The notes under the pieces are model-generated. The model was not told the DNA's origin. It saw only the letters and a program-made list of their open reading frames with translations, and made no database searches. Of a stretch of DNA of 64,000 bases, positions 1-64,000 are shown one piece after another. The position numbers were made by a program, and so were the translations under genes. The DNA is from Yuukianura sp. NJ FZ-2021 (lineage: Eukaryota). The stretch spans positions 3,782,001 to 3,846,000 of the forward strand of contig CM102287.1 in assembly GCA_046563655.1 (NCBI GenBank), in the 5' to 3' direction. The first letter of the stretch is position 1. Each line of letters starts with the position of its first letter.

Positions 1-2190
1 ACATTGAAAATTTCTTGTTTTGATTCCTTAAATAAGGGCTGCTTGAGAAGTGATTAAGGGGTGGGTACTTTTGTGAGTCCTTCCAGAAAATTGGTAGGTT
101 CAGAACTGGCTTGTTTGTGTTTCTGGAGTGAAGCCGACAGCATTTTAAAAATTTCAAAACCGCCCATTTCTGAGTCACAACAAGAACATTTTAGTGCAGC
201 ACCCTTAAGTCCCCCTGCTTTTTCAATATTCCGGCTGCTTTTGAATTTTGAAAAGTCAAGTCCTGATTACAGTGATCCCTGTGACACTGACACAAGGAAG
301 TTGTGACTTAAGGGCCCCTTTCATGTTTTCAAACATTTCAAAAACGGCGTTTTCACAAAATCTTTGTCATCTTACCATTTTTCAAAAAAAATCTAAGGGC
401 CCCCGTCTCCCAAGAGTTGCATCATTAGAAATACATTCCGTTTTTCTTAGAAAATGTCCCAAATGTGTCGTTTACACAAGGAGACAGGTGACCCTTAAGC
501 CTTAAGGGCTCCCTTGGGTGGCAGGAGAGAATACAAAACAAATTTTTTTTTTTCGAAAAAAAAACGAAATTTTTGTTTTAGGATTTTTTCTTGTCTTCTG
601 AATTTGAATCTCCTGTTGGCGTTGAAAAATTGGACAACTTTGGACGGATTAAGGGACGGGGGCCCTTGAAATAGAAAAAGCTTTCCCCTCCAGTTTTGCG
701 ATTAGTGCTGCAATAATTGCAGTTGTTTTTTGGTTTTTATTGCAGAAAGTGTCAAGTTCTGGGGAAGAATAAAGTAAGGCAGAGGATTAGTGAGGATTTG
801 TTAGGCTGTTTGGTTTGACTTTTTTGTGGTTGTTGGGCACCTATTGTGTCCAGAGACCCTTAAAGGGCCCAGGGCACCCTCGACGTGTGTGGTCTTCATA
901 ATACTTGCCTCATCCTCATCATCATGTTAGGGCTAACATTATGTTTCGGCAGGAGATCAAGTCAGGAAGATACCCGCTGTTCACCCTCCCTCCCCGCAGG
1001 ATCCCTTAAGTCCCCCTGCACCCAGAGCAGCTCCATGGATAACACACCCAGAAAATAAGAAAAATCCATTAGAAATGTCCATTGTAAGGCTCAACAACGC
1101 AACAACACGGACACTGAAATCCAATCTCTCTAAGGGATGCGAGGGAAGGGCCCTTGGTGCATGATAAAGGGCCCCCTTCACTTCAGCCTCCATTTTGAAA
1201 TTTTGAAAGTAAGATTTTTCGGTGCACCAAAACTAAAAATTCGGTTTACTTCTCCCGAATGTTTTCCGTTTTATACTGGAAGTGAATAGGAAATCCAAAA
1301 ACTTCAAGTTTTACAAACTTTTCCAAGGTTTTTGAAAAATGCTTTCAAAGATTTTTTTAAAACAGGCAAATTTTGATTGATATTTTTTTTAAATTTTACA
1401 GACTAAGAGCTAGAGAAAACTTTTGGAGTGAACTAATTTGCCTACTGAAATAATTACGAAATTTTTGAATGGTTTTTATGTTGTGCCTGTTATGACTCTA
1501 TGCTGACACCTCATTGTGCTGTTGATCTCATAAACAAAAAATGTAAAGTGGTCTTCGTGTGTGGTCTTCACAAAAAACACTCACAAAAAACACTGAAAAA
1601 AACACCAAAAAAAACACTTCAAAGTCAAACGAACTTTTATATCCTTTCGTTACTTCTTATGTTTTTAGAAAAAGAAAGTTCTCGCTCACTTCACAATTTC
1701 TGCATGTTCATGATTATTTCCAATTTCGAAAACATCAAACAAATTAAAAAAAAAAACTGCAGTTAACAAATTTTTGGAAATCGTTTTCTTTTGTTTTTTT
1801 TTAAGCAAAGAAACTTTTTTGTTAATCTTCTAAAGTGTTTCAATGCACTTAACTTTTTTCTAAATTTTCTTCCTGAGTCTAAGAAAAAACAGTTTTTTGT
1901 CTGGCGTTTACTTTCAACAGTGACCTTTCAAAATTTCCAAACTAAATTCTACACGAAGCATGGACCCTCATGGCTCAAAGCACCCTGACGTAGTTCCAGA
2001 ATTTGAAAATGGCTGCCAAGGGCCCCCTGCCCTGCAGGGCTCCTTCCTAATGACTTGTCTGCGATATAGAAAAGATGATGAGGCATAAAGTTGTCTTGTT
2101 CAAGGGAAAAGTCTATGGAAAAAGGGAGGAGAACACAACAGACTCACCTGTAATTACCCATTTCTAAAAAACATAAAATCAAAAACATTA

Positions 2191-2532
2191 CAGCACATTC
2201 TTGCACGGACATCTACGCACCGGAACTACGTCGGAAAAATTTTATGGACCGAAGACCCCAAGAATTTAGGTAGAAAATTTGTCTATTTAACTAGCATTTA
2301 GCGTTAATACAAATTTTAAAAAGCTAAAAATGTAGTAGAACAATGTGTCTGTTTAACAAGCAGAATTCCAAATTCCAAAAAGCTAAAAATTTAATAGGAA
2401 AATGTCTCTGTTTAACAAGCAGAATTCCAAATTTCAAAAACTAAAAAAATTAAGTAGGAAAATTTATCTTTCTAACTAGCAGAATTCCAAATTTAAAATT
2501 CGATGCATGAGTGTCCGTGCAGAAGTGGCCTG
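2191..2532. mobile_element. Non-autonomous foldback/MITE-like element with imperfect TIRs enclosing a ~60-bp tandem array
   Basis: Left end cagcacattcttgcacggacatctacgcaccgg matches the reverse complement of the right end, caggccacttctgcacggacactcatgcatcg. The interior (~2260-2500) has about 4 copies of a ~60-bp unit (gtctgtttaacaagcagaattccaaattccaaaaagctaaaaat...). No clear TSD. Confidence 0.55.
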
Positions 2533-5500
2533 TTGCGGAATAGGACGCACGAAGATGAAGATGAGGAAGATGCGATGTGTAACCATGGAGAATTGAAAAA
2601 GAAAATGGCATCTTCCAAGTAATTTCCTAAAGTGGTTTTCATCTTCCAAAAAGCCAAGCCCAGTCTTCTTTTATGTTCCTGTTTTCAAGTGGTTGTGATT
2701 GGACTTCAAAATGCTGCAGCACTTGAAAATTGTACTTGAAAAAAGCTACAGTTGAAAGCACTAGTTGAAAAGAGTGGATTTGCAGTAAGGTAGGAATGCT
2801 GTGGATTCCTTTGTTGTTTTTCCATTGTTCTTGTACCTGTTGATGACTTGATTACAACTAATAATTTTATTATCTCACCTCATCTCTATCAACGCACAAC
2901 TTAACTACACCATCATTACAACAAATTCCAAACACTGAAAAAAACGTGTTTTTTTGAAACTTGCAAACTCAAAAAACGTGTTTTTTGCAATTTAAAACCA
3001 AGTCGACGTCTCTCTTTTAGCTGCTTTTCTGCAATAAGGGAAGAATATTGCCATTCAGAACTAGTTAAGAAATTAACTTTTCTCAAAATTTTCAAATTTC
3101 ATTTCGTTTCCGAATTTTGGTTTTGAAATTTCGAAGTAGTATTCAGCTCAATATAGGAGTATTATGGAGGGTATTGAACTAAAGTCAATTGCTACATCTT
3201 TAGCAATTTTTCTGAGAAATTAGTACTGTGAAAAAAACTAATTTTATTAGAAATTAGTACGGTAGAGAGTGGCTCTTTTTTCTACAAAATTTTTCAAAAT
3301 TGAACTAAAAACGAGCCCAATCTTTTCTACAGAATCTGAAATTCAGCAGAAATTTTTTCACCAAAATATAAACAGATTTTAAAATGAACGATTGGGTAAA
3401 CTGATTTCAAAGTTTATTTTCAAGAATTGGAAATTTTTTAGGAACGAATGTTTCCGTTTTTTTTACTTCTTTTTTCTTTTCGTTTTTTTTTGAAAAAAAT
3501 GGATTAGTTTTTATTTGAGAAGATAGTTCCATTTAAGGAAGAGGGGAGGAAGAGACTTTGAAATTAATTGTTCCTGCTTCCTTTTAATAAGTTGCTTCGT
3601 AATGATGCTTTAATTAAAAGTTCCTCCACTACAAAAATTTCCCCCTCTTTTCAACTTTTCCCGCTCTTTTCAAATTTTTCAACTAATTTACGAATGTTCT
3701 ACGCTCAGGAATGTCTGTTCTAAAAAGTGTCATTTCCCTCCCCCTTTGTTCAAACATTCACTTCACTTGAAATTTAAAAAAAAAAGTTTAACAGAAATAT
3801 TTTTAACTTCAGGTCGTTGAATGTTAATTTTGCATCAATTTTCAGAAAAGCTAGAAAAAAAAGTACTAAACAGTTGAGTCTAAACTGTTTTTTTAAGAAA
3901 AGTCTTTAGAAATTGAAATTACTAAAAGGAAACAAAAATGTAGTACAAAAATTAATGTTTTTTTTTCTGTCATTTCTTCATTTTTGACCAAAAACTATAT
4001 GACCAAAAAAAATATGAGCAAAAAAGTGACTTTTTCAACCTTGTCAGGTACCGTCCAACATTGACATGTCACCTACCCTATGTTATAGACATGTTAAGGT
4101 ATGTCCATGTCCCATGTGTCAAAAAACATGTCAAGTGTCATGTCCCATCAAATATGGTCAACTGTGACATGTCCATATTCCGCCTGAGATCTGTCATTAC
4201 ATTTTGATCTTGTTAAACTTGTCCGAAAAGTCAAAAAGTTAACTTTTTGTTCAAAAGCGTCAAAAGTCAAACTCAAAGTGACCGACGACTGTCATTCACT
4301 TTCAAATTCCTCAAACTGTAAAACCATTTTCAGAATTTATCTTTTTCCAAAAACGTGTTTTTGAAAAAGGTAAATTTTGGAAAAGGAAAGTTTCCCACTA
4401 TCAGTAGGGGACTTTGGTAATGAGCGATTGACAACCTTTTAAGGGCCCCCAAACAATGGGACACTGGATGACACACTAAAAAATTTGTCGCTCCTGCTAA
4501 GTCTCCAAAGTTTGTTCAAAGGGCCACCTAGGTATTGGGAGTAAAGGGCCCCCTCCCCACAAGGGGAAGGGGAGGGGGCCCTCAGGAGTTGACGAAAACA
4601 ATGGGATGATAATAAACCACAGAGAGATCACAACAGGACCAAGGGATCCTGTGTCCACTTGGTACTCCACCTCTTTCCCACGACGCCAAGAGGGGACCCC
4701 TTGAAGGGCCCCCCACTCAAGAATGTCCACTGGATGATTATCATCACGATTTGAGTTGTCTCCAGAGTCCCATTACTTGTGGCCAAGGATCCAAATATGG
4801 CCAAGGACCAAAGTGGGCCCTTATAAATCCTTCATGTTTGAAAATTCAAAAAAATAGTTCCCGGGCACCCTTAAAAGTCAGAGATCTAATCTAGGTGAGT
4901 TTATGGCCCTGTACATGACCAGCTACTTTAAGCTGACTTCTGACCTCACAAATTTGAAAAAAAAAATTCAAAATTCAAAATTTCGAAAACAATTTTTTTT
5001 TCAAAATGCTAAAAAGTTTGTCTAATTCAATCATGCTCCAAAAATTTCCGACCTAATACACCGATTTTGAAAATTTTTTTCCGAAAAATACTTTTTTTCT
5101 GAACTGACGTTCTTGTTCTAAATTTTTACAAAATGCAAAACAGAGATGACGGACGTCGGGGTGTGAACTTGTGTTTAAAAATCTTTACTCTTTTTCAAAA
5201 TTTTGGTAATTTTTAGAACAGACTTTTTCTAACAAAGGGCCCAAACAGCTTCGCAGCTCACCGCGGTGGCGTCCCTTAGACTTTTTCTTTCGCAAAAGTC
5301 AAAAAGTCAAAACACGAAAGGTAAACGTCGGGGGAGCCCTTAAAGGTGTTTAAGGGTCCCGTTGTTGATCCTACTTAAGTCAAAGAACGTCTCAAAATAT
5401 TTTCTAAACAGAACCTTTTCCAAAAACTTTTTTTGAAAAAGTCCGCACCCATTTTACCTTGGTTTGTATTTTGTTTACACCGTGTCATAATTCACTCCAA

Positions 5501-7624
5501 AAGAAAAGACTAGTGGACGTGGCCCATCATTGCTCCGGTTTCTGTGTCATCCTACTGTTAACTATTGAGAAGGGGTACTCTGGGGGGCCCTTAAGGGTCA
5601 CCGGAGCCCTTAAAGTTTCTGCTTAGAAGTAACCATAAGTTTCTCCCTAGACACCCATCATCTTCCCAAATGATCTTCATAATGACAGTCCTAAATTCTG
5701 AGAAAATCTCACCCATTCCGTCTTTTATTGACGGTGGACGGAGAATGTTTGTGTCCATTGTCCATGCCGTCCTTTTGTGTCCATGTCGGACAGTTTTTGT
5801 GTCCAAGTTTTATGTCCAGGTGAGTCTCATTAAGACTCACCTCATTACCCTCATCAATCACACTTCCAACCAAAACAGTTTAAGCAGTTTAGCACTCACA
5901 TTATTCCAACTTTTACAATTCCCAAATGTTATGACTCTCCCACGACCTGTTTTCAGCATTCAAAATTTCAAAAAAAAATCGTTTCTCTTAGATGAGAGAG
6001 ATACACAAGGTCAAAGGTCATCCCCACCTACGTGTCAGTCACTGTTAAAATCCAAACCATTTAGAAGAAAACAAAACTTTCAAAAAAGTCAGTTTTTGTC
6101 AAAAAAAAATATTTCTTTATGAAAATCAATCTTGAAGAATGGCTAACGAAAAATTGAGACCTGAGTGTAGCGTTTCATAAGTTAAGCGGATTTGAAAAAA
6201 AATGTGACGACGTTTGTCCCAGTTTCAAAAGCTTCGTTCGGATCAATAAAAAGTTGCAATGGGGTTAGTCAACCAAAACAAAAATCCAACACTTTTTTAA
6301 ACAGAACTTCTAAAAAATCAATTTCAAACAAGAATTGAAATCGTCTTGGACTTAAAAAATTCAATTTCCTTTTTGAAAAAAAAATGTAAGCCTTGCAGTT
6401 GTCAAATCTCTTTTCAAAAATGCCCACTGAACAGAAAATTTTGAATCAAACCCCGTTGCATTTCTAAACAAACTTCCTATTTGAACAGAAACACTTTTTG
6501 AAAATCTTGTTTAAAGAAAAAGAACACCGTACTTCAACATTTCATTTTCAAATTTTAATGGTTGCCCGCAAACAAAATCAATTTTAGCGCCACCTTAAAG
6601 GTTAGAGAAAAATTGACACGGAAATTTTGAAAAAAACGAAAGTTACGAATGATTCTTTGGCCTTGTGTCGCTCGCGGTTGTGTTGCATCCGCATCCGAAT
6701 TATGAATGTTTTCAACTTTTTCTGGAAGTATTGTTGACATTTTGGCTTTAAATAAGTTAACAAATTAACATTTTATATTTTTTGGAAAGTGGTTACTATA
6801 TTTATGAAATTGGACCACCATGAATTCAATTTATAAAAATTAGGCACTACGTTTAGCAACCTATAATCAGAGCCCTTCGATCTAGCAATTATTCAATTCA
6901 CTTGGGATTACTTCCGTTTTAACTCCAAAACGTGACATCCCTTCAACGTTCAAGGGCCCCCTTTGTTTCAAAACCTAAAGGCCCTCAGTCAATTTCCTTC
7001 AATTTTTGTACTAAGATGCAGCCGTTACTGCAACAATTACTGCAGGGGGCCCTTAATTCCAAATTGTTTCATTGAACAATTGAAATCGTGTTTCAATTTT
7101 CAACTATTTTACAGAACCTAACATCCTAATTTGATAATCATACAAATTAACTAACCTTTCCCACTAATTGAAATTGAACAATTATCAAAATTTGGAAAAT
7201 TTCAATTTTGATCAACTTTTTTTCAAAGTGAAATTGAAGGACTGCAGCCAAGGAGCAGGAAACGAGGGGGCCCTTAACGTTTCAGTTCAAATCCGTCACT
7301 TCCTGTGATAATCCTCGTCTTCCTTTTTCCATTTCAAAAGGAACTGAAAACCGTTCCGATTGATTGAATTTTTGGTTGTTCTCACCATTGATGAAAATAA
7401 TACCCGAATCCGGGTAACATATTTTATATTCAAACTGAATCCAGGGTGGATCCGAATTTAAACACAAAGCCACGCCCACAAATCATAAATTTTGGAAAAA
7501 CTGCTGCACCCGATGAGTTTTGATTGTTGTTTGGCCAAAAACGAAACAACAATGGCTCTTGGACAAAAAAGAAAAAGTTCATTTGAGAAATTAACCATCT
7601 GTCAGAGGAGGGTTACTTGTACTA

Positions 7625-7696
7625 ATGGTGGTAACCATCACTGATGGTAACCATCGACGGTGGTAACCATCACCGGTGGTTACCGTAACCATCGTT
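7625..7696. repeat. Short tandem array of the quasi-palindrome (GAT/GGT)GGTAACCATC
   Basis: GTAACCATC occurs 4 times in ~70 bp, including the hairpin gatggt-a-accatc. Confidence 0.8.
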
Positions 7697-9113
7697 AGGA
7701 GAAAACAGATAAGCTGTGGTGGGGCGGCGGAAAATAAAATTTTATGAAATTTACAGACTGATTTGCTTTTTAGACGGTTGAAAAAAGGGAAATTTTGAAA
7801 AATTTTGCCAATACATTTCAGTAGTTTCCTTAAGGTGATATCCTGTATTTAAAGGATTTGGACAATTTTTGAATTTCTTAAAATTTTGAAATTTGAAATT
7901 TGAAAAATTTTCAATTTGGGAAAATTTTGAACTTGGAAAAGTTGATGTTGATGAGTAAGTTCCTGAAGGAAACGAATTAATAATCCCGCTGATTGCCTAC
8001 ATCTCTACATCACGTTTTTTTTTCTTTGTACATGAAATGATCATTTCCATGTCTGAGTTATGACCTTTGGTCATGCAAGTAATGAACAGCTTGTTTTTCA
8101 AGCCAAGGGCCCCCTGGAATTTTCAAAAAACAAGTTTTCATAAAAAGTTTTTAGGCCCTTGGATTCCGTAGAGTGGACTTGAGGCAGAAGGGAGTCCATT
8201 TTGAAAGTGGACTTGAGCCAATGAGAATAAGGGGTCCTAACATGTAGACTCCAAGGCTCTCTGTTCATCTGTTACGAAGAACACAAAGGAACAGTAATTA
8301 AGGGATATCCGAAGGGAGCCTTCAAGGCTCCCCTCATACGTACGTGCTCCGCCGCTTGATTTTTGGTTTCAAATTTTCCCTCCAGGAAATTTCAGGATGG
8401 ATGACTCTGTTTTTACTTTTGAATTTGAAAACTTATTACGAAAGTCCCCTAAGGGCTCGTCCGAAATTGATACCTTCCCCCTCCCACCCCTTTTCCAGTC
8501 ATCATCATCAACTTCAGCACACAAAAAAACAAAAAAACAAAAAAAAAAACAAATTTAAAATATGAAAAAAAAATTAAAAAATTTGAATTTCCGAATTTCG
8601 AAATCTAAATTTTCAAAATTCGCCTTTTAATATCAACAACGCAACGTCCGAGACACCTACAACCTACAAAGTTTTGAAGTTTGAGAGAAATTCTTTTTAA
8701 AATTTCTGGCTGGTGGGTGACATAACTTTTCAAAGAAAAAAAAGTTTTTGAAAAGATGTTGTGCATCCCTGAGCGTTTTCTAAGGGTCCCTTGGGTGCTT
8801 GGAAGGGAGCCCTTGGTTGATGGTCCTAAGTCCCTGGCAGCTGTTACATGATCTTATGATTAGGCTAGGTTTAAGGGCCCAAATGGAGTGGGAAAACAAA
8901 GGGGCCCTTCCATTTTGAATTTTGAAGTCCCCACCCAAGGGTCCCCCTGTCGTAATAAAGAAGACTTGTGAAGTCTCTTCTGACAAGGGAAGATGAGTTA
9001 CTGCTCTCTCCCTTGGACGGATACGGCCATTTACCATCGCTTTTTAAAGTGCTTATTATGAAGACATACCACCACAGTAATAACATAACTCTCTCTACAT
9101 GCAATGGAAACCA

Positions 9114-9352
9114 TTACGAAATGGAAATTTAGCATAAGACTTTATGTTATGTTGAGAAGATAATTTAGGATAAAAGTATCCCAGGATAATTCTGGGACAA
9201 AAATATCCTAACAAACTAAATAAGAATATTTACTTTCTCCACACACAATAAAGAACGTTACAAAATGGAAATTTTACTATAAGGCTTTAAGTTATGTCGA
9301 GGAGATAATTTAGGATAAAATTATCTCAGGATAATTCTGGGATAAAATATCT
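9114..9352. repeat. Diverged ~95-bp direct duplication with internal GGATAA sub-repeats
   Basis: 9114-9207 and 9258-9352 align closely (atggaaattt..ataag.cttta.gttatgt.gag.agataatttaggataaaa.tatc.caggataattctggga.aaaa). Confidence 0.85.
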
Positions 9353-9843
9353 CCAAAATCGTTCCTCTGATCACAAAAATGCTTCTTTGTGTTCCTACTG
9401 TGTTGTGGCACTAACTCCGAATTTGAAAAATTTGAGAATTTCAGTGCCAGAAAAGAGTTCTTTGTCTACTACCCTGGAGAATGAGCATAAAATCTGAAAA
9501 TCGGTTGCTTTCTCCGGCCTCAGCTTTTCAAATTTTCAAAAAAAAATTTCAAAATTTTAAAATTTGCGTTGATGTGAAATTTGAATACAGAAAGAAATAT
9601 TGAAACGTTGATTAATTCCTCACAGTGAAAGCAAGACGTGAGTGTGGAGGGATGTCATGTGTTAATTGTCCATGAACTTGAAGGCTGCCCGTTTCATTTT
9701 AATGGCTGCCGTTGAATTGCAATGTTGAAGTTCTTGTTTTCTTTGTTTACTTTCAGATGATGAGGACATCAAAGGCGAAACTCCGTAGATTGCACAATAT
9801 AGCTCAATTTCTATACAGAGAAGGCGACTCACCCACCGAGGAA

Positions 9844-9895
9844 CGATTTGTAACAAGACTCGGGATTGGTCCTCGGCTGATCCGAAGAGGCGGAG
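9844..9895 (+). promoter_or_regulatory. Upstream module of the en-like gene: CGATTTGTAACAAG-N8-TTGGT-N12-CGAAGAGGCGGAG (CCAAT-like and GC box)
   Basis: Same blocks, spacing and relative orientation as 27831-27883 upstream of the inv-like gene. Lies ~570-610 bp 5' of the ATG. Confidence 0.65.
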
Positions 9896-10261
9896 TCACG
9901 GCGGTTCCACGGCTCCACCTTGGCTTGGAAAAGTGTGGAATGAAGAGATGCGGGATAGCCTGGTCTCGGATTCTTGACAGGCCGGGGGGAATGGGAGGTT
10001 GAGACTTGAGATCTTGTTGTCAATTTCATCATTTCAAAACCTCCCTTAAGCCACCGTGTCCAAAATCTGACATTTTCAAAATAAACGAACAAAAAACGGG
10101 ACACACTGGAGCTGAACTCTTCATCTAAAACAGAACGCCGCCACGGTTTAGGCCGAAAAGGAATCAGATTGAGCAGGGGACTGTCAAATCCTCAAATCAC
10201 TGATTGTTTACACGTCATCTCGTGAGGACTCACTTCCAGGATTTCAGTGAAATGGACAAAG

Positions 10262-10323
10262 GGAGGTCAACTTTTGACCTTTGACATACCCACAGGTCAA
10301 CTTTTGACCTCTGACATCTCCAC
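10262..10323. repeat. 2 x 30-bp tandem repeat with AGGTCA/TGACCT half-sites just 5' of the en ATG
   Basis: The unit aggtcaacttttgacct(t/c)tgacat..ccac is repeated twice. Confidence 0.8.
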
Positions 10324-10456
10324 TTTTATTGAACTTGGCGTGAACAGTATTGTTTTACCTACATTTTTTGGATTTTCCAAGGTTCGTCCCAGTTGTCAAT
10401 CATCCTAGTGTTCTAAACTTTGGTGAAACTTTGTGAAAACTTTGAAAACTTTTGTG

Positions 10457-12356
10457 ATGCACCTTGTCACGCGTCCAAGCATGTTGACCTTGACGGTAGA
10501 ACGACTCGTGGGGTCAAGTGGAACTGATAGTGGACATGACAGGATGTCAATGTCACCCGAATCTAGTGACATCGGCAGCGAATCTTCCCGAAGTCCGGTG
10601 ACACAATCCGGAACTTCACCTTCGTCAACTCATCACTTCACTTCACACAAGATCTCTCTACTTCTAAACAGCGACAAACCAACCGATAGGTCACCGGGGT
10701 CATCCCCTGACCTCGAATCGTCGTCAAGGCAACTAAATTTTAGCCGTGACGATGACAACCACAGTCCCTGTGTCGTTCCTGGTCAAAGGTCACCCGTTAG
10801 TGACAGTGGACAACCCGCCCCGGGCGAAGTCCAAAACCAAATGAACTTTGAAACTGAAAGTACCGTCAGACCTACTGCGATTCCTGTCCAGGATGAACAC
10901 GGATCTGAGCAGAGTAGACTTATGGATGGTGACAATTGTAACAACAATGGTGGCAACAGTGACAATGGTGGCAACAATGGTGACAACGACAGACCACCGT
11001 CAGGAGCCAGCGGTGGATCTTCCACCTGGAGCAGTAGTTGGGGGGGCCCTTATTCAGTAGCCTCATGTTCATCAAATCACAACACATCTCATAATAACTC
11101 AAACAGCAACAACATAACTCATAACTCATCATCGAAACACCTCAAGTTCTCAATCCAGAACATCCTGCGAGCGGACTTTGGTCAACGACAACGTCCAAGG
11201 GCCCCCGTCCCTCAGTCATTGTACTCTCCGAACAATAGTGACAATGACAGGGGTCGTGTGACCGAAAGACCACAAAAGAGACACCACAGTCCACGCAACA
11301 TCTCAGAAGACTCAAACAGTTCTTGTGCCAGCAGCAGTCGCAGGGAGGAGGTCGTCGATGAGTCCAAAGTCAATCCAGAAGTACCCAAAGGGCCCCTGCT
11401 CTGGCCCGCTTGGGTCTACTGCACTCGATACTCCGACAGACCTTCATCAGGTAACCCCACTTTTTCAAAAAACTGAAATTTTAAAAAAGTTTTCAAAATT
11501 TCACCCCATGTCCCTTACAAGGCCCTCACTTCACCCTTTGCTCGTTGTTCCGACTAATTTCTATTTTGCTAAGCATAAGCTTGCAGTTAGAAGCAAAAGC
11601 TTCTTCAGGATTTTGGGATTTCAATTAGGAAAACACGTTTTTTTCAATTTTTAAATTTTTCTGACAATTTTGATTGATTTGGTCATAAATTTGTAGTTAG
11701 GCGAGAAGATGCGATTTTGTGATACGAATCTTGAATGTTGATAATAAGATTAATCGAGACCAATAACTGTCAGCTTACTGTGCTAAGATGTTAATCGACT
11801 TGTTCAGAGGTGTTCAAACTTAAGTGGTTTTTGGTCTAATCTGACTTGTGATAGATTTGACCTCGATTTGTCCAAAGGTCAAAGGTCAAATGCTTAACTT
11901 TCTCTTAATTTCTTGGTTTTCAGGGCCAAGGTCAAGGAGAGTTCGAAAGAAATCGGAAAATTCAAGGGCTCCGGCGGAAGCTGTTTCTTCCGTTTCCGAT
12001 GAAAAACGACCGAGAACTGCGTTTACTGCTGAGCAATTGGGGAAATTAAAGCAGGAATTTGAGGAAAACCGATACTTGACTGAAAAACGACGACAAGATT
12101 TGGCCCGTGACCTCAAATTACATGAAAACCAGATCAAAATTTGGTTTCAGGTGAGGAGAACAGCAGATTTTTTAAATTTTTGAAAATTTTCAAAGAAATT
12201 TTCATTTTTGGTTTGAATTTTTAGAACAAGCGAGCGAAACTGAAAAAGTCGTCGGGGCAGCGCGGCGGCCTGGCATTGCAATTGATGGCTCAGGGACTCT
12301 ACAATCACTCGACGGTGCCAATGGACGAAGATGAGGAAGACTACTTACCGTGCTGA
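10457..12356 (+). CDS. en: Engrailed-family homeodomain transcription factor (engrailed-like paralog, no RS microexon), 3 coding exons, ~450 aa
   Basis: Exons 10457-11450, 11924-12150 and 12225-12356 with GT-AG introns give an intact frame. Motifs: EH1 [11 protein letters not shown]2 [21 protein letters not shown], homeodomain [60 protein letters not shown]5 [15 protein letters not shown]. The start could be 10457 or 10481. Confidence 0.95.
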
Positions 12357-13195
12357 AAATTTCGAATTTTCAAATTCAAAAAAGGAAAAATTCTGAAAAA
12401 TTTGAAATTTTGGTCTCACTGTTTCCTCCCAAATTGTGTCATCATTTGAACAACTGTTGCTGTGGCTGGAACAACTTCCGGTTCTAAACAATACTCAAGC
12501 AACAATCTGCCCCTTCCATCAGTAATTTACTTCTTCCCCACAAAATACTTTCTATTGTTCTCAAATCCTAACGTAAACAATGCTCTCTAAAGAAACAAAA
12601 CCTAATCTAAAAGCATAACATGAAAAACATAGCCTAACATGAAACCTAAAGTTAGAAACACACAATAACGTTTCAACAATTTCACAAGTGTCAACTGTTA
12701 ATTGTTTAATTTATTTTAATGTTTGTACATAAGCTTCATTTTTTTTTAGAAAAGATGCTCCGTTTAGTACAAAATCATGTAAGTAGTTAAATCACTTTCG
12801 ACCTTTGACATTTCCTTCTATGCAGGTCACGCAACGAAACGAAAAAAGCGTAGAAATCATTCCAAATTCATTTTTTAGAAACAAAAACAACATTTTAGAA
12901 CTGAAACTTTTTTAAATTCTTTTTTTAAAACATTTTTTGTCTACATGGATTCTTATAGGCGGTTGATTTCGAGTCAAGTTTTAATTGTTATGCAATTTCA
13001 TTATTAATCAATGAAAAACTAATGTTAGTGAAAGTTAATTAAGGTAATATTATGTTAATTAAGGTTAGGCTGAGACTTAATTGAGAGTTAATTAACTTAA
13101 GGCTAAGACTTAATTAAGGTGAGGCTAAGAGTTGATTAAGCTAGAATTAGGGCAGAAGCAATAACACACAATTGAGAATGTGAAGTAAATGGAGC

Positions 13196-13244
13196 GGAGG
13201 GAGTAACTACTAAATTTTGGAGGGAGTAACTACTGAATTTTGGA
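13196..13244. repeat. 2 x 23-bp tandem repeat carrying the dispersed GGAGGGAGTAACTA motif
   Basis: ggagggagtaactactaaatttt followed by ggagggagtaactactgaatttt. Confidence 0.85.
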
Positions 13245-15383
13245 GTGAAAGTGCTATATAAAGTGAAAGTTAATAAAGAAAGCAAAAGCTAATAGAGAAA
13301 TCCCCACAACCAATTTTCTCTCAAATGGAATCGTGAGATTAGTTGGTTCCTTTTTTCGGAAGGAAGTTTCAAAATTGCCAAAAATTTTATCACCTTTGAC
13401 CCAGACGAAGGGCAGAAGGAGAAAGGAAAGAACTTTCCTAATTTTCCAATCCATTTCACAATGATTTTTGGTGGAAGTGATGACTTTCTCCAAAGAAAAT
13501 TTTCCAGAATTTAGTTTCTCCCGCGAACACGATCATCCTGATACTTTTGAAATTGTTCCGTTCAAAATGCATGAACATGCTCAGCGGGAAAAACATAACA
13601 CGACTTTTAATGTTCCTTTTTCGTGTCTGTTTTGAAGATATGGATTTAATGGATTTGTTTACCCTACCAAAAGGAAACAAATTTTCACCAACTTTCACCC
13701 TCCCCTTACATTCATGTTTTCATGTTTCAAAATTTAAAAAAAAATTGTATCTTTTGAAATTTTATTTCGTATTTTCATGATTCTGAAGTGCGCACGGAGT
13801 GTAAATACTGCAACTGTGAAGTGAAAGTAAAATTTTGGTACTCAACTTAATCGAAAGTTTTGAGTGGCGGAAAGCCGGCTTTTTCATCAGAATTTCGGAT
13901 TCCTGATTTTTGTCTGCGACAACAGACTGTGCGATGTGTTTTTTCCGCGGAAAAATGTTGAGGAAGAAAAAAAAATGAAGAAAGCGTTTTAAAATTGGCC
14001 TGTTTTTGTAATGAGGGTCAACTTCACCAACTTTTTTATTTTGAAAAACTTTGTTTTAAATTTTTTGAGTTTTTTAATTTAGAAAAACATGTTTGGAGTG
14101 GAATGTGGTGATTGGGAGGCAGTTGAGGTCTCGTTTGAAGTGAGTGGTGTTGGTTGTTGTGTGGATAATGGAACAAGATCACTTACCGACAGACACGAGT
14201 GAAGAAGAGGGGGACTTAAGGGACCTCACACGAAGACACTCACACAAAAAACACACAAAAGTCAAGATGTGGCTTTAAGAAGACACTCATTTGTCAGGCA
14301 CTGTGACACTAATGCTGCTGCGCACCGCTCAAGAGGCGCCCTTCATCCGCACCCCAGCGGTCCTTAAGGGCTCCCGCTCCAAAATTATTAGTTTAAACAC
14401 TCCCATATTCACTTTCAAGCACTTAAACGTCAAAATTTTAGTCAAATTTTTCGCACTTTACTAGGCGAAACGCCGCCACAACTTTTCTGGAATATTCATC
14501 ACCTAAATTTTTCTTTGAACTTCAGTTCTGCATTGCGGACAAGCTCAAATTTTAAAAATTTCCAAAAAATTTTTTCGAATTTTCGTTTTCAAAGGTCAGT
14601 GACATGCAAATGTGATTCAGGTCAATGACCTTTGGACCTCCCCCCGTTTCTCAGAACTGTCTACACTATTTATCACTTTTTCTTTTTCTGTGACCTGTCA
14701 CCCCAGCTTTTTTTTTAATTGCTCTTTCCGGGGCTCGTGCCTTTCTCTTTCTCTCCGTGGAATGTTTCATAATGCTCCGAATTCTTAAATTACCCGGGTA
14801 GCTTAGAGTCCCGGGTTTTCAGTGGCTTAATTAGGTGTCATGTTCTCCCTCTGTCTACCATTGAACTCCAATTAGTTCCACTCTTTCTCCTCACACCATC
14901 CCAAAAACAAACACAAAGTGAAAATGAATCCCACTTTATTTGACACTTCCACAACACAATGACAGTAATTGTACTTTTTCTCTTCTTTTCAAACTCTGTT
15001 CTAAATTTTAATTTTCTAAACACTCTTTCAACTAATTGTTTAAGAAAAACGAAAGGGTGAGGAGAACAATAAAAAAAATGGGGATGGGTTAGGAACTAAG
15101 CCTTCAGTTTTCTAAACAAAGACAAATTTTTACTCTAATTCTTGACTTTTCAACTCTAAATCGAAACTAAAGCGATTAGGTTAATGTTAGCTTACGATTT
15201 TTTAAGATAAGCAATTAATAGTTTAGTTAACTATAACATTGTGTTAAGTATGATTAAAGTTAACTAAGATTAGGTTTTAGGTGAGGCGTTGATGGAGCCT
15301 TTTGGTAGTGATTTTAATACTGTTCGAATTTGATTTCGGTGGGACTGGAAAAAAATTGCATTTTTTGAAAATTTTCGAATTTT

Positions 15384-18300
15384 TCAATCCGAGTCTTCGT
15401 CGTCGTCATCTCCGCAGCCACGAGATTGAATTGTAGAGTGGTTATAGAGTCCTAAGACAAAAAATCTTAATTAGTTTTAATTAATTAAATGTAAAACTAA
15501 TTACAATTAAAACTAATTGTAATTAAAATTAATTGTTAAATAAATTATGTTGTAAGGCCTTGCTTCTTGGGAAATGTTAAACAATTTCTCAACTAGTCAA
15601 GAAATTTGAGATGATGCATTTAAATTTTGTAAATTTTAGCAACTAACTTTTACCTTGTGCACGCAGTTGCTCCGCCAGTCTTCCGCGTTGACCGGATGAC
15701 TTTTTTAACTTGGCCCGCTTGTTCTAAAAATTTAAAACAAACGCAAAATTTCAAATTTTTGAAGATTCGAATTTAAATTTCAACTACATTTCATTCGTAC
15801 ATCGCATTCGTTTCATTTTGATGATTTCAAAAGTAAGAAATTTCGAAATTATTGACATTTGACCGAATTTTCTTTCCGTCAATCACTTTGGCTCTTCAAT
15901 CATTCTGTTTCTGACACCAAAATAATTTTTGATGCCAACAAACCAAACTTTTCTGTCCTGTTTTTTCTTTAAACTTTGTGTAAAATTGTCTTATTTTCTC
16001 AAACAATGTGTCATGATTGGTTAAATTATTTGAGAAGTTGTGAAACCACAAATTGGGCTCATTTTCACCTCAAAAGCAGAACACACAGCAACAAAACCAA
16101 GCCCATCTTTATTCTTCTACCGTTCAAACTTTGCCGCTTGAAAGGAAGACAAGCACGAAGACAATATAAAATTATTCAAATCATCTTCAATCATCCGAAG
16201 AAGACGCAAACAAAACATAATGCTTTGATCTTTGTGGAATTTGATACAAAAAATCAATAGACTGCGAAAAAGGTTGCAAAAAACAACAAAAGGGCAAAAA
16301 GTTTTGCAAAAAGGAGATTTTTTGTTCACAAAGTTAAGTTCAAAGAAAGGAAGTTAGGGCTGCACCCACAGGAGAACTTTATAATTCGCAAATTGCAAAT
16401 TCTTTGAACTCATTTGCATAATTTTCGCACGCAAAAGAGGAATGACTCAATTACTGTATTACTGTAGGTTTTAATGCAATTATGGTTCAGCAGGATGCAT
16501 AAAATTGCAGGAAGGAAAAAATTTAAACACAAAATTCCTGTAGGAAGTGAACTTTAAAATTGTAATTTTTGTTAATTTTATGGGAAAAATGAAGTGAGAA
16601 AAAAAGTAAAATTGGTGTTGTAATTATGTAATTAGGGTTAAGCAATTACTTGGGTAATTACGTTTAAAAGTAATTAGTTAATTACTTTTACGAAGGTGCT
16701 AATTACTCTATTGAATATAATTACTTTAGAAGAAAAAGAAGTAGAGTTGAGAAAAGATGCAGCTACTGTATTGTAAAAGTGTTAAGATGAACTACTTTTA
16801 AGTAATTAAGTAATTACTTTTTGAATGTTAATTACTTAATTGTAATTAGCTCACCTGAAACCATATTTTGATTTGGTTTTCGTGGAGTTGCAGATCATTG
16901 GCCAAATCCTGCCGTCTTTTTTCTGTTAAATATTTGTTTTGCTCAAATTCCGTTTTGAGGCGGGAGAGTTGGTCGGCGGTGAAAGCAGTTCTGGGCCGCT
17001 TTTCATCCACTTCTTTCTCCTTCTGCTTACGAGTACGCCTAGCCCTTGGACCTAAAATTCATCAACACATTTTACCTCAACAGATCAAAAGATACACAAA
17101 CTTTAATCAACTCGTGAGGAAACTGTTAAAAAAAGTTTTGTTAATTACTCAATTTATTACACTCGTTTCTTTTGCATCTCTGTCAGAAAGTGATCTGTGT
17201 CGAATTTGCGTAAATGCTTTCTCCCCTTTCTCTTTGGAATTGGATCATCTTCATCACAGATCACATTTCATGTTAACTCAAATTTCAATCAACCGAGGTC
17301 ATGTCAGTCATTCAAAATTTAAAACGTCCCGCTCAAGTACAATAATGTTTGTTTAACACTTTCACCCCCAGAAGGGGTGAGAATCTGAAAAGAATTTAAT
17401 AAAAACAACCCTCTCTTTCTTCCCTCTCAAAAATTCGCTGTCTGAAGTGTGAAATTTTGGAAAAAGGGGGGAAACAATTCGAAAACGAAAAAAGAATGGA
17501 ATTCGAGTTCTGTTTGAGTTTTCAAAACAAATTGTGAATTTTGAGATATTTGAAATTTTGAAAATTGATATTTCAGTTTGACCTTATGATATTTCAGTCA
17601 GAACTACGCTTAAATGCAAGTTTACCTATGCCAATAACTGTGTTTTTGTTTAACGGCATTGAATTGTGACAATTTGAAATCAGATTTTGGCTCGATTTTG
17701 TTGAAAATTTGTGCAAATTGTTTCTTTGTTGGTCATACTTGTTGACTTTTCGTGTCAACTTTTTGTGTTGTAAAAAAAAAAGAAGACAAAAGTTGGCTGC
17801 TCTTTTGTCGTGTTCATTTGTCATTTTTTGTAAAATTTTGAAGGACTCAGCAATGTCATCAGTCATCCGGTTTCCGTTTTACAAGGGAGTTTGAGTGACA
17901 AATGATTTGAACTGAGAAGAGTAATTTGTTCATTGTCTTGTCACTAACTTTTCAGTTAATTCCAATCATCATAAGTCACCTTAACTTAACAGTTAAGTCA
18001 ACCTCCATGCATCACTTCCCATCATCATCATCATACTCACTATCATCATCATCATACTCACAAAGGCAGCATGCAAAAGACACATCAAGGAAATATCTGT
18101 CAACTCAATTGTCTTTCTCTCCTTCAAGTGACAATCACTACTCAAAAAAAAACTTGCTCAAAATGAAAATTATCCAAAAAATTTTGCCCTGAATTCTAAA
18201 TTTGTGTAGCGTTTCAGAAATGAAACAAGATTAATTTTGATTCCTATTTGAATTTTAGTGTTAGAATTTCTTGTAAAAAGTTTTTGGTAAACGTCAATTT

Positions 18301-21300
18301 AAAATTTTCCAAGATATGTTTGAGGCAACTTTCTCCGGTTTTATTAGCTTCCATCTCTGTTTGAATAGTGTTAGTTTTTCCTTTTTTTTTAAAGTTATTA
18401 GTATTAGTGAGGCCCGGGTTTTTGGCGGGTTTTAGCTTTCAAAAACCCGGGTTTTGTGTTTTGGCGGTAGTATTTGCTTGGAAGTGGGTGTGTTTAATTA
18501 ATGGTTTTAAGAAAATGGTGAATTATGAATGAGTGTTATAACCCCTCCTTTCCCTGGTGTGTAATTTCCTCTGGCACTGCAGAAACTCTGTAATTGAAAT
18601 ATGGAACACTCCGTGGCAGAGGGAGTAACTAACTATTAAATTTTAACCCCTTTTTTCTTCTGTGCAGAAATTAATTGTTATTTGACCAAAACCTAATCTA
18701 AAACTAAGTTAAACCTAACAACCTAACTTCCAATTGATTAAGATTAACGGTTTACTCTCAACCAAAAGTAGATCAAATCCAATCCCGACCACGCCCAACC
18801 TTACGCACGAACTTTGACAAAAAATGAACGCAAAGCTTCCTGCCAAAAATTTTGCTTCCCGTTACATTTCAAGGTTTTTGATTCAAAATTCAAAAACTAA
18901 AAAAAAACATCCTCAAAAAATAATTTTCAAATAAAATCCTGTCACTTTGATGCATGTTTTGTGACATGGATGAAGTGTAATGTTAAGGGTCCCTTTGTCC
19001 CTTAAGGGCACGCCCTATGTTACCTTGTTTGGGGTCTAATTTGTTTCAATTAGATTTCGAAAGGACTTCAGAGCAACTTTGTTTTACTTACTTCTTCCTG
19101 GAATCAACAGAACAAAAAACACAACATCAAAATTCATTACAAATTCAGGGTCTTAATTACTACAAGTTAATTAACACTTTTAATTAATTAACTTATTAAA
19201 ATTAAAAGCTGAGGGAACCAGAATCTAAGAAAACTTAAAAAGATTGAATTCACCCCACAACTTTTTGTGTTCGGCGTGGAAATTTATAGCACTTTCACTT
19301 TGTTTCAAAAATTTGCTTTCACCATTCACAACTTGACTTGCAACATCCATTTTTTTTCTAGCAGGTCACATTGACCTTTCATGTCATTGACCTTTCATGA
19401 GGTCATTGACCTTTGTCCAGCGGAGGTCAATGACCTTACACCTTCAGCACTAAACAGAAGCTGGCAGAAGGTGTTTTGCAGAAGAGTTGTGCTGGCGATT
19501 GGGCTAATTAAGTTGAGTTAGGATGTTCTTTGTAGGTGGCAACTTTATAATTACTTGTTCTTCCGTGCCTTTTGGACATACATGGCACTTCTACAGCATG
19601 TTCAACTTTTTTAAAGCAAGAATTTTAAAAAAAGTTGTTTTGCCATTTAAAACAAGGATTGGGTTGCAGACGGACCACGCTGTACAAAATATTAACATGA
19701 AAACGGCAGATGATACTCTTGAGGAAGTGTAAAAACAGGAACAATTTATTCAACAAAAGTTGTTAAGGTTGGTATCTAATCTTAAGTGTTGAAATTAATG
19801 GAGAAACAGTAATAATTATTTATAATATATTATAATACATTACAAATAATTGTCGAAGAATAACTTATTAATTGAATATCACTTCTGATTCAATTGGAAA
19901 TGGCTCTGAGGCTACTGCAGTCTAAAGAAAAAAAGTAAATGAAGATCTCTTCTTATCTGTTGCATCTCCAGCAACAGGTTTTTAGTAAAGTCATAAAAAA
20001 GTTGATCTTTTAGCAAATTCTTGTTCAATTAAAAGATTAACGGCACGAAAAAAGTTGAAACTGAAATTGATAACTCAAGTAGGAAAAAATTCAAAATTGA
20101 ATTTCAAGCCTTTTTAAAAGTACAAAACTAATTTTTCTCTATTAAAATTTTATTGTCTCGTTTTTAGTTTTTATTTTGTGTTTGAATCCTCCGGTTTCAA
20201 AATTTTTTCTAAAGTTTAAGTAAGAAGTGAATCATTTGGTAAGGTAGCGCGTTTCTTTGCAGGCAGAATTTTGATCTTTGCGAATTCTGAATTTCAATTT
20301 TGTAAATTTTAAATCTTTCATTTCCATAGTTTGGAATTTTTGAATTTTGCATGAATTTTAGTTTTTGCAGTGACGAAACACCATTCAAAAATGGCACTGT
20401 TTCTTCTGAGAGCAAACTTTTCCAAATCTGAACTAGTTAATTAACATCTGACTCTTAGAACGTGGAGATTATGGAGTTATTCACTTATTCAGCCCATAAT
20501 TTTTGAAATGGAAGTTTGAATTTCGAAATTTTATGAGGTTTTCAAAAACTATTCAGTTTGTAAAGTGATGTTTGAGGTTTTTCAATATTTTGACAAGGCA
20601 GAAAAAGGGAGAGCAGACAACAATTGAACAAACGCTACTGCTTGAGTGGCCCATTTGAAACCCGCTGCTGCAACTCCAATTTTTTTTTTCAAAATCTTGT
20701 TTTTTTTTTTTCGTTTTCTAAAAAAAAATTTTTTTTGAGTTTGTGCCTCAACAATTGTACCACAAACCGAAATTTTAAACTTGATTCCACAATTGAGAAA
20801 AATTAGAAGAAAATTTAAAAATCTCGTAGACTTTTATTTCAGTCTAACCCTTAACTTTGTCATGTTTCGTTAAAATCTGCGTGTTTCGTTCTCGTTTTTG
20901 CAGATTTCAAAGAGGAAATGCTGTCAGTGTGCTAAAAGTGAGCCCTTCATGGAGTACCCTCTTTGACTGTTGACTTTGTGGGCCCTTAAGGGTCTTGAGC
21001 TGACAATTATGAATGAGAGTGTATGTTATTGTGACGTGCATGGAATGTCTCTATTAAGTTTAAGCCACACAAGTGGAAATGGTTGCGGTTTGACGGGTTT
21101 CGGACAGCCGGACTCCTGGACCCCACCTGAACACATCCACCTTCCAACATCATCCACTTCCTCTCCCTACAACTTACAAAACGCACTTCAAAATGTCATA
21201 ATATGCACTAAAAACTGCACAAACACAAAAATATGCATAAGTTTCTGCTCAATTTAAGCACAAAAGTGACAAAAGTTGCACAAAAACCGGCAAAAAGTGC

Positions 21301-24300
21301 TCAAGAACCAAAATATTCCTAAATTAATCCAATTATTCGGTTTGGAATTTCGAAATCTAAGCAAAGTGCTAAAATGTGTACAAAAATTCGTGCGAATTTT
21401 AGCACATCGTCGAAAGTTCGCAAGCACAATCAACATGCGAAGCTTACAAAATTTATAAAATTTGCACAAAACTTTATTCCAACTATCAAAACATGGACAA
21501 AATCCACGAGTTGTCAAAAAACTTTTCAAAATGGCACAAAAATTTGTTAGTACTTCAGCAAGATTTGGAAAAAATCTCTCCCAAGGTTTTCAATTTTGAA
21601 AAAAAAAATTTAACGAAAAACGGAGAAATGTGGAGCAGAAAAGCTGAGGTTTCAATTTCAAAAACTGGTTTTTATTTGAGCAAATTGAATCATATGTAAT
21701 TGATCTTTTGTTGTTATATAGAAAACCTCGGTGGCTCAAAAAGTTGTGTAGTTAATTGAATAATTTCGTTTTGTGTAAAAATTCATTTGAAGTAATTTTT
21801 CCTTCTGAAAGTTGAATTGGTCATTTGGAATGAAAAGAAGAAAGGTCATTCAACGAGGTCATAAATCATGTGGATCTGACAGTCCCCGTCCCAACTCCAC
21901 TTCTTTTGTCATCTCTCCACAAAACCTAATGCACGTTTCTCATTCCTCAATTCATTTTCAAACATTTTGCAAAAATCTCGTTTTTTCAAAAGCTCCTTCC
22001 AAACGAGAGTTGAATTTTTAATTTTTTGAAAAAGTTGGTTTAAAATTTGCCCTCAAGCAGAGACACGTTCTGGATGATGTTCTACTTTGGAGGTGAAGGA
22101 ACTCTGCTGTTGCAGTCAGGAGCCCTTTAATCACCGACTGAGCCCTTGAAGGGCCCTTCAACCCCTTCAAAACATCTCAATCCTCAAGATCAACCTAACT
22201 TAAGTTAGTCTAATGCATGAAATAATCTAACAGACCCTTCAAGTACCCCCATGTCAATACAGGATTTATCCCTAAAGGACGCGGATGCAACTGCAAATAA
22301 GCGAAGTTAGCTAAATTATGAATGATTTTTTGCTGAGTGACGCAAAAATCATGAAAATTCGGTGTTTTTGCAACAAATTTTTGGCGAAATGTTTTGGATA
22401 AAATTTTGAAAAAATTTGCAATTTTTTTTGTGTTGTGGTTGTATTAATTAGAGTGTAGAATTTGTTGTAAAAAGTTGAAGTGGATTGGGAGTGTGTTAGT
22501 GTGTGTGTGGTCCTTTTGGACAAGAACTTCATCCAAGGCTAATAGTTACTCCCTCCGTTTTCCTAATGATTCACCGACTCCATCTCAACCCTCACCGACT
22601 TCATCAATAATCACTCCAACCTCAACAGTTTCAATTTCAAAAAATTTTGGTTCAAATTTCAAAATTTCGAAAACAATAACTTCCAAAAAACACTCAACAA
22701 TTTTACGTTGGAAGACAGGAGCGGACGACGGCCAAATCTAAGTCAGCAAATTATACGCAAACATTTGATGGTTTTTTGTCAAATGACGCTCAAGTTCTAC
22801 AAAATTTGAAAAAGTTGAGTTTTATTTTTGAATTTCAATTTAAAAAAGTCTTTTTTTTTAACTTAAAATGTTCATTGTTTTGAATTTTTTAAGTTTTAAA
22901 TTGAGACTTGTTTGAAATTTGAAATTACAGTGGAGTGTCTTCGCATGCCTCAATTCCTCCAAACTCCAAAGTCCCATTATCATTATTTTCCCACTGTCCA
23001 TGTCCCTGGAGTCTTCCATCTGGTCCCTTAAGGGCCCTGTTAGGCTAAGGGTACATCAGGTTAAGTTAAGGGTACACTGGATTCCCTTAAGGGCCCTCTG
23101 AGATGACACAAGAAGTTCCTCCAAGTGAGAGAAGTTCGTAAGTGATTGTATAATGAATGGAATCTGATCCAATTAAAAGGTGTAGCAGAGATCAGCATCT
23201 TCGGAGATCGTGATGGAATCAAGACTTTACTTCTGGGTCACATGACCTTGTTCCAAATTTAAAAAAAAAGTTTTCAAAATTTCTGTTTTTTGAAAATAGT
23301 ACCATGACTAAAAGAGTGATGAGTCAGAGATTGAAGGGGAGCAAATCCATGATGGAAGGTGAGAGTTAGTGTGAAGTGTGAAGAGAAATCAATGAAAGGT
23401 GAAAGCAGAGAGAAAACACTTTTCATGCTGCGCAGAACCCATGCTCAGTTGATTCAAAAATTTCCAAAATCTGAAATTTTGAGTTTTTTTTTTCATAATT
23501 TTGAGAAGAGCAGATGAAAGTGGATTAATTTTTGGTCTTTTGAATCCACTTCTTTTGAAGTTACAGAACATGACCCCTGGAGTGACCCCACACAAAGGTC
23601 AACTTTCAAAATCCGCAGTGAAGCAAAGGAGCCCTTGATATTCTGTTTGTTCATTTCAAAAATCATTCAATTCGGTGCGTTTTGACCAGAAGATTGAAGT
23701 GATAGGGGAGCCCTTAATCCCCAAGTCCCTATCTCTCTCAACATCAAAAAGTAACAATAAAGTCCACGGTTAGGTTATGTTTAGGGACTGAGGGCCGCTT
23801 GACTCTGCCCTTTCAAGGGCTCCTTTCCAAAAATGAACAATTTTTAAATCAACTCAACTTTCGCAACAATGATTTCCTTCAAAAAAGATCATCTCATGTC
23901 AAAACCTTTTTTAAAAAAACTTTTGAAAAAACGATCACGATGGGGCGCTGCTATACGCATGCGCAATGCCGACTCTCTCATGAATTTTTTGTTCAAACAA
24001 ATCGAAAACGCATTTTTGCTTTTTCAAAAATTTCAAGTTTGAACACTTCGAAGGCTTTATGAATCTACGATTTTTCAAAATTTTCATATTCAAATCGGTA
24101 GATCTTTCGTACGGCGTGAAAATCAGGAAATTCAGTCCCCGAAAATCGATTTAGAAAAAATCGGAATTTCCGATTTCCGAAGTAGGGTTTTCCGATTTTC
24201 CATTGAAAAATTACAGGAATTGATAAAAATCGTGTTCTTGGCGCGATTTTTTTTTGCGAGTTGAACACGATTTTTTGACGAGTTTTGAAATGTTGGCGTT

Positions 24301-27003
24301 TAAAAATTCTTGACGTGGAAAAACAAAAAATGGTCGATGCGTCCCTTTGTAAGCCCTTGATTACATATCCGAAAACACATCTCTCAACCTCTAAGTCCTA
24401 ACTAGGTCTATGTCTTAAAGGTTACGTTAACATAACATTTGAACCTGTGCGGTCGAAGGCATCAAGAGAAAAAGAAGGGGGACCCTTAAGTACCCTCATC
24501 TTTGACAAGCCGCTCAGCAACTCTTCAATCACTTTTGTATAACAAAACACAAGAGATAAGCCTTCAATTCCTTTTTCTCAAAAGTTGACCTTTGACATAT
24601 GTAACATGTAAATTTTAATTTGACCTTTGACATGCAAAACTTCCGGATTGAGTTCAAACTCTCTCAAAAGTTAATAAACTGGTGCGAGTTTTGGAAATTG
24701 AGTTTTTGCATGACTCAATGTCTATGGAAATAATTGGCAGTGGTGGTGGTCTGAATTATAGATCTCTAAATTTGAAACAACACGACGGGAATTATTACTT
24801 AATTTATAGCAACAGCTACACTACTCCGAGTCCAAGTTTTGAATTTTTTAGAACAAGTTTAGAACAAGGTTTTAGAATTTTCAAAATTTCTAGTCCCGGG
24901 TAATCTTGGCTGAGAATCAGAAACCGAAAAGTCTAAATTGAATATTCACTTTACTCAGACTTTCATGAAATGGCGTGTGGGCGTCAAAGTAATTTACTAC
25001 CCTTAATTAAGTCCATTACACTTTCTCCTGCCAAATTTCAAAATTTTAATTACTTTTTCAAAACGCAAATTCAAAATTTTGAAAAATGTTTCTAGTGTAT
25101 GCAGCGACAGGAACTTTGGAGGAAGCTCAGTTTTTTTCTGCACCGCGGCCGCTCTCATTTCATTTTTCTTTTAGAATTTCCCCGGCCCAGTAAAAAAAGT
25201 GACAAAAATTCAGAAGCACGAAGCTCCTTGGCGACACTGTCACCGATGTCGTCGTGTGCTACTGAATTATTCAACGGTCTCTGAAAGGAAAGTGACCGTG
25301 GAAAAGGATGAGACACCGTGGAGTGACACCGTGACGAAACCTAAATCAACTCAAACCGTTGATAGCTACTTCCTCCAACAATGTCTAAAAGGAATTGACT
25401 CCTGCGCCTTTTCGTGCTTCTGCATTTTAGCTTTACTTAATTTCTGTTTTAATTAACAACATTTTGAATTCTACCGCCACCGCCGCGGTGCAACGGTGAC
25501 AAAACAGCGGTGTTTTCAAGTAAAGCTTTCAAAGCAACGCCAATACGGCAAAAAAAAAATTCCCGTTTTTTTTTGAAAATTGGAAAGTTTTAACTTTCTG
25601 AAATTTTTGGTTATCATCTGAATCTGACCGTCGTTTAAAAAGATTCCAAAAATTCGGATCATGTTAGTAAAAATTTACTATATAGTTTCGTCGAGACAAC
25701 TGAATTATATATAGTAATCTTGAATTAAACTTTTGAAAACCTTCACTAAAAATAAATTTCGAAATTTTATGAATTGAAATTTCGATTTTACATTTTAAAA
25801 AAAAAATTTTAGTATGAATTTTTGAATTGACTTACCAGAAGAAGGGCGATCGCTGTAGCGCGTGCAGTAGACCCAAGCGGGCCAGTTCGGTTCGCCGCCA
25901 GCATCGTCTGACCCTACAGGTTTCGTCGTATCGTCACTCCCGTGACCTTTTGACCCCGATTTGACCCCGAGGTCACTTGAGGTCACGGGTGAAGTTGACC
26001 CCTTGCCATCTGCAGACTTCTCTTCATTTGACTTTGTTTTGGAAGTTACACTGCCCGGTAATTGTGGAAATGGCGGAGACCATTGATGGGGAACGCGGCG
26101 GTGGTGGCTCTGTTTCCGGTTGGTGGCTTTTGAGCCCTCATGTGGTGGTGGAGGGCGGGAGAGGTCAATGGGAATGACATGATCTGGTTTGAGCCGTTTC
26201 GGTAAGTGGTGATCTTGATTCGAAGATTCGGTAAATTTCCGTTTCGGTTTCGAAACCGGTATAGGATGGGAGTTATTAAAGTGAAAGTTTAAAGGTGGGG
26301 GTGGTGGTGGGACGGAGCCACTTTGGCTGGGGAGGGGCAACCGCCCGAGGCCAAAGTCCGGACGCAGTATATTTGCAATTGAAAATAGTAATGACGCTTG
26401 ATGGTGACGCTGCTGCTCTTGCTGAAAAGAGTTTCCACCAATCAGGGCATCGCTGAGGCTGCTTAAGGGATTGTAGGGGCCTGGAAGGCCCTTAAATGAA
26501 GCCGAATCTTCAGATGAGTAGTGTCGGTTCCGAGTTCCGGTTTCGGTCGGAGTCGAACTCCGAACGGAATGGGACGAAGACGGAGACGGACTATGACTGG
26601 CCGTTGTCATCGTAACGGTACTCATGGAATCGTCGACGTCAATTTCAGCGTCGGTTTCGTCTGCGTCGTTTTGACTTTGTGTCTCCAATGGACTGCTGAT
26701 GCTGACTCCGCCCCCTTCCTCAGTCGGAATGAAATTGCGAATTCCATGAAGCAGCATTTTGGAACTAAAATTTCCATTACCTGAGTCATTGTACAGAGTC
26801 ATGTCGCTGCGTGACCGTGGTTCGGCGGTGCGTCGACGCAGTGGATCTCTTCGTCCACCCAAACTGACGCTCATGAATGTCGCAAGTGGTTGCGTCGATT
26901 CTAAATTGAGGGAACTCAGAAGTCCGAAGGCGGGAAACTGGAGTTGGAGGGGACGCGGATGTTGAAGCTGCGAAAAAACGCTGAGTGACCCCAGAGGGCT
27001 CAT
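15384..27003 (-). CDS. inv: Engrailed-family homeodomain transcription factor (invected-like paralog with RS microexon), 5 coding exons, ~502 aa
   Basis: Minus-strand exons 27003-25836, 19097-19092 (microexon), 17051-16855, 15723-15654 and 15451-15384 total 1509 nt in frame. Motifs: EH1 [16 protein letters not shown]2 [17 protein letters not shown](RS)PR, homeodomain [60 protein letters not shown]5 [15 protein letters not shown]. The start codon is uncertain because downstream Mets exist. Confidence 0.93.
19092..19097 (-). CDS. inv: 6-nt microexon (GAAGAA) adding Arg-Ser to EH2 of the invected-like gene
   Basis: The minus strand reads ttttttgttctgttgattccag|GAAGAA|gtaagt: a strong acceptor and a perfect donor. 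Exon 1 ends in G and the next exon starts GT CCA, so splicing gives G|GA AGA A|GT CCA = Gly-Arg-Ser-Pro, the invected PSSGRSPR motif. Confidence 0.9.
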
Positions 27004-27809
27004 TACTCGGTGACCTTTGATCTTGAAATTTTTTGGAATTTTTGAAAGTTTAAACACCGGACATCACTTTTTCAAAATTTCAACGCTTTTCTGAAATTTC
27101 AACTTTAAAGTTGTCTTCCGTGATAAGGTGTTCTGGTCCTAAAATTTTATGGTGACTTTAAGGGCCCTTCAAGTCCTCGTTTTTGTCTTCACAGTTTTGT
27201 CAACAACTTTGTCACCAATTTGTCACTTTTTAGTAAAAGATTGACACAATTTCAAAATTTTGACAATCCGTGGCAAAATTTACGTAATTCGACTTGGATC
27301 GTTTTAAATTGTCACAGTTTTTCTACAAATTGCAAAAATTTGTTTTGAAATTGACAAAATTTGGTTTAAAATCGGCACATTTTTTCAAATTGCTCAAAAT
27401 TCTTGTACGTAATGACACAATTTAGTTCAAAAACAAGCAAAATTACTTCATTTACAAAATGTCACAGCTTGTAACTTTCTCCACTTTCACTCAACACAAC
27501 TTTCGGCTATTGTCACTGCAACTTTTTTTAAAAACTGAAGTTCCTCAGCTCGTAAGTGAGTCGGAGGGCCCTTAGCCGGTACTTAGGGGCCCTTAATGTC
27601 TCTCCTGAGTTAGGAGCAGCAGGAACTGTGCGATGAGTTCTAGCCAAAGTTCAATTACAGACTCCCCCTCTACTAACCTAATGTTTGTTCCATTTGGAAT
27701 TATTGCTTTTCTGGGCAGTGGAGGGGAGACACAAAGTTCTGAGGGACCAAACACTTTGACTTAGCTTCCTCTGCTGCAGTACTTTGCATCCTACGGACAT
27801 TTCGGCTAG

Positions 27810-27883
27810 CTCCGCCTCTCCATTCGGTCGCTCCGCCTCCTTCGTCCACCGTCGCCACCAACGGAATCGCTTGATACAAGTCG
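27810..27883 (-). promoter_or_regulatory. Upstream module of the inv-like gene: CGACTTGTATCAAG-N8-TTGGT-N12-CGAAGGAGGCGGAG plus a second GAGGCGGAG
   Basis: Paralogous match to 9844-9895. Lies ~810-880 bp 5' of the ATG. Confidence 0.65.
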
Positions 27884-30800
27884 GTGGATCCACAAAAGTG
27901 CTGGAAGAGTGGTTGCTCAAAAGTGAATGCTTAATGGAGATGATGATGGAGCAGAAATAGGCACAAAACGAACAGAGAAGTGTGAACACATCAAAAATAG
28001 AAAAAAAGAGAGAATGAGGATGAGCAGATGCTGCGTTTTCGTTTATTGCTTTTTTGTGCTGATCTTTTATCTTCCAAATCTCCCAAATTTTCACTTTTTT
28101 CGTTTTTATGAAATGATTTGTGAAACTGAACAATTTGATTTTTTTTTTGTTAAGGCAAAAAGCCAGTTACAATTTTATTTTCTGCAACTTTGACTTTTGT
28201 TAATTTCGAAAACAGGTCAAATGATCAATCCTTGTGTTCTTTTTTAAAATTTTGAACGAAAATTTCGAAAATGTTTTTTGAAAATATGTAAAGTTGGAAG
28301 TAATCAGTCTAATAGAACAGATGGAATTTGGACAGAGTTTGTCTAATGGTTCTTTTCACTTTGCCCAAATGATTTCTCTTTCAATTTTCACTTTTAACGT
28401 TAAAAGTTTTCACTTTTCACTTTTCGCCTGCTTTTACTTTCACTTTGTATAATCTCCGCTCTGCTTTGAATTCAAAATCAGAAGTCACCCTTCTCTTATG
28501 GCTTTTTGGAAATAAATTGAATTGGAATTCTTGGCTCATCCTGAGGTTGGTCGGGGAATCGAATCCTCGCTGCTCCAAAATATTTCTGGAAAGAACATTA
28601 GTGGCTTTTCGAAACTAGATTTCAGGTTAAGCCAAAAACGTAACTAACCTAACCAGAATCCTAACTAACCTAATCCTACTTGAGAATTCAGGAACAAGGT
28701 TTCCCGGATTTTCAATAAAGGCTAATGGAACTTTTACTCTAAAAAGTGAACTTGAAGGGAGACAGGTTAGGTTGAAATTAGGTTAGTTAATACAAGTTAG
28801 GTTAAGGAAAGTAAAAGTAAGTAATGAAGCCAAAAGAGAACAAACGGCAGTTGATTTTGAAAACTCTTTTTCTCTATACTTTCTCCCAACCGTTATTTCC
28901 TTTTTCCCGAAATTGGATTCCTGAAATGCCTTTCCGCTGACACCAAAGAAAACATTTTTCTCCGCTGACTTTCCCCTGTTTGTGACTTTCTCCGGTGACT
29001 CTTCCCCCTTTGACTCTTCACTTGATTCCACCCCCCCCCCCTCTCTAACCCCCTCCCCCCTTCGATTCAATTTCTGAATCAAGTTGAGTCGAAAATTGAC
29101 TCAAGCCGAGGATTCTATTAATCCCTTCCCACTTTTCTCGTTTTGGCTGGAATTCGGGGAAGTTAAACCTAAAGGAGACAAATTCCGATGTCAACAGTTT
29201 CATTTTCACCCAAACACTAAACATTCCACTTTACTTTCAAAAAAGAGAAGTTTTCAAAAGAAGTCTGACTTTATTAGCTGACGAAACCTAACTTGTAAGG
29301 TAGTAGAACTATTTTAGTTTTTAAAATTTAGAACACAAGTTAGGTCAAATTGACCTTTCACCTGGGAAAGTTTTTTGGCGGGAAATGAATTGAAAGTGAA
29401 AGTTTCAATTTCGAAGTCAATTTTAGAAAATTGCTTTCTCTTTCTGCCGTTCAGTTTTTTATCGTGACGTTTCTCGGCTCAAAACAAAACAAAATGTTTA
29501 GATCGCTCTAGGGCAAGTAATACAGGTGAAAGCAAGGCCTATCTCTGTTTTTTTTTTTTTGTAAAAATTTTTGAAAATTTGGAAAATTTGAAATTTGGGT
29601 TTTGGCGCTTTCCAGAGCAGTAATTAATCAAGGTGCGGAGTGTGACAGGTCAGAGAGGTCATGATGCGCTGAGAGGTTTTTGGTGAGAAATGGGAGATCA
29701 AAGGGGGAAGAATTCCTTTGATGTGCTGATGCTCCATCCATCCTTCTCTGTCACTTCTCCGTCTTTTATTTTGAACATTTTGTTTGAACAGGAATTTAGA
29801 ACAGAATGTGTTTGAACAGAGCATTAGTCAAGTGGAACACTACTCACTGCTAGTGGGGGACAATGGAACATCAACCAAAGAGCACTTAAGGGGTGACAAC
29901 ACCAAAAGACGCTCATCTTCACACGTACTCAACAAACAAACACTACCTTGAGTGCCAATTCCGAACAACATCAACTGCCACGCCTCAACTATTCACTTTT
30001 TACCAAAAAAAATGAATTACATAATTCACTCTTTTCAAAATTTCGAAAAACTCATTTTTTCAAAAATGATTCTCATGACAGTCCTAATTCTTAGATACAC
30101 CGAACTCTCCGTTTTACTGAATTTGTCACAGTTTTTGTAGAAAGTTCTTGGAGAAAGTTGTGGATTTCTGCATTTTAGTTTAGACTTTGCGAATTTCTCC
30201 AATTTTTTTCTTCTTTTTTTTTGAACTTTTGTGTACTGATGTGAAATACGATGCTAGTTTTTTGAATTTGGCGAAGTTTAGAGAAGTTTATGAGGTGCAA
30301 GTTGATTCCAAAATGGTTTTTGTAGTGTCGTGACCTCAGTTGACCTCTGGCTGAGCAGCAGTGGGTAGAAGGCATAAGGAGGAATGTTGATTGGAAGAGA
30401 TTTGTTTTCCTTTGGATTGCAGAAGGGGTGAACTTTTAAATTTCCATTGTGTTGGTCAAACAAATGAAAATTGGGGGCGCGGGCAGGGCGGGTGAAATTG
30501 AAATTTTTGTATTTGGTTCCAAAAGAGATGAAGGGCGGAGGTTGTCTTTTCACAATCATTTCCCAATCACTAAATTATAACATCCACAAGCCACAATCAA
30601 TCCACTTGTAAGCTATTACAGTTTGGCCAAAATGTTAGGCTAACCTGAGTTAGTTTAGTGGCTCATCGGCTGATTGTTGTTGATTAATCGACCTTTGGCT
30701 GCCTTTGGAGGAAGTAACTATCAATTTGGAGAGACAATTGGAAGTGTGATGATGGCTAATCATCTTTTGAGTCTAGAACAAACAATAGACACCCTTAATT

Positions 30801-31740
30801 TATGAACAGCTTCAAGGAAAATGTTTTGAAACTCACTCTGAGAAGTTTGAATTTGTTTGCTCTCAATTTTCAAAATCTAAACTATCATCACACGATTCAA
30901 AACACACGCCTTTGCACGGTGGCGGTGGGTTAAGGTGGGACGGTGTGAATTAAAACGTGTTTTTATGGTGCCGGTGGGACACGCCGAAGGTGGGACGCTA
31001 CAATCAAAAATGTTGATTTTCCAAACCAATAATTTCCAAAAAGTTAGTCACGCCGTCTCTGTTGTTCTAATCGATTCATTTCGAATTTTAGGTCCAAAGT
31101 TTGATCTTGATTGATATCTCAACTACAAAATGTAAAACTGTAAAAGAAAAGTTTCCAAATTTCAAAAATTCAAAATTTCAAAAAATTCCAACAAATTTTG
31201 AATCAGAATCTGAGGCATAAGATAAACTATTTGTAATTTTTGTACATACATTGTGCATTTGTTCCTTTCTTTTAATGGTTTTGAGGCTATGAGCTTTTAA
31301 AACTGAGCGAGGAAAGTTTTTACTCCTATTTTGAAAATGAAACTGAAAATTTCGAAGTGTAGGCGTGAGAAAATTTTGGTTTTTTGAAATTCCGAAAAAC
31401 AGAAAATAACAAAACCTGGTGATTATTGTGGCAATTGCATAGCAATGGTATAAATTTTTAGTGCAGCTTTATGAGACGCTGATGATGATCATGATGATTT
31501 TATGAATCAATTGACCTTTGACCTTTTTGCGGTACTTCAGGTGAGGTAGGCTTTGTGTAAAAATATTTATTAGTAGTATAACTATTTATTGTTGACCGTT
31601 TTACTATTAGATTGTCGTTGACAAACAATTTATGATCGCAGGAGCCATAAACTAAACTTTCCCACAGGTAAGAATACAAAAAAACAACAACTTAAGACTC
31701 TCCCCACTATTAAACAAAGGTTCAGCCACCACAACAGCTC

Positions 31741-31838
31741 AAATTTTCAAACAGGTCAACGCCAAAGGTCAACTTTTCAAACAGGTCAACGCCAAAGGTC
31801 AAATCTTCAAACAGGTCAACACCAAAAGGTCAACTTTT
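31741..31838. repeat. 3 x 30-bp minisatellite with six AGGTCA hexamers
   Basis: Unit ttcaaacaggtcaacgccaaaggtcaa(c/a)t(t/c) in three copies. Confidence 0.9.
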
Positions 31839-33702
31839 GTTGATGAAAAAGGCCAATTTTTGTTGCTAATTGCAGTTACATACTTGAGCAGGAAAGTCCT
31901 AATAGAACAATGGAAGCTTTTAGGCTAATTGCAACTTTTCAGTTATTTATCAATCAAGACTGTCAGCAGTTTCCCATCACGAACTAACTTTGTGCAGTTG
32001 GAAGTGTTAATTAGTTTGATTGTGATTTATACTAAGGTGAGTCAGGTATTTACCTCCAATTAACTACTAATAAACATAAACAATCAAACGCTTCCTCCTT
32101 TCACACGCTTTTTAGTCCTTATAGACAGTGCTATAAACAATTTACGGTCATTATGAACTTTTATGCTCATTTCCTCCACTTTTTAGCTCTTTCATTTCAT
32201 TTGCTCAAAAAAGTGACCAAATGATCGTGATTTTCAAAAAAATAAAATTGCCCTCATCACCATTTCAGTTTCTCATCAACTTGATCATTTCCTGGCATTG
32301 TTCAATCTCACTCAAGGGTGAGGATGATGAATTTTCAAAAAAAAAAAGTTCAAAAAAGAAGTGAAACAGAAAAGTAAAAATTTCAAAATTTTGAATTTTG
32401 AAATTTTCTTTCCCAAAATTTAACCAACGGAAGAGTACTATGTTTGCGGGAAAACTAAAGCCTTTTACAAGAACATAATTTAAAACCGGAATTTTATTTT
32501 CAAATGGAGGCGGAGCTATCCAAAGTTTACAAAATTAAAAAAAAAACTGCAACGCGCTTAGGTATGTATTATGTATTCAGACATGAATTCCAAATTTTGA
32601 ACTTCTTTTTGAAAAAAGTTGAAAAATTGAAAAAATGAAGGAACGAATTGGAGAGGGAATGATTTGGACGGATGATTTTGCTCTTCACTGACAGTAGACA
32701 TCTTATAAGATGATGATGAGCGTATTCTGTAGTGTGTTGCGTATCTCAATTGAATTCATTTCCATTGTTAGTTACTCCCTCCATTGTTACTCTTTTTTTC
32801 ACACAATCAAGGTGTTGATGACTGTTGGAAATCAGGGATTGGTTGTCTCACAATTTCAATTCTTATTTTCCCCTTGATGGAATGATGGAAATGACAAAAT
32901 GAATTTCCATTATAACTCCATTCCCTCTTGATTGCCATTCTCTATTGTTCTTTTCACACCTTCGCTACTTCACACCACCACCGCAATTTCAAAAAAAGTT
33001 AGAAAGAGATTTGGAAGAGAACAATGCAGTTGTTTTTGAATTTTACGATTAGAATTTCTAGCATTTTATTGACTGTTTAATTCCTAAGAGATAAAGGTGT
33101 GACATGGACATTAAGTGGATTCTTTAGTCAGTTTCAAACAAGAAACTGGACACGACTATTATAAGAGCGTGTCATGAACATTTTTGAATTTTTAAATTTT
33201 CCCGCTCTGCCTGTAATGCTTAAGTTAGTACTAAAATGGAGGATCGATGGGTGCAGCAGGGTGGCCTTGATGTCAGGATGATTTTTCATAGTCGCCCTTC
33301 CATGAACTAAAAACAGCGGGATACTACCAAGGGTATATTCTTAAGGGCCCCCAGGGCCCTTGGACTTTCAACAACTTTTTTCATTTCAAAATGCTAAACT
33401 TTGAAATTTTCAAAAAAGATTCAGCCAGCCACTGGCTGGCAGCCACTGGAAAAAAATTCTGGAAAAGGTTGTCTACTTTTGTGCAATATTCCTAAAGTTC
33501 CGCAGTAGATTGGGGTGATTGATTTACAAAGGGAACTCAATAACTGTGGTATGTGGTTAGTCGAATTGAGTAATTGAGTTGTGAGCGAGAGATTTCAAAA
33601 TTTTGAACTTTTTTTTTCAAAATTTGGAAACTTTTTGAAAAATAAAAAGTTTTTGGCATGACAACAACTATGGCGTCGTTGCAAAGTTTTTGTTGAGCGT
33701 TG

Positions 33703-33717
33703 GTCGCCACCTAGCGA
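33703..33717 (-). promoter_or_regulatory. Candidate CTCF-type site upstream of alpha-tubulin
   Basis: The minus strand reads TCGCTAGGTGGCGAC, two mismatches from the insect CTCF-type consensus CCGCTAGRTGGCGCC as I recall it. Confidence 0.4.
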
Positions 33718-33978
33718 CGGCAAGTTTTATTTTTTCTGCTTTTTCGACTCGCCACGTCCTCCGCCGTCTCCATCTTGGAAGTTTTGCTCTCTTTCCTCCT
33801 CAGTCGCGTTTTAGTGCTCCTGTTGTTCAGACCTTGTACAGTCGAAGGACCTTGACCTCTTCGTTTCTTCAGCCACCAAGTGACCCCTGATCACCTAGTC
33901 GTCGTTATTTGACCGGGAGGGCATCACTTTACCTCAACAAACGCTTTTTAAAGATTTTCGTCCTCCAACACCTCCAAT

Positions 33979-35921
<1,943 letters not shown>

Positions 35922-38159
35922 AGCAACAAGCTCTCAACGTTTTCAAAAACTACAACTTCATTTTTCATTTTCAAATTATTACGATGCTCAAATTCTCATT
36001 TACTAAAGTATACTAGAAACGGAGCGACAAGAGCCCGACAATCTGCAAATTTACTTGTATTTCAAACATTTTTCAAAGGAGCATTTCAATTAAAATCTTA
36101 AACATTCCTGTCATTTTGTTTTCTAGTTTCTTTTTTCTTGTTTTCTCATTTCTGTTTTTTGTTCTGGTTTCTGATTGTAGAAAACTGAGTCATTAGATTC
36201 CTTTTCCTTATGATTTCATTATTGACTTTTGACGTGACTTTGACTAGACATTTTTTCGTGTTCTAAAAAAGTTAGTCTGTTATTTTCAGCGCCTAGTTTT
36301 TAGTTTGGATTTGAGCCACGCCCTCTTGGAATGTAAGCAATTTATTATTACATGCTTTGAACTCCACCATCAAGCCATAATTCAAAGCTCAATTTTCTTT
36401 TCTAACCTTGCAGGAAGTCCAAAATACAAGCTGGAATTGGAAAGTGTTAGGAACAGGGCGTGGAGGTTCCAGAAAATCAAAAGTTGGAAACAACTTTCTC
36501 TCTCCTTTCACTTGCTGCGGTGATCCAAATGATTTGGAAAAAAGGAAAGAAAAATTGGATTTCTTTCTTTTTCTAAAAAAAACTCATTTTCTACAACGTC
36601 TTTCTCTCCTGTGTAATTTAACGTTTCCACTAACATAACATACTACACCTTCATTTCTTAGAAATAGTGTGTTTTTTTTGAAACTGCAATTTCGAAAAAA
36701 AAGTAAGATGAAATCGTTGGAAAAAATCTTACTTTTCCTTAACACGCAACATCTTCAATCATTCCAATAATGCAGACATTCTCATTTCCAAATTGAGATG
36801 AAAAAATGAAAAGATTTCCAAAAAAACTTGTTTTGAACAATCATAAATTCAAAAAACTTTTCACTTTTCAAAGACTCATGTTTTGATTTGATTTGTTGAT
36901 TCTCAGCGACACAAAAAAGGAACACTGTCGTTTTTCTGAAAATGAAAATTTTTCTGAAATGTAAGTAAAAGTTTTTTTTTTCGTTAATTCAAATTCCAAA
37001 ATGTAATTAATTAACTAAAGTTCTTTTTATTTGAAATTCTTAGAATGCAACACGATGGGCGAAGACTAATGTGCGTTGGGGTGAGATTTGTCAAGTTTTT
37101 GTGTAATTCAGACTTCCTGGAGCAGGACCGTGGAATTCCACGGTGTCACCCTCCGTGTCCACGGTGCATCCTAAAACCGTGGAGGGCGTGGATGAACTGA
37201 TGCTGTTGGGGAGAGGGTGAATTGATCCAATTACTCTAATAGCTTGGACATAAGGTCAGGCATTACATTTTCTGATTCACAGAATCCCTAGCTTTATGTT
37301 AAAAGTCATGACACTCAATTGTTATGCTAATTTGAATCAATTTTGGAAATTTTGGTCATCTTTCAGAAAATTTTGGTCATCTTTTACAAAATCCGAATGA
37401 TGTCAAGCGGGGTCCCTAAATCTCGGAATTTGTGGACAGCAGAAGCTTCTCTTTTCTGGATTTTCTGAAAACCTGAATTCATTTTCTTGTTTTTTGAAAA
37501 ACTGATGTCATTTTCTGGATTTTGTGAGAAACGGATGTAATTTGGAGCGAAACTATCATAAAATGGAGCTGTGAAAGTTATGAGAAGGATGTTACCCGGG
37601 AGTCGTAAAAAACCCGGGTATTTTCCCGGGTGAAAATGAGAGGATGAGCCAGATTGTGGTAATAGTGGTTGGTAGTGGTGGTGACAATTGTGGTTTGGAC
37701 AAATGGATGTCCCAGCGTCATTGTCTACCATGTCATCATGAGGATCCACAAAAAATGGCGTCATTTTCAAAATGTCGTTTTGAACAAGGCTGCAAGTGGA
37801 ACCGGGAAATGTTTTTGATGTTTGAAGCGCCAGATGATCCTAATATCATTTTCTGCTCAAAATGAAATCTCCAATCCTCAGATAACTCAGATGAATTGAC
37901 AAGATGGCGGCTAATTCAAAAAGGGCGGGTAAAAAGTTTTTGCCGGGAAAAGTCATTGACCCCGGACAGCCAATATTGGCCAGTTTTGACCAGAAGTGAT
38001 TCATTATTCACCAGCATCCGTTTCCTTGGTAACTTCTGCACGGTAACTGCGTTACGGGTAAATTAACTTTTTAAATTCTTAATAATTATTAATTAAGTAT
38101 TAATTAAAGTTAACTTTTGGTAATCAGTTGACTAATTAACTAACTTTTGTTTTTGTTTT

Positions 38160-38228
38160 TTAGTGAAAGTGATTGCCTAAATCCTTACATCTGTAAAGTC
38201 CGTTCGGGAACTCCTCTTCGGAGGATAT
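38160..38228 (-). pseudogene. Diverged duplicate fragment of the 3' end of the Cys-rich gene
   Basis: Encodes SEEEFPNGLYRCKDLGNHFH* versus SEEDFPDGLYRCKELGNYFL* at 38369-38307. The adjacent AT-rich flank is also duplicated (~38063-38159 vs ~38240-38306). Confidence 0.7.
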
Positions 38229-38306
38229 TACAAGTAAAGTAACTTTTTTAATTCTTAATTAAAGTTAACTGTTAATGATTAATTATTGACTAATTAATTA
38301 ACGTTT

Positions 38307-38851
38307 TTAGAGAAAGTAGTTGCCTAACTCCTTGCATCTGTAAAGCCCGTCCGGGAAATCCTCTTCAGAGCAAATGCCTCTAGCACAGTAGTAGTCCCGC
38401 AGTGACAGAAGACGAGATCGTGTCAACTCTGTCCGTCCAAGGTCCAATCCCTGGTCAATGATGAACTCATCCAGCATGTCATCGGCTGGCCAGCAAGGTG
38501 ACCCCGGTTGAATAAGGCACAGGCGGATCCCGTTGTTATAGAAACCGTCAAAGGAGCAACTGAAGTTCCGTGCAATGCCGTCCGGGAATGTCACAGGTTC
38601 TTTCCCACCGCAGACACACATCTTCGTCCCACTAAGAGAAACCTCGCCGGATATTTCCTCAACGGTGTCCACACACCGAAATCCAGGACCGTTCCAACAC
38701 TCTTCATCAGATTCTGCGTTTCAAAATTTAAAAAATTTTTTGAAATTGAAATTTTAAGGGTTGTCTTACCACAAACGAAGTAGCCGTCACATGATCTCGC
38801 CTTTGTTTGGTCAGTGACCAACAGCAATGTCAGCAGATAGATGACAATCAT
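38307..38851 (-). CDS. Small secreted cysteine-rich protein of unknown family, ~162 aa, 12 Cys
   Basis: Exon 38851-38770 (MIVIYLLTLLLVTDQTKARSCDGYFVC, hydrophobic signal-like N-terminus, gtaag donor) joins in phase 1 to exon 38713-38307 (ESDEECWNGPGFRC...YRCKELGNYFL*) across a 56-nt GT-AG intron. No family recognised. Confidence 0.75.
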
Positions 38852-39719
38852 GCTGGTGCTTTTCACTTTAGTTTCAACTTGACCTTTTGACTTTTGACCC
38901 GCCAAAAAAGTTACCTTTTAGCCTTTGAAAAAGTAAACTCGATGAACTGCTGTTTTCAATTTCATCAGGAATTTTTCGGATTTTCAACAAGTAGAGTTTA
39001 TAAGTTTTGTAGGGTTGGTTTCCCTTTGCAATAGCAACACGTGACTTGTTAGTTTTGTTTTTTGAAAATTCCTGTTACATGTATTTCCAAAAAAGGTTCG
39101 TGGTTTCAAAAATTCAAAACGCTTTTCGAAATTTTTTCGGTTTTTTCATCAATGTCGTTGCATAAAACTTCAAAATCTTGCTTGGTTGTGGGGTGACATC
39201 CGGCGGTCGTAAATTGAGAACCAAAATTCAAAATAGCGCGAAATTCAAATCTGGGCTTAAGTAAAACACACTAACAACATCGCATACTGCATGCCCAAAT
39301 ACTGGGTATGGGCGGATATTAAAATATGAATTTAAATTAAATGGAACATAAATAATTGTATTTAATAATTAATGCATGGTAACATTATAATAATTAGTTT
39401 TATAGTGAAATTATAGTAATTAATATTTAGAGTAATTGGTGAAACAGTTTAGTCTATGTCCAGTCATGATAGCGAGAAAGAGATGTAGTGGAGGGGAAAG
39501 TTTTTTTTTTTTTACTTTCCACGCGCTTTTGGCATTTTGTGTCTGTCATTCTCATTCATTCTGAATCATTCATCAATTAAAAGCTTATCGTTAGTTAATT
39601 AGGTTAGGTTATTAGGCTTTTACCTAATTGATAATTTTAACGATTGGTTGTAGTAACGTACGCTATAAAGGTGGTCACTGGATAAACTAAACGGGAGAAG
39701 CAGGTTGTAGCATTTGAAG

Positions 39720-40913
39720 ATGGATTTTGCCAAGAAACAATTACTGAAATATGGGTGGAAAGAAGGTAAGATTTATATTGCGTTTCTAAACTTGATTTGT
39801 GATATGATTTTTGCAGAAGTTACTGCGAAGCGAAGTATGGAACTTGCTTGTTAATTGAATGTTATTTTGACAGGGGAGGGTCTTGGAAAGGACGGGAACC
39901 AGGGAATAGCAACAGCGTTGAAGCCGAAGTATAAACTTGGAAAAGAAGGAATGGGATTTGACATGTCAAAGGAATTGGTGGATACATGGTGGACCAGATC
40001 GTACCAAGACTCACTTTCCAGAATAAACATTTCATCGGTAGAGGCTTCAACCTCTTCACATCAAGAAGAAGACGAAGGTGTTCGAGTGACCTTTGTCCAA
40101 GATGAATCTGGGGGAGATGAAATGTCAAAAATGAGACGAAGAATGATGAAATCTAACTTCCGAGAATTTGCAAAAGTGAATATTTTAAGATTTTTCTTTT
40201 GCTTAGCTTTACCACCGGTGTTCTTTTGTTATTTTCTGAATTTCCAGATTTGATACAAATGATAAATAAGTTGACTCTTCGATACTTCTTGAATTGTTTC
40301 AGGGTGCTGTACTGGACAATGGAATGATGGTTGAAGACTCAGACTCAGAGACTGATAGCGGAATTGCTACGCCCGGATCCTCAACTTCTACCTCAACTAA
40401 CATGTCAGATGAAGATTTATTTAAAGCCTGTGGTGGTAGAACTGCGCACAAGTGAGTTTCTATCGATTTTTATCTAAATACTTCTATCAAACTGTCCAAA
40501 CTTGAGATAAATGATAAACTAATTCTTAAATTTATCATTCCAGAGCTGCCAGGTTTGGTCATAAATTGAGTGGTAAATTAGCTCGGATCGCTGCACAGGA
40601 GCAAGCCGAACTTGAAGCATTTCAGCACAATGTAAAATCCAGTAGTACGAATCATTCTAATACTCAAGGTGTCAAGTCGTCACGTAAAAAGCGTTCGCAC
40701 GATGTGGAAGTTGAAGAGGAAGTTTTGCATGTCACCAAAGAAAAGAAGCGACGGAAGAAAAGTTCTAAGCATTTTGAAGTAGAAGAAACCTTGGTAGAAT
40801 CCAGTTCCAGCTCCGTCGCGATCGGTATTGTAGAGGATATGGACCATGAGCCAAGTTTCGACGAAGAAAAGCGACAGAAACGTAAAAAGAAATCCAAAAA
40901 GTCGTCGAAGTAG
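39720..40913 (+). CDS. GPATCH4: G-patch domain-containing protein 4-like, 4 exons, ~288 aa
   Basis: Exons 39720-39765, 39874-40175, 40303-40451 and 40544-40913. N-terminal G-patch MDFAKKQLLKYGWKEGEGLGKDGNQGIATALKPK...GMG, a WW motif, the SDEDLFKACGGRTAHKAARFG motif and a Lys-rich tail. Confidence 0.9.
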
Positions 40914-41115
40914 CCAATTTTAGCGTATGTGTGATGCATCCAACAAATTCTTCTCAATTACTAACTCAATTAGTTGAAAGTACCATTTAATTGAATTATA
41001 TTTTTATTTTTTAGTCAAATTAACTTCCAGTTGATCATGTTCAATAATAAGTTCAGTTTCGCATGCAGAAGCTTCAGTGAAAAATTCACGGCGCGATTCG
41101 CTACCGGTACCGGTT

Positions 41116-43391
41116 TCAGTATTTGATATTTTTCGGTAGTTCCATGTTTTTGAACAGTTCTTCTTCACATGGTTCGAAATCAACCGTCGTTGGGTCCGGT
41201 TCACGAAACTGTGCCGTTCCGGTTCGGTAGTACGTCAGAAACGGTTCACCCAGTTCGTCCAATTCCTTTTGACTTTTGATTGTACCGCGGGGAATGAAAC
41301 CGAGCAGTTTCGGTCCGTGTTCTTGCAAAAGTTTTCGGCGTTCGATATCAATCAAGTCTTGTCTGCAGCAAGGTAAGAAACCGGATTTGAAATTTTTGAA
41401 ACTTTTTTGAAAATTTTTGAAAATTTGAGAAATACCGTCTCTTTTCCTCTTCTTCAGCACAATGACGAATCTCCAGTTCCTTTTCACGCTCTTGAGCGCG
41501 AAGTGCTCGACGCTCTGCTATCATTTCTTCAACTTTGAGTCTATGTTCGCGCTCTTTTTGACGACGTTTCGACAGTCCAAGAAGTTCTAACCGATCGTTC
41601 TCAGCAAATTGAAGCATCAACTGCAGAAAATCAACAATCTCGGTACGTTAATTCAAAACTTAAACAAAAATTTTAAAATTTTAAAATTTTTATTACCTGC
41701 TCCTTGAATTTCTCATCTTCTTCTCTATCTGCCGCTAATTTTTCGGCTCTCATTCGTTTTCCTTCCAATTCGGCTTCACGCAACTCCCGTTGTGTACGAC
41801 ACTTCTTTTCAAGCTCTTCAGCTTCTTTTTTACGCACACTTTCTTCCATTTCTTCATCGTGCAGTTCGCGCCGCAAATCTTCAAGCTCTTCCCGGGCAAA
41901 CTGAATTTGCATCATCTGCTCAACGGCTTTCTCAATAATGGCGGCCTTGGCCTTGTCACGCTCGGCTCTCGCTTGGTCGTAAGCAGCCTTCTGCTCTTGT
42001 TTTGTATTCAAGTACTCTGCATCTCTCCTGAAATTGCAAAAAAAATATGAAAATTTTGAAACAGTATTTTCATTTTTTTTGAAAATTTGGCGTTTTGTGT
42101 GCTCCGGGCTTTACTCTTCCTCTTTCTTCTGTCGCATCTTTTCTCTCTGTCGCTGATTCTCTCGAGCTTCCAGGAAATTGTCAATTTCACTTCGGTACAG
42201 TTTGACTTTGTTCGTTTTTTCAATGAGGTCACTGAAATGCGAAAAGTTAAGCATCAGTTTTTTGAAACTTGATTTCTGAAGATGAAATTTTTGAAATTTC
42301 GAAATTCTGGTACTCAATTTCTTCTTTTTTGATCAGTTCCAGGATTTCATCGACCATGGCCTTGTCTCTGTCCAGTTGTTCTTTGTCTTTAGCTGCTTTT
42401 GAAGTGGCATCAGTCAATTGATGTTCCAATTGCTCACGATAGTCGCATTTCATTTTCAATTGAAGTCGCTCTTTCTCGGCTTCTGCTTCGTCGTACTTCA
42501 GTAACGCCTCTTTCAGCATCTCGTACATCTCTTGTTGTCGCATCTTCAAAATTTTCAAAATTTCAAGTTTTTTGGAAAATTCCAAAATTTCCGTTTTCTC
42601 ACTTTTCAGAATTTACCTTTTCTTCAAGTTCCATTGCCTCCCGTTCCAGACGCTGCGCGTGAAGCGTTTTGGCATAGTAAGCTCTGCGTAGCTCATGCTC
42701 CAGATCTCGGATTTCCGGCACACAAGCATGTAATTGTTTTCTAAACAAGAAATCAATTAATCGATTACTGAAATCGGATATCGATTTTGGCAATCTGGAT
42801 TTGCTCCTCGTTAATCGATTAATTGAAGTTACCGAAAAGCAGCGTCACGAATTTCACCTTCTTTCAAGTCCTTCATCGCCTCGGCAAAGTTTTGTTCCTG
42901 AGCGATTTGACGCTGACGATGACACTTGTCCTTCTCGGCCTTCAAACGTAAAATTATGAATATGAAATTGATTTCTTTTTCAAAATTTTGATTTTTTTGT
43001 TTCAAAATTTCAGATTGTACCTTGCAAATGCAGTCCTGCATCATTCGTTCTTCCTTTTCCGTTTGCAGGCGACGGTAGAGCTGACCTTTGCGTACTTCCG
43101 CTTGGAGTTTGTCCCACTTCGTGTTGTCTTTGATCCACTTCTGACGATCTTTCCACTTGGCCAGAAGATCCGCATGGAGGTCATCGAAGTCTGAGGTATG
43201 CAGAATATGCGAATAGGGTTTCGTACCCTTTGGACATGACTAAGAACACAAATCAATTGATTAATCGATTAACTTATGCTAGATATTGATCAAGCTGAGA
43301 CATCTTGGACTTTGGATATATAAATTCTTACTGGATATTCACGATCCAAGGGCTCCCGGATATACTTCTCTTGAAAAGATGTTGAGCACAT
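41116..43391 (-). CDS. MNS1: Meiosis-specific nuclear structural protein 1 (MNS1; coiled-coil axonemal protein), 9 exons, ~539 aa
   Basis: Exons 43391-43332, 43239-43021, 42939-42833, 42740-42617, 42543-42314, 42231-42115, 42027-41697, 41620-41436 and 41362-41116 total 1620 nt in frame. Motifs PEIRDLEHELRRAY, LQFAENDRLELL..KRRQKEREHR and RKLLQEHGPKLLGFIPRG match my recollection of MNS1. The first exon is the least certain. Confidence 0.85.
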
Positions 43392-43939
43392 TGTGAAAAA
43401 ATGGACTTGACCTTTGACCTCTCGATTTCACTGCTACTGAAGTAAACAAGTTTGATTATTGGTGATGATTTGCTTTAGCTTGACACTTGATGACCTTTGC
43501 GTTATTGGTTACAAAAATTATGACAAAAGTTGAGCCAAGATGCTGTTGTTGCTGACAAGAAGTTTGTTGAAGCATCAGTATTAGCATCATAACAACAATT
43601 TCAGTGAAGTTGCTATTGGCAACCACTGTGAGAAAGAGGCGAGGTCAAAGGTCAACGTCAGTTTAGAAATTGTTTAAAACTGCACATAAGTTAATTTAAC
43701 AAGCCGTTCAGTTAATGCACGCTTGTGTTCGTCTGTATTGGATAGCAGTGAGAGTAATCCCGGCAATTTCAATGCAAAGTTTAAGTTTATTAAAAACAGA
43801 AACACATAAAGCAAAGCTGTCAACTTTTTTGAAAATTTTAATTTGATTTTGAAATTAATTATTAATTAACTGAATAATGTTTAAAATAGTTTGATTGATT
43901 TAGTATTTCGGATTGAGTTGGCCACTGTTAATCCAGAAA

Positions 43940-45140
43940 ATGGAGTCAGATATTGAGTCCAATTTGACACAACAGGTACGATCGATGATCGAAAAGTTTA
44001 AAGGTCAAGTTAATTTGACGCTCAAATTTTACCGAACACTTGATATCAGTAATTTGCAATCAATTGAATACTTTTTTTTTGTTATTTTGTAGAAAGAAGA
44101 ACTGGAAGCACTGGAGTCAATTTACGGACCAGACTTTTCAATTGAAGACGAATTTGTGCCAACATTCAGTATCGTTGTACACGTCGGTGACAAGGAAGGT
44201 GAAGAAGCCACCCTCGTCGTGTCATTTTGTCCAGAATATCCAACCGCTGCTCCGCCAACGTTCCATTTGTCCATTCCATGGCTCAGAGGAGCTGAAAAAC
44301 AACGACTGTCATCAGCCCTCGAAGAGATCTACGTGTAAACAGATTTAATTAGTAATTAGAAGTACGGTAATTGAACTATTAATTATTACGGATGCAATTA
44401 ACTATTTGTTCTTCTTAAGTGAGAATCTTGGGAAACCCATTGTGTACAACTGGGTTGAGAAGCTACGGGAGATGCTCCAGGAAAACGTACCGCCGAATCT
44501 ACAACCAGCCGAACCTCTACTTCCGCTGGATATCCACGGACAGAAAGATGTTTGTGCTCCAGGAACTCCATTTGCTACGGCTGATGTACCAAAGTTTGTC
44601 ACTGGAGAGGCATTGACAGATAGGAAGAGTACTTTCCAAGCTCATGTCGCCCGTGTCACTCATCCTGATCAAATCAAGTCAGTATCAGTATCCAAACTTT
44701 TGTAAAAATCAATCATCAATCATCGATTAATCCACATTATGTCCTTGTTCCAGGGCTGCTCTTACTCAACTTCTCCAGATAAAACGGATCTCCTCTGCTA
44801 CCCATAACATGTACGCCTACAGAATCCTTGATGACAAGACTAATGTCTGGTGGCAGGACTGTGACGATGACGGAGAAACTCACGCTGGATCACGACTCCT
44901 TCACTTGCTTCAGGTTCAAAATTAAGTCAAATCAATTAATCATTAATCGTCATTAATCATAAATCAACTTTTCATACCTCCTCTGTCCAGATTCTGAACT
45001 GCCGAAATGTGCTTGTGGTGGTCTCCAGATGGTATGGTGGAATCATGCTTTATGGTGATCGGTTCAAACATATCAACAACGTCGCTCGTCAACTCCTGCA
45101 GGACGAAGGTCTTGTGTCAACTACGAAGTCCAGTCGTTAG
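43940..45140 (+). CDS. IMPACT: Protein IMPACT (RWD + UPF0029 domains; GCN1-binding GCN2 inhibitor), 5 exons, ~281 aa
   Basis: Exons 43940-43975, 44093-44334, 44420-44677, 44754-44913 and 44991-45140. RWD motifs EELEALESIYG and YPTAAPP; ancient-domain motifs DRKSTFQAH, ATHNMYAYRI, DCDDDGETHAGSRLLHLL and VVVSRWYGG..DRFKHINN. Confidence 0.95.
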
Positions 45141-45427
45141 TCACCGGTCGCTGCTGAATTTGCTCAAGTTTTCCTTAAGTGCCAATATCCTCACTTCGAG
45201 ATGTTCCTTTCTAAGATTTGTACAAATTAATTTTTAACTTTTGAGTACAGAGTAACCGTGGTGCCGCTGAATTAAATCTCACAAGTACCCAAATTTCAAA
45301 ATTTACATGATGAAGTTTCGAAAATTACATCCATCGTCGCACCATGGCCATGGATGGACAGTATGCATCGTTCTTCGCGAAAAATGAAACTTGTCCAGTA
45401 GTAAGTGCTGGTCAGCCCTCAGCCGAA

Positions 45428-45487
45428 TACTTTGTCTTTCGGTACTTTGTCGTTCGTTACTTTTTCGTTCGGCACTTTGTCGCTATG
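45428..45487. repeat. 4 x 15-bp tandem repeat
   Basis: tactttgtctttcgg / tactttgtcgttcgt / tactttttcgttcgg / cactttgtcgctatg. Confidence 0.85.
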
Positions 45488-47335
45488 TGTTTTGCCTCCG
45501 ACCGTGTCGTGACAGAGACCGTGGATCGATCGGATCAATTCATTCGCTCAACCGTGCCAAATCGGAAGTCCGATTCAGATTAAGCGTCGTGGATGTCGGA
45601 AGTGGAAGTTTTCCGTGTCGTTAGCCACTGGAACAGATAGATGGTGCACCATAATTCACCGGAGACATTGACATGGAGAACTTCCACAACTTTTTCCAGC
45701 GCTGCTTATTCCTCCACATGTTTTCAAAATCGCTGATTTCCATTTTCTGAAGGTGAAGTTTTTCACTATTTTTAGTTTTCAACAGGAATTCAAACAAGGA
45801 GTACCAGAAACAGAAGATTATACTTGTGGAAGATGTTTTTTCATCATGTCATGTTCGTGACTGATGAGAATAAGAAAGGAAGAGGTCAAAGGTCATTAGC
45901 TCCTCTTGTCATCCGAGTAGATTCATTAGGCAAAGTGGAATTTGATCTTCATAGAAGCGTGTGTCCGGATGAGGTTACCATTGTGGAGGACAATGCGGGT
46001 TTTTGTGGAAGGACAATGGAGATACTGGCAGTAGGACACAGATAATGCTGCCCATTGTGTCATGTTTTTCCTCTGAGTTCCGGAATTGCGTCATTACTAA
46101 TGCAACTTAAAGGCTACGGCAATGGGGTTAAGTGCTGCCGGAGTTTAAAAACCCGGGAGAAAATGCTTCAGCTTCCTTTGAAACCCGGGAGAAAGACGCT
46201 GGAGCGCTGAAACGCTGGAAGTTCCTGGAAGGCTCAGATTACCCCGACCCATTGTCATCTCCAGCACAATGGCATATCCATGTCAACTTTGAGTTTAACC
46301 ACACGAAGCCTCTACGGGACTCATTTATTATGAAGAGTCACGATATACTTGCAGTATTCTGTCATACTGGCATTACATACTGATACTGGCAGTATTTACT
46401 GTCATACTGCCAGTAGCTTCCGGCGAGTGAGAGCGTCCTCGAGTTTTAGAATTAAAAACTCTGTTCTGAAAAATATCCAACAAGAATTCCGTTTTCTCCG
46501 AAATTCGAAATTCCTAATTTTTACTTTAGACGCGGATTTTAGAGGAATAAAAAAGTTTTGGAAAAAAAGTAAAAAGTCTTCAGGAGGAATTCGAACAAAT
46601 TAAAAAACTTCTTTCCTTGTTCTAAACAACCTTTTTTTTTAAAAAAAGAAGCAAGAAGTAGCCTGCTTTCTCCGAGTTCAAAATTTGTTTTGAAGTTTAC
46701 ATCACTCCTTTTTATAAACTTCAAAAATTTCCATTCAAAATGCTTTTGTTTTTCCCAAAAGTGATATTTTATGAAAAAAATAGAGTGAAAATGCACTTTC
46801 CAGAAAAGTTTTCAAAATGAAAAGTTTGTTTTGAGAAACTAATTTGCAAAAATGTTCTTTTTCACTCTCCACCATGATACTTAGCGTTTATTGTTATGTT
46901 TTAGACAGTTTTTTTTTTAGATAATTACTAAAACACTAGACACTTTTTAGCACAAGCTTCATTATTCGAAGATTCATCATTACTCAAAACAGCTAAAAAT
47001 TTTGCCTCTACTCAAAAAGGTCATTGACCTCTAACGTGAAAAATTACTAAAACACTAAGCTATTAACTTTTTTTTTGATACACCATTTTCAGTCGCTGCA
47101 TTTTTCAAAATTTTTAAATTTTCACTCACTAATTCCTTGCTCAAAAAGTTTAGCACGTTTTTCTCAAAAAGGCTACGAAATGTTACGAAAGGTTTTGAGT
47201 TATGGGACTAATTTTTTTGAATTTTATGTTATTATGTTGTTAACTTTCGAAATTTACTTCAAAATTCATTACACTAGTTTTTAAATTAGTAATTCTCACG
47301 ATATTTGGAATTCCACTTTGGGAAAAGTTGTTTTT

Positions 47336-50300
47336 CTAGTTGAGTGCGATGGCTCCAGTTGAGCTGCTGCGACTGTCCTGCAATTAAAAAAAACGAGTGT
47401 TTGAAACCCCGCCAACCCCATCTGGGGTAAGCTGTTGAACCCCACGGGGTCACTGCAAGGTCAACGACCCCATGGGGTACGGAAGCACGCCATTGTTGCG
47501 AAAAGATTGTTTCGAATAAAGATTGTTTCGAATGTGAATAGTTTCGAAGAATAATTGTTTCGAAACACAAATTGTTTAGGGATTAAGGCTTTAGCTTAAT
47601 TTGAATTAGATTAGGCTAATTTACATTAGGTTTAGATAGAGAAATGAGCGTTTCGAAACAATTATTTTGCTGAAATAATTCAATTCGAAACAATTCTATT
47701 CGAAGCAATGGCATGGAACTGGGTCCCTAACTATGGTTTAGCATGGTTTAGCATTATGTTTAGTAGTTGGACATGTTTGGAATTGTTGACCTTTGACCTT
47801 ACCTTGTTTGGACTCCGGGGGTTCCTAGTGTGTGGTGAGACATTGGCGGATGCGGAGTGTTCCGTAAGTTTCTGTGGGATGAGAAGCATTTCGGGGTCAG
47901 AAGGTCGATGTTGTGAGTGATGATTTTTGAGGGAGTAACTACGAGCAGACGAAGTGCTGCGGATTGAAGAGTTGCTTGCCCGTCTGGAGTCTCCTTTGAA
48001 CCAAAATATTTGAACTTTCAACTTTGACCTTTCACTTTGTTGAACGAACGAGAGAGAGAACGGTGCTCCAGAAAAAATGTTCGGAGAATGTACATTTTAA
48101 GCATATAAAAAGTAGCAAGTGAGCCATTGAGTAGACTTTTTAGAAAAGCACAAGTTTTTTGTTTTAAAGTATAAGCAGCGACAGGCAGCTTATTGTTTTT
48201 AGCGTGTAGCAGCAGCCAATGAGCCATTCAGCGATCAGTTCTCTACGCCCTCCGTGACATCCGTGAGGGGTCGAGGAGACTGATGAGTCTGCGCAGAAGG
48301 CGATTTGAATTGGGTGGGGTGGTGGTCACCTGGTCGTGGGCCTGGTGGGGCCAGCATCGACTGCCGCCGGGACCCACCCCCTATGGAACTCCGCTGAGAA
48401 GACTGCCGAGAGTTAGGACCCTCCTGACCATCAGCTGAAACAAAAAAAAACTCAGAGGTCAATGACCTGAAATCTCGGAGGTCAAAGATCATTGACCTGA
48501 AATTGTGGGGGTCAATGACTTGAAATCTTGGACGTCAAAGGTCATGGACATGAAATCTTGGAGGTCAAAGGCCTTTGACGTGAAACTTTCTAGGTCAAGG
48601 GTCATTCACCTCTTGCCATTGATGTCAAAGGTCACTGGCCACTTGGCATTGACCAGAAACTTTCGAGGTTAAAGGTCATTCACCTCTTGCCATTGACTTC
48701 AAAGGTCATTGACCTCTCGACTTTGATCAGAAACTTTTGAGGTCAAAGGTCATTGACCTTTTGCACTTACCATGTTCGGTGACGACGGTGGGAGGAGGGG
48801 CTAGGTGGGCATTTGCGTAGTGATGATGTCGCGGTCCGAATCTCGCTCTCGCAAATATCCTGAGCACCAAGCACGTAAGTCCGCAAAACAGAGTCATTCC
48901 AACGCCAACTCCGATGAATGTCGTGAGGTCACTGTTCGTGTGTTCCCGCTCTAGGAAGGTCAAAGTTCAAAGGTCATTTACTTTTTATAATTTGAATTCC
49001 CGCTAATTTCAAAGTTAAAAGGTTTGAATGAATGAACTTTTTGGAAGTTTTGATGACGAAGTGAAAGCACTTTCACTTTGTGTTACTTCTCACCTGAGTT
49101 AATTACCTCAGCACGTAACTTAATTAAAGCAAATGAACAGTAATTAAACAGATCTGAGGACTCGCTTTCACATTTTTCTTCAAAGGAATCATTTCATACA
49201 AAATCTGTTTGAAAATTTTGATTAAAAGGTTTCAAGTTTCAGGAATCAAGATTAGTTTTTTGACAATTACGTAGCTTTGCCGCTGATTTGCTAAGCTTTT
49301 GCTAAAATTTACTAATTAGTAATTTAATTGTTAAGACTAAGAGCTTAATTAAAAGTAATCAAGATCAAACATTTTGGAGAAAGTTCAAAGTTTACCTTGG
49401 ACACATTTGAGTGTCCCAGCAGTTCTGTCTAAAATACGATGGTAGCCTTGAGCACAAGCACAGAAGGCCTTGTTAGCAACCTGAAAATTTCAAATTTCGA
49501 AAATCAAAATTTTGAATTACAAAAAAAAACTATTTTTTCCATTATCAAACCATATGAACTATCATATCATATCATATGTCAGATCAAACTATGAAAACCT
49601 AGTGAATTCATTTTACCTGTAAACACAATGAATTTTCATCGTTCTCAAGGCACGACCTGTCATTGTAGCACTCCTCCTCGAGTTTGGCAGCTTCAAAATA
49701 GAAAAGCATAACATAAAATTAGGTTAACTTAAAGCTAAGTTAACGTTATGTTATGCCAAAAACCTCAAAAACCACAGTACGTGCCAGAATTCAAATCCTT
49801 TTCCTATGATTCTTCTTTTCAAATCACAAAACCTCTCGTATCTCAAAAAAAATCTCGAATTTCATATTTTCTTTGAGGAAATTCAAGATTTGGTTTCATT
49901 TCTAAGTAAAATGAGTCTTCTAATGTCTCAAATGTTCTTTTTCCAGAGCCAGAGGACACCAAAGTACATAAAATGTGTTAAATAAATATAATAATAAGTT
50001 ATATAGCGTATGAGCAGGAGGGGGCAAATGCTAACAAAGAAAATTGGTTTCATCATGTCTCACTTCCTGGATCTTTGGAGCTGAAAGCAGAAAAGAAGAT
50101 GAGGAAGGTGATCATCATTATTTTGAACAAAGAAAAGGAGAAAGTGATCTTCTGAAAAGACTTTCTCTTTTGATCTTTCTTCATTTCTGGTGGTTTGCTC
50201 TCTCTTTTCTCTTTTCATGCTCAGAAACTGTATCTTAACACAGCTGAGTCATGAACAAAAGAAACTTCGGTGTAATATACACGGCCACTTCCAAAAGACT

Positions 50301-53300
50301 CCGAAATTGCAATTTTTTGTTCCGAAATTGCAAATTTTGAAACATTGTGAACGTATGAAAGTATAAAATACTAATTTGAAGACATAATTAAAAATACAAA
50401 GTTCAACTTAAGTTGGACTCCAAGTAAAAAGTGTCCAAAGATGTTTTTTATGATAAATGAAATTACCTTACAGGTAATGCACTTAAGTGCTACGTTTTAA
50501 CTAAAGTAGTTTCTTGGAAGTTTTGTGTATTAGTAATTTTTTTTGTAATTTTGAAATTTTGAATTTTTTTTTTGAAAATTGTTGAGGTGTGATGAAATTG
50601 GAGTGACGGGGAAGTGGATTATGAGCTGGTGAAAGCAACGATCCGAGTGAAACTGGAGAAATGAGGAGAAAGAAAACCAATTTTTTGGGGTAATAATTCT
50701 TGTTGAAGTTCCAGAATTGAGTGAATTTGAACAAGAATGTACACCATGGTTCAAAAGGCGAAATTTTTAAAAAATAAATCCCGTTTTGACAGTTGGTGTT
50801 AGTTCTCGTTCAAACTTTCTTTTCATGGAACATCCTGTACAGTGGACTACAAAAAAGTTTGAAATCGGACATGTCAAAATTCGGACCGAATTTTTTGAGA
50901 AGATCCAATCAGAGTTTGGGAACTTAAAAGTTAGTGTCTTGTCCAATAATAATGGAAATAGGTAGGACATGGATATGATAACGGACGAAGTGGATATGGC
51001 CCCACCATGAGCAATTTTGGTCCCACCATGCCCCACTAACTTTCTCCGCCGTGATTCCTTTCAGAAGTCATCTCCCAAGAGCTTTGCCTTCCAAGACCTC
51101 TTTCCGTCGCGGCAACTTTTTACGAATTTCAGTTTTTTTGCAAAAGTGAAACTGAATCAAAAGTTCTTGATTTAAAAATTGACTTTCTCCAGAATTTCTC
51201 TCAAAAGTGACTTTCGCCAGATTTTTTTCTCAAAATCTACTTTTCCCAGATTTGCTTTCACAAAAAATACTTTTGCCAATTTTTTGTGTGTCGAAATTGA
51301 AATCTTCCGTTTCCTACTTATGTTTTCTTCTTATCCGAGTAAAAGGAAGCGACATCTTTGAAATTCGAGACTCATGCGTTCCTTTCTATCGCAAACTTCA
51401 CAGTTTCCCGCTGTTAGGTTAGAGTTACCACAGATTAGGTTAACGTTAGGTTTCCATATGTTTCCCTTCCTCTTTTAAAAAGTGGTTGTAATGGCAAGGG
51501 AATTGAATTTACTTAATACTCAAGAGGAGGATGTGTTTGCTTTGAAGGAAATTAAGGAATGGAGTGTATGAAATGTCCTATTTTGCCTTTGTTGATTCAA
51601 TAAGTCACGAAAGGAATTCAATTTGCACACTTTCTCCCGCCACTTCCATTACTGCTCCCCACCCCCTTTTTAGAAAATGTCGTTTATTTGAACCGGGAAA
51701 TGGGCGCCATGTTTGAATAGACGTCGTTTTAGTACACAAGTACATAGTAGTTACAACAGAAATGGAAATCATTCCAAACATTTTGTATCCAAAACAGTTA
51801 AAACTCAACGGAATCTGCAGTTTCCTAGTATCTCATTCTGCACAGGAAATAGCACAATTTTGAAAATGGCAAAGAGTATAAGCGTTCTCGGATCTTGAAC
51901 CAATCAAAAAACAGGATTTTTTCCACCACTCAAATTCCTTTTTTTCACTATAGTTGGCTATGTCAAGGATAATAGTAAGTTACGATTACTTAATTATGAG
52001 CCACGGAGTGCAACGGAAATCTAATAATCATTTCTCCTTTCGCTTCAACCACAAAAAGCATAGTTACTGTATCTAAAAGTGCAATTCGTTCAACACGGAA
52101 GAGATCAACAAAGGTATATGTAAAGAATAACAAAAAATATCTCAAAAAATCTTCTAAACTTATCACTAAATAAATAGGAAATTTTGTTATACTCGTGTTT
52201 CATATTTTAAAGGTCAACAGGCCAACTTTATTTGAACTGGATAATTGAATCGTAACTAAGATAGAGTACAAGTCACACAAATCTACTGTGTAGGAATTCA
52301 AATTATACGGAGTTTAAATTCAAAATTGGGGTTGGCGTTTAAAAAAAAAATTCATATTTGAAAACCGAAGCCATTATTTTTTTAAGGTCAAGTTTTGTTG
52401 AATTGTTAAAAACAATTCAATTTGTTTTTGGATTCTTTGCTGTTGATGGAATTGTATGTTGAACTAATTGTAAAATACTTCGACATCCATGGATTTTCTT
52501 CTAGTTCATTCTTTTTTTCTTTGTTTCATCTTCATTAGTTTCCGGTTGGAACGTCTAGACTTTCTCTTGCCTTCTTCGACATGAAAAAAGCGGGAAAGAA
52601 AGTCTAAGTTTAAAAAAGAATGTAGACATTTAGAAGAGATTGGTCCATTGAAGCAGATTGAAAAGGAAGCTGTAGTAGAGAAATCAGGAATCTGAGAAGG
52701 GCTTTTCAAATGATCATTTTCTTCCTTCTTTAAACTTGGTCGATCCATTTCAAAATGCATAGTAATTCATTTCCTTTCTCCCCTAAAGTTTACTTACTCT
52801 TCCGTTTTTTAACGTCTCTTCCAGATTTCCTGATTCACTGGCTTCCTCGAAGAGGGAAACTCAAAAAAACGAAGAAAAAAATGGCAGGAAACAAAACTAA
52901 AACTTTCTCCACGCAACTTTCACAAAAATCTGGGCGCAAGGTAGGCAGCAGCTTTTAATCTCAGCTTTGTCTCAAGATTTTCAAACTTTCAAATTTCTTA
53001 TCCTTTTTTATAAGAATTTTCGGGTTTTGTATAAGATGATGATCTTATACAATGTGAACTGAGTTGAACTGAAAGTTGATTAGCTACAAAAAAGTGAGAT
53101 TTTGTGAGGAGGAGCAGATGGAATTGACGCAGATTGTAATAATTCGGAGAAAAGAGAAAGCATGAGGTTTGAATCAAGGAAATTAGGCTTATCCAACCTC
53201 AAAACCTAATGAGCCTCACCTAATCCCATTTCCGTCATAATGGCACAGTGAGCTCCGTTGATTCGGTATTAGACTGAGACTCATGTTAGGCTAAGGTTAG

Positions 53301-56300
53301 ACAACCGAAAACATAACGTAACCTTGTAAAGTTAGCCTAACTAACCTAACCAAAATGAGAAAGGGAGGTCGTAATAAGGCTCAAGCCATAAATTCCGTTT
53401 GATCTTCCCAAGGTGAAGGGAGAGAGCCACAACTGGTTCAGCGGTGGCTAGGAGAGAACCATTAGCCCCACCTCATTTTCTGACTCCTGGAGAGATGGAT
53501 GATCGTTCCAGGACCATCAATCCCACCAGGAGCCCCACCATCCGTCCCACCATGAGCCCCACATAACACATGCTTCATTCATCACAATAGTGAGGGAGAG
53601 AGACGCTCCAGGAAACAAATTGAAAAGAAAGTACAGAGCAATTCACTTTCTCTCTTCTCCACAAAAACATAAAAACGACGGGGAATGCAATAATTCTCAG
53701 GTGAAAGTTTTATTTCAATTGTTTTCTTTTTTAGTTTAGTGTTAGAAGTACGTTCGAAAGTGAATTAAATTCAAGAAAAACGTTTCTTGATTTTGATTGG
53801 TCCTTAAAACGCTTTCTTCATTTTGATTGGCGTCTGTTTAACTCGTTTTGATTGGTTCTGGTGTGTTAAACTCGTTGTGATTGGTTCTGGAGTGTTACTT
53901 TGATTTTGATTGGTTCTTAAAAATCTGTTCTGATTGGTTGGTGAAAGTGTGTCATCCATTTTGACTAGTTTGTTTGAACAGTCTAAGCATAAGAGTGTAA
54001 GTACTTTTAAGAAAAACTGGTAAAATGAACTCCGTTTTTAAGAGGGTAATTCGACCCATTTTAATTTCGGATTTACTTTCTTCGAAGATCTAAGTTTTGT
54101 ACAGTGTGGTTCACAAGTCTTTAGAACAAGACAAGGCCATTGAACTTCTGAAGCGCACTGTTACTTAGCATTCTACATTCAATTCAACCATGAACCCGAA
54201 AAGCTGAGATTTTCGAAAAAAGGAGAAAGAATGCGTCAAAACTTTTGGCTCATACTGTACATTGAGTGTCTTGGATCTTACTGTGCGTGGGTGAGAGTGA
54301 AATCAGAGCTCGGGGCAACGCTTTCACTCTTCACCGCTCCCTTTGTAGTTACCGACGGAACTTAATTAATAATGGAAACTTCACCAAAAGATTAGGTTTC
54401 CGCTCATTTAATTCTCGGTTTCGAATAAAGTTCAAAAACATGTTTTTTGAAAACTGAAAAAAAAAATTTAAAAAAAATTGTTTTTACTTACCTTTAAGGC
54501 AATACGTAGTATTTTGATTTGTGAATATGACAATTTTGTGGCCTTTTTTACATTGACAAGTCTTCGTCGTATTGTTACAAATCAGATTATGTTTAAGTTC
54601 GCACTCAAAGTTTCGACAAGAATCTCCCAGATTGTTTCCTGAAATTAAAAAGTAAGAAGTTTGTTTACATTAGGTTCTTATTAGGCTAAAATCTCCGGTG
54701 AACCTTTATGAATCACGTTTTCAATTTTAAAGAGTGATTAGGAAGACATGTGGAACATCTTGTATCGTAGTGTTGCTCATGGGGCTACTTAAGTATCTGT
54801 TTACTCTCCTCAAACGTTGAATCTTCCCACTTTTTCTCCACAACACGAACTTTCCATTTTGGCTTTTCCAAAAAAGTTTTGTAGTTTTTCAAAAAAGTAC
54901 AAAATGACACCAAATTGCTTACTCCCACATGTCTCATCATGAGCATCCTGCACACTAGTTTTCAGAAAATCTTGAGAAATTCGAGTCAAAGCAAAGTTTT
55001 CAAGTTTTGCTTTAGTTTTGGAGAAAGTGAAATTGGAAACGAGAAGTTCTGTGAAATTGAGAATTCGAAATTTGGAAATCAAAATCTCGGGTTTCTGGTT
55101 TTGACTGGTGCTTGATTGGGAAAGTTTATTTTAAGAACAACTTAATTAATTCTGTGTTAATCAAAGGTGTTGGCTAAGTTTAATCCAGGTTCAAAAGTCA
55201 AAGGGCGAACTAAAACTAAAAAAAATGTAGAAAACTACTGACTTTTTAAACTTTTTAAACTTTTTTGGACTTTTTTCTTGAAAACTTTCACTTTTGTTTT
55301 TACAACCGGTGTAGAATATGTTACTCCGCGGAACATATGTTCTTGTGGCACTCTTAATTCTGAACCATCTTGTACAAAAGACACTCTTTTGAGGAAATGA
55401 TAAAAGTTTTCTGTAGACTTGTGACCGATGCTGTCAAACCAAGATGAAAATTGATTAAACCAAAGTTTTTGTCAGTTGTGTTGAAGTGGGAGGGAAACTA
55501 ATTACTTACTTGGAAGATGTGAACTATTAACAAACTTTTACTTTGCACAACTTTCACTTTTTCACTTCTCAAAAAACACTTTTCAAAATCTAATTTTTGA
55601 TTTCGAAATTTAAACAATTCACTAACCTAACATTAAAAAAGTCTATGATGCTGAACTTCAATTCAATGCACAACCTCCGCTCTTCCTGTTCGTGAACAAC
55701 CCATTTCCAGGTAACGGATGAGCAGGGTTTAGTACAACCTCAAAAATATTAGTCTACAGAGCCATTTTTGAAAAAGCTAAAAATGAAAATGCAAAATTTT
55801 TTGAAATTCCCAAGTCCCTCCGAATCCATTTCCTTCTAAAACGTTCCTCAGTCTAACAATTTTAAACAAAAGTGGAGTTCCGTTTTTGAAATTTTTGGAA
55901 ACCAGCTTTGTACATGCCAAAACAAATATATTTCGAAGTAAATTTCTAATTCACATAAAAGCCTTCTTCCTTTTCCTTCTTCTTAACATTAATATTCCAT
56001 TATTTTCAAAAACTAAATTCCATTTTTTAGAAAAGCCTTTTTTGAAATATCTTCAAAAACAAAAGCATGAACAGCGAACTATGTTTTCAATTTGAATCAA
56101 TTTCTGCCCCATTCATTCCAAACTACCAGCAGAGTCTAAAACTTAAACCGTAGCTTAACGTAGTTACGTAAATTCAAAATTTTGAATTTTGAAAAGAGCG
56201 CGTCAGAGGACATGAACTGAGAGAAATGTTTCATTTATTTCTAATTTGTATTCCAGGAATTGCAAATGACCCATTTTCTATTTCTCCAGAGAAAGTCACG

Positions 56301-59300
56301 GTGTTTTGGAAAACACGGTTTTCCAAAAACCGTGTTCGAAACACGGTTTTTGGTGATCGTGGTGACTGTTCCGCTAAAATGGATTTCCAGTAACTGTAGT
56401 CAACTGGAAACTAACAAAATGGAAGGTGGAGGGAGTAACTATTTCCTTGCATACCAAATAGAAAATGGAACACAGAATGTGCTTAAGTTCTTCTACGTGC
56501 CGCTTCACTACTTTCTTTGTTCAAATTTTAAAACAAACATTTTGAACAAGAAACTAAAGCTTAGACTTTTCCGGTGAAACGTAAGCTGTTTTGTTTCTCC
56601 GGCGGTTTAGTCCAATTTATTTAAATTATGGAAAACTGTTTTCAAAAACAGCGATTTACTTTATTACTTTTTCAAAATTAATGAATTTTTTAGTTTTTCT
56701 TAGAAAATGGAAAGCTTTAGAAGCTGTTTTGAAAATCCAAATGAATATTTCATGCTGCTTTAAGTAGTAACACCGCCGCCTAAACCAATTTTAGTCTAAT
56801 CGTAAACCTGGAGGTGAAGAAAGTGGAATTTCAAATCTCCTTTCACTTTTTTCAAAAACTTTTTTTTTTTCGTTTTTTTGAAAACGGAAATCCTCTTCCT
56901 CCATATGAAGACGAATACTTGTGACGGCATGATACTCCAGCACATGGTGTGAGAAGAGGCGACATCCTGTTGTTCCGGTGACATCGACGTGACAACTTTT
57001 AGAAATTTTTTGGACATTTTGAAAACCTTCTCCGATGTTTCAAAATTTTGGAATATCCAATTTCTTGGATACTAAAAAATTCCGTCTCAGTTTGCTAAAG
57101 CCTGACCTTTCTAAGCTTATAAAACGGAAAAGTGAAAGTTTGAAATAAGAAATGACAAGGAGTTGGCGGGAAACAAAAAGAAAAAAAGTTGTGATGTCAA
57201 AAACTTTTTGAAAATTTTCCTATTTTTAAATTTCCGCCTACTTATAGTCATTGTGTGTTTAAAAATAGTTTTCAACTTTATAATTTATGATAACTTTTAC
57301 CTTTTTGTTGTTTTTCCTGCGTTGGAGAAAGCAATCAACTTAACTAAACAAAAGCCAGGGCGGAGCACTTGAATTCGTCACTTTTAGGAAATTTCGGTTT
57401 TTGACAGTCAAAATACCAAAAAAGTCAACTTTTCAAATTTGAACAAAAAACTTAAGGAGCTTGAGAGGAGAAAGTAGCAAAAAATAACAAAGACTGGAAT
57501 TCCTTGTTATGTTTTTGCTGTTGTTTTAAGCAAAAGCAGCTAAGAATTGTTTTTGGAAACCTTTTTTTCCAATTTCGTTTTTTCAACTCATGTTCCACTT
57601 CCGTGATTTGCTCTCCGAATTTTGTTATTAGACTCTCCGTGGGGTAGAGTAAACTCTCCGAATCCAATTCCAATTCCATTTGAGTGTCACTTGAACAAAA
57701 GGTCACGGAAACCATTTTCTTCTGAGCAGAGGTCACGCTGACCTCTCTTCAGGAGGTCAATTTCTGTGAGGTTTGTTTTGTGAAAGTGAAAGTGGAAGTA
57801 AAGCGGGAACGTGAGAGTGTCCAAATTTAATTTCCTTTAATTGAATCATAGTGGCTTTTCCTACTGCAACTGCGGAGAAACAGTTTCGATTTTCTCGTTT
57901 GTTCTCCAGCTGTGTCCAGAAAGTGTGAACAAAAAGTGAAAGTGGTCAAGCCTTCAAATGGTGGTTTGTTCTTAACCTATTTTGAGAGCCAGACTGGAGT
58001 TGTAGACGTGTGTTAGGTTCAGATTAGGTTGGTTAGGCTAAGAATCATGTCGAATGCAACCTAAATCCACCTGATCTTGTGTTGCTACCAACTCCAAAAC
58101 CGAAAGAACGTTCATTTTCGATTAATCCTGGACAATAAACTCACAATGAACAGAAAAAGTAGGTCACGAGACACCCCGCTCTTATTCAATTTCAATTTAA
58201 ATCACAACTTTCACTTCTTTTTGGTGCCAAATGCACACCCCACTCACTTTCACCTTACGTTTTCACATGAACAGGAACTTTGCTCTCAGTTGGAACGTAC
58301 GTCTAACCTAATTAAATTAGCCTAACGGAATTTGAAAATTTTGTCGTGCTGTCGGCTGATTAACTATTTTCGTCAATTTCAAAACCAATTAACATCCAAA
58401 ACGACACGAATTATGCTCCTTTGTTAAAAAATTAGATCTTTATGCCTTGTTTTGTTCGTTTTTTTTTTAAAATTCTTTTCAATTTCGTTCTTACATTAGC
58501 TTGGTTAGGTTAGTTGACGTTTTACAATTGGATTTGCGTTTGAGCAGAATTGGAAAACAGCGCGTACTTGTCGTACATGTCTCTTTTTGCACCATTTTCC
58601 AATTTGTCTTGTACAGTATGAGCCTCAATTTTTTGGGAAAAGAATTTAAGTGTTAGACTGAACATTGTGTCTGTTAAAGGTTAAGTTATATTAGTGAAAG
58701 TGGTTCTGGACCATCCTGTACATTGTATGTATGTGTGTGTCTGCAGTACTTTACGTAAAGGATGGGGATTGTGGAGGCCTTAATGTGATTTCGACACGGA
58801 ACAGGAAAGTAGAAATGTTTGTATCTTCACTGGATCCTTCCAGAACCTTCTCCCGCGCATATTTTATTTGTCTTGAGGGCTCCTCTGGAAGAAGACGAAG
58901 AGAAAGTGCTCCAAAGGACGCTGCTTTGTGCTTCACCTCAAATTTTACTTTCGTTTTTCGAAAAAACATCGTCCTTTGGAAAATGACACTTAGAGAGACA
59001 GGATGCAGGAAGAAAAGCAGAGTAGCTGCTTCGAAACACGAACCATAATGGAGAAAGTGACAAGCACGTTTTATCATTGAAGAAAAACAAAGCGGGAAAA
59101 GCGTCGTGCCATTTTTTTGAAACTTGTCACTCCCAAATCCTTGTAAAAAAAATACTATGCGTAATTTGGAAATGCAAAGGTGACAGGTGACCTGATTCTT
59201 TTGGAGTGTTTCAGCATGTGAAGCAGCAGCGAGGTGTGAAAATTTTGCAAATTTTTGGAAAAAGAGTGAGAGAAAGTGCTGTTTTCCAAAATTTGAAAGA

Positions 59301-62300
59301 GAAAAGTTGGGTGATGGTTTTGAGATTTAGAGAAAAAAGTTGAGCAATTTTCCAAATGAGGACGACAATGAGTGAAAAATTTTTGTTCTAAAATTCTTTG
59401 TTCGAAAACGACCAAACTTTTATGTGCTTAAGTACTCATGTGCCACTGCAGTTTAAAATAAAACTTTAACTTTCAAAAAAAGTTTCACAGTTAAAATTTT
59501 AGGAGTAATAAAAATGAAGTCCGAAGCTTTCAGTTTTTTTTTGAAATGCCAAAAACTAAATCTCCATGTTTACAGTAAAGTGAATTTTATCTTGTCAAAC
59601 CTTTTTGTATTTTTTTTTAAGTGAAACCCTAAACTGCAAAATTTTTATGACCGACGTCAAAACTAAAATCAAAATTTCGAAAACAGTTTCAAGCACATCA
59701 TAATACAACAAACATAAAACACATTGAAATTACATAAACAACTCAGAAACTGAGCAAAATTATGAAGCAAAACTCAAATTTTTTCGGAAATTCCAAAAAT
59801 TCAAAGATGAAAGTTCCCTTTAACATTCACTTTTTTTTCCCGGAAAGGTGAAAGGTCAATAATTTTTCTTCTTCAGCGAAAAAGACCTTGTAAGCTCATT
59901 ATTTTTTCGGGTGAATCTCATTTTCTGAGTAGAGTTTTCCCATTTTCCAGCGCTTTTCCACTATCACTTGCCCATTAATCAAAATGAGGGAAAGTTAATG
60001 AATCTTCTCGCTTCGTATCGCTCCTTTTCTACTCTCTTTCTCACTCCAAAATCAAATCCTCCCAAGTTCCAACCTAAATTGCTCCAAATAAGTCACCGTC
60101 CATGGAACATATAGCACAGCAATGTTAGGTTAACATAGAACCTACCTAGTGTAGGACTAAATTGAAGTGAATTCGAAGCATGCTTTCCCCAAATCCCATC
60201 ATCGTTTTCTGTTTCTCATTATTTCGTTGATCGCTTCAGCTGAAAATAAATTCTGGAGGGAAACAGGAGACAAATTCAGTTTCCAAATGTCTAAACTTTC
60301 TCTGTTTTCACTTTCTAAAACAGTTCTTTTAAAAAAAAAGAATACTTTGTTTTAAAAACATGTAAATTATGCTGTAAACTGCATAAATTCAGGCCATCCT
60401 CGTCTGCTAAAAGCAATTGGTGAGAAGTTGATGTGTGGTTGAGCGAAATATTTACGCTTCCCATGTGCCCCACCAACATAAACTCAAGTTGTGTCGTGAA
60501 ATTTCAATTTGCGTTGGCCATTTCCATAAATTCGGCTAGAAACGTGAACGTGTCATTCCCTGCGTGGTTAAGCCAAAACCAAAATGGGAAGTTATGTTCC
60601 CGCCAAAAAACACGCATCCATTTGGAACAAACTTTCACCACAGAAAGTCTCTAAGGATTCGGGACACCCAAATTTGTAACTTTTCGAGTCGTGCAATATG
60701 GCTCTGGTGAGTGATGATACAGACAGAAGCAGAGCGATCCGAAAACTTATAGGTTTCCAAAAAGTTGAAAATTTTCAAATTTTCAAAATTTGACAATCTG
60801 CTCTGTCTTTTCAACCGTGGGACCTCGTGCCCAGAGGTCAATGAGACGGGTCACCATAAAGTGCATTATCGATTGGAGTAAGATTGCTGACTACACTTTC
60901 ACCTTCACTTACTGAAATGAGGGGAAAAGCTAAGCACTTTACATCAGGAACTCAGGAAATTGCGTCTCGCTCGTTATAGTGACTATTCTAGTTTCGGAAT
61001 TTAATTATTCTCAAAGTCCATTTCCACTTTGGTTACTGCTTAGCCTAAAATCCTGACTAGCCTAACCATAGCCTAACCCTTTTAGCCTAACCAGAATAGA
61101 ATTTGTCCGCTCCTTTGTAATTTTCCAATTGCTTTCTCCTGTAACTACACTGCAGTTACTCTACCACAACTAATTGTTAATCCAAAATCTCCATAAACTC
61201 TAGAAGGCCAAATTTCACTTTTGCGTGTTTCCAAATTTTGATTCAATCAAAAACAAATCTAGTTTTGATGACCTCTTCTAGCCAATCAGCAGCCAGCCTC
61301 TAACTTCAACCGTGACACGTGACATGGTTATCGCTGCGATATATACAATGTATGGCTTTTATCCCTGCGATACAAACATGTCTTGCTTTTATCGCTGAGA
61401 TAAATATGTGTCGCAGGACTTAATTCTCCGAAGTTTTACGAGCAACATGGAGACTGGTTAACTGTCATAAAATGAGGAATTTTTTAGTAATCAGCAACTG
61501 AAAATTTTCTGAGCGGCGGGAAAGTTTAGAAAAGTTGTGATTTGTGAGTAACCAGCTTGTAAGAAAAAAGTGAAAGTCCGGGTGGATTTGAAAGTTGTTG
61601 AGTCCATTTGGCGAATGACAGGAACATTGTTTACTTTGTTTTAGGTTGGAAATTCTTGGGAGATGAAATTACATCTTGTCAATATGTCAAAGGTCAAAGT
61701 GTTTTTTTAAAAGACTTGTCTTTTCTAAAAGTAGAACTGGAGCTGGGGATTTCATTTTCAAAAAACACAAGAAAACTGGAAAAATAATTATAGATGACAA
61801 AGTTGAAAGCTTTTTCTTTTGGGAATGGAACATGTAAAGTAATACACATTAGCGGAAAGACGTCAAATTACTTTTTCGTTTTCTTTCGAGGAGGTCAAAG
61901 GTCAACCATTGCCGTGGGAAACATCTTGACTTTTTCAGAAAAGAAAACTTTCAGTTCTCTTGGAAAATATTTTTTTAATGCTTTCACTGGAAAATCCTTG
62001 ACTCAAATCCAACTTTTACCGTTTTCACTTTTGGTGTAAAATTGTACTTGTAGGGACTAAAAAACGCTTGAAGCGTCTACTTGGAAAGAGATTAAGGTTT
62101 TGGCAAAGGCAGTAACCATAAATTCAAACTACACTTTCAAATACTTTTCAAAAACTCAAAAAAATTTACAAAATTTAAAAAAAAACGCTTTTCCTTCTGG
62201 ATTTGCAATGAATTGAAAAATACCAGTCAAAAGAAAATTTTGAAACAAAATGGTGTCTTTTCATCTAAAAAGAGAAAGTTACTCTTTCAAATTGAATCCA

Positions 62301-62615
62301 GGAAGAGATATAAAATCGAGTCCCAGCGCGAATTTTGTTCAGATTTTCAAAAAGAATTTGTTTTATTTTTTCAAAATTTTGGCAAAATGAAATTTTAACT
62401 TTATTGTCGCGAACTGTGATGAAAGATACAACTTACACCTGCCATTGGCAGGTTGAGAGATTTAAGAAATGTCGTTAATGATTAAAGCATGTAGATTTCG
62501 TAGAAGATTTTCAAAATTTTGAAATTTACTTACCGTTTGAACTTTCTCCTCCGTTTGTAGCTAGACAAAGTAGAAGGAAAAGAGTAAACAGATTGCACTC
62601 TCTCCCGTTCACCAT
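47336..62615 (-). CDS. Uncharacterised type I membrane protein: signal peptide, two 6-Cys (EB-module-like) repeats, one TM helix, Ser/Arg-rich cytoplasmic tail; 8 coding exons, ~301 aa
   Basis: Phase-compatible exons 62615-62534 (MVNGRECNLFTLFLLLCLATNGG), 54638-54492 (LGDSC..C..C..CQC..C), 49690-49617, 49480-49396, 48950-48771 (TM FIGVGVGMTLFCGLTCLVLRIF), 48434-48330, 47993-47803 and 47377-47336 total 906 nt. The first and last exons are inferred from phase and signal content. A possible 5' UTR donor lies near 63217. Confidence 0.75.
47484..47716. mobile_element. Foldback/MITE-like element with long imperfect inverted arms of ~15-bp ATTGTTTCGAA sub-repeats around a TTAG-rich spacer (intronic)
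   Basis: Left arm cacgccattgttgcgaaaagattgtttcgaat...aataattgtttcgaaacac matches the reverse complement of the right arm, catgccattgcttcgaatagaattgtttcgaat...aataattgtttcgaaacgc. Confidence 0.6.
48455..48761. repeat. Intronic minisatellite of ~10 degenerate 22-30-bp units, consensus GAGGTCAAAGGTCATTGACCTGAAATCTTG
   Basis: Fills almost all of intron 48435-48770. The consensus combines DR1 (AGGTCAaAGGTCA) and IR1 (AGGTCAtTGACCT) arrangements. Confidence 0.85.
53794..53937. repeat. Array of six TGATTGG (CCAATCA) boxes at 24-30-bp spacing
   Basis: TGATTGG at 53794, 53824, 53849, 53878, 53907 and 53931. Confidence 0.85.
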
Positions 62616-64000
62616 TTTTTCACTTTCTCCTTTTTCTTCAAAAATTCCAGAAAACGTCTCGAAAAATTCAGCTTTCTTGTGCTTTTCCGCTAGTTTTATT
62701 TTCTCCAAAAGGAAAAACGTGCTGAAAAAGACAAATCATTATTTTTCTGTGAGTAACCTTAGAAAAGTAGAGTAGTATGAATTCTAAAAATAGGATTTCA
62801 GAAAATCTAGAACATTCTTAGGACTCTAGTGGAGTAGTGAGTGAGTCTGGTGAACTAGGTTGACTAATGATTCCCGTCAGGAAGAAAGCACAAATCCCGA
62901 CATCCTCAACAGGCTACTACACAAACTCCCGGGTAGAATGACAAGGAGATGAGATTTTTAAGAAGCTTTCTCTCCTTTCTTTGCAGAAAAAAGTACTTTT
63001 TGAAAAACTGAAAACGAAAGACCTACTTTCTAAAAAAGCTTTTTAAAGAATGGAGATGGAAACGAAAAGCAGAGAAAAAATCATTCACCACTCTAAGACT
63101 TTACTCTTCTACGACAATTTCCAAATACTTTTTTTGAAACCATCTTTTCGAAATTTTGAACCGAACATGCCACACCTTTCTTTGTTCAGAAAAATAAGAA
63201 AGAACAAAGTAGCTTACCTTTGAAGTTAAGTCGATTTTAAAAGGCAATTTACTTCTAGTTCAACGTCACAACTTTTCAGTCCAAAATTTCAGTTTTTACG
63301 TCTAAAAATAAAAACGACACAAGAAACACTTCACGATTTGCAAGTTTTTAGCAAAATTTTGAATTTTCGTTTCAAACAGAAGTTTGAAAATTTTGTTTCT
63401 GCTATAAAATGTACCACACGCGCCCAAATACTTAAATTTTTGAGAGCTCCACAACCCAGTCGCTCTTCTTTTTCCTGGACAATGTTTGTAATCTTATCGA
63501 TTTCGAAAAAAAAACACTTTCTGAAATTGGAAATTGATTTTGAAAAACGAAAACAAAATGGATTTTTTGTCCTATTGTTTTGAGGAGGAGAATAGAAACC
63601 TTCTGTGTATTCTGGAAGTTGAAATTGTAATAAAACCAGAAGAGAAAACGCTTGGAGAGAAAGCAGAGAAGGAAAAAACTTTCACTTGGCCTGCAGCGCC
63701 GTCCTCACGTCTGGCAGAGCAGAAATTCTGCTAAATTGAACCTGCGACTGCGCAGATCCTTTTTTCACCGTTTCCCGGTGAAAGTCAACTTTCTCCTTTT
63801 GTTCCACTAGCCAAACTTTTCTTCCTTCCACTTATTTTCCAACCATTTGGAACCCACCGAAATTTCAAATCTGCCTTTCCTTGATCTTTTATCTCTCTCT
63901 GCTTTCTCTTGCTTTTTGAAAGAGATTTTATGAATTCGGCAATTCTAGGACGCTTTCAAAGCTCTCCATAATCTCTTGACTTCGTCAATCCAAAACTATA

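Follow-up and report, generated by a model that had tools for sequence, protein, structure and literature searches.

In flies, Zelda and the GAGA factor open or prime enhancers, and the target classes of Drosophila PREs include engrailed and the Hox genes. Different pioneer factors serve different arthropod lineages (review, PMC13312856), and both Zelda with its TAGteam words in insects and fuchi in a spider are cases of a lineage-specific word at early patterning genes. A fly PRE consists of clustered binding sites for general factors, ADF1 and TRL among them (PMC4009610); the GAGA factor, ADF1 and Pho clusters are homotypic and lie in developmental domains. In Caenorhabditis, HIM-17 and the m1m2 motif of the CERP2/CELE2 MITEs present a paired motif shared by a non-autonomous inverted-repeat element and host regulatory DNA; the promoters concerned belong to germline genes and conform to the MITE consensus (bioRxiv 10.1101/2022.01.21.477252).

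Here we describe a DNA word with the core AAGGG, most commonly in the form TTAAGGGCCC, that is crowded around the engrailed genes of a springtail (Yuukianura sp.). It resembles each of these systems in the respect just named. Unlike Zelda/TAGteam, it has another sequence and its sites are paired and phased; unlike Drosophila PREs, it is not clearly accompanied by the fly words that we tested and marks the Hox genes weakly. Unlike the HIM-17 case, the host modules have no element body and lie around patterning genes. In listings of the mostly open-access literature covered, we found no earlier description of the word.

The window (the whole stretch of DNA analysed, 64,000 nucleotides of contig CM102287.1) contains two engrailed-family genes, which confirms the en-inv assignment made in an earlier sequence-only reading. 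Its features are as follows.

54..1177, no strand: motif module at the left edge of the marked domain, 19 broad matches
2018..2045, plus strand: motif pair
4439..5612, no strand: two dense modules upstream of engrailed paralogue A, 8 + 10 broad matches
6870..8950, no strand: three modules with 6, 4 and 8 broad matches
10457..12356, plus strand: engrailed-family paralogue A, three exons, the first with strict words at 11044, 11197 and 11388
14216..14373, no strand: module with 4 matches where the two engrailed genes converge, between their 3' ends
15400..27000, minus strand: engrailed-family paralogue B, both ends approximate
~16853-17050, minus strand: homeobox exon of paralogue B
18983..24495, no strand: six intronic modules with 5, 5, 5, 8, 4 and 3 matches, all in paralogue B's long intron
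~25834-27000, minus strand: exon 1 of paralogue B
26462-26494: broad words in exon 1 of paralogue B
27158..27595, no strand: two modules with 3 matches each, upstream of paralogue B
33341..33361, no strand: last copy, an inverted double site AAGGGCCC-N3-GGGCCCTT
33705..33716, plus strand: single CTCF-like word, after the last copy and before alpha-tubulin
33979..35921, plus strand: alpha-tubulin, first gene of a motif-free housekeeping cluster

The word has the form YTY-AAGGG-YYCYY, with a nearly invariant core, and was counted on both strands. There are 34 occurrences of AAGGGCCC in 1-33.4 kb and none in the other 30.6 kb, so that the near-absence from 33.4-64 kb, judged by eye in the sequence-only reading, holds and the density across the window is not uniform. 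The same division (1-33,400 vs the right part) is seen for AAGGGNCCC (28 vs 0), TTAAGGG (43 vs 1), GGGCCC (32 vs 0) and AAGGG (145 vs 18), and 47-64 kb has neither strict words nor TTAAGGG. The number of AAGGGCCC expected in the left half is 0.78 under an order-2 and 2.7 under an order-3 Markov model. The 34:0 split has P=2.5e-10, which is optimistic because the boundary had been chosen by the earlier reader. Base composition was rejected as the cause, since GC is alike in both halves (0.367 left, 0.376 right) and the control word GGGAA is flat (62 vs 56).

The marked domain ends sharply on both sides. On the left it is closed: we find no AAGGGCCC in the 40 kb upstream of the window and no AAGGG in the 2 kb preceding it. 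On the right, the CTCF-like word at 33705..33716 may possibly form the boundary. Within the domain, copies of the AAGGG word are grouped into about 19 modules over 33 kb, with blank stretches among them. All 21 of the inspected positions at which the sequence-only reading had listed the word show it or a variant, the broader ranges 4440-4830, 6951-7055, 8780-8950 and 23022-23100 coincide with detected modules, and the copies said to lie in coding exons are indeed there. The last copy had also been called a perfect hairpin (33343-33361); the inverted DNA pair is real, but it folds no better than shuffled sequences (z -1.59), and there was no Rfam match. A common repeat around the window copies was rejected, as none is found among the largest repeat families shown.

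The genome-wide analysis supports the view that the word marks developmental loci. On contig C1, 39 of the 98 sites fall in seven clusters that cover 49 kb, and six of these seven flank developmental regulators (fringe, a forkhead gene, a bHLH gene, a hunchback-like zinc finger, a nuclear receptor and a LIM homeobox gene). A site is found within 10 kb of 16/80 homeobox genes (expected 3.7), and of 8/43 bHLH (expected 2.2) and 3/14 forkhead genes (expected 0.7), the latter two tests taking in loci originally found as clusters; for ion-channel genes it is 2/46 (expected 2.2). Furthermore, hedgehog, chosen beforehand as a test locus, has 4 strict words within 7 kb (P=0.0016), and a Wnt gene is also among the supporting loci. 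Such a density was absent from the engrailed loci of other animals (n=76). These results support the lineage-specific developmental marking proposed in the sequence-only reading.

Most listed strict sites, though, lie outside these families (within 10 kb of homeobox 18/221, bHLH 15/263, forkhead 3/263), and no strict word was found in the 3-kb surroundings of 20 forkhead matches. Among ten clusters examined on C2, C3, C5 and C7, four have no identifiable gene and one lies beside non-developmental genes. We were not able to name the fragments at L107 and L042 by atlas searches, nor L107 by a PDB search; by one of its motifs, L107 may be 'cubitus interruptus'. The orphan at L039 has no homologue at E<=0.001.

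We then consider the form of the word. When run without constraints, an EM motif search ended in a pyrimidine-rich model; a seeded matrix took its place, so that the densities of this matrix at the training loci are circular. TAAGGGCCC has 100 copies in 223 kb of rich DNA vs 2 in 261 kb of background; across its five AAGGG positions there are 10, 5, 2, 2 and 4 substitutions, and the two positions that follow tolerate T (18 and 38). The sites pair as palindromes or as helically phased 10/20-bp tandems: tandem lags of 9-12 and 19-22 hold 75 pairs over 8 lags, vs 54 over 14 other lags, and inverted pairs peak at 5-8 and 12-14. In the whole genome we count 45 double sites of the kind at 33341..33361 vs 0 for the control. 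Homotypic clusters span 100-1000 bp.

The explanation that we prefer, and to which we give an even chance, is that the word is bound by a lineage-specific, dimerising or multimerising, sequence-specific chromatin protein that works like Zelda or GAGA. The reader is probably a zinc-finger protein of the springtail lineage. By analogy with the fly factors, it would act in the embryo to open or prime enhancers of segmentation and cell-fate genes. As for Zelda, we find homotypic clusters at early patterning genes and copies in exons. Zelda itself was rejected as the reader on the TAGteam sequence: CAGGTAG is not enriched in marked DNA (0.13 vs 0.31 per 10 kb), and TAGteam words are not raised at en/inv (1.8 per 10 kb) or the hunchback-like gene (1.5) vs 2.3. 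The exception is hedgehog, where Zelda-type input may exist because there are 5 TAGteam-type words in 7 kb. A more far-reaching proposal, which we consider doubtful, is that the segmentation and cell-fate genes of this springtail lineage came under a new master chromatin factor, perhaps derived from a transposase, in place of Zelda- or PRE-type input, with the paired site persisting in foldback transposons as a traceable origin.

Few sequence signals that single out arthropod developmental genes are known outside Drosophila. With a word of this strength, enhancers or PREs of a basal hexapod can be mapped at once and new patterning genes predicted (e.g. the orphan at L039), and the word can be used as a pull-down bait for the candidate factor. 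It makes testable whether Polycomb or pioneer targeting shifts between lineages while the target genes persist, and whether such sites come from transposons or are borrowed by them.

It is also possible, although we hold this only tentatively, that the word is a PRE of this lineage, whose factor nucleates PRC1/PRC2 over developmental domains, and that the transposon carries it since it is silenced likewise. The marked genes belong to classes targeted by Polycomb in flies, and the domain edges are sharp with the CTCF-like word at the right one. Nine Hox stretches have 16 strict words in 90 kb, compared with 6 for 190 kb of random DNA (p=1e-4, after post hoc trimming of both sets), and two stretches with non-Hox genes within the Hox interval have none. 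Clustering of general-factor sites is also seen in fly PREs (PMC4009610). On the other hand, the Hox stretches reach only 1.8 strict words per 10 kb (110 of ~390 kb sampled), compared with 10.2 for en/inv and 7.5 for the hunchback-like gene, which is ~5-fold over background vs ~30-fold at en/inv. Drosophila PRE words (Pho, Zeste, Spps, GAGAG, GTGTG) are not clearly raised, at ratios of 0.8-1.3 to random DNA; for example, per 10 kb, Pho is 2.95 vs 3.76, Zeste 11.0 vs 10.3 and GAGAG 21.2 vs 16.7. The clustering of Pho, GAF, Zeste, Spps and Combgap words typical of a Drosophila PRE was not found. In addition, some 19 modules would resemble enhancers more than focal PREs. Of the earlier interpretation, the developmental marking is supported and a PRE-like role stays tentative; the enrichment expected at named loci is present at hedgehog, and the Hox stretches are about five times poorer than en/inv.

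The word is also carried by a foldback family with arms of ~470 bp that are long terminal inverted repeats, and which qualifies as a non-autonomous DNA transposon; five of five paired copies with intact CAG ends have a 4-bp target-site duplication. By its ends, the superfamily may be Sola or Academ; the passages of PMC4455052 consulted gave no end rule. The words sit within the arms and not at the ends. Both the paired-site grammar and the foldback transposon having the same grammar had been missed in the sequence-only reading. Under our preferred explanation of a chromatin protein, the element would retain its paired sites so as to exploit the host factor.

Could the word instead have begun as a foldback transposase or terminal-repeat site, now read by a domesticated THAP-like domain, with the host modules being ancient co-opted elements? 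We think this unlikely. There are 7-8 strict words per 950 bp in the foldback copies, and in five subfamily representatives AAGGG columns are 76.5% identical vs 56.6% for other columns, although the words may anchor the alignment. Host sites and element have in common a 13-bp inverted pair and a 20-21-bp tandem, the layout of the double site at 33341..33361 matches that in the element, and the HIM-17 MITEs offer a parallel. TAAGGG partly fits the THAP consensus TXXGGGX(A/T) (PMC10824691) and the THAP1 probe (PMC4177242), and the genome has 21 THAP matches. However, the arms have no blastn match in the window, where the best profile match (E=0.077) is limited to the word-rich part; cluster L109 matches at E=3.6e-4, resting on a double site. 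Known copies contain only 20 of 300 listed sites, no THAP match lies within the mapped copies, and the stretches read have no transposase. A THAP site was rejected, since the first T is variable, XX is fixed as AA and the last position is mostly C; the generic pattern occurs at 25.7 vs 21.6 per 10 kb. Nor do the exonic copies come from insertion: they enter via synonymous codon choice, as the marked genes have 7 strict words over 11.8 kb of coding sequence vs 0.3-0.4 under synonymous recoding, which reached the observed count in 0/1000 simulations. The en/inv copies are not recognisable as transposon relics or MITE derivatives, having no element match beyond the motif, and TTAA-type transposon ends were rejected because the window copies have no common body.

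We regard it as very improbable that there is no specific reader and that (AAGGG CCCTT)n, purine-5/pyrimidine-5 with half a turn between TTAA and GGCC, is a bendable nucleosome-positioning sequence. Nucleosome-positioning rules agree with phasing at 10 bp and with A/T blocks that alternate with G/C blocks, but phasing ends after ~22 bp (for lags 28-150, in-phase 3.54 vs out-of-phase 3.33), equivalent shapes such as the flat GGGAA are unused, and the core admits almost no substitution.

Least credible of all is a neutral, domain-restricted mutation or repair bias, a process of which we know no example: the exonic density is near that of the surroundings (191 strict words in 223 kb), as a regional process predicts, but the domain has blank stretches and the word is conserved in transposon copies among housekeeping genes, and the mutational signature once suggested is unlikely because of the invariant core, the spacing rules and this conservation.

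Several known words were compared as well. The telo-box, a telomere-repeat-like PRC2 element of plants, was rejected: C4 and C8 begin with (TTAGG)n, which is unequal to the word, and the remaining 8 of 10 contig ends show no telomere repeat in the parts inspected. The Kruppel site AAAGGGTTA is partly like the springtail word. The PLAG1 site, GRGGC-N6-8-GGG (PMC6262857), is fitted exactly by GGGGCCCTTAAGGG, and the FruB site GCCCTTT (PMC3852243) likewise overlaps with part of it. Since each is far less enriched (THAP 1.2x, Kr 2.4x, FruB 3.2x, PLAG 4.5x) than the strict word, none of the four explains it; the strict word itself is enriched ~37x.

The sequence-only reading had claimed that a recurring word marks the engrailed-invected (en/inv) region and stops before the housekeeping cluster. 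This is indeed so, and the borders are sharp: counting both strands, the strict word AAGGGCCC occurs 34 times in positions 1-33,400 of the window (left half) and 0 times in 33,401-64,000 (right half), against Markov expectations for the left half of 0.8 (order 2) and 2.7 (order 3). TTAAGGG is found 43 times in the left half and once in the right, the core AAGGG 145 and 18 times, and of the window's 114 broad matches, 111 fall before 33.4 kb. Since the 40 kb upstream of the window contain no strict copy, the marked stretch measures about 33.3 kb. It holds two convergent engrailed-family genes, flanked by a glycosyltransferase gene and alpha-tubulin, and the copies form modules of up to 1 kb. 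Among named sequences, the engrailed exon is closest to those of Allacma and Orchesella, which makes this a springtail-like organism. A single CTCF-like word (window 33705-33716) stands between the domain and the alpha-tubulin gene; the 10 kb to the left of the domain gave none.

A seeded matrix gave the consensus YTY-AAGGG-YYCYY. We counted TAAGGGCCC 100 times in 223 kb of rich DNA and twice in 261 kb of background, a ratio that describes shape and not significance, the rich set having been picked for the word. Few substitutions affect its core (10, 5, 2, 2 and 4 at the five positions), while positions after the core tolerate T. A second form, AAGTACCC, is raised close to cores (AGTACCC: 27 near, 9 far). 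Furthermore, inverted pairs favour spacings of 5-8 and 12-14 bases and tandem pairs lags of 9-12 and 19-22 (75 over these 8 lags vs 54 over 14 others), with no phasing past about 22 bases. Genome-wide there are 45 copies of the double site AAGGGCYC-N2-3-GRGCCCTT and none of its reversed control.

Throughout the 98.7 Mb searched, TTAAGGGCCC has 803 matches compared with 206 for the reversed control; the left half of the window has 12, where the genome rate predicts 0.27. On contig C1, for which the list of 98 sites is complete, 39 sites fall into seven clusters that together span 49 kb, and developmental regulators flank six of the seven:

fringe (identified by Pfam)
a forkhead gene
a bHLH gene
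a C2H2 gene
a nuclear receptor
a LIM homeobox gene

Judged by their sequences, genes in this list are presumably FoxB, Hey, hunchback, Hr4 and Lim3. The gene at the seventh cluster (stretch L039) gave no homologue. There, a low-complexity frame of 640 codons (L039:1594-3516; C1, near 9.174 Mb), likewise lacking homologues, adjoins one of the densest clusters, and is a candidate for a new developmental gene. Ten further clusters were fetched from contigs C2, C3, C5 and C7. The genes at five of them are a Wnt gene (presumably wingless-like), a Toll-type receptor, a frizzled, a bHLH gene and, going by a motif, probably cubitus interruptus; at four no gene could be identified, and the remaining one, which has few words, is beside non-developmental genes.

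The word also occurs within exons. Coding DNA of marked genes (14 stretches, 11.8 kb) contains 7 strict and 19 broad words, compared with 0.3-0.4 and 4.7 after synonymous recoding; the observed values were reached in none of 1000 runs. The exonic word is built by codon choice and is not forced by the protein sequence. Nine comparison genes contain two strict words, both in the gene of L039, itself a cluster locus.

To quantify proximity, we used 300 listed sites from three flank classes (100 each out of 103, 114 and 107), a cut-off of 10 kb and circular shifts as the null; before counting we excluded sites in copies of a foldback transposon and in the window, the part of contig C8 past 11.88 Mb and, on C8, one of the classes. 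On C2-C8, 16 of 80 homeobox loci have a listed site within 10 kb (3.7 expected, p = 0.0003). The values for bHLH loci (8 of 43, 2.2 expected, p = 0.0015) and forkhead loci (3 of 14, 0.7 expected, p = 0.034) include loci first met as clusters. Ion-channel loci have 2 of 46 (2.2 expected), and the majority of listed sites lie away from the homeobox, bHLH and forkhead families. In twenty evenly spaced 10-kb background stretches the mean is 0.7 strict words; 15 have none, and one, with 8, partly coincides with a cluster picked before. The sequence-only reading had proposed hedgehog as a test locus, and 4 strict words and 11 broad ones do occur there within 7 kb (P = 0.0016). In the Hox interval, eleven stretches together have 16 strict words: the two containing non-Hox genes have 0, and the remaining nine have 1.8 per 10 kb, about fivefold above background and about fivefold below en/inv.

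The Hox cluster (C5:7.89-8.27 Mb) looks rearranged: four plus-strand homeoboxes, presumably Dfd-like first and then Hox3-like, are followed by non-Hox genes near 7.97-8.01 Mb and by minus-strand genes, presumably Scr-like to posterior. This order suggests an inverted anterior block. Outside the Hox cluster, L016 and L024 (C3:2956026-2956453) are neighbouring, divergent homeoboxes of the Antp class whose third helix is altered. L013 and L014 (C5:10441137 and 10712720) carry the same homeodomain piece 270 kb apart in opposite orientation, either a recent duplication or an assembly duplicate.

Site pairs about 345 bases apart led to the foldback transposon. Its copies are palindromic, 0.95-2.2 kb long, and have 5'-CAG termini, replaced by GAG in other subfamilies; all five paired copies have a 4-base target duplication, and the arms have 28 matches. 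Strict words number 7-8 in each 950-base copy. In an alignment of five subfamily representatives, identity is 76.5% in AAGGG columns and 56.6% in the others, although this alignment could be anchored by the words themselves. The family supplies 20 of the 300 listed sites and, as we count them, 12 of the 45 double sites. The copies at en/inv cannot be recognised as its relics: blastn gave no match between the two, and the best profile match in the window (E = 0.077) covers the word-rich part only. We found no transposase in the stretches read, nor a superfamily or autonomous partner. Members with long arms and the 4-bp duplication are L057-L059, L063, L056 and L104 (e.g. C7:5898894-5899844). 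The family also carries a conserved word, GCCATTTTGG, which we take to be of YY1/Pho type. Immediately beside one arm, L102:6360-7127 (minus strand) is a 256-codon frame with a coiled coil and a Cys/His pattern that we assume to be BED-finger-like; a Pfam search of it gave no informative match. Another recurring word, GGGAGTAACTA (window 13196-13235, 18618, 22543, 30708, 32768 and 47931), has the FruA word AGTAAC within it and is similar to the GAG-type foldback end; GAGTAACTA has 5 copies in the left half and 2 in the right.

The word is very probably read by a protein. Narrowness of the core, regular spacing and the kinds of gene marked suggest that this putative protein would bind one face of the helix as a dimer or multimer. 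That it primes enhancers is an even bet, and is favoured because there are many scattered modules, because marking is heavier at segmentation genes than at Hox, and because en/inv shows no rise in fly PRE words or in TAGteam words. Polycomb recruitment is a less probable role; GAGA factor is one factor with both roles (PMC4009610). A transposase-derived reader, as described for HIM-17 (bioRxiv 10.1101/2022.01.21.477252), is improbable, and the THAP consensus (PMC10824691 and PMC4177242) fits the word only in part. Intrinsic nucleosome positioning fits poorly and is very improbable, and a product of mutation bias, likewise a poor fit, is about equally so.

The word resembles in its behaviour the lineage-specific developmental words TAGteam and spider fuchi (PMC13312856), but matches no known word tested, including the PLAG1 (PMC6262857) and FruB (PMC3852243) sites; the literature listings searched contain no description of it. 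The statistics are strong and come from one genome. The 76 engrailed loci examined from metagenomes, many of them short, each have at most one strict word. Three AAGGGNYCC words, two of them palindromic, occur in a 10.5-kb locus whose engrailed is of springtail type, a weak hint that the word is used more widely in the springtail group.

Follow-up and report, generated by a model that had tools for sequence, protein, structure and literature searches.

The window, by which we mean the whole stretch of 64 kb that was analysed, contains two engrailed-family genes in convergent arrangement, which we call paralog A (plus strand) and paralog B (minus strand). Exon 1 of each gene encodes the EH1 and EH2 motifs, and the homeobox exons follow downstream (Table 1). 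The start of paralog A was placed at ATG 10457, which is backed by an N-terminus, MH(I/L)V.R..ML.L.V(E/D)RLVG, that is conserved in springtail homologues. This N-terminus is common to the best homologues of paralog A, including proteins of the springtails Allacma fusca and Orchesella cincta. The best match reaches 44% identity only, which points to a springtail-like hexapod as the source. For paralog B, the first ATG of the exon-1 frame (27003) was taken as the start. The first-pass annotation had named A engrailed and B invected. The named insect matches of paralog A exon 1 bear both names, many of them being called 'invected', and the EH1 of paralog B resembles that of loci which were read as termite en-like. 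Judged by these protein resemblances, the two labels may be reversed, and the finding reported below would be unaffected either way. The identities of four further genes in Table 1 are those which we take them to have after reading their ORF translations.

Table 1. Positions of the genes, of the upstream module and of its parts in the window (position 1 is the first letter of the window; remarks are in gene orientation)
Feature	Position	Strand	Remarks
Paralog A, exon 1 (with EH1, EH2)	10457..~11452	+	homeobox exons from ~12001 and ~12225
Paralog B, exon 1 (with EH1, EH2)	~25852..27003	-	homeobox exons from ~17004 and ~15723
Module copy A	9844..9895	+	CGATTTGTAACAAG / 8 nt / TTGGT / 12 nt / CGAAGAGGCGGAG, upstream of paralog A
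Module copy B	27831..27883	-	CGACTTGTATCAAG / 8 nt / TTGGT / 12 nt / CGAAGGAGGCGGAG, upstream of paralog B
Core in copy A	9849..9869	+	TGTAAC-N11-TTGG; ATTGGTCC = inverted CCAAT box; from MAFFT invariant columns and pattern scan
Core in copy B	27858..27878	-	TGTATC-N11-TTGG; GTTGG = CCAAC on the other strand; from MAFFT and pattern scan
GAGGCG of copy A	9887..9892	+	fits RRGGYG (Sp/KLF-type), 17 nt past TTGG
GAGGCG of copy B	27835..27840	-	fits RRGGYG (Sp/KLF-type), 18 nt past TTGG
GC-richest 200-nt window upstream of A	9811..10010	+	-646 to -447 from ATG; holds the module
GC-richest 200-nt window upstream of B	27713..27912	-	-909 to -710 from ATG; holds the module
Alpha-tubulin gene (presumed)	34323-35921	+
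Lysine-rich protein (presumed)	39855-40913	+
Coiled-coil protein (presumed)	41116-43239	-
RWD/IMPACT-like protein (presumed)	44093-44705	+

Upstream of both paralogs, the first-pass annotation had described a module of three blocks with conserved spacing, and both copies were found exactly as it quoted them (9844-9895 on the plus strand and 27883-27831 on the minus strand). Its description of the copies was also accurate in the details. Block 1 is identical at 12 of 14 positions, and the two spacers keep their lengths of 8 and 12 nt in both copies while none of their 20 positions is identical. Both copies stand in sense orientation, 562-613 nt before ATG 10457 in the case of A and 828-880 nt before ATG 27003 in the case of B, and CCACCGA lies just 5' of block 1, or overlaps it, in the two of them. 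In addition, TTGGT is common to both copies, and block 3 matches at 13 of 14 positions with one 1-nt indel. In copy B, a second GAGGCGGAGC stands a few nt further downstream. The composite pattern that the annotation had proposed for the module (TTGTAWCAAG-N8-TTGG-N15-18-GAGGCGGAG) had two matches in the 64 kb, which are copies A and B, and none in 100 dinucleotide shuffles. When up to two mismatches were allowed, four matches were observed against 7.27 expected from the shuffles, i.e., the relaxed pattern was no commoner than in shuffled DNA.

The annotation had further held that the module is not the product of a recent copying event, and the coding sequences bear this out: at the fourfold-degenerate sites of the homeobox, A and B are identical at only 2/10 and 2/11 positions, which amounts to saturation. 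The EH2 stretch is somewhat more alike than the homeobox, with 5/9 fourfold sites identical. Since neutral sites are saturated between the paralogs, any non-coding identity retained between them reflects constraint or chance and not recency. A and B do not differ over the first 23 nt of the EH2 coding stretch (11402-11424 on the plus strand in A, 25884-25862 on the minus strand in B), which may represent a small conversion tract or codon bias. Four sequencing runs (X1, X2, X3 and X5) gave DNA contigs over the window. Run X3 was 97-99% identical over both module sites, with 5 other letters in 9593-10235 and 45 in 27364-28852, and is too close to gauge constraint.

The similarity of A and B was then judged over their full upstream regions, i.e., 1456 nt (about 1.5 kb) upstream of each ATG. 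Scoring was weighted by composition and low-complexity DNA was masked, and the null consisted of 1456-nt segments of unrelated DNA from the window (74 against A and 72 against B). The module was the top local alignment of the two regions, with a score of 24.5. However, a score of at least 24.5 was reached by 11/74 unrelated segments against A and by 18/72 against B, corresponding to p of about 0.15-0.25. The chained-block statistic gave a similar picture, the null reaching the real pair in 14/74 and 12/72 cases with masking and in 28/74 and 37/72 cases without it. Four other gap settings brought no improvement (from 4/72 to 68/74), and A compared with reversed B scored 45.8, above the 39.9 of the real pair. 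With standard blastn, the only matches between the two upstream regions were of low complexity and A/T-rich. A match of the quality of the module, when picked by eye, is thus expected roughly once in five such comparisons. A second similarity between the two regions pairs 9782-9803 on the plus strand (TCCGTAGATTGCACAATATAGC) with 27797-27776 on the minus strand (TCCGTAGGATGCAAAGTACTGC). It is not collinear with the module, since it precedes the module in A and follows it in B.

A metagenome scan with exon-1 protein alignment yielded 76 engrailed-family loci with 355,497 nt in total, several of which were taken, from the beginnings of their proteins, to be termite-, ant- or annelid-like. Five loci were of springtail type, namely L001 and L002 (A-type) and L050, L062 and L064 (B-type). 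L002 was assigned to the A-type by its N-terminal MLALPVERLLG. Of the 44 loci for which an EH1 motif was detected, only L050 and L062 had the B-type EH1 signature, and L050 aligns to the paralog B protein with 53.9 bits over 256 aa. Usable upstream DNA was available for L002 (ATG 3060) and L050 (ATG 4897) only; L001, L062 and L064 were left out, their contigs stopping inside or just before exon 1. L002 and L050 carry the same metagenome prefix and the same microsatellite type.

The upstream regions of A and L002 scored 66.2 against a null of 30.5 +/- 6.0 that reached the real score in 0/70 cases, and with other gap costs 109.2 against 60.5 +/- 16.9, again 0/70. The two regions are clearly orthologous overall, and a score so far above the null indicates that they are under constraint. 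The collinear non-coding blocks extend from ~9795 to ~10335 of the window (plus strand) and over ~2110-2780 of L002. They include CAATATAGCTCAAT at 9795, ATGAAGAGATG at 9940, GAGATCT..TGTCAATTTCAT at 10008-10029, TCTGACATTT near 10066 and TGATTGTTTACACGTCA at 10201, and conservation at these blocks is stronger than at the module itself. In the A-L002 interval between the flanking anchors, which holds the module, the null reached the real value in 140/400 to 10/400 cases depending on gap costs, that is, from non-significant to marginal. The similarity of the upstream regions of B and L050 was weaker, the null reaching it in 4/70, 8/70 and 18/70 cases.

Our search for the composite pattern revealed that only part of the module is shared more widely. 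The pattern was confined to its two sites in the window and had no match in the 76 engrailed-family loci (355,497 nt), from which GAGGCGGAG alone was also absent; TTGTAWCAAG occurred twice among these loci (L029 and L031), in both cases downstream of exon 1. In L050, however, positions 3942-3966 read TTGTAACA-N9-ATTGGTCC in sense orientation, 955 nt before the ATG and with spacing identical to that of copy A. This locus had first been flagged by a loose motif scan, and its B-type status was established later. TTGTAWCA-N10-TTGGT is found at three places in 419,497 nt, which are copies A and B and the site in L050. L002 retains just TGTAcC and ATTGG of blocks 1 and 2, the same distance apart. 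A near-match with one mismatch at L050 8547 was rejected as a chance match, its flanks being without similarity. In L043 (3664-3681) and L048 (603-620), ~1750 nt upstream of an engrailed-family gene read as ant-like, TTGTATGAAGCGATTCCG matches block 1 plus spacer of copy B at 17/18 positions (blastn E 0.45), which is probably a chance match.

In a four-way MAFFT alignment of A, B, L002 and L050, TGTA.C and TTGG formed invariant columns 11 nt apart. TGTA.C-N11-TTGG had six occurrences in 419,497 nt where 3.3 were expected, and all six were in the window, L002 and L050; when GGCG was required within 10-45 nt, four occurrences were left in the 419,497 nt, which are exactly the four upstream sites. 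The core TGTAnC-N11-TTGG was found in none of the 74 other engrailed-family loci, some of which read as termite-, ant- or annelid-like. It starts at -608 (A), -875 (B), -838 (L002) and -954 (L050) from the ATG. Thus, of the spacing constraint that the first-pass annotation had proposed, TGTAnC-N11-TTGG with a nearby GGCG is kept whereas the full module is not conserved. Its idea of an ancestral engrailed module agrees with the recurrence of the core upstream of both orthologues in a distant springtail; none of the 74 other loci extends this beyond springtails.

The CCAAT-like box named by the annotation is present in three of the four copies as a CCAAT pentamer on the opposite strand, which reads GGACCAAT in A (ATTGG at 9866-9870) and L050 and GGCCAATGG in L002, whereas copy B has CCAAC (GTTGG) instead of CCAAT. 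The Sp/KLF GC box of the annotation fits RRGGYG in all four copies, as GAGGCG 16-18 nt past TTGG in A, B and L002 and as AAGGCG 38 nt past it in L050. However, the canonical GC box GGGCGG was found in none of them, the sequences reading GAGGCGG and AAGGCGG. The RRGGYG match is weak evidence as the motif is short, has a background of 1.23 +/- 1.21 per 550 nt and lies in GC-rich DNA.

How much the shared core means depended on where it was looked for. Among all 4-N(0-20)-4 dyads, seven were common to the four full upstream regions, and only (TGTA,13,TTGG) has at least three G/C; a shared dyad with at least three G/C was also found in 26% of the shuffled and 41% of the unrelated sets (150 sets of each kind). 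Identity around the dyad was 0.37 against 0.30 +/- 0.06, a value reached by 18/120 null sets. The picture was different in the GC-richest windows. The GC-richest 150-nt window holds the core in L002 and L050 or starts 5-14 nt past the first base of the core in A and B. When maximum-GC windows of 200 nt, of 250 nt, or of 150 nt with 30 nt of padding on each side were taken, all four shared (TGTA,13,TTGG), while null sets of such windows from unrelated DNA shared any dyad in 0/1500, 4/1500 and 2/1500 cases. At 100 and 300 nt one window just misses the core, so that two of the five window definitions fail. With gaps of -6/-0.5, 2/300 null islands on the A side and 28/300 on the B side scored as high as the 200-nt windows of A and B aligned to each other; with gaps of -4/-0.25, this was true of 0/300 on either side. 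The similarity of A and B is therefore equivocal over the full regions and significant only when limited to the GC-richest windows.

Weighing these results, we lean slightly towards reading the module as a promoter-proximal cis-regulatory DNA element common to both engrailed-family paralogs. From sequence comparison, a constrained element probably exists, with chances a little better than even; its constrained part is very short (about 9-10 positions), statistically marginal and seen in two species. The core would consist of two short candidate protein-binding sites at a fixed distance, TGTAnC and, after 11 nt, (A)TTGG, the latter being in three of the four copies a putative inverted CCAAT box of NF-Y type, and a Sp/KLF-type RRGGYG site would follow 16-18 nt beyond TTGG (38 nt in L050). 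Such an element would sit within the GC-richest patch or at its 5' border, with the start codon 0.6-0.95 kb further downstream. We took this patch to be the core-promoter region, in which case the transcription start site would lie just downstream of the module. For comparison, an NF-Y box usually lies at -60 to -100 from the transcription start site. The core-promoter words TCAGT, TCATT, TATAAA and DRE had no consistent placement. Fixed spacing together with free spacer sequence (0/20 identical between A and B) suggests that the factors would be in contact when bound next to one another. Both the binding of proteins to the module and the choice of proteins are inferred.

This arrangement is comparable to proximal promoters with an NF-Y CCAAT box and a GC box in that A, L002 and L050 have an opposite-strand CCAAT, three copies have RRGGYG within 16-18 nt, and the sites lie in GC-rich DNA that precedes the gene. 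It differs from them in the CCAAC of copy B, in GAGGCGG instead of GGGCGG and in a third partner, TGTAnC, at fixed spacing. The consensus of NF-Y is CCAAT, and NF-Y should not bind CCAAC. The module is also similar to conserved non-coding elements of duplicated developmental genes, in which short identity outlasts saturated synonymous sites. However, compared with such elements it is very short (about 9-10 positions), its statistics are marginal and it is seen in two species. No prior description of springtail engrailed promoters was found in open-access full text. If real, the module would offer a mutable handle of ~40 bp and three sites on the similar promoters of basal-hexapod engrailed paralogs, one that can be compared with the well-studied case of Drosophila inv and en, which share regulation and whose promoters loop to each other. 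It would then be one of few promoter-proximal site sets that can be traced between arthropod paralogs with saturated synonymous sites. If it is due to chance, nothing is lost, and the genes and their arrangement are ordinary.

Chance resemblance is somewhat unlikely but has to be taken seriously. In that case two GC-rich patches in AT-rich upstream DNA would simply share short words, with a match picked by eye and the cross-species matches being the residue of looking again. The non-significant pairwise tests over the full regions (11/74 and 18/72; 14/74 and 12/72), the four-way tests of dyads and of flank identity, likewise non-significant over the full regions, and the higher score of reversed B are all consistent with it. 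So are the similarly good but non-collinear match of A 9782-9803 with B 27797-27776, the relaxed pattern that was no commoner than in shuffles, and the 17/18 match in L043 and L048, which indicates that such matches arise easily. However, the four real GC-richest windows share a dyad where the null island sets hardly ever shared any, and the A-B island alignment at 200 nt was reached by 0-2/300 A-side nulls. Furthermore, an exact 8+8 match with identical spacing is present in L050, the sole B-type orthologue that has upstream DNA, and in 4/4 regions the GC-richest 150-nt window either includes the core or begins no more than 14 nt past its first base. These last observations argue for a constrained element.

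It is less probable, and in our opinion rather doubtful, that looping or silencing factors assemble on the shared sites and join the two paralog promoters so that enhancers are shared, in the manner of the promoter-associated Polycomb response elements (PREs) of Drosophila inv/en. Those PREs are described as containing Sp/KLF (Spps) sites and are proposed to link promoters and shared enhancers (PMC11042752, PMC4965088, PMC10379775), and the consensus of the PRE factor Spps is given as RRGGYG (PMC10379775). As in Drosophila, short regulatory DNA (here a candidate only) with a Sp/KLF-type site stands just upstream of both paralog promoters. RRGGYG follows TTGG in 4/4 copies, and at both paralogs the element has the same orientation and a similar distance from the gene. 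However, the motif grammar of Drosophila PREs, a cluster of Pho, GAF/Psq, Spps, Zeste and Combgap sites, was absent when 550 nt surrounding each copy were examined. GCCAT of Pho was counted 1, 0, 0 and 1 times at the four copies (window mean 0.54), GAGAG 0, 3, 1 and 2 times (window mean 1.00), and Zeste sites 1, 0, 0 and 0 times, all of which is near the window background. Only RRGGYG was raised (4, 2, 2 and 5 against 1.23 +/- 1.21), which is as expected for GC-rich DNA. Unlike the Drosophila PREs, then, the springtail module has no enrichment of Pho or GAGA sites, and no sequence similarity of the module to insect loci was found among the engrailed-family loci scanned. To our knowledge, TGTAnC-N11-TTGG is not a described PRE motif, and we know of no PRE sequence rules outside Drosophila. 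A related proposal, which we likewise consider improbable, is that the core is an ancient promoter-pairing (tethering) element kept at both promoters since the duplication, with enhancers shared via a promoter-promoter loop. In the springtail it would correspond to the invPRE2-enPRE2 loop of Drosophila, but with other binding sites (TGTAnC, CCAAT-like and Sp/KLF-like).

It is very improbable that the module belongs to a transcribed 5' leader and acts there as an RNA element, by structure or as a protein-binding site. The 0.6-0.9 kb to the ATG leave room for a long 5' UTR, and the DNA upstream of A shows conservation with L002 between ~9795 and ~10335. However, RNAalifold predicted 0 pairs in the four-way alignment and the spacers are without compensatory pairing. 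An Rfam search over 9000-29000 found no family, its only match being mir-3596 (9982-10058), which scored 25.3 bits where the gathering threshold is 96.

Least credible of all is a repeat or mobile-element remnant inserted upstream of both genes. Apart from the existence of two copies, nothing favours such an origin. The composite pattern has two copies in 64 kb, the spacers of the copies have no identical position, and blastn of each module with its flanks (~400 nt) against the window and the 76 loci returned chance matches of 15-25 nt only. Contigs of run X1 had depths of 193.7 over copy B (27446-28081) and of 189.1 just downstream of copy A (9938-10821), the same as the other contigs listed (190-224). 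Copy A itself was covered, among the contigs listed, only in run X3 (9593-10235). A coding exon was ruled out, as copies A and B would be read in different frames.

Several other features were observed near the module and elsewhere in the window. About 150-190 nt before the ATG of paralog A, a unit of ~30 nt is duplicated in tandem (10264-10280 and 10294-10310, plus strand), each unit holding the perfect inverted repeat AGGTCA-ACTTT-TGACCT with a half-site of nuclear-receptor type. Between module B and the ATG, words similar to TGTCAAT, TGACAAT and TGTGACA recur every 20-25 nt over ~27150-27480 (minus strand), and TTGTCAATTTCA in this run is identical to a 12-mer of the conserved block of A (10016-10027). 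Finally, at 13196-13232, 20736 and 25067-25087 the contigs of runs X1 and X2 accumulate and are interrupted, with depth in the thousands and many loose ends, indicating short dispersed repeats in introns and intergenic DNA.
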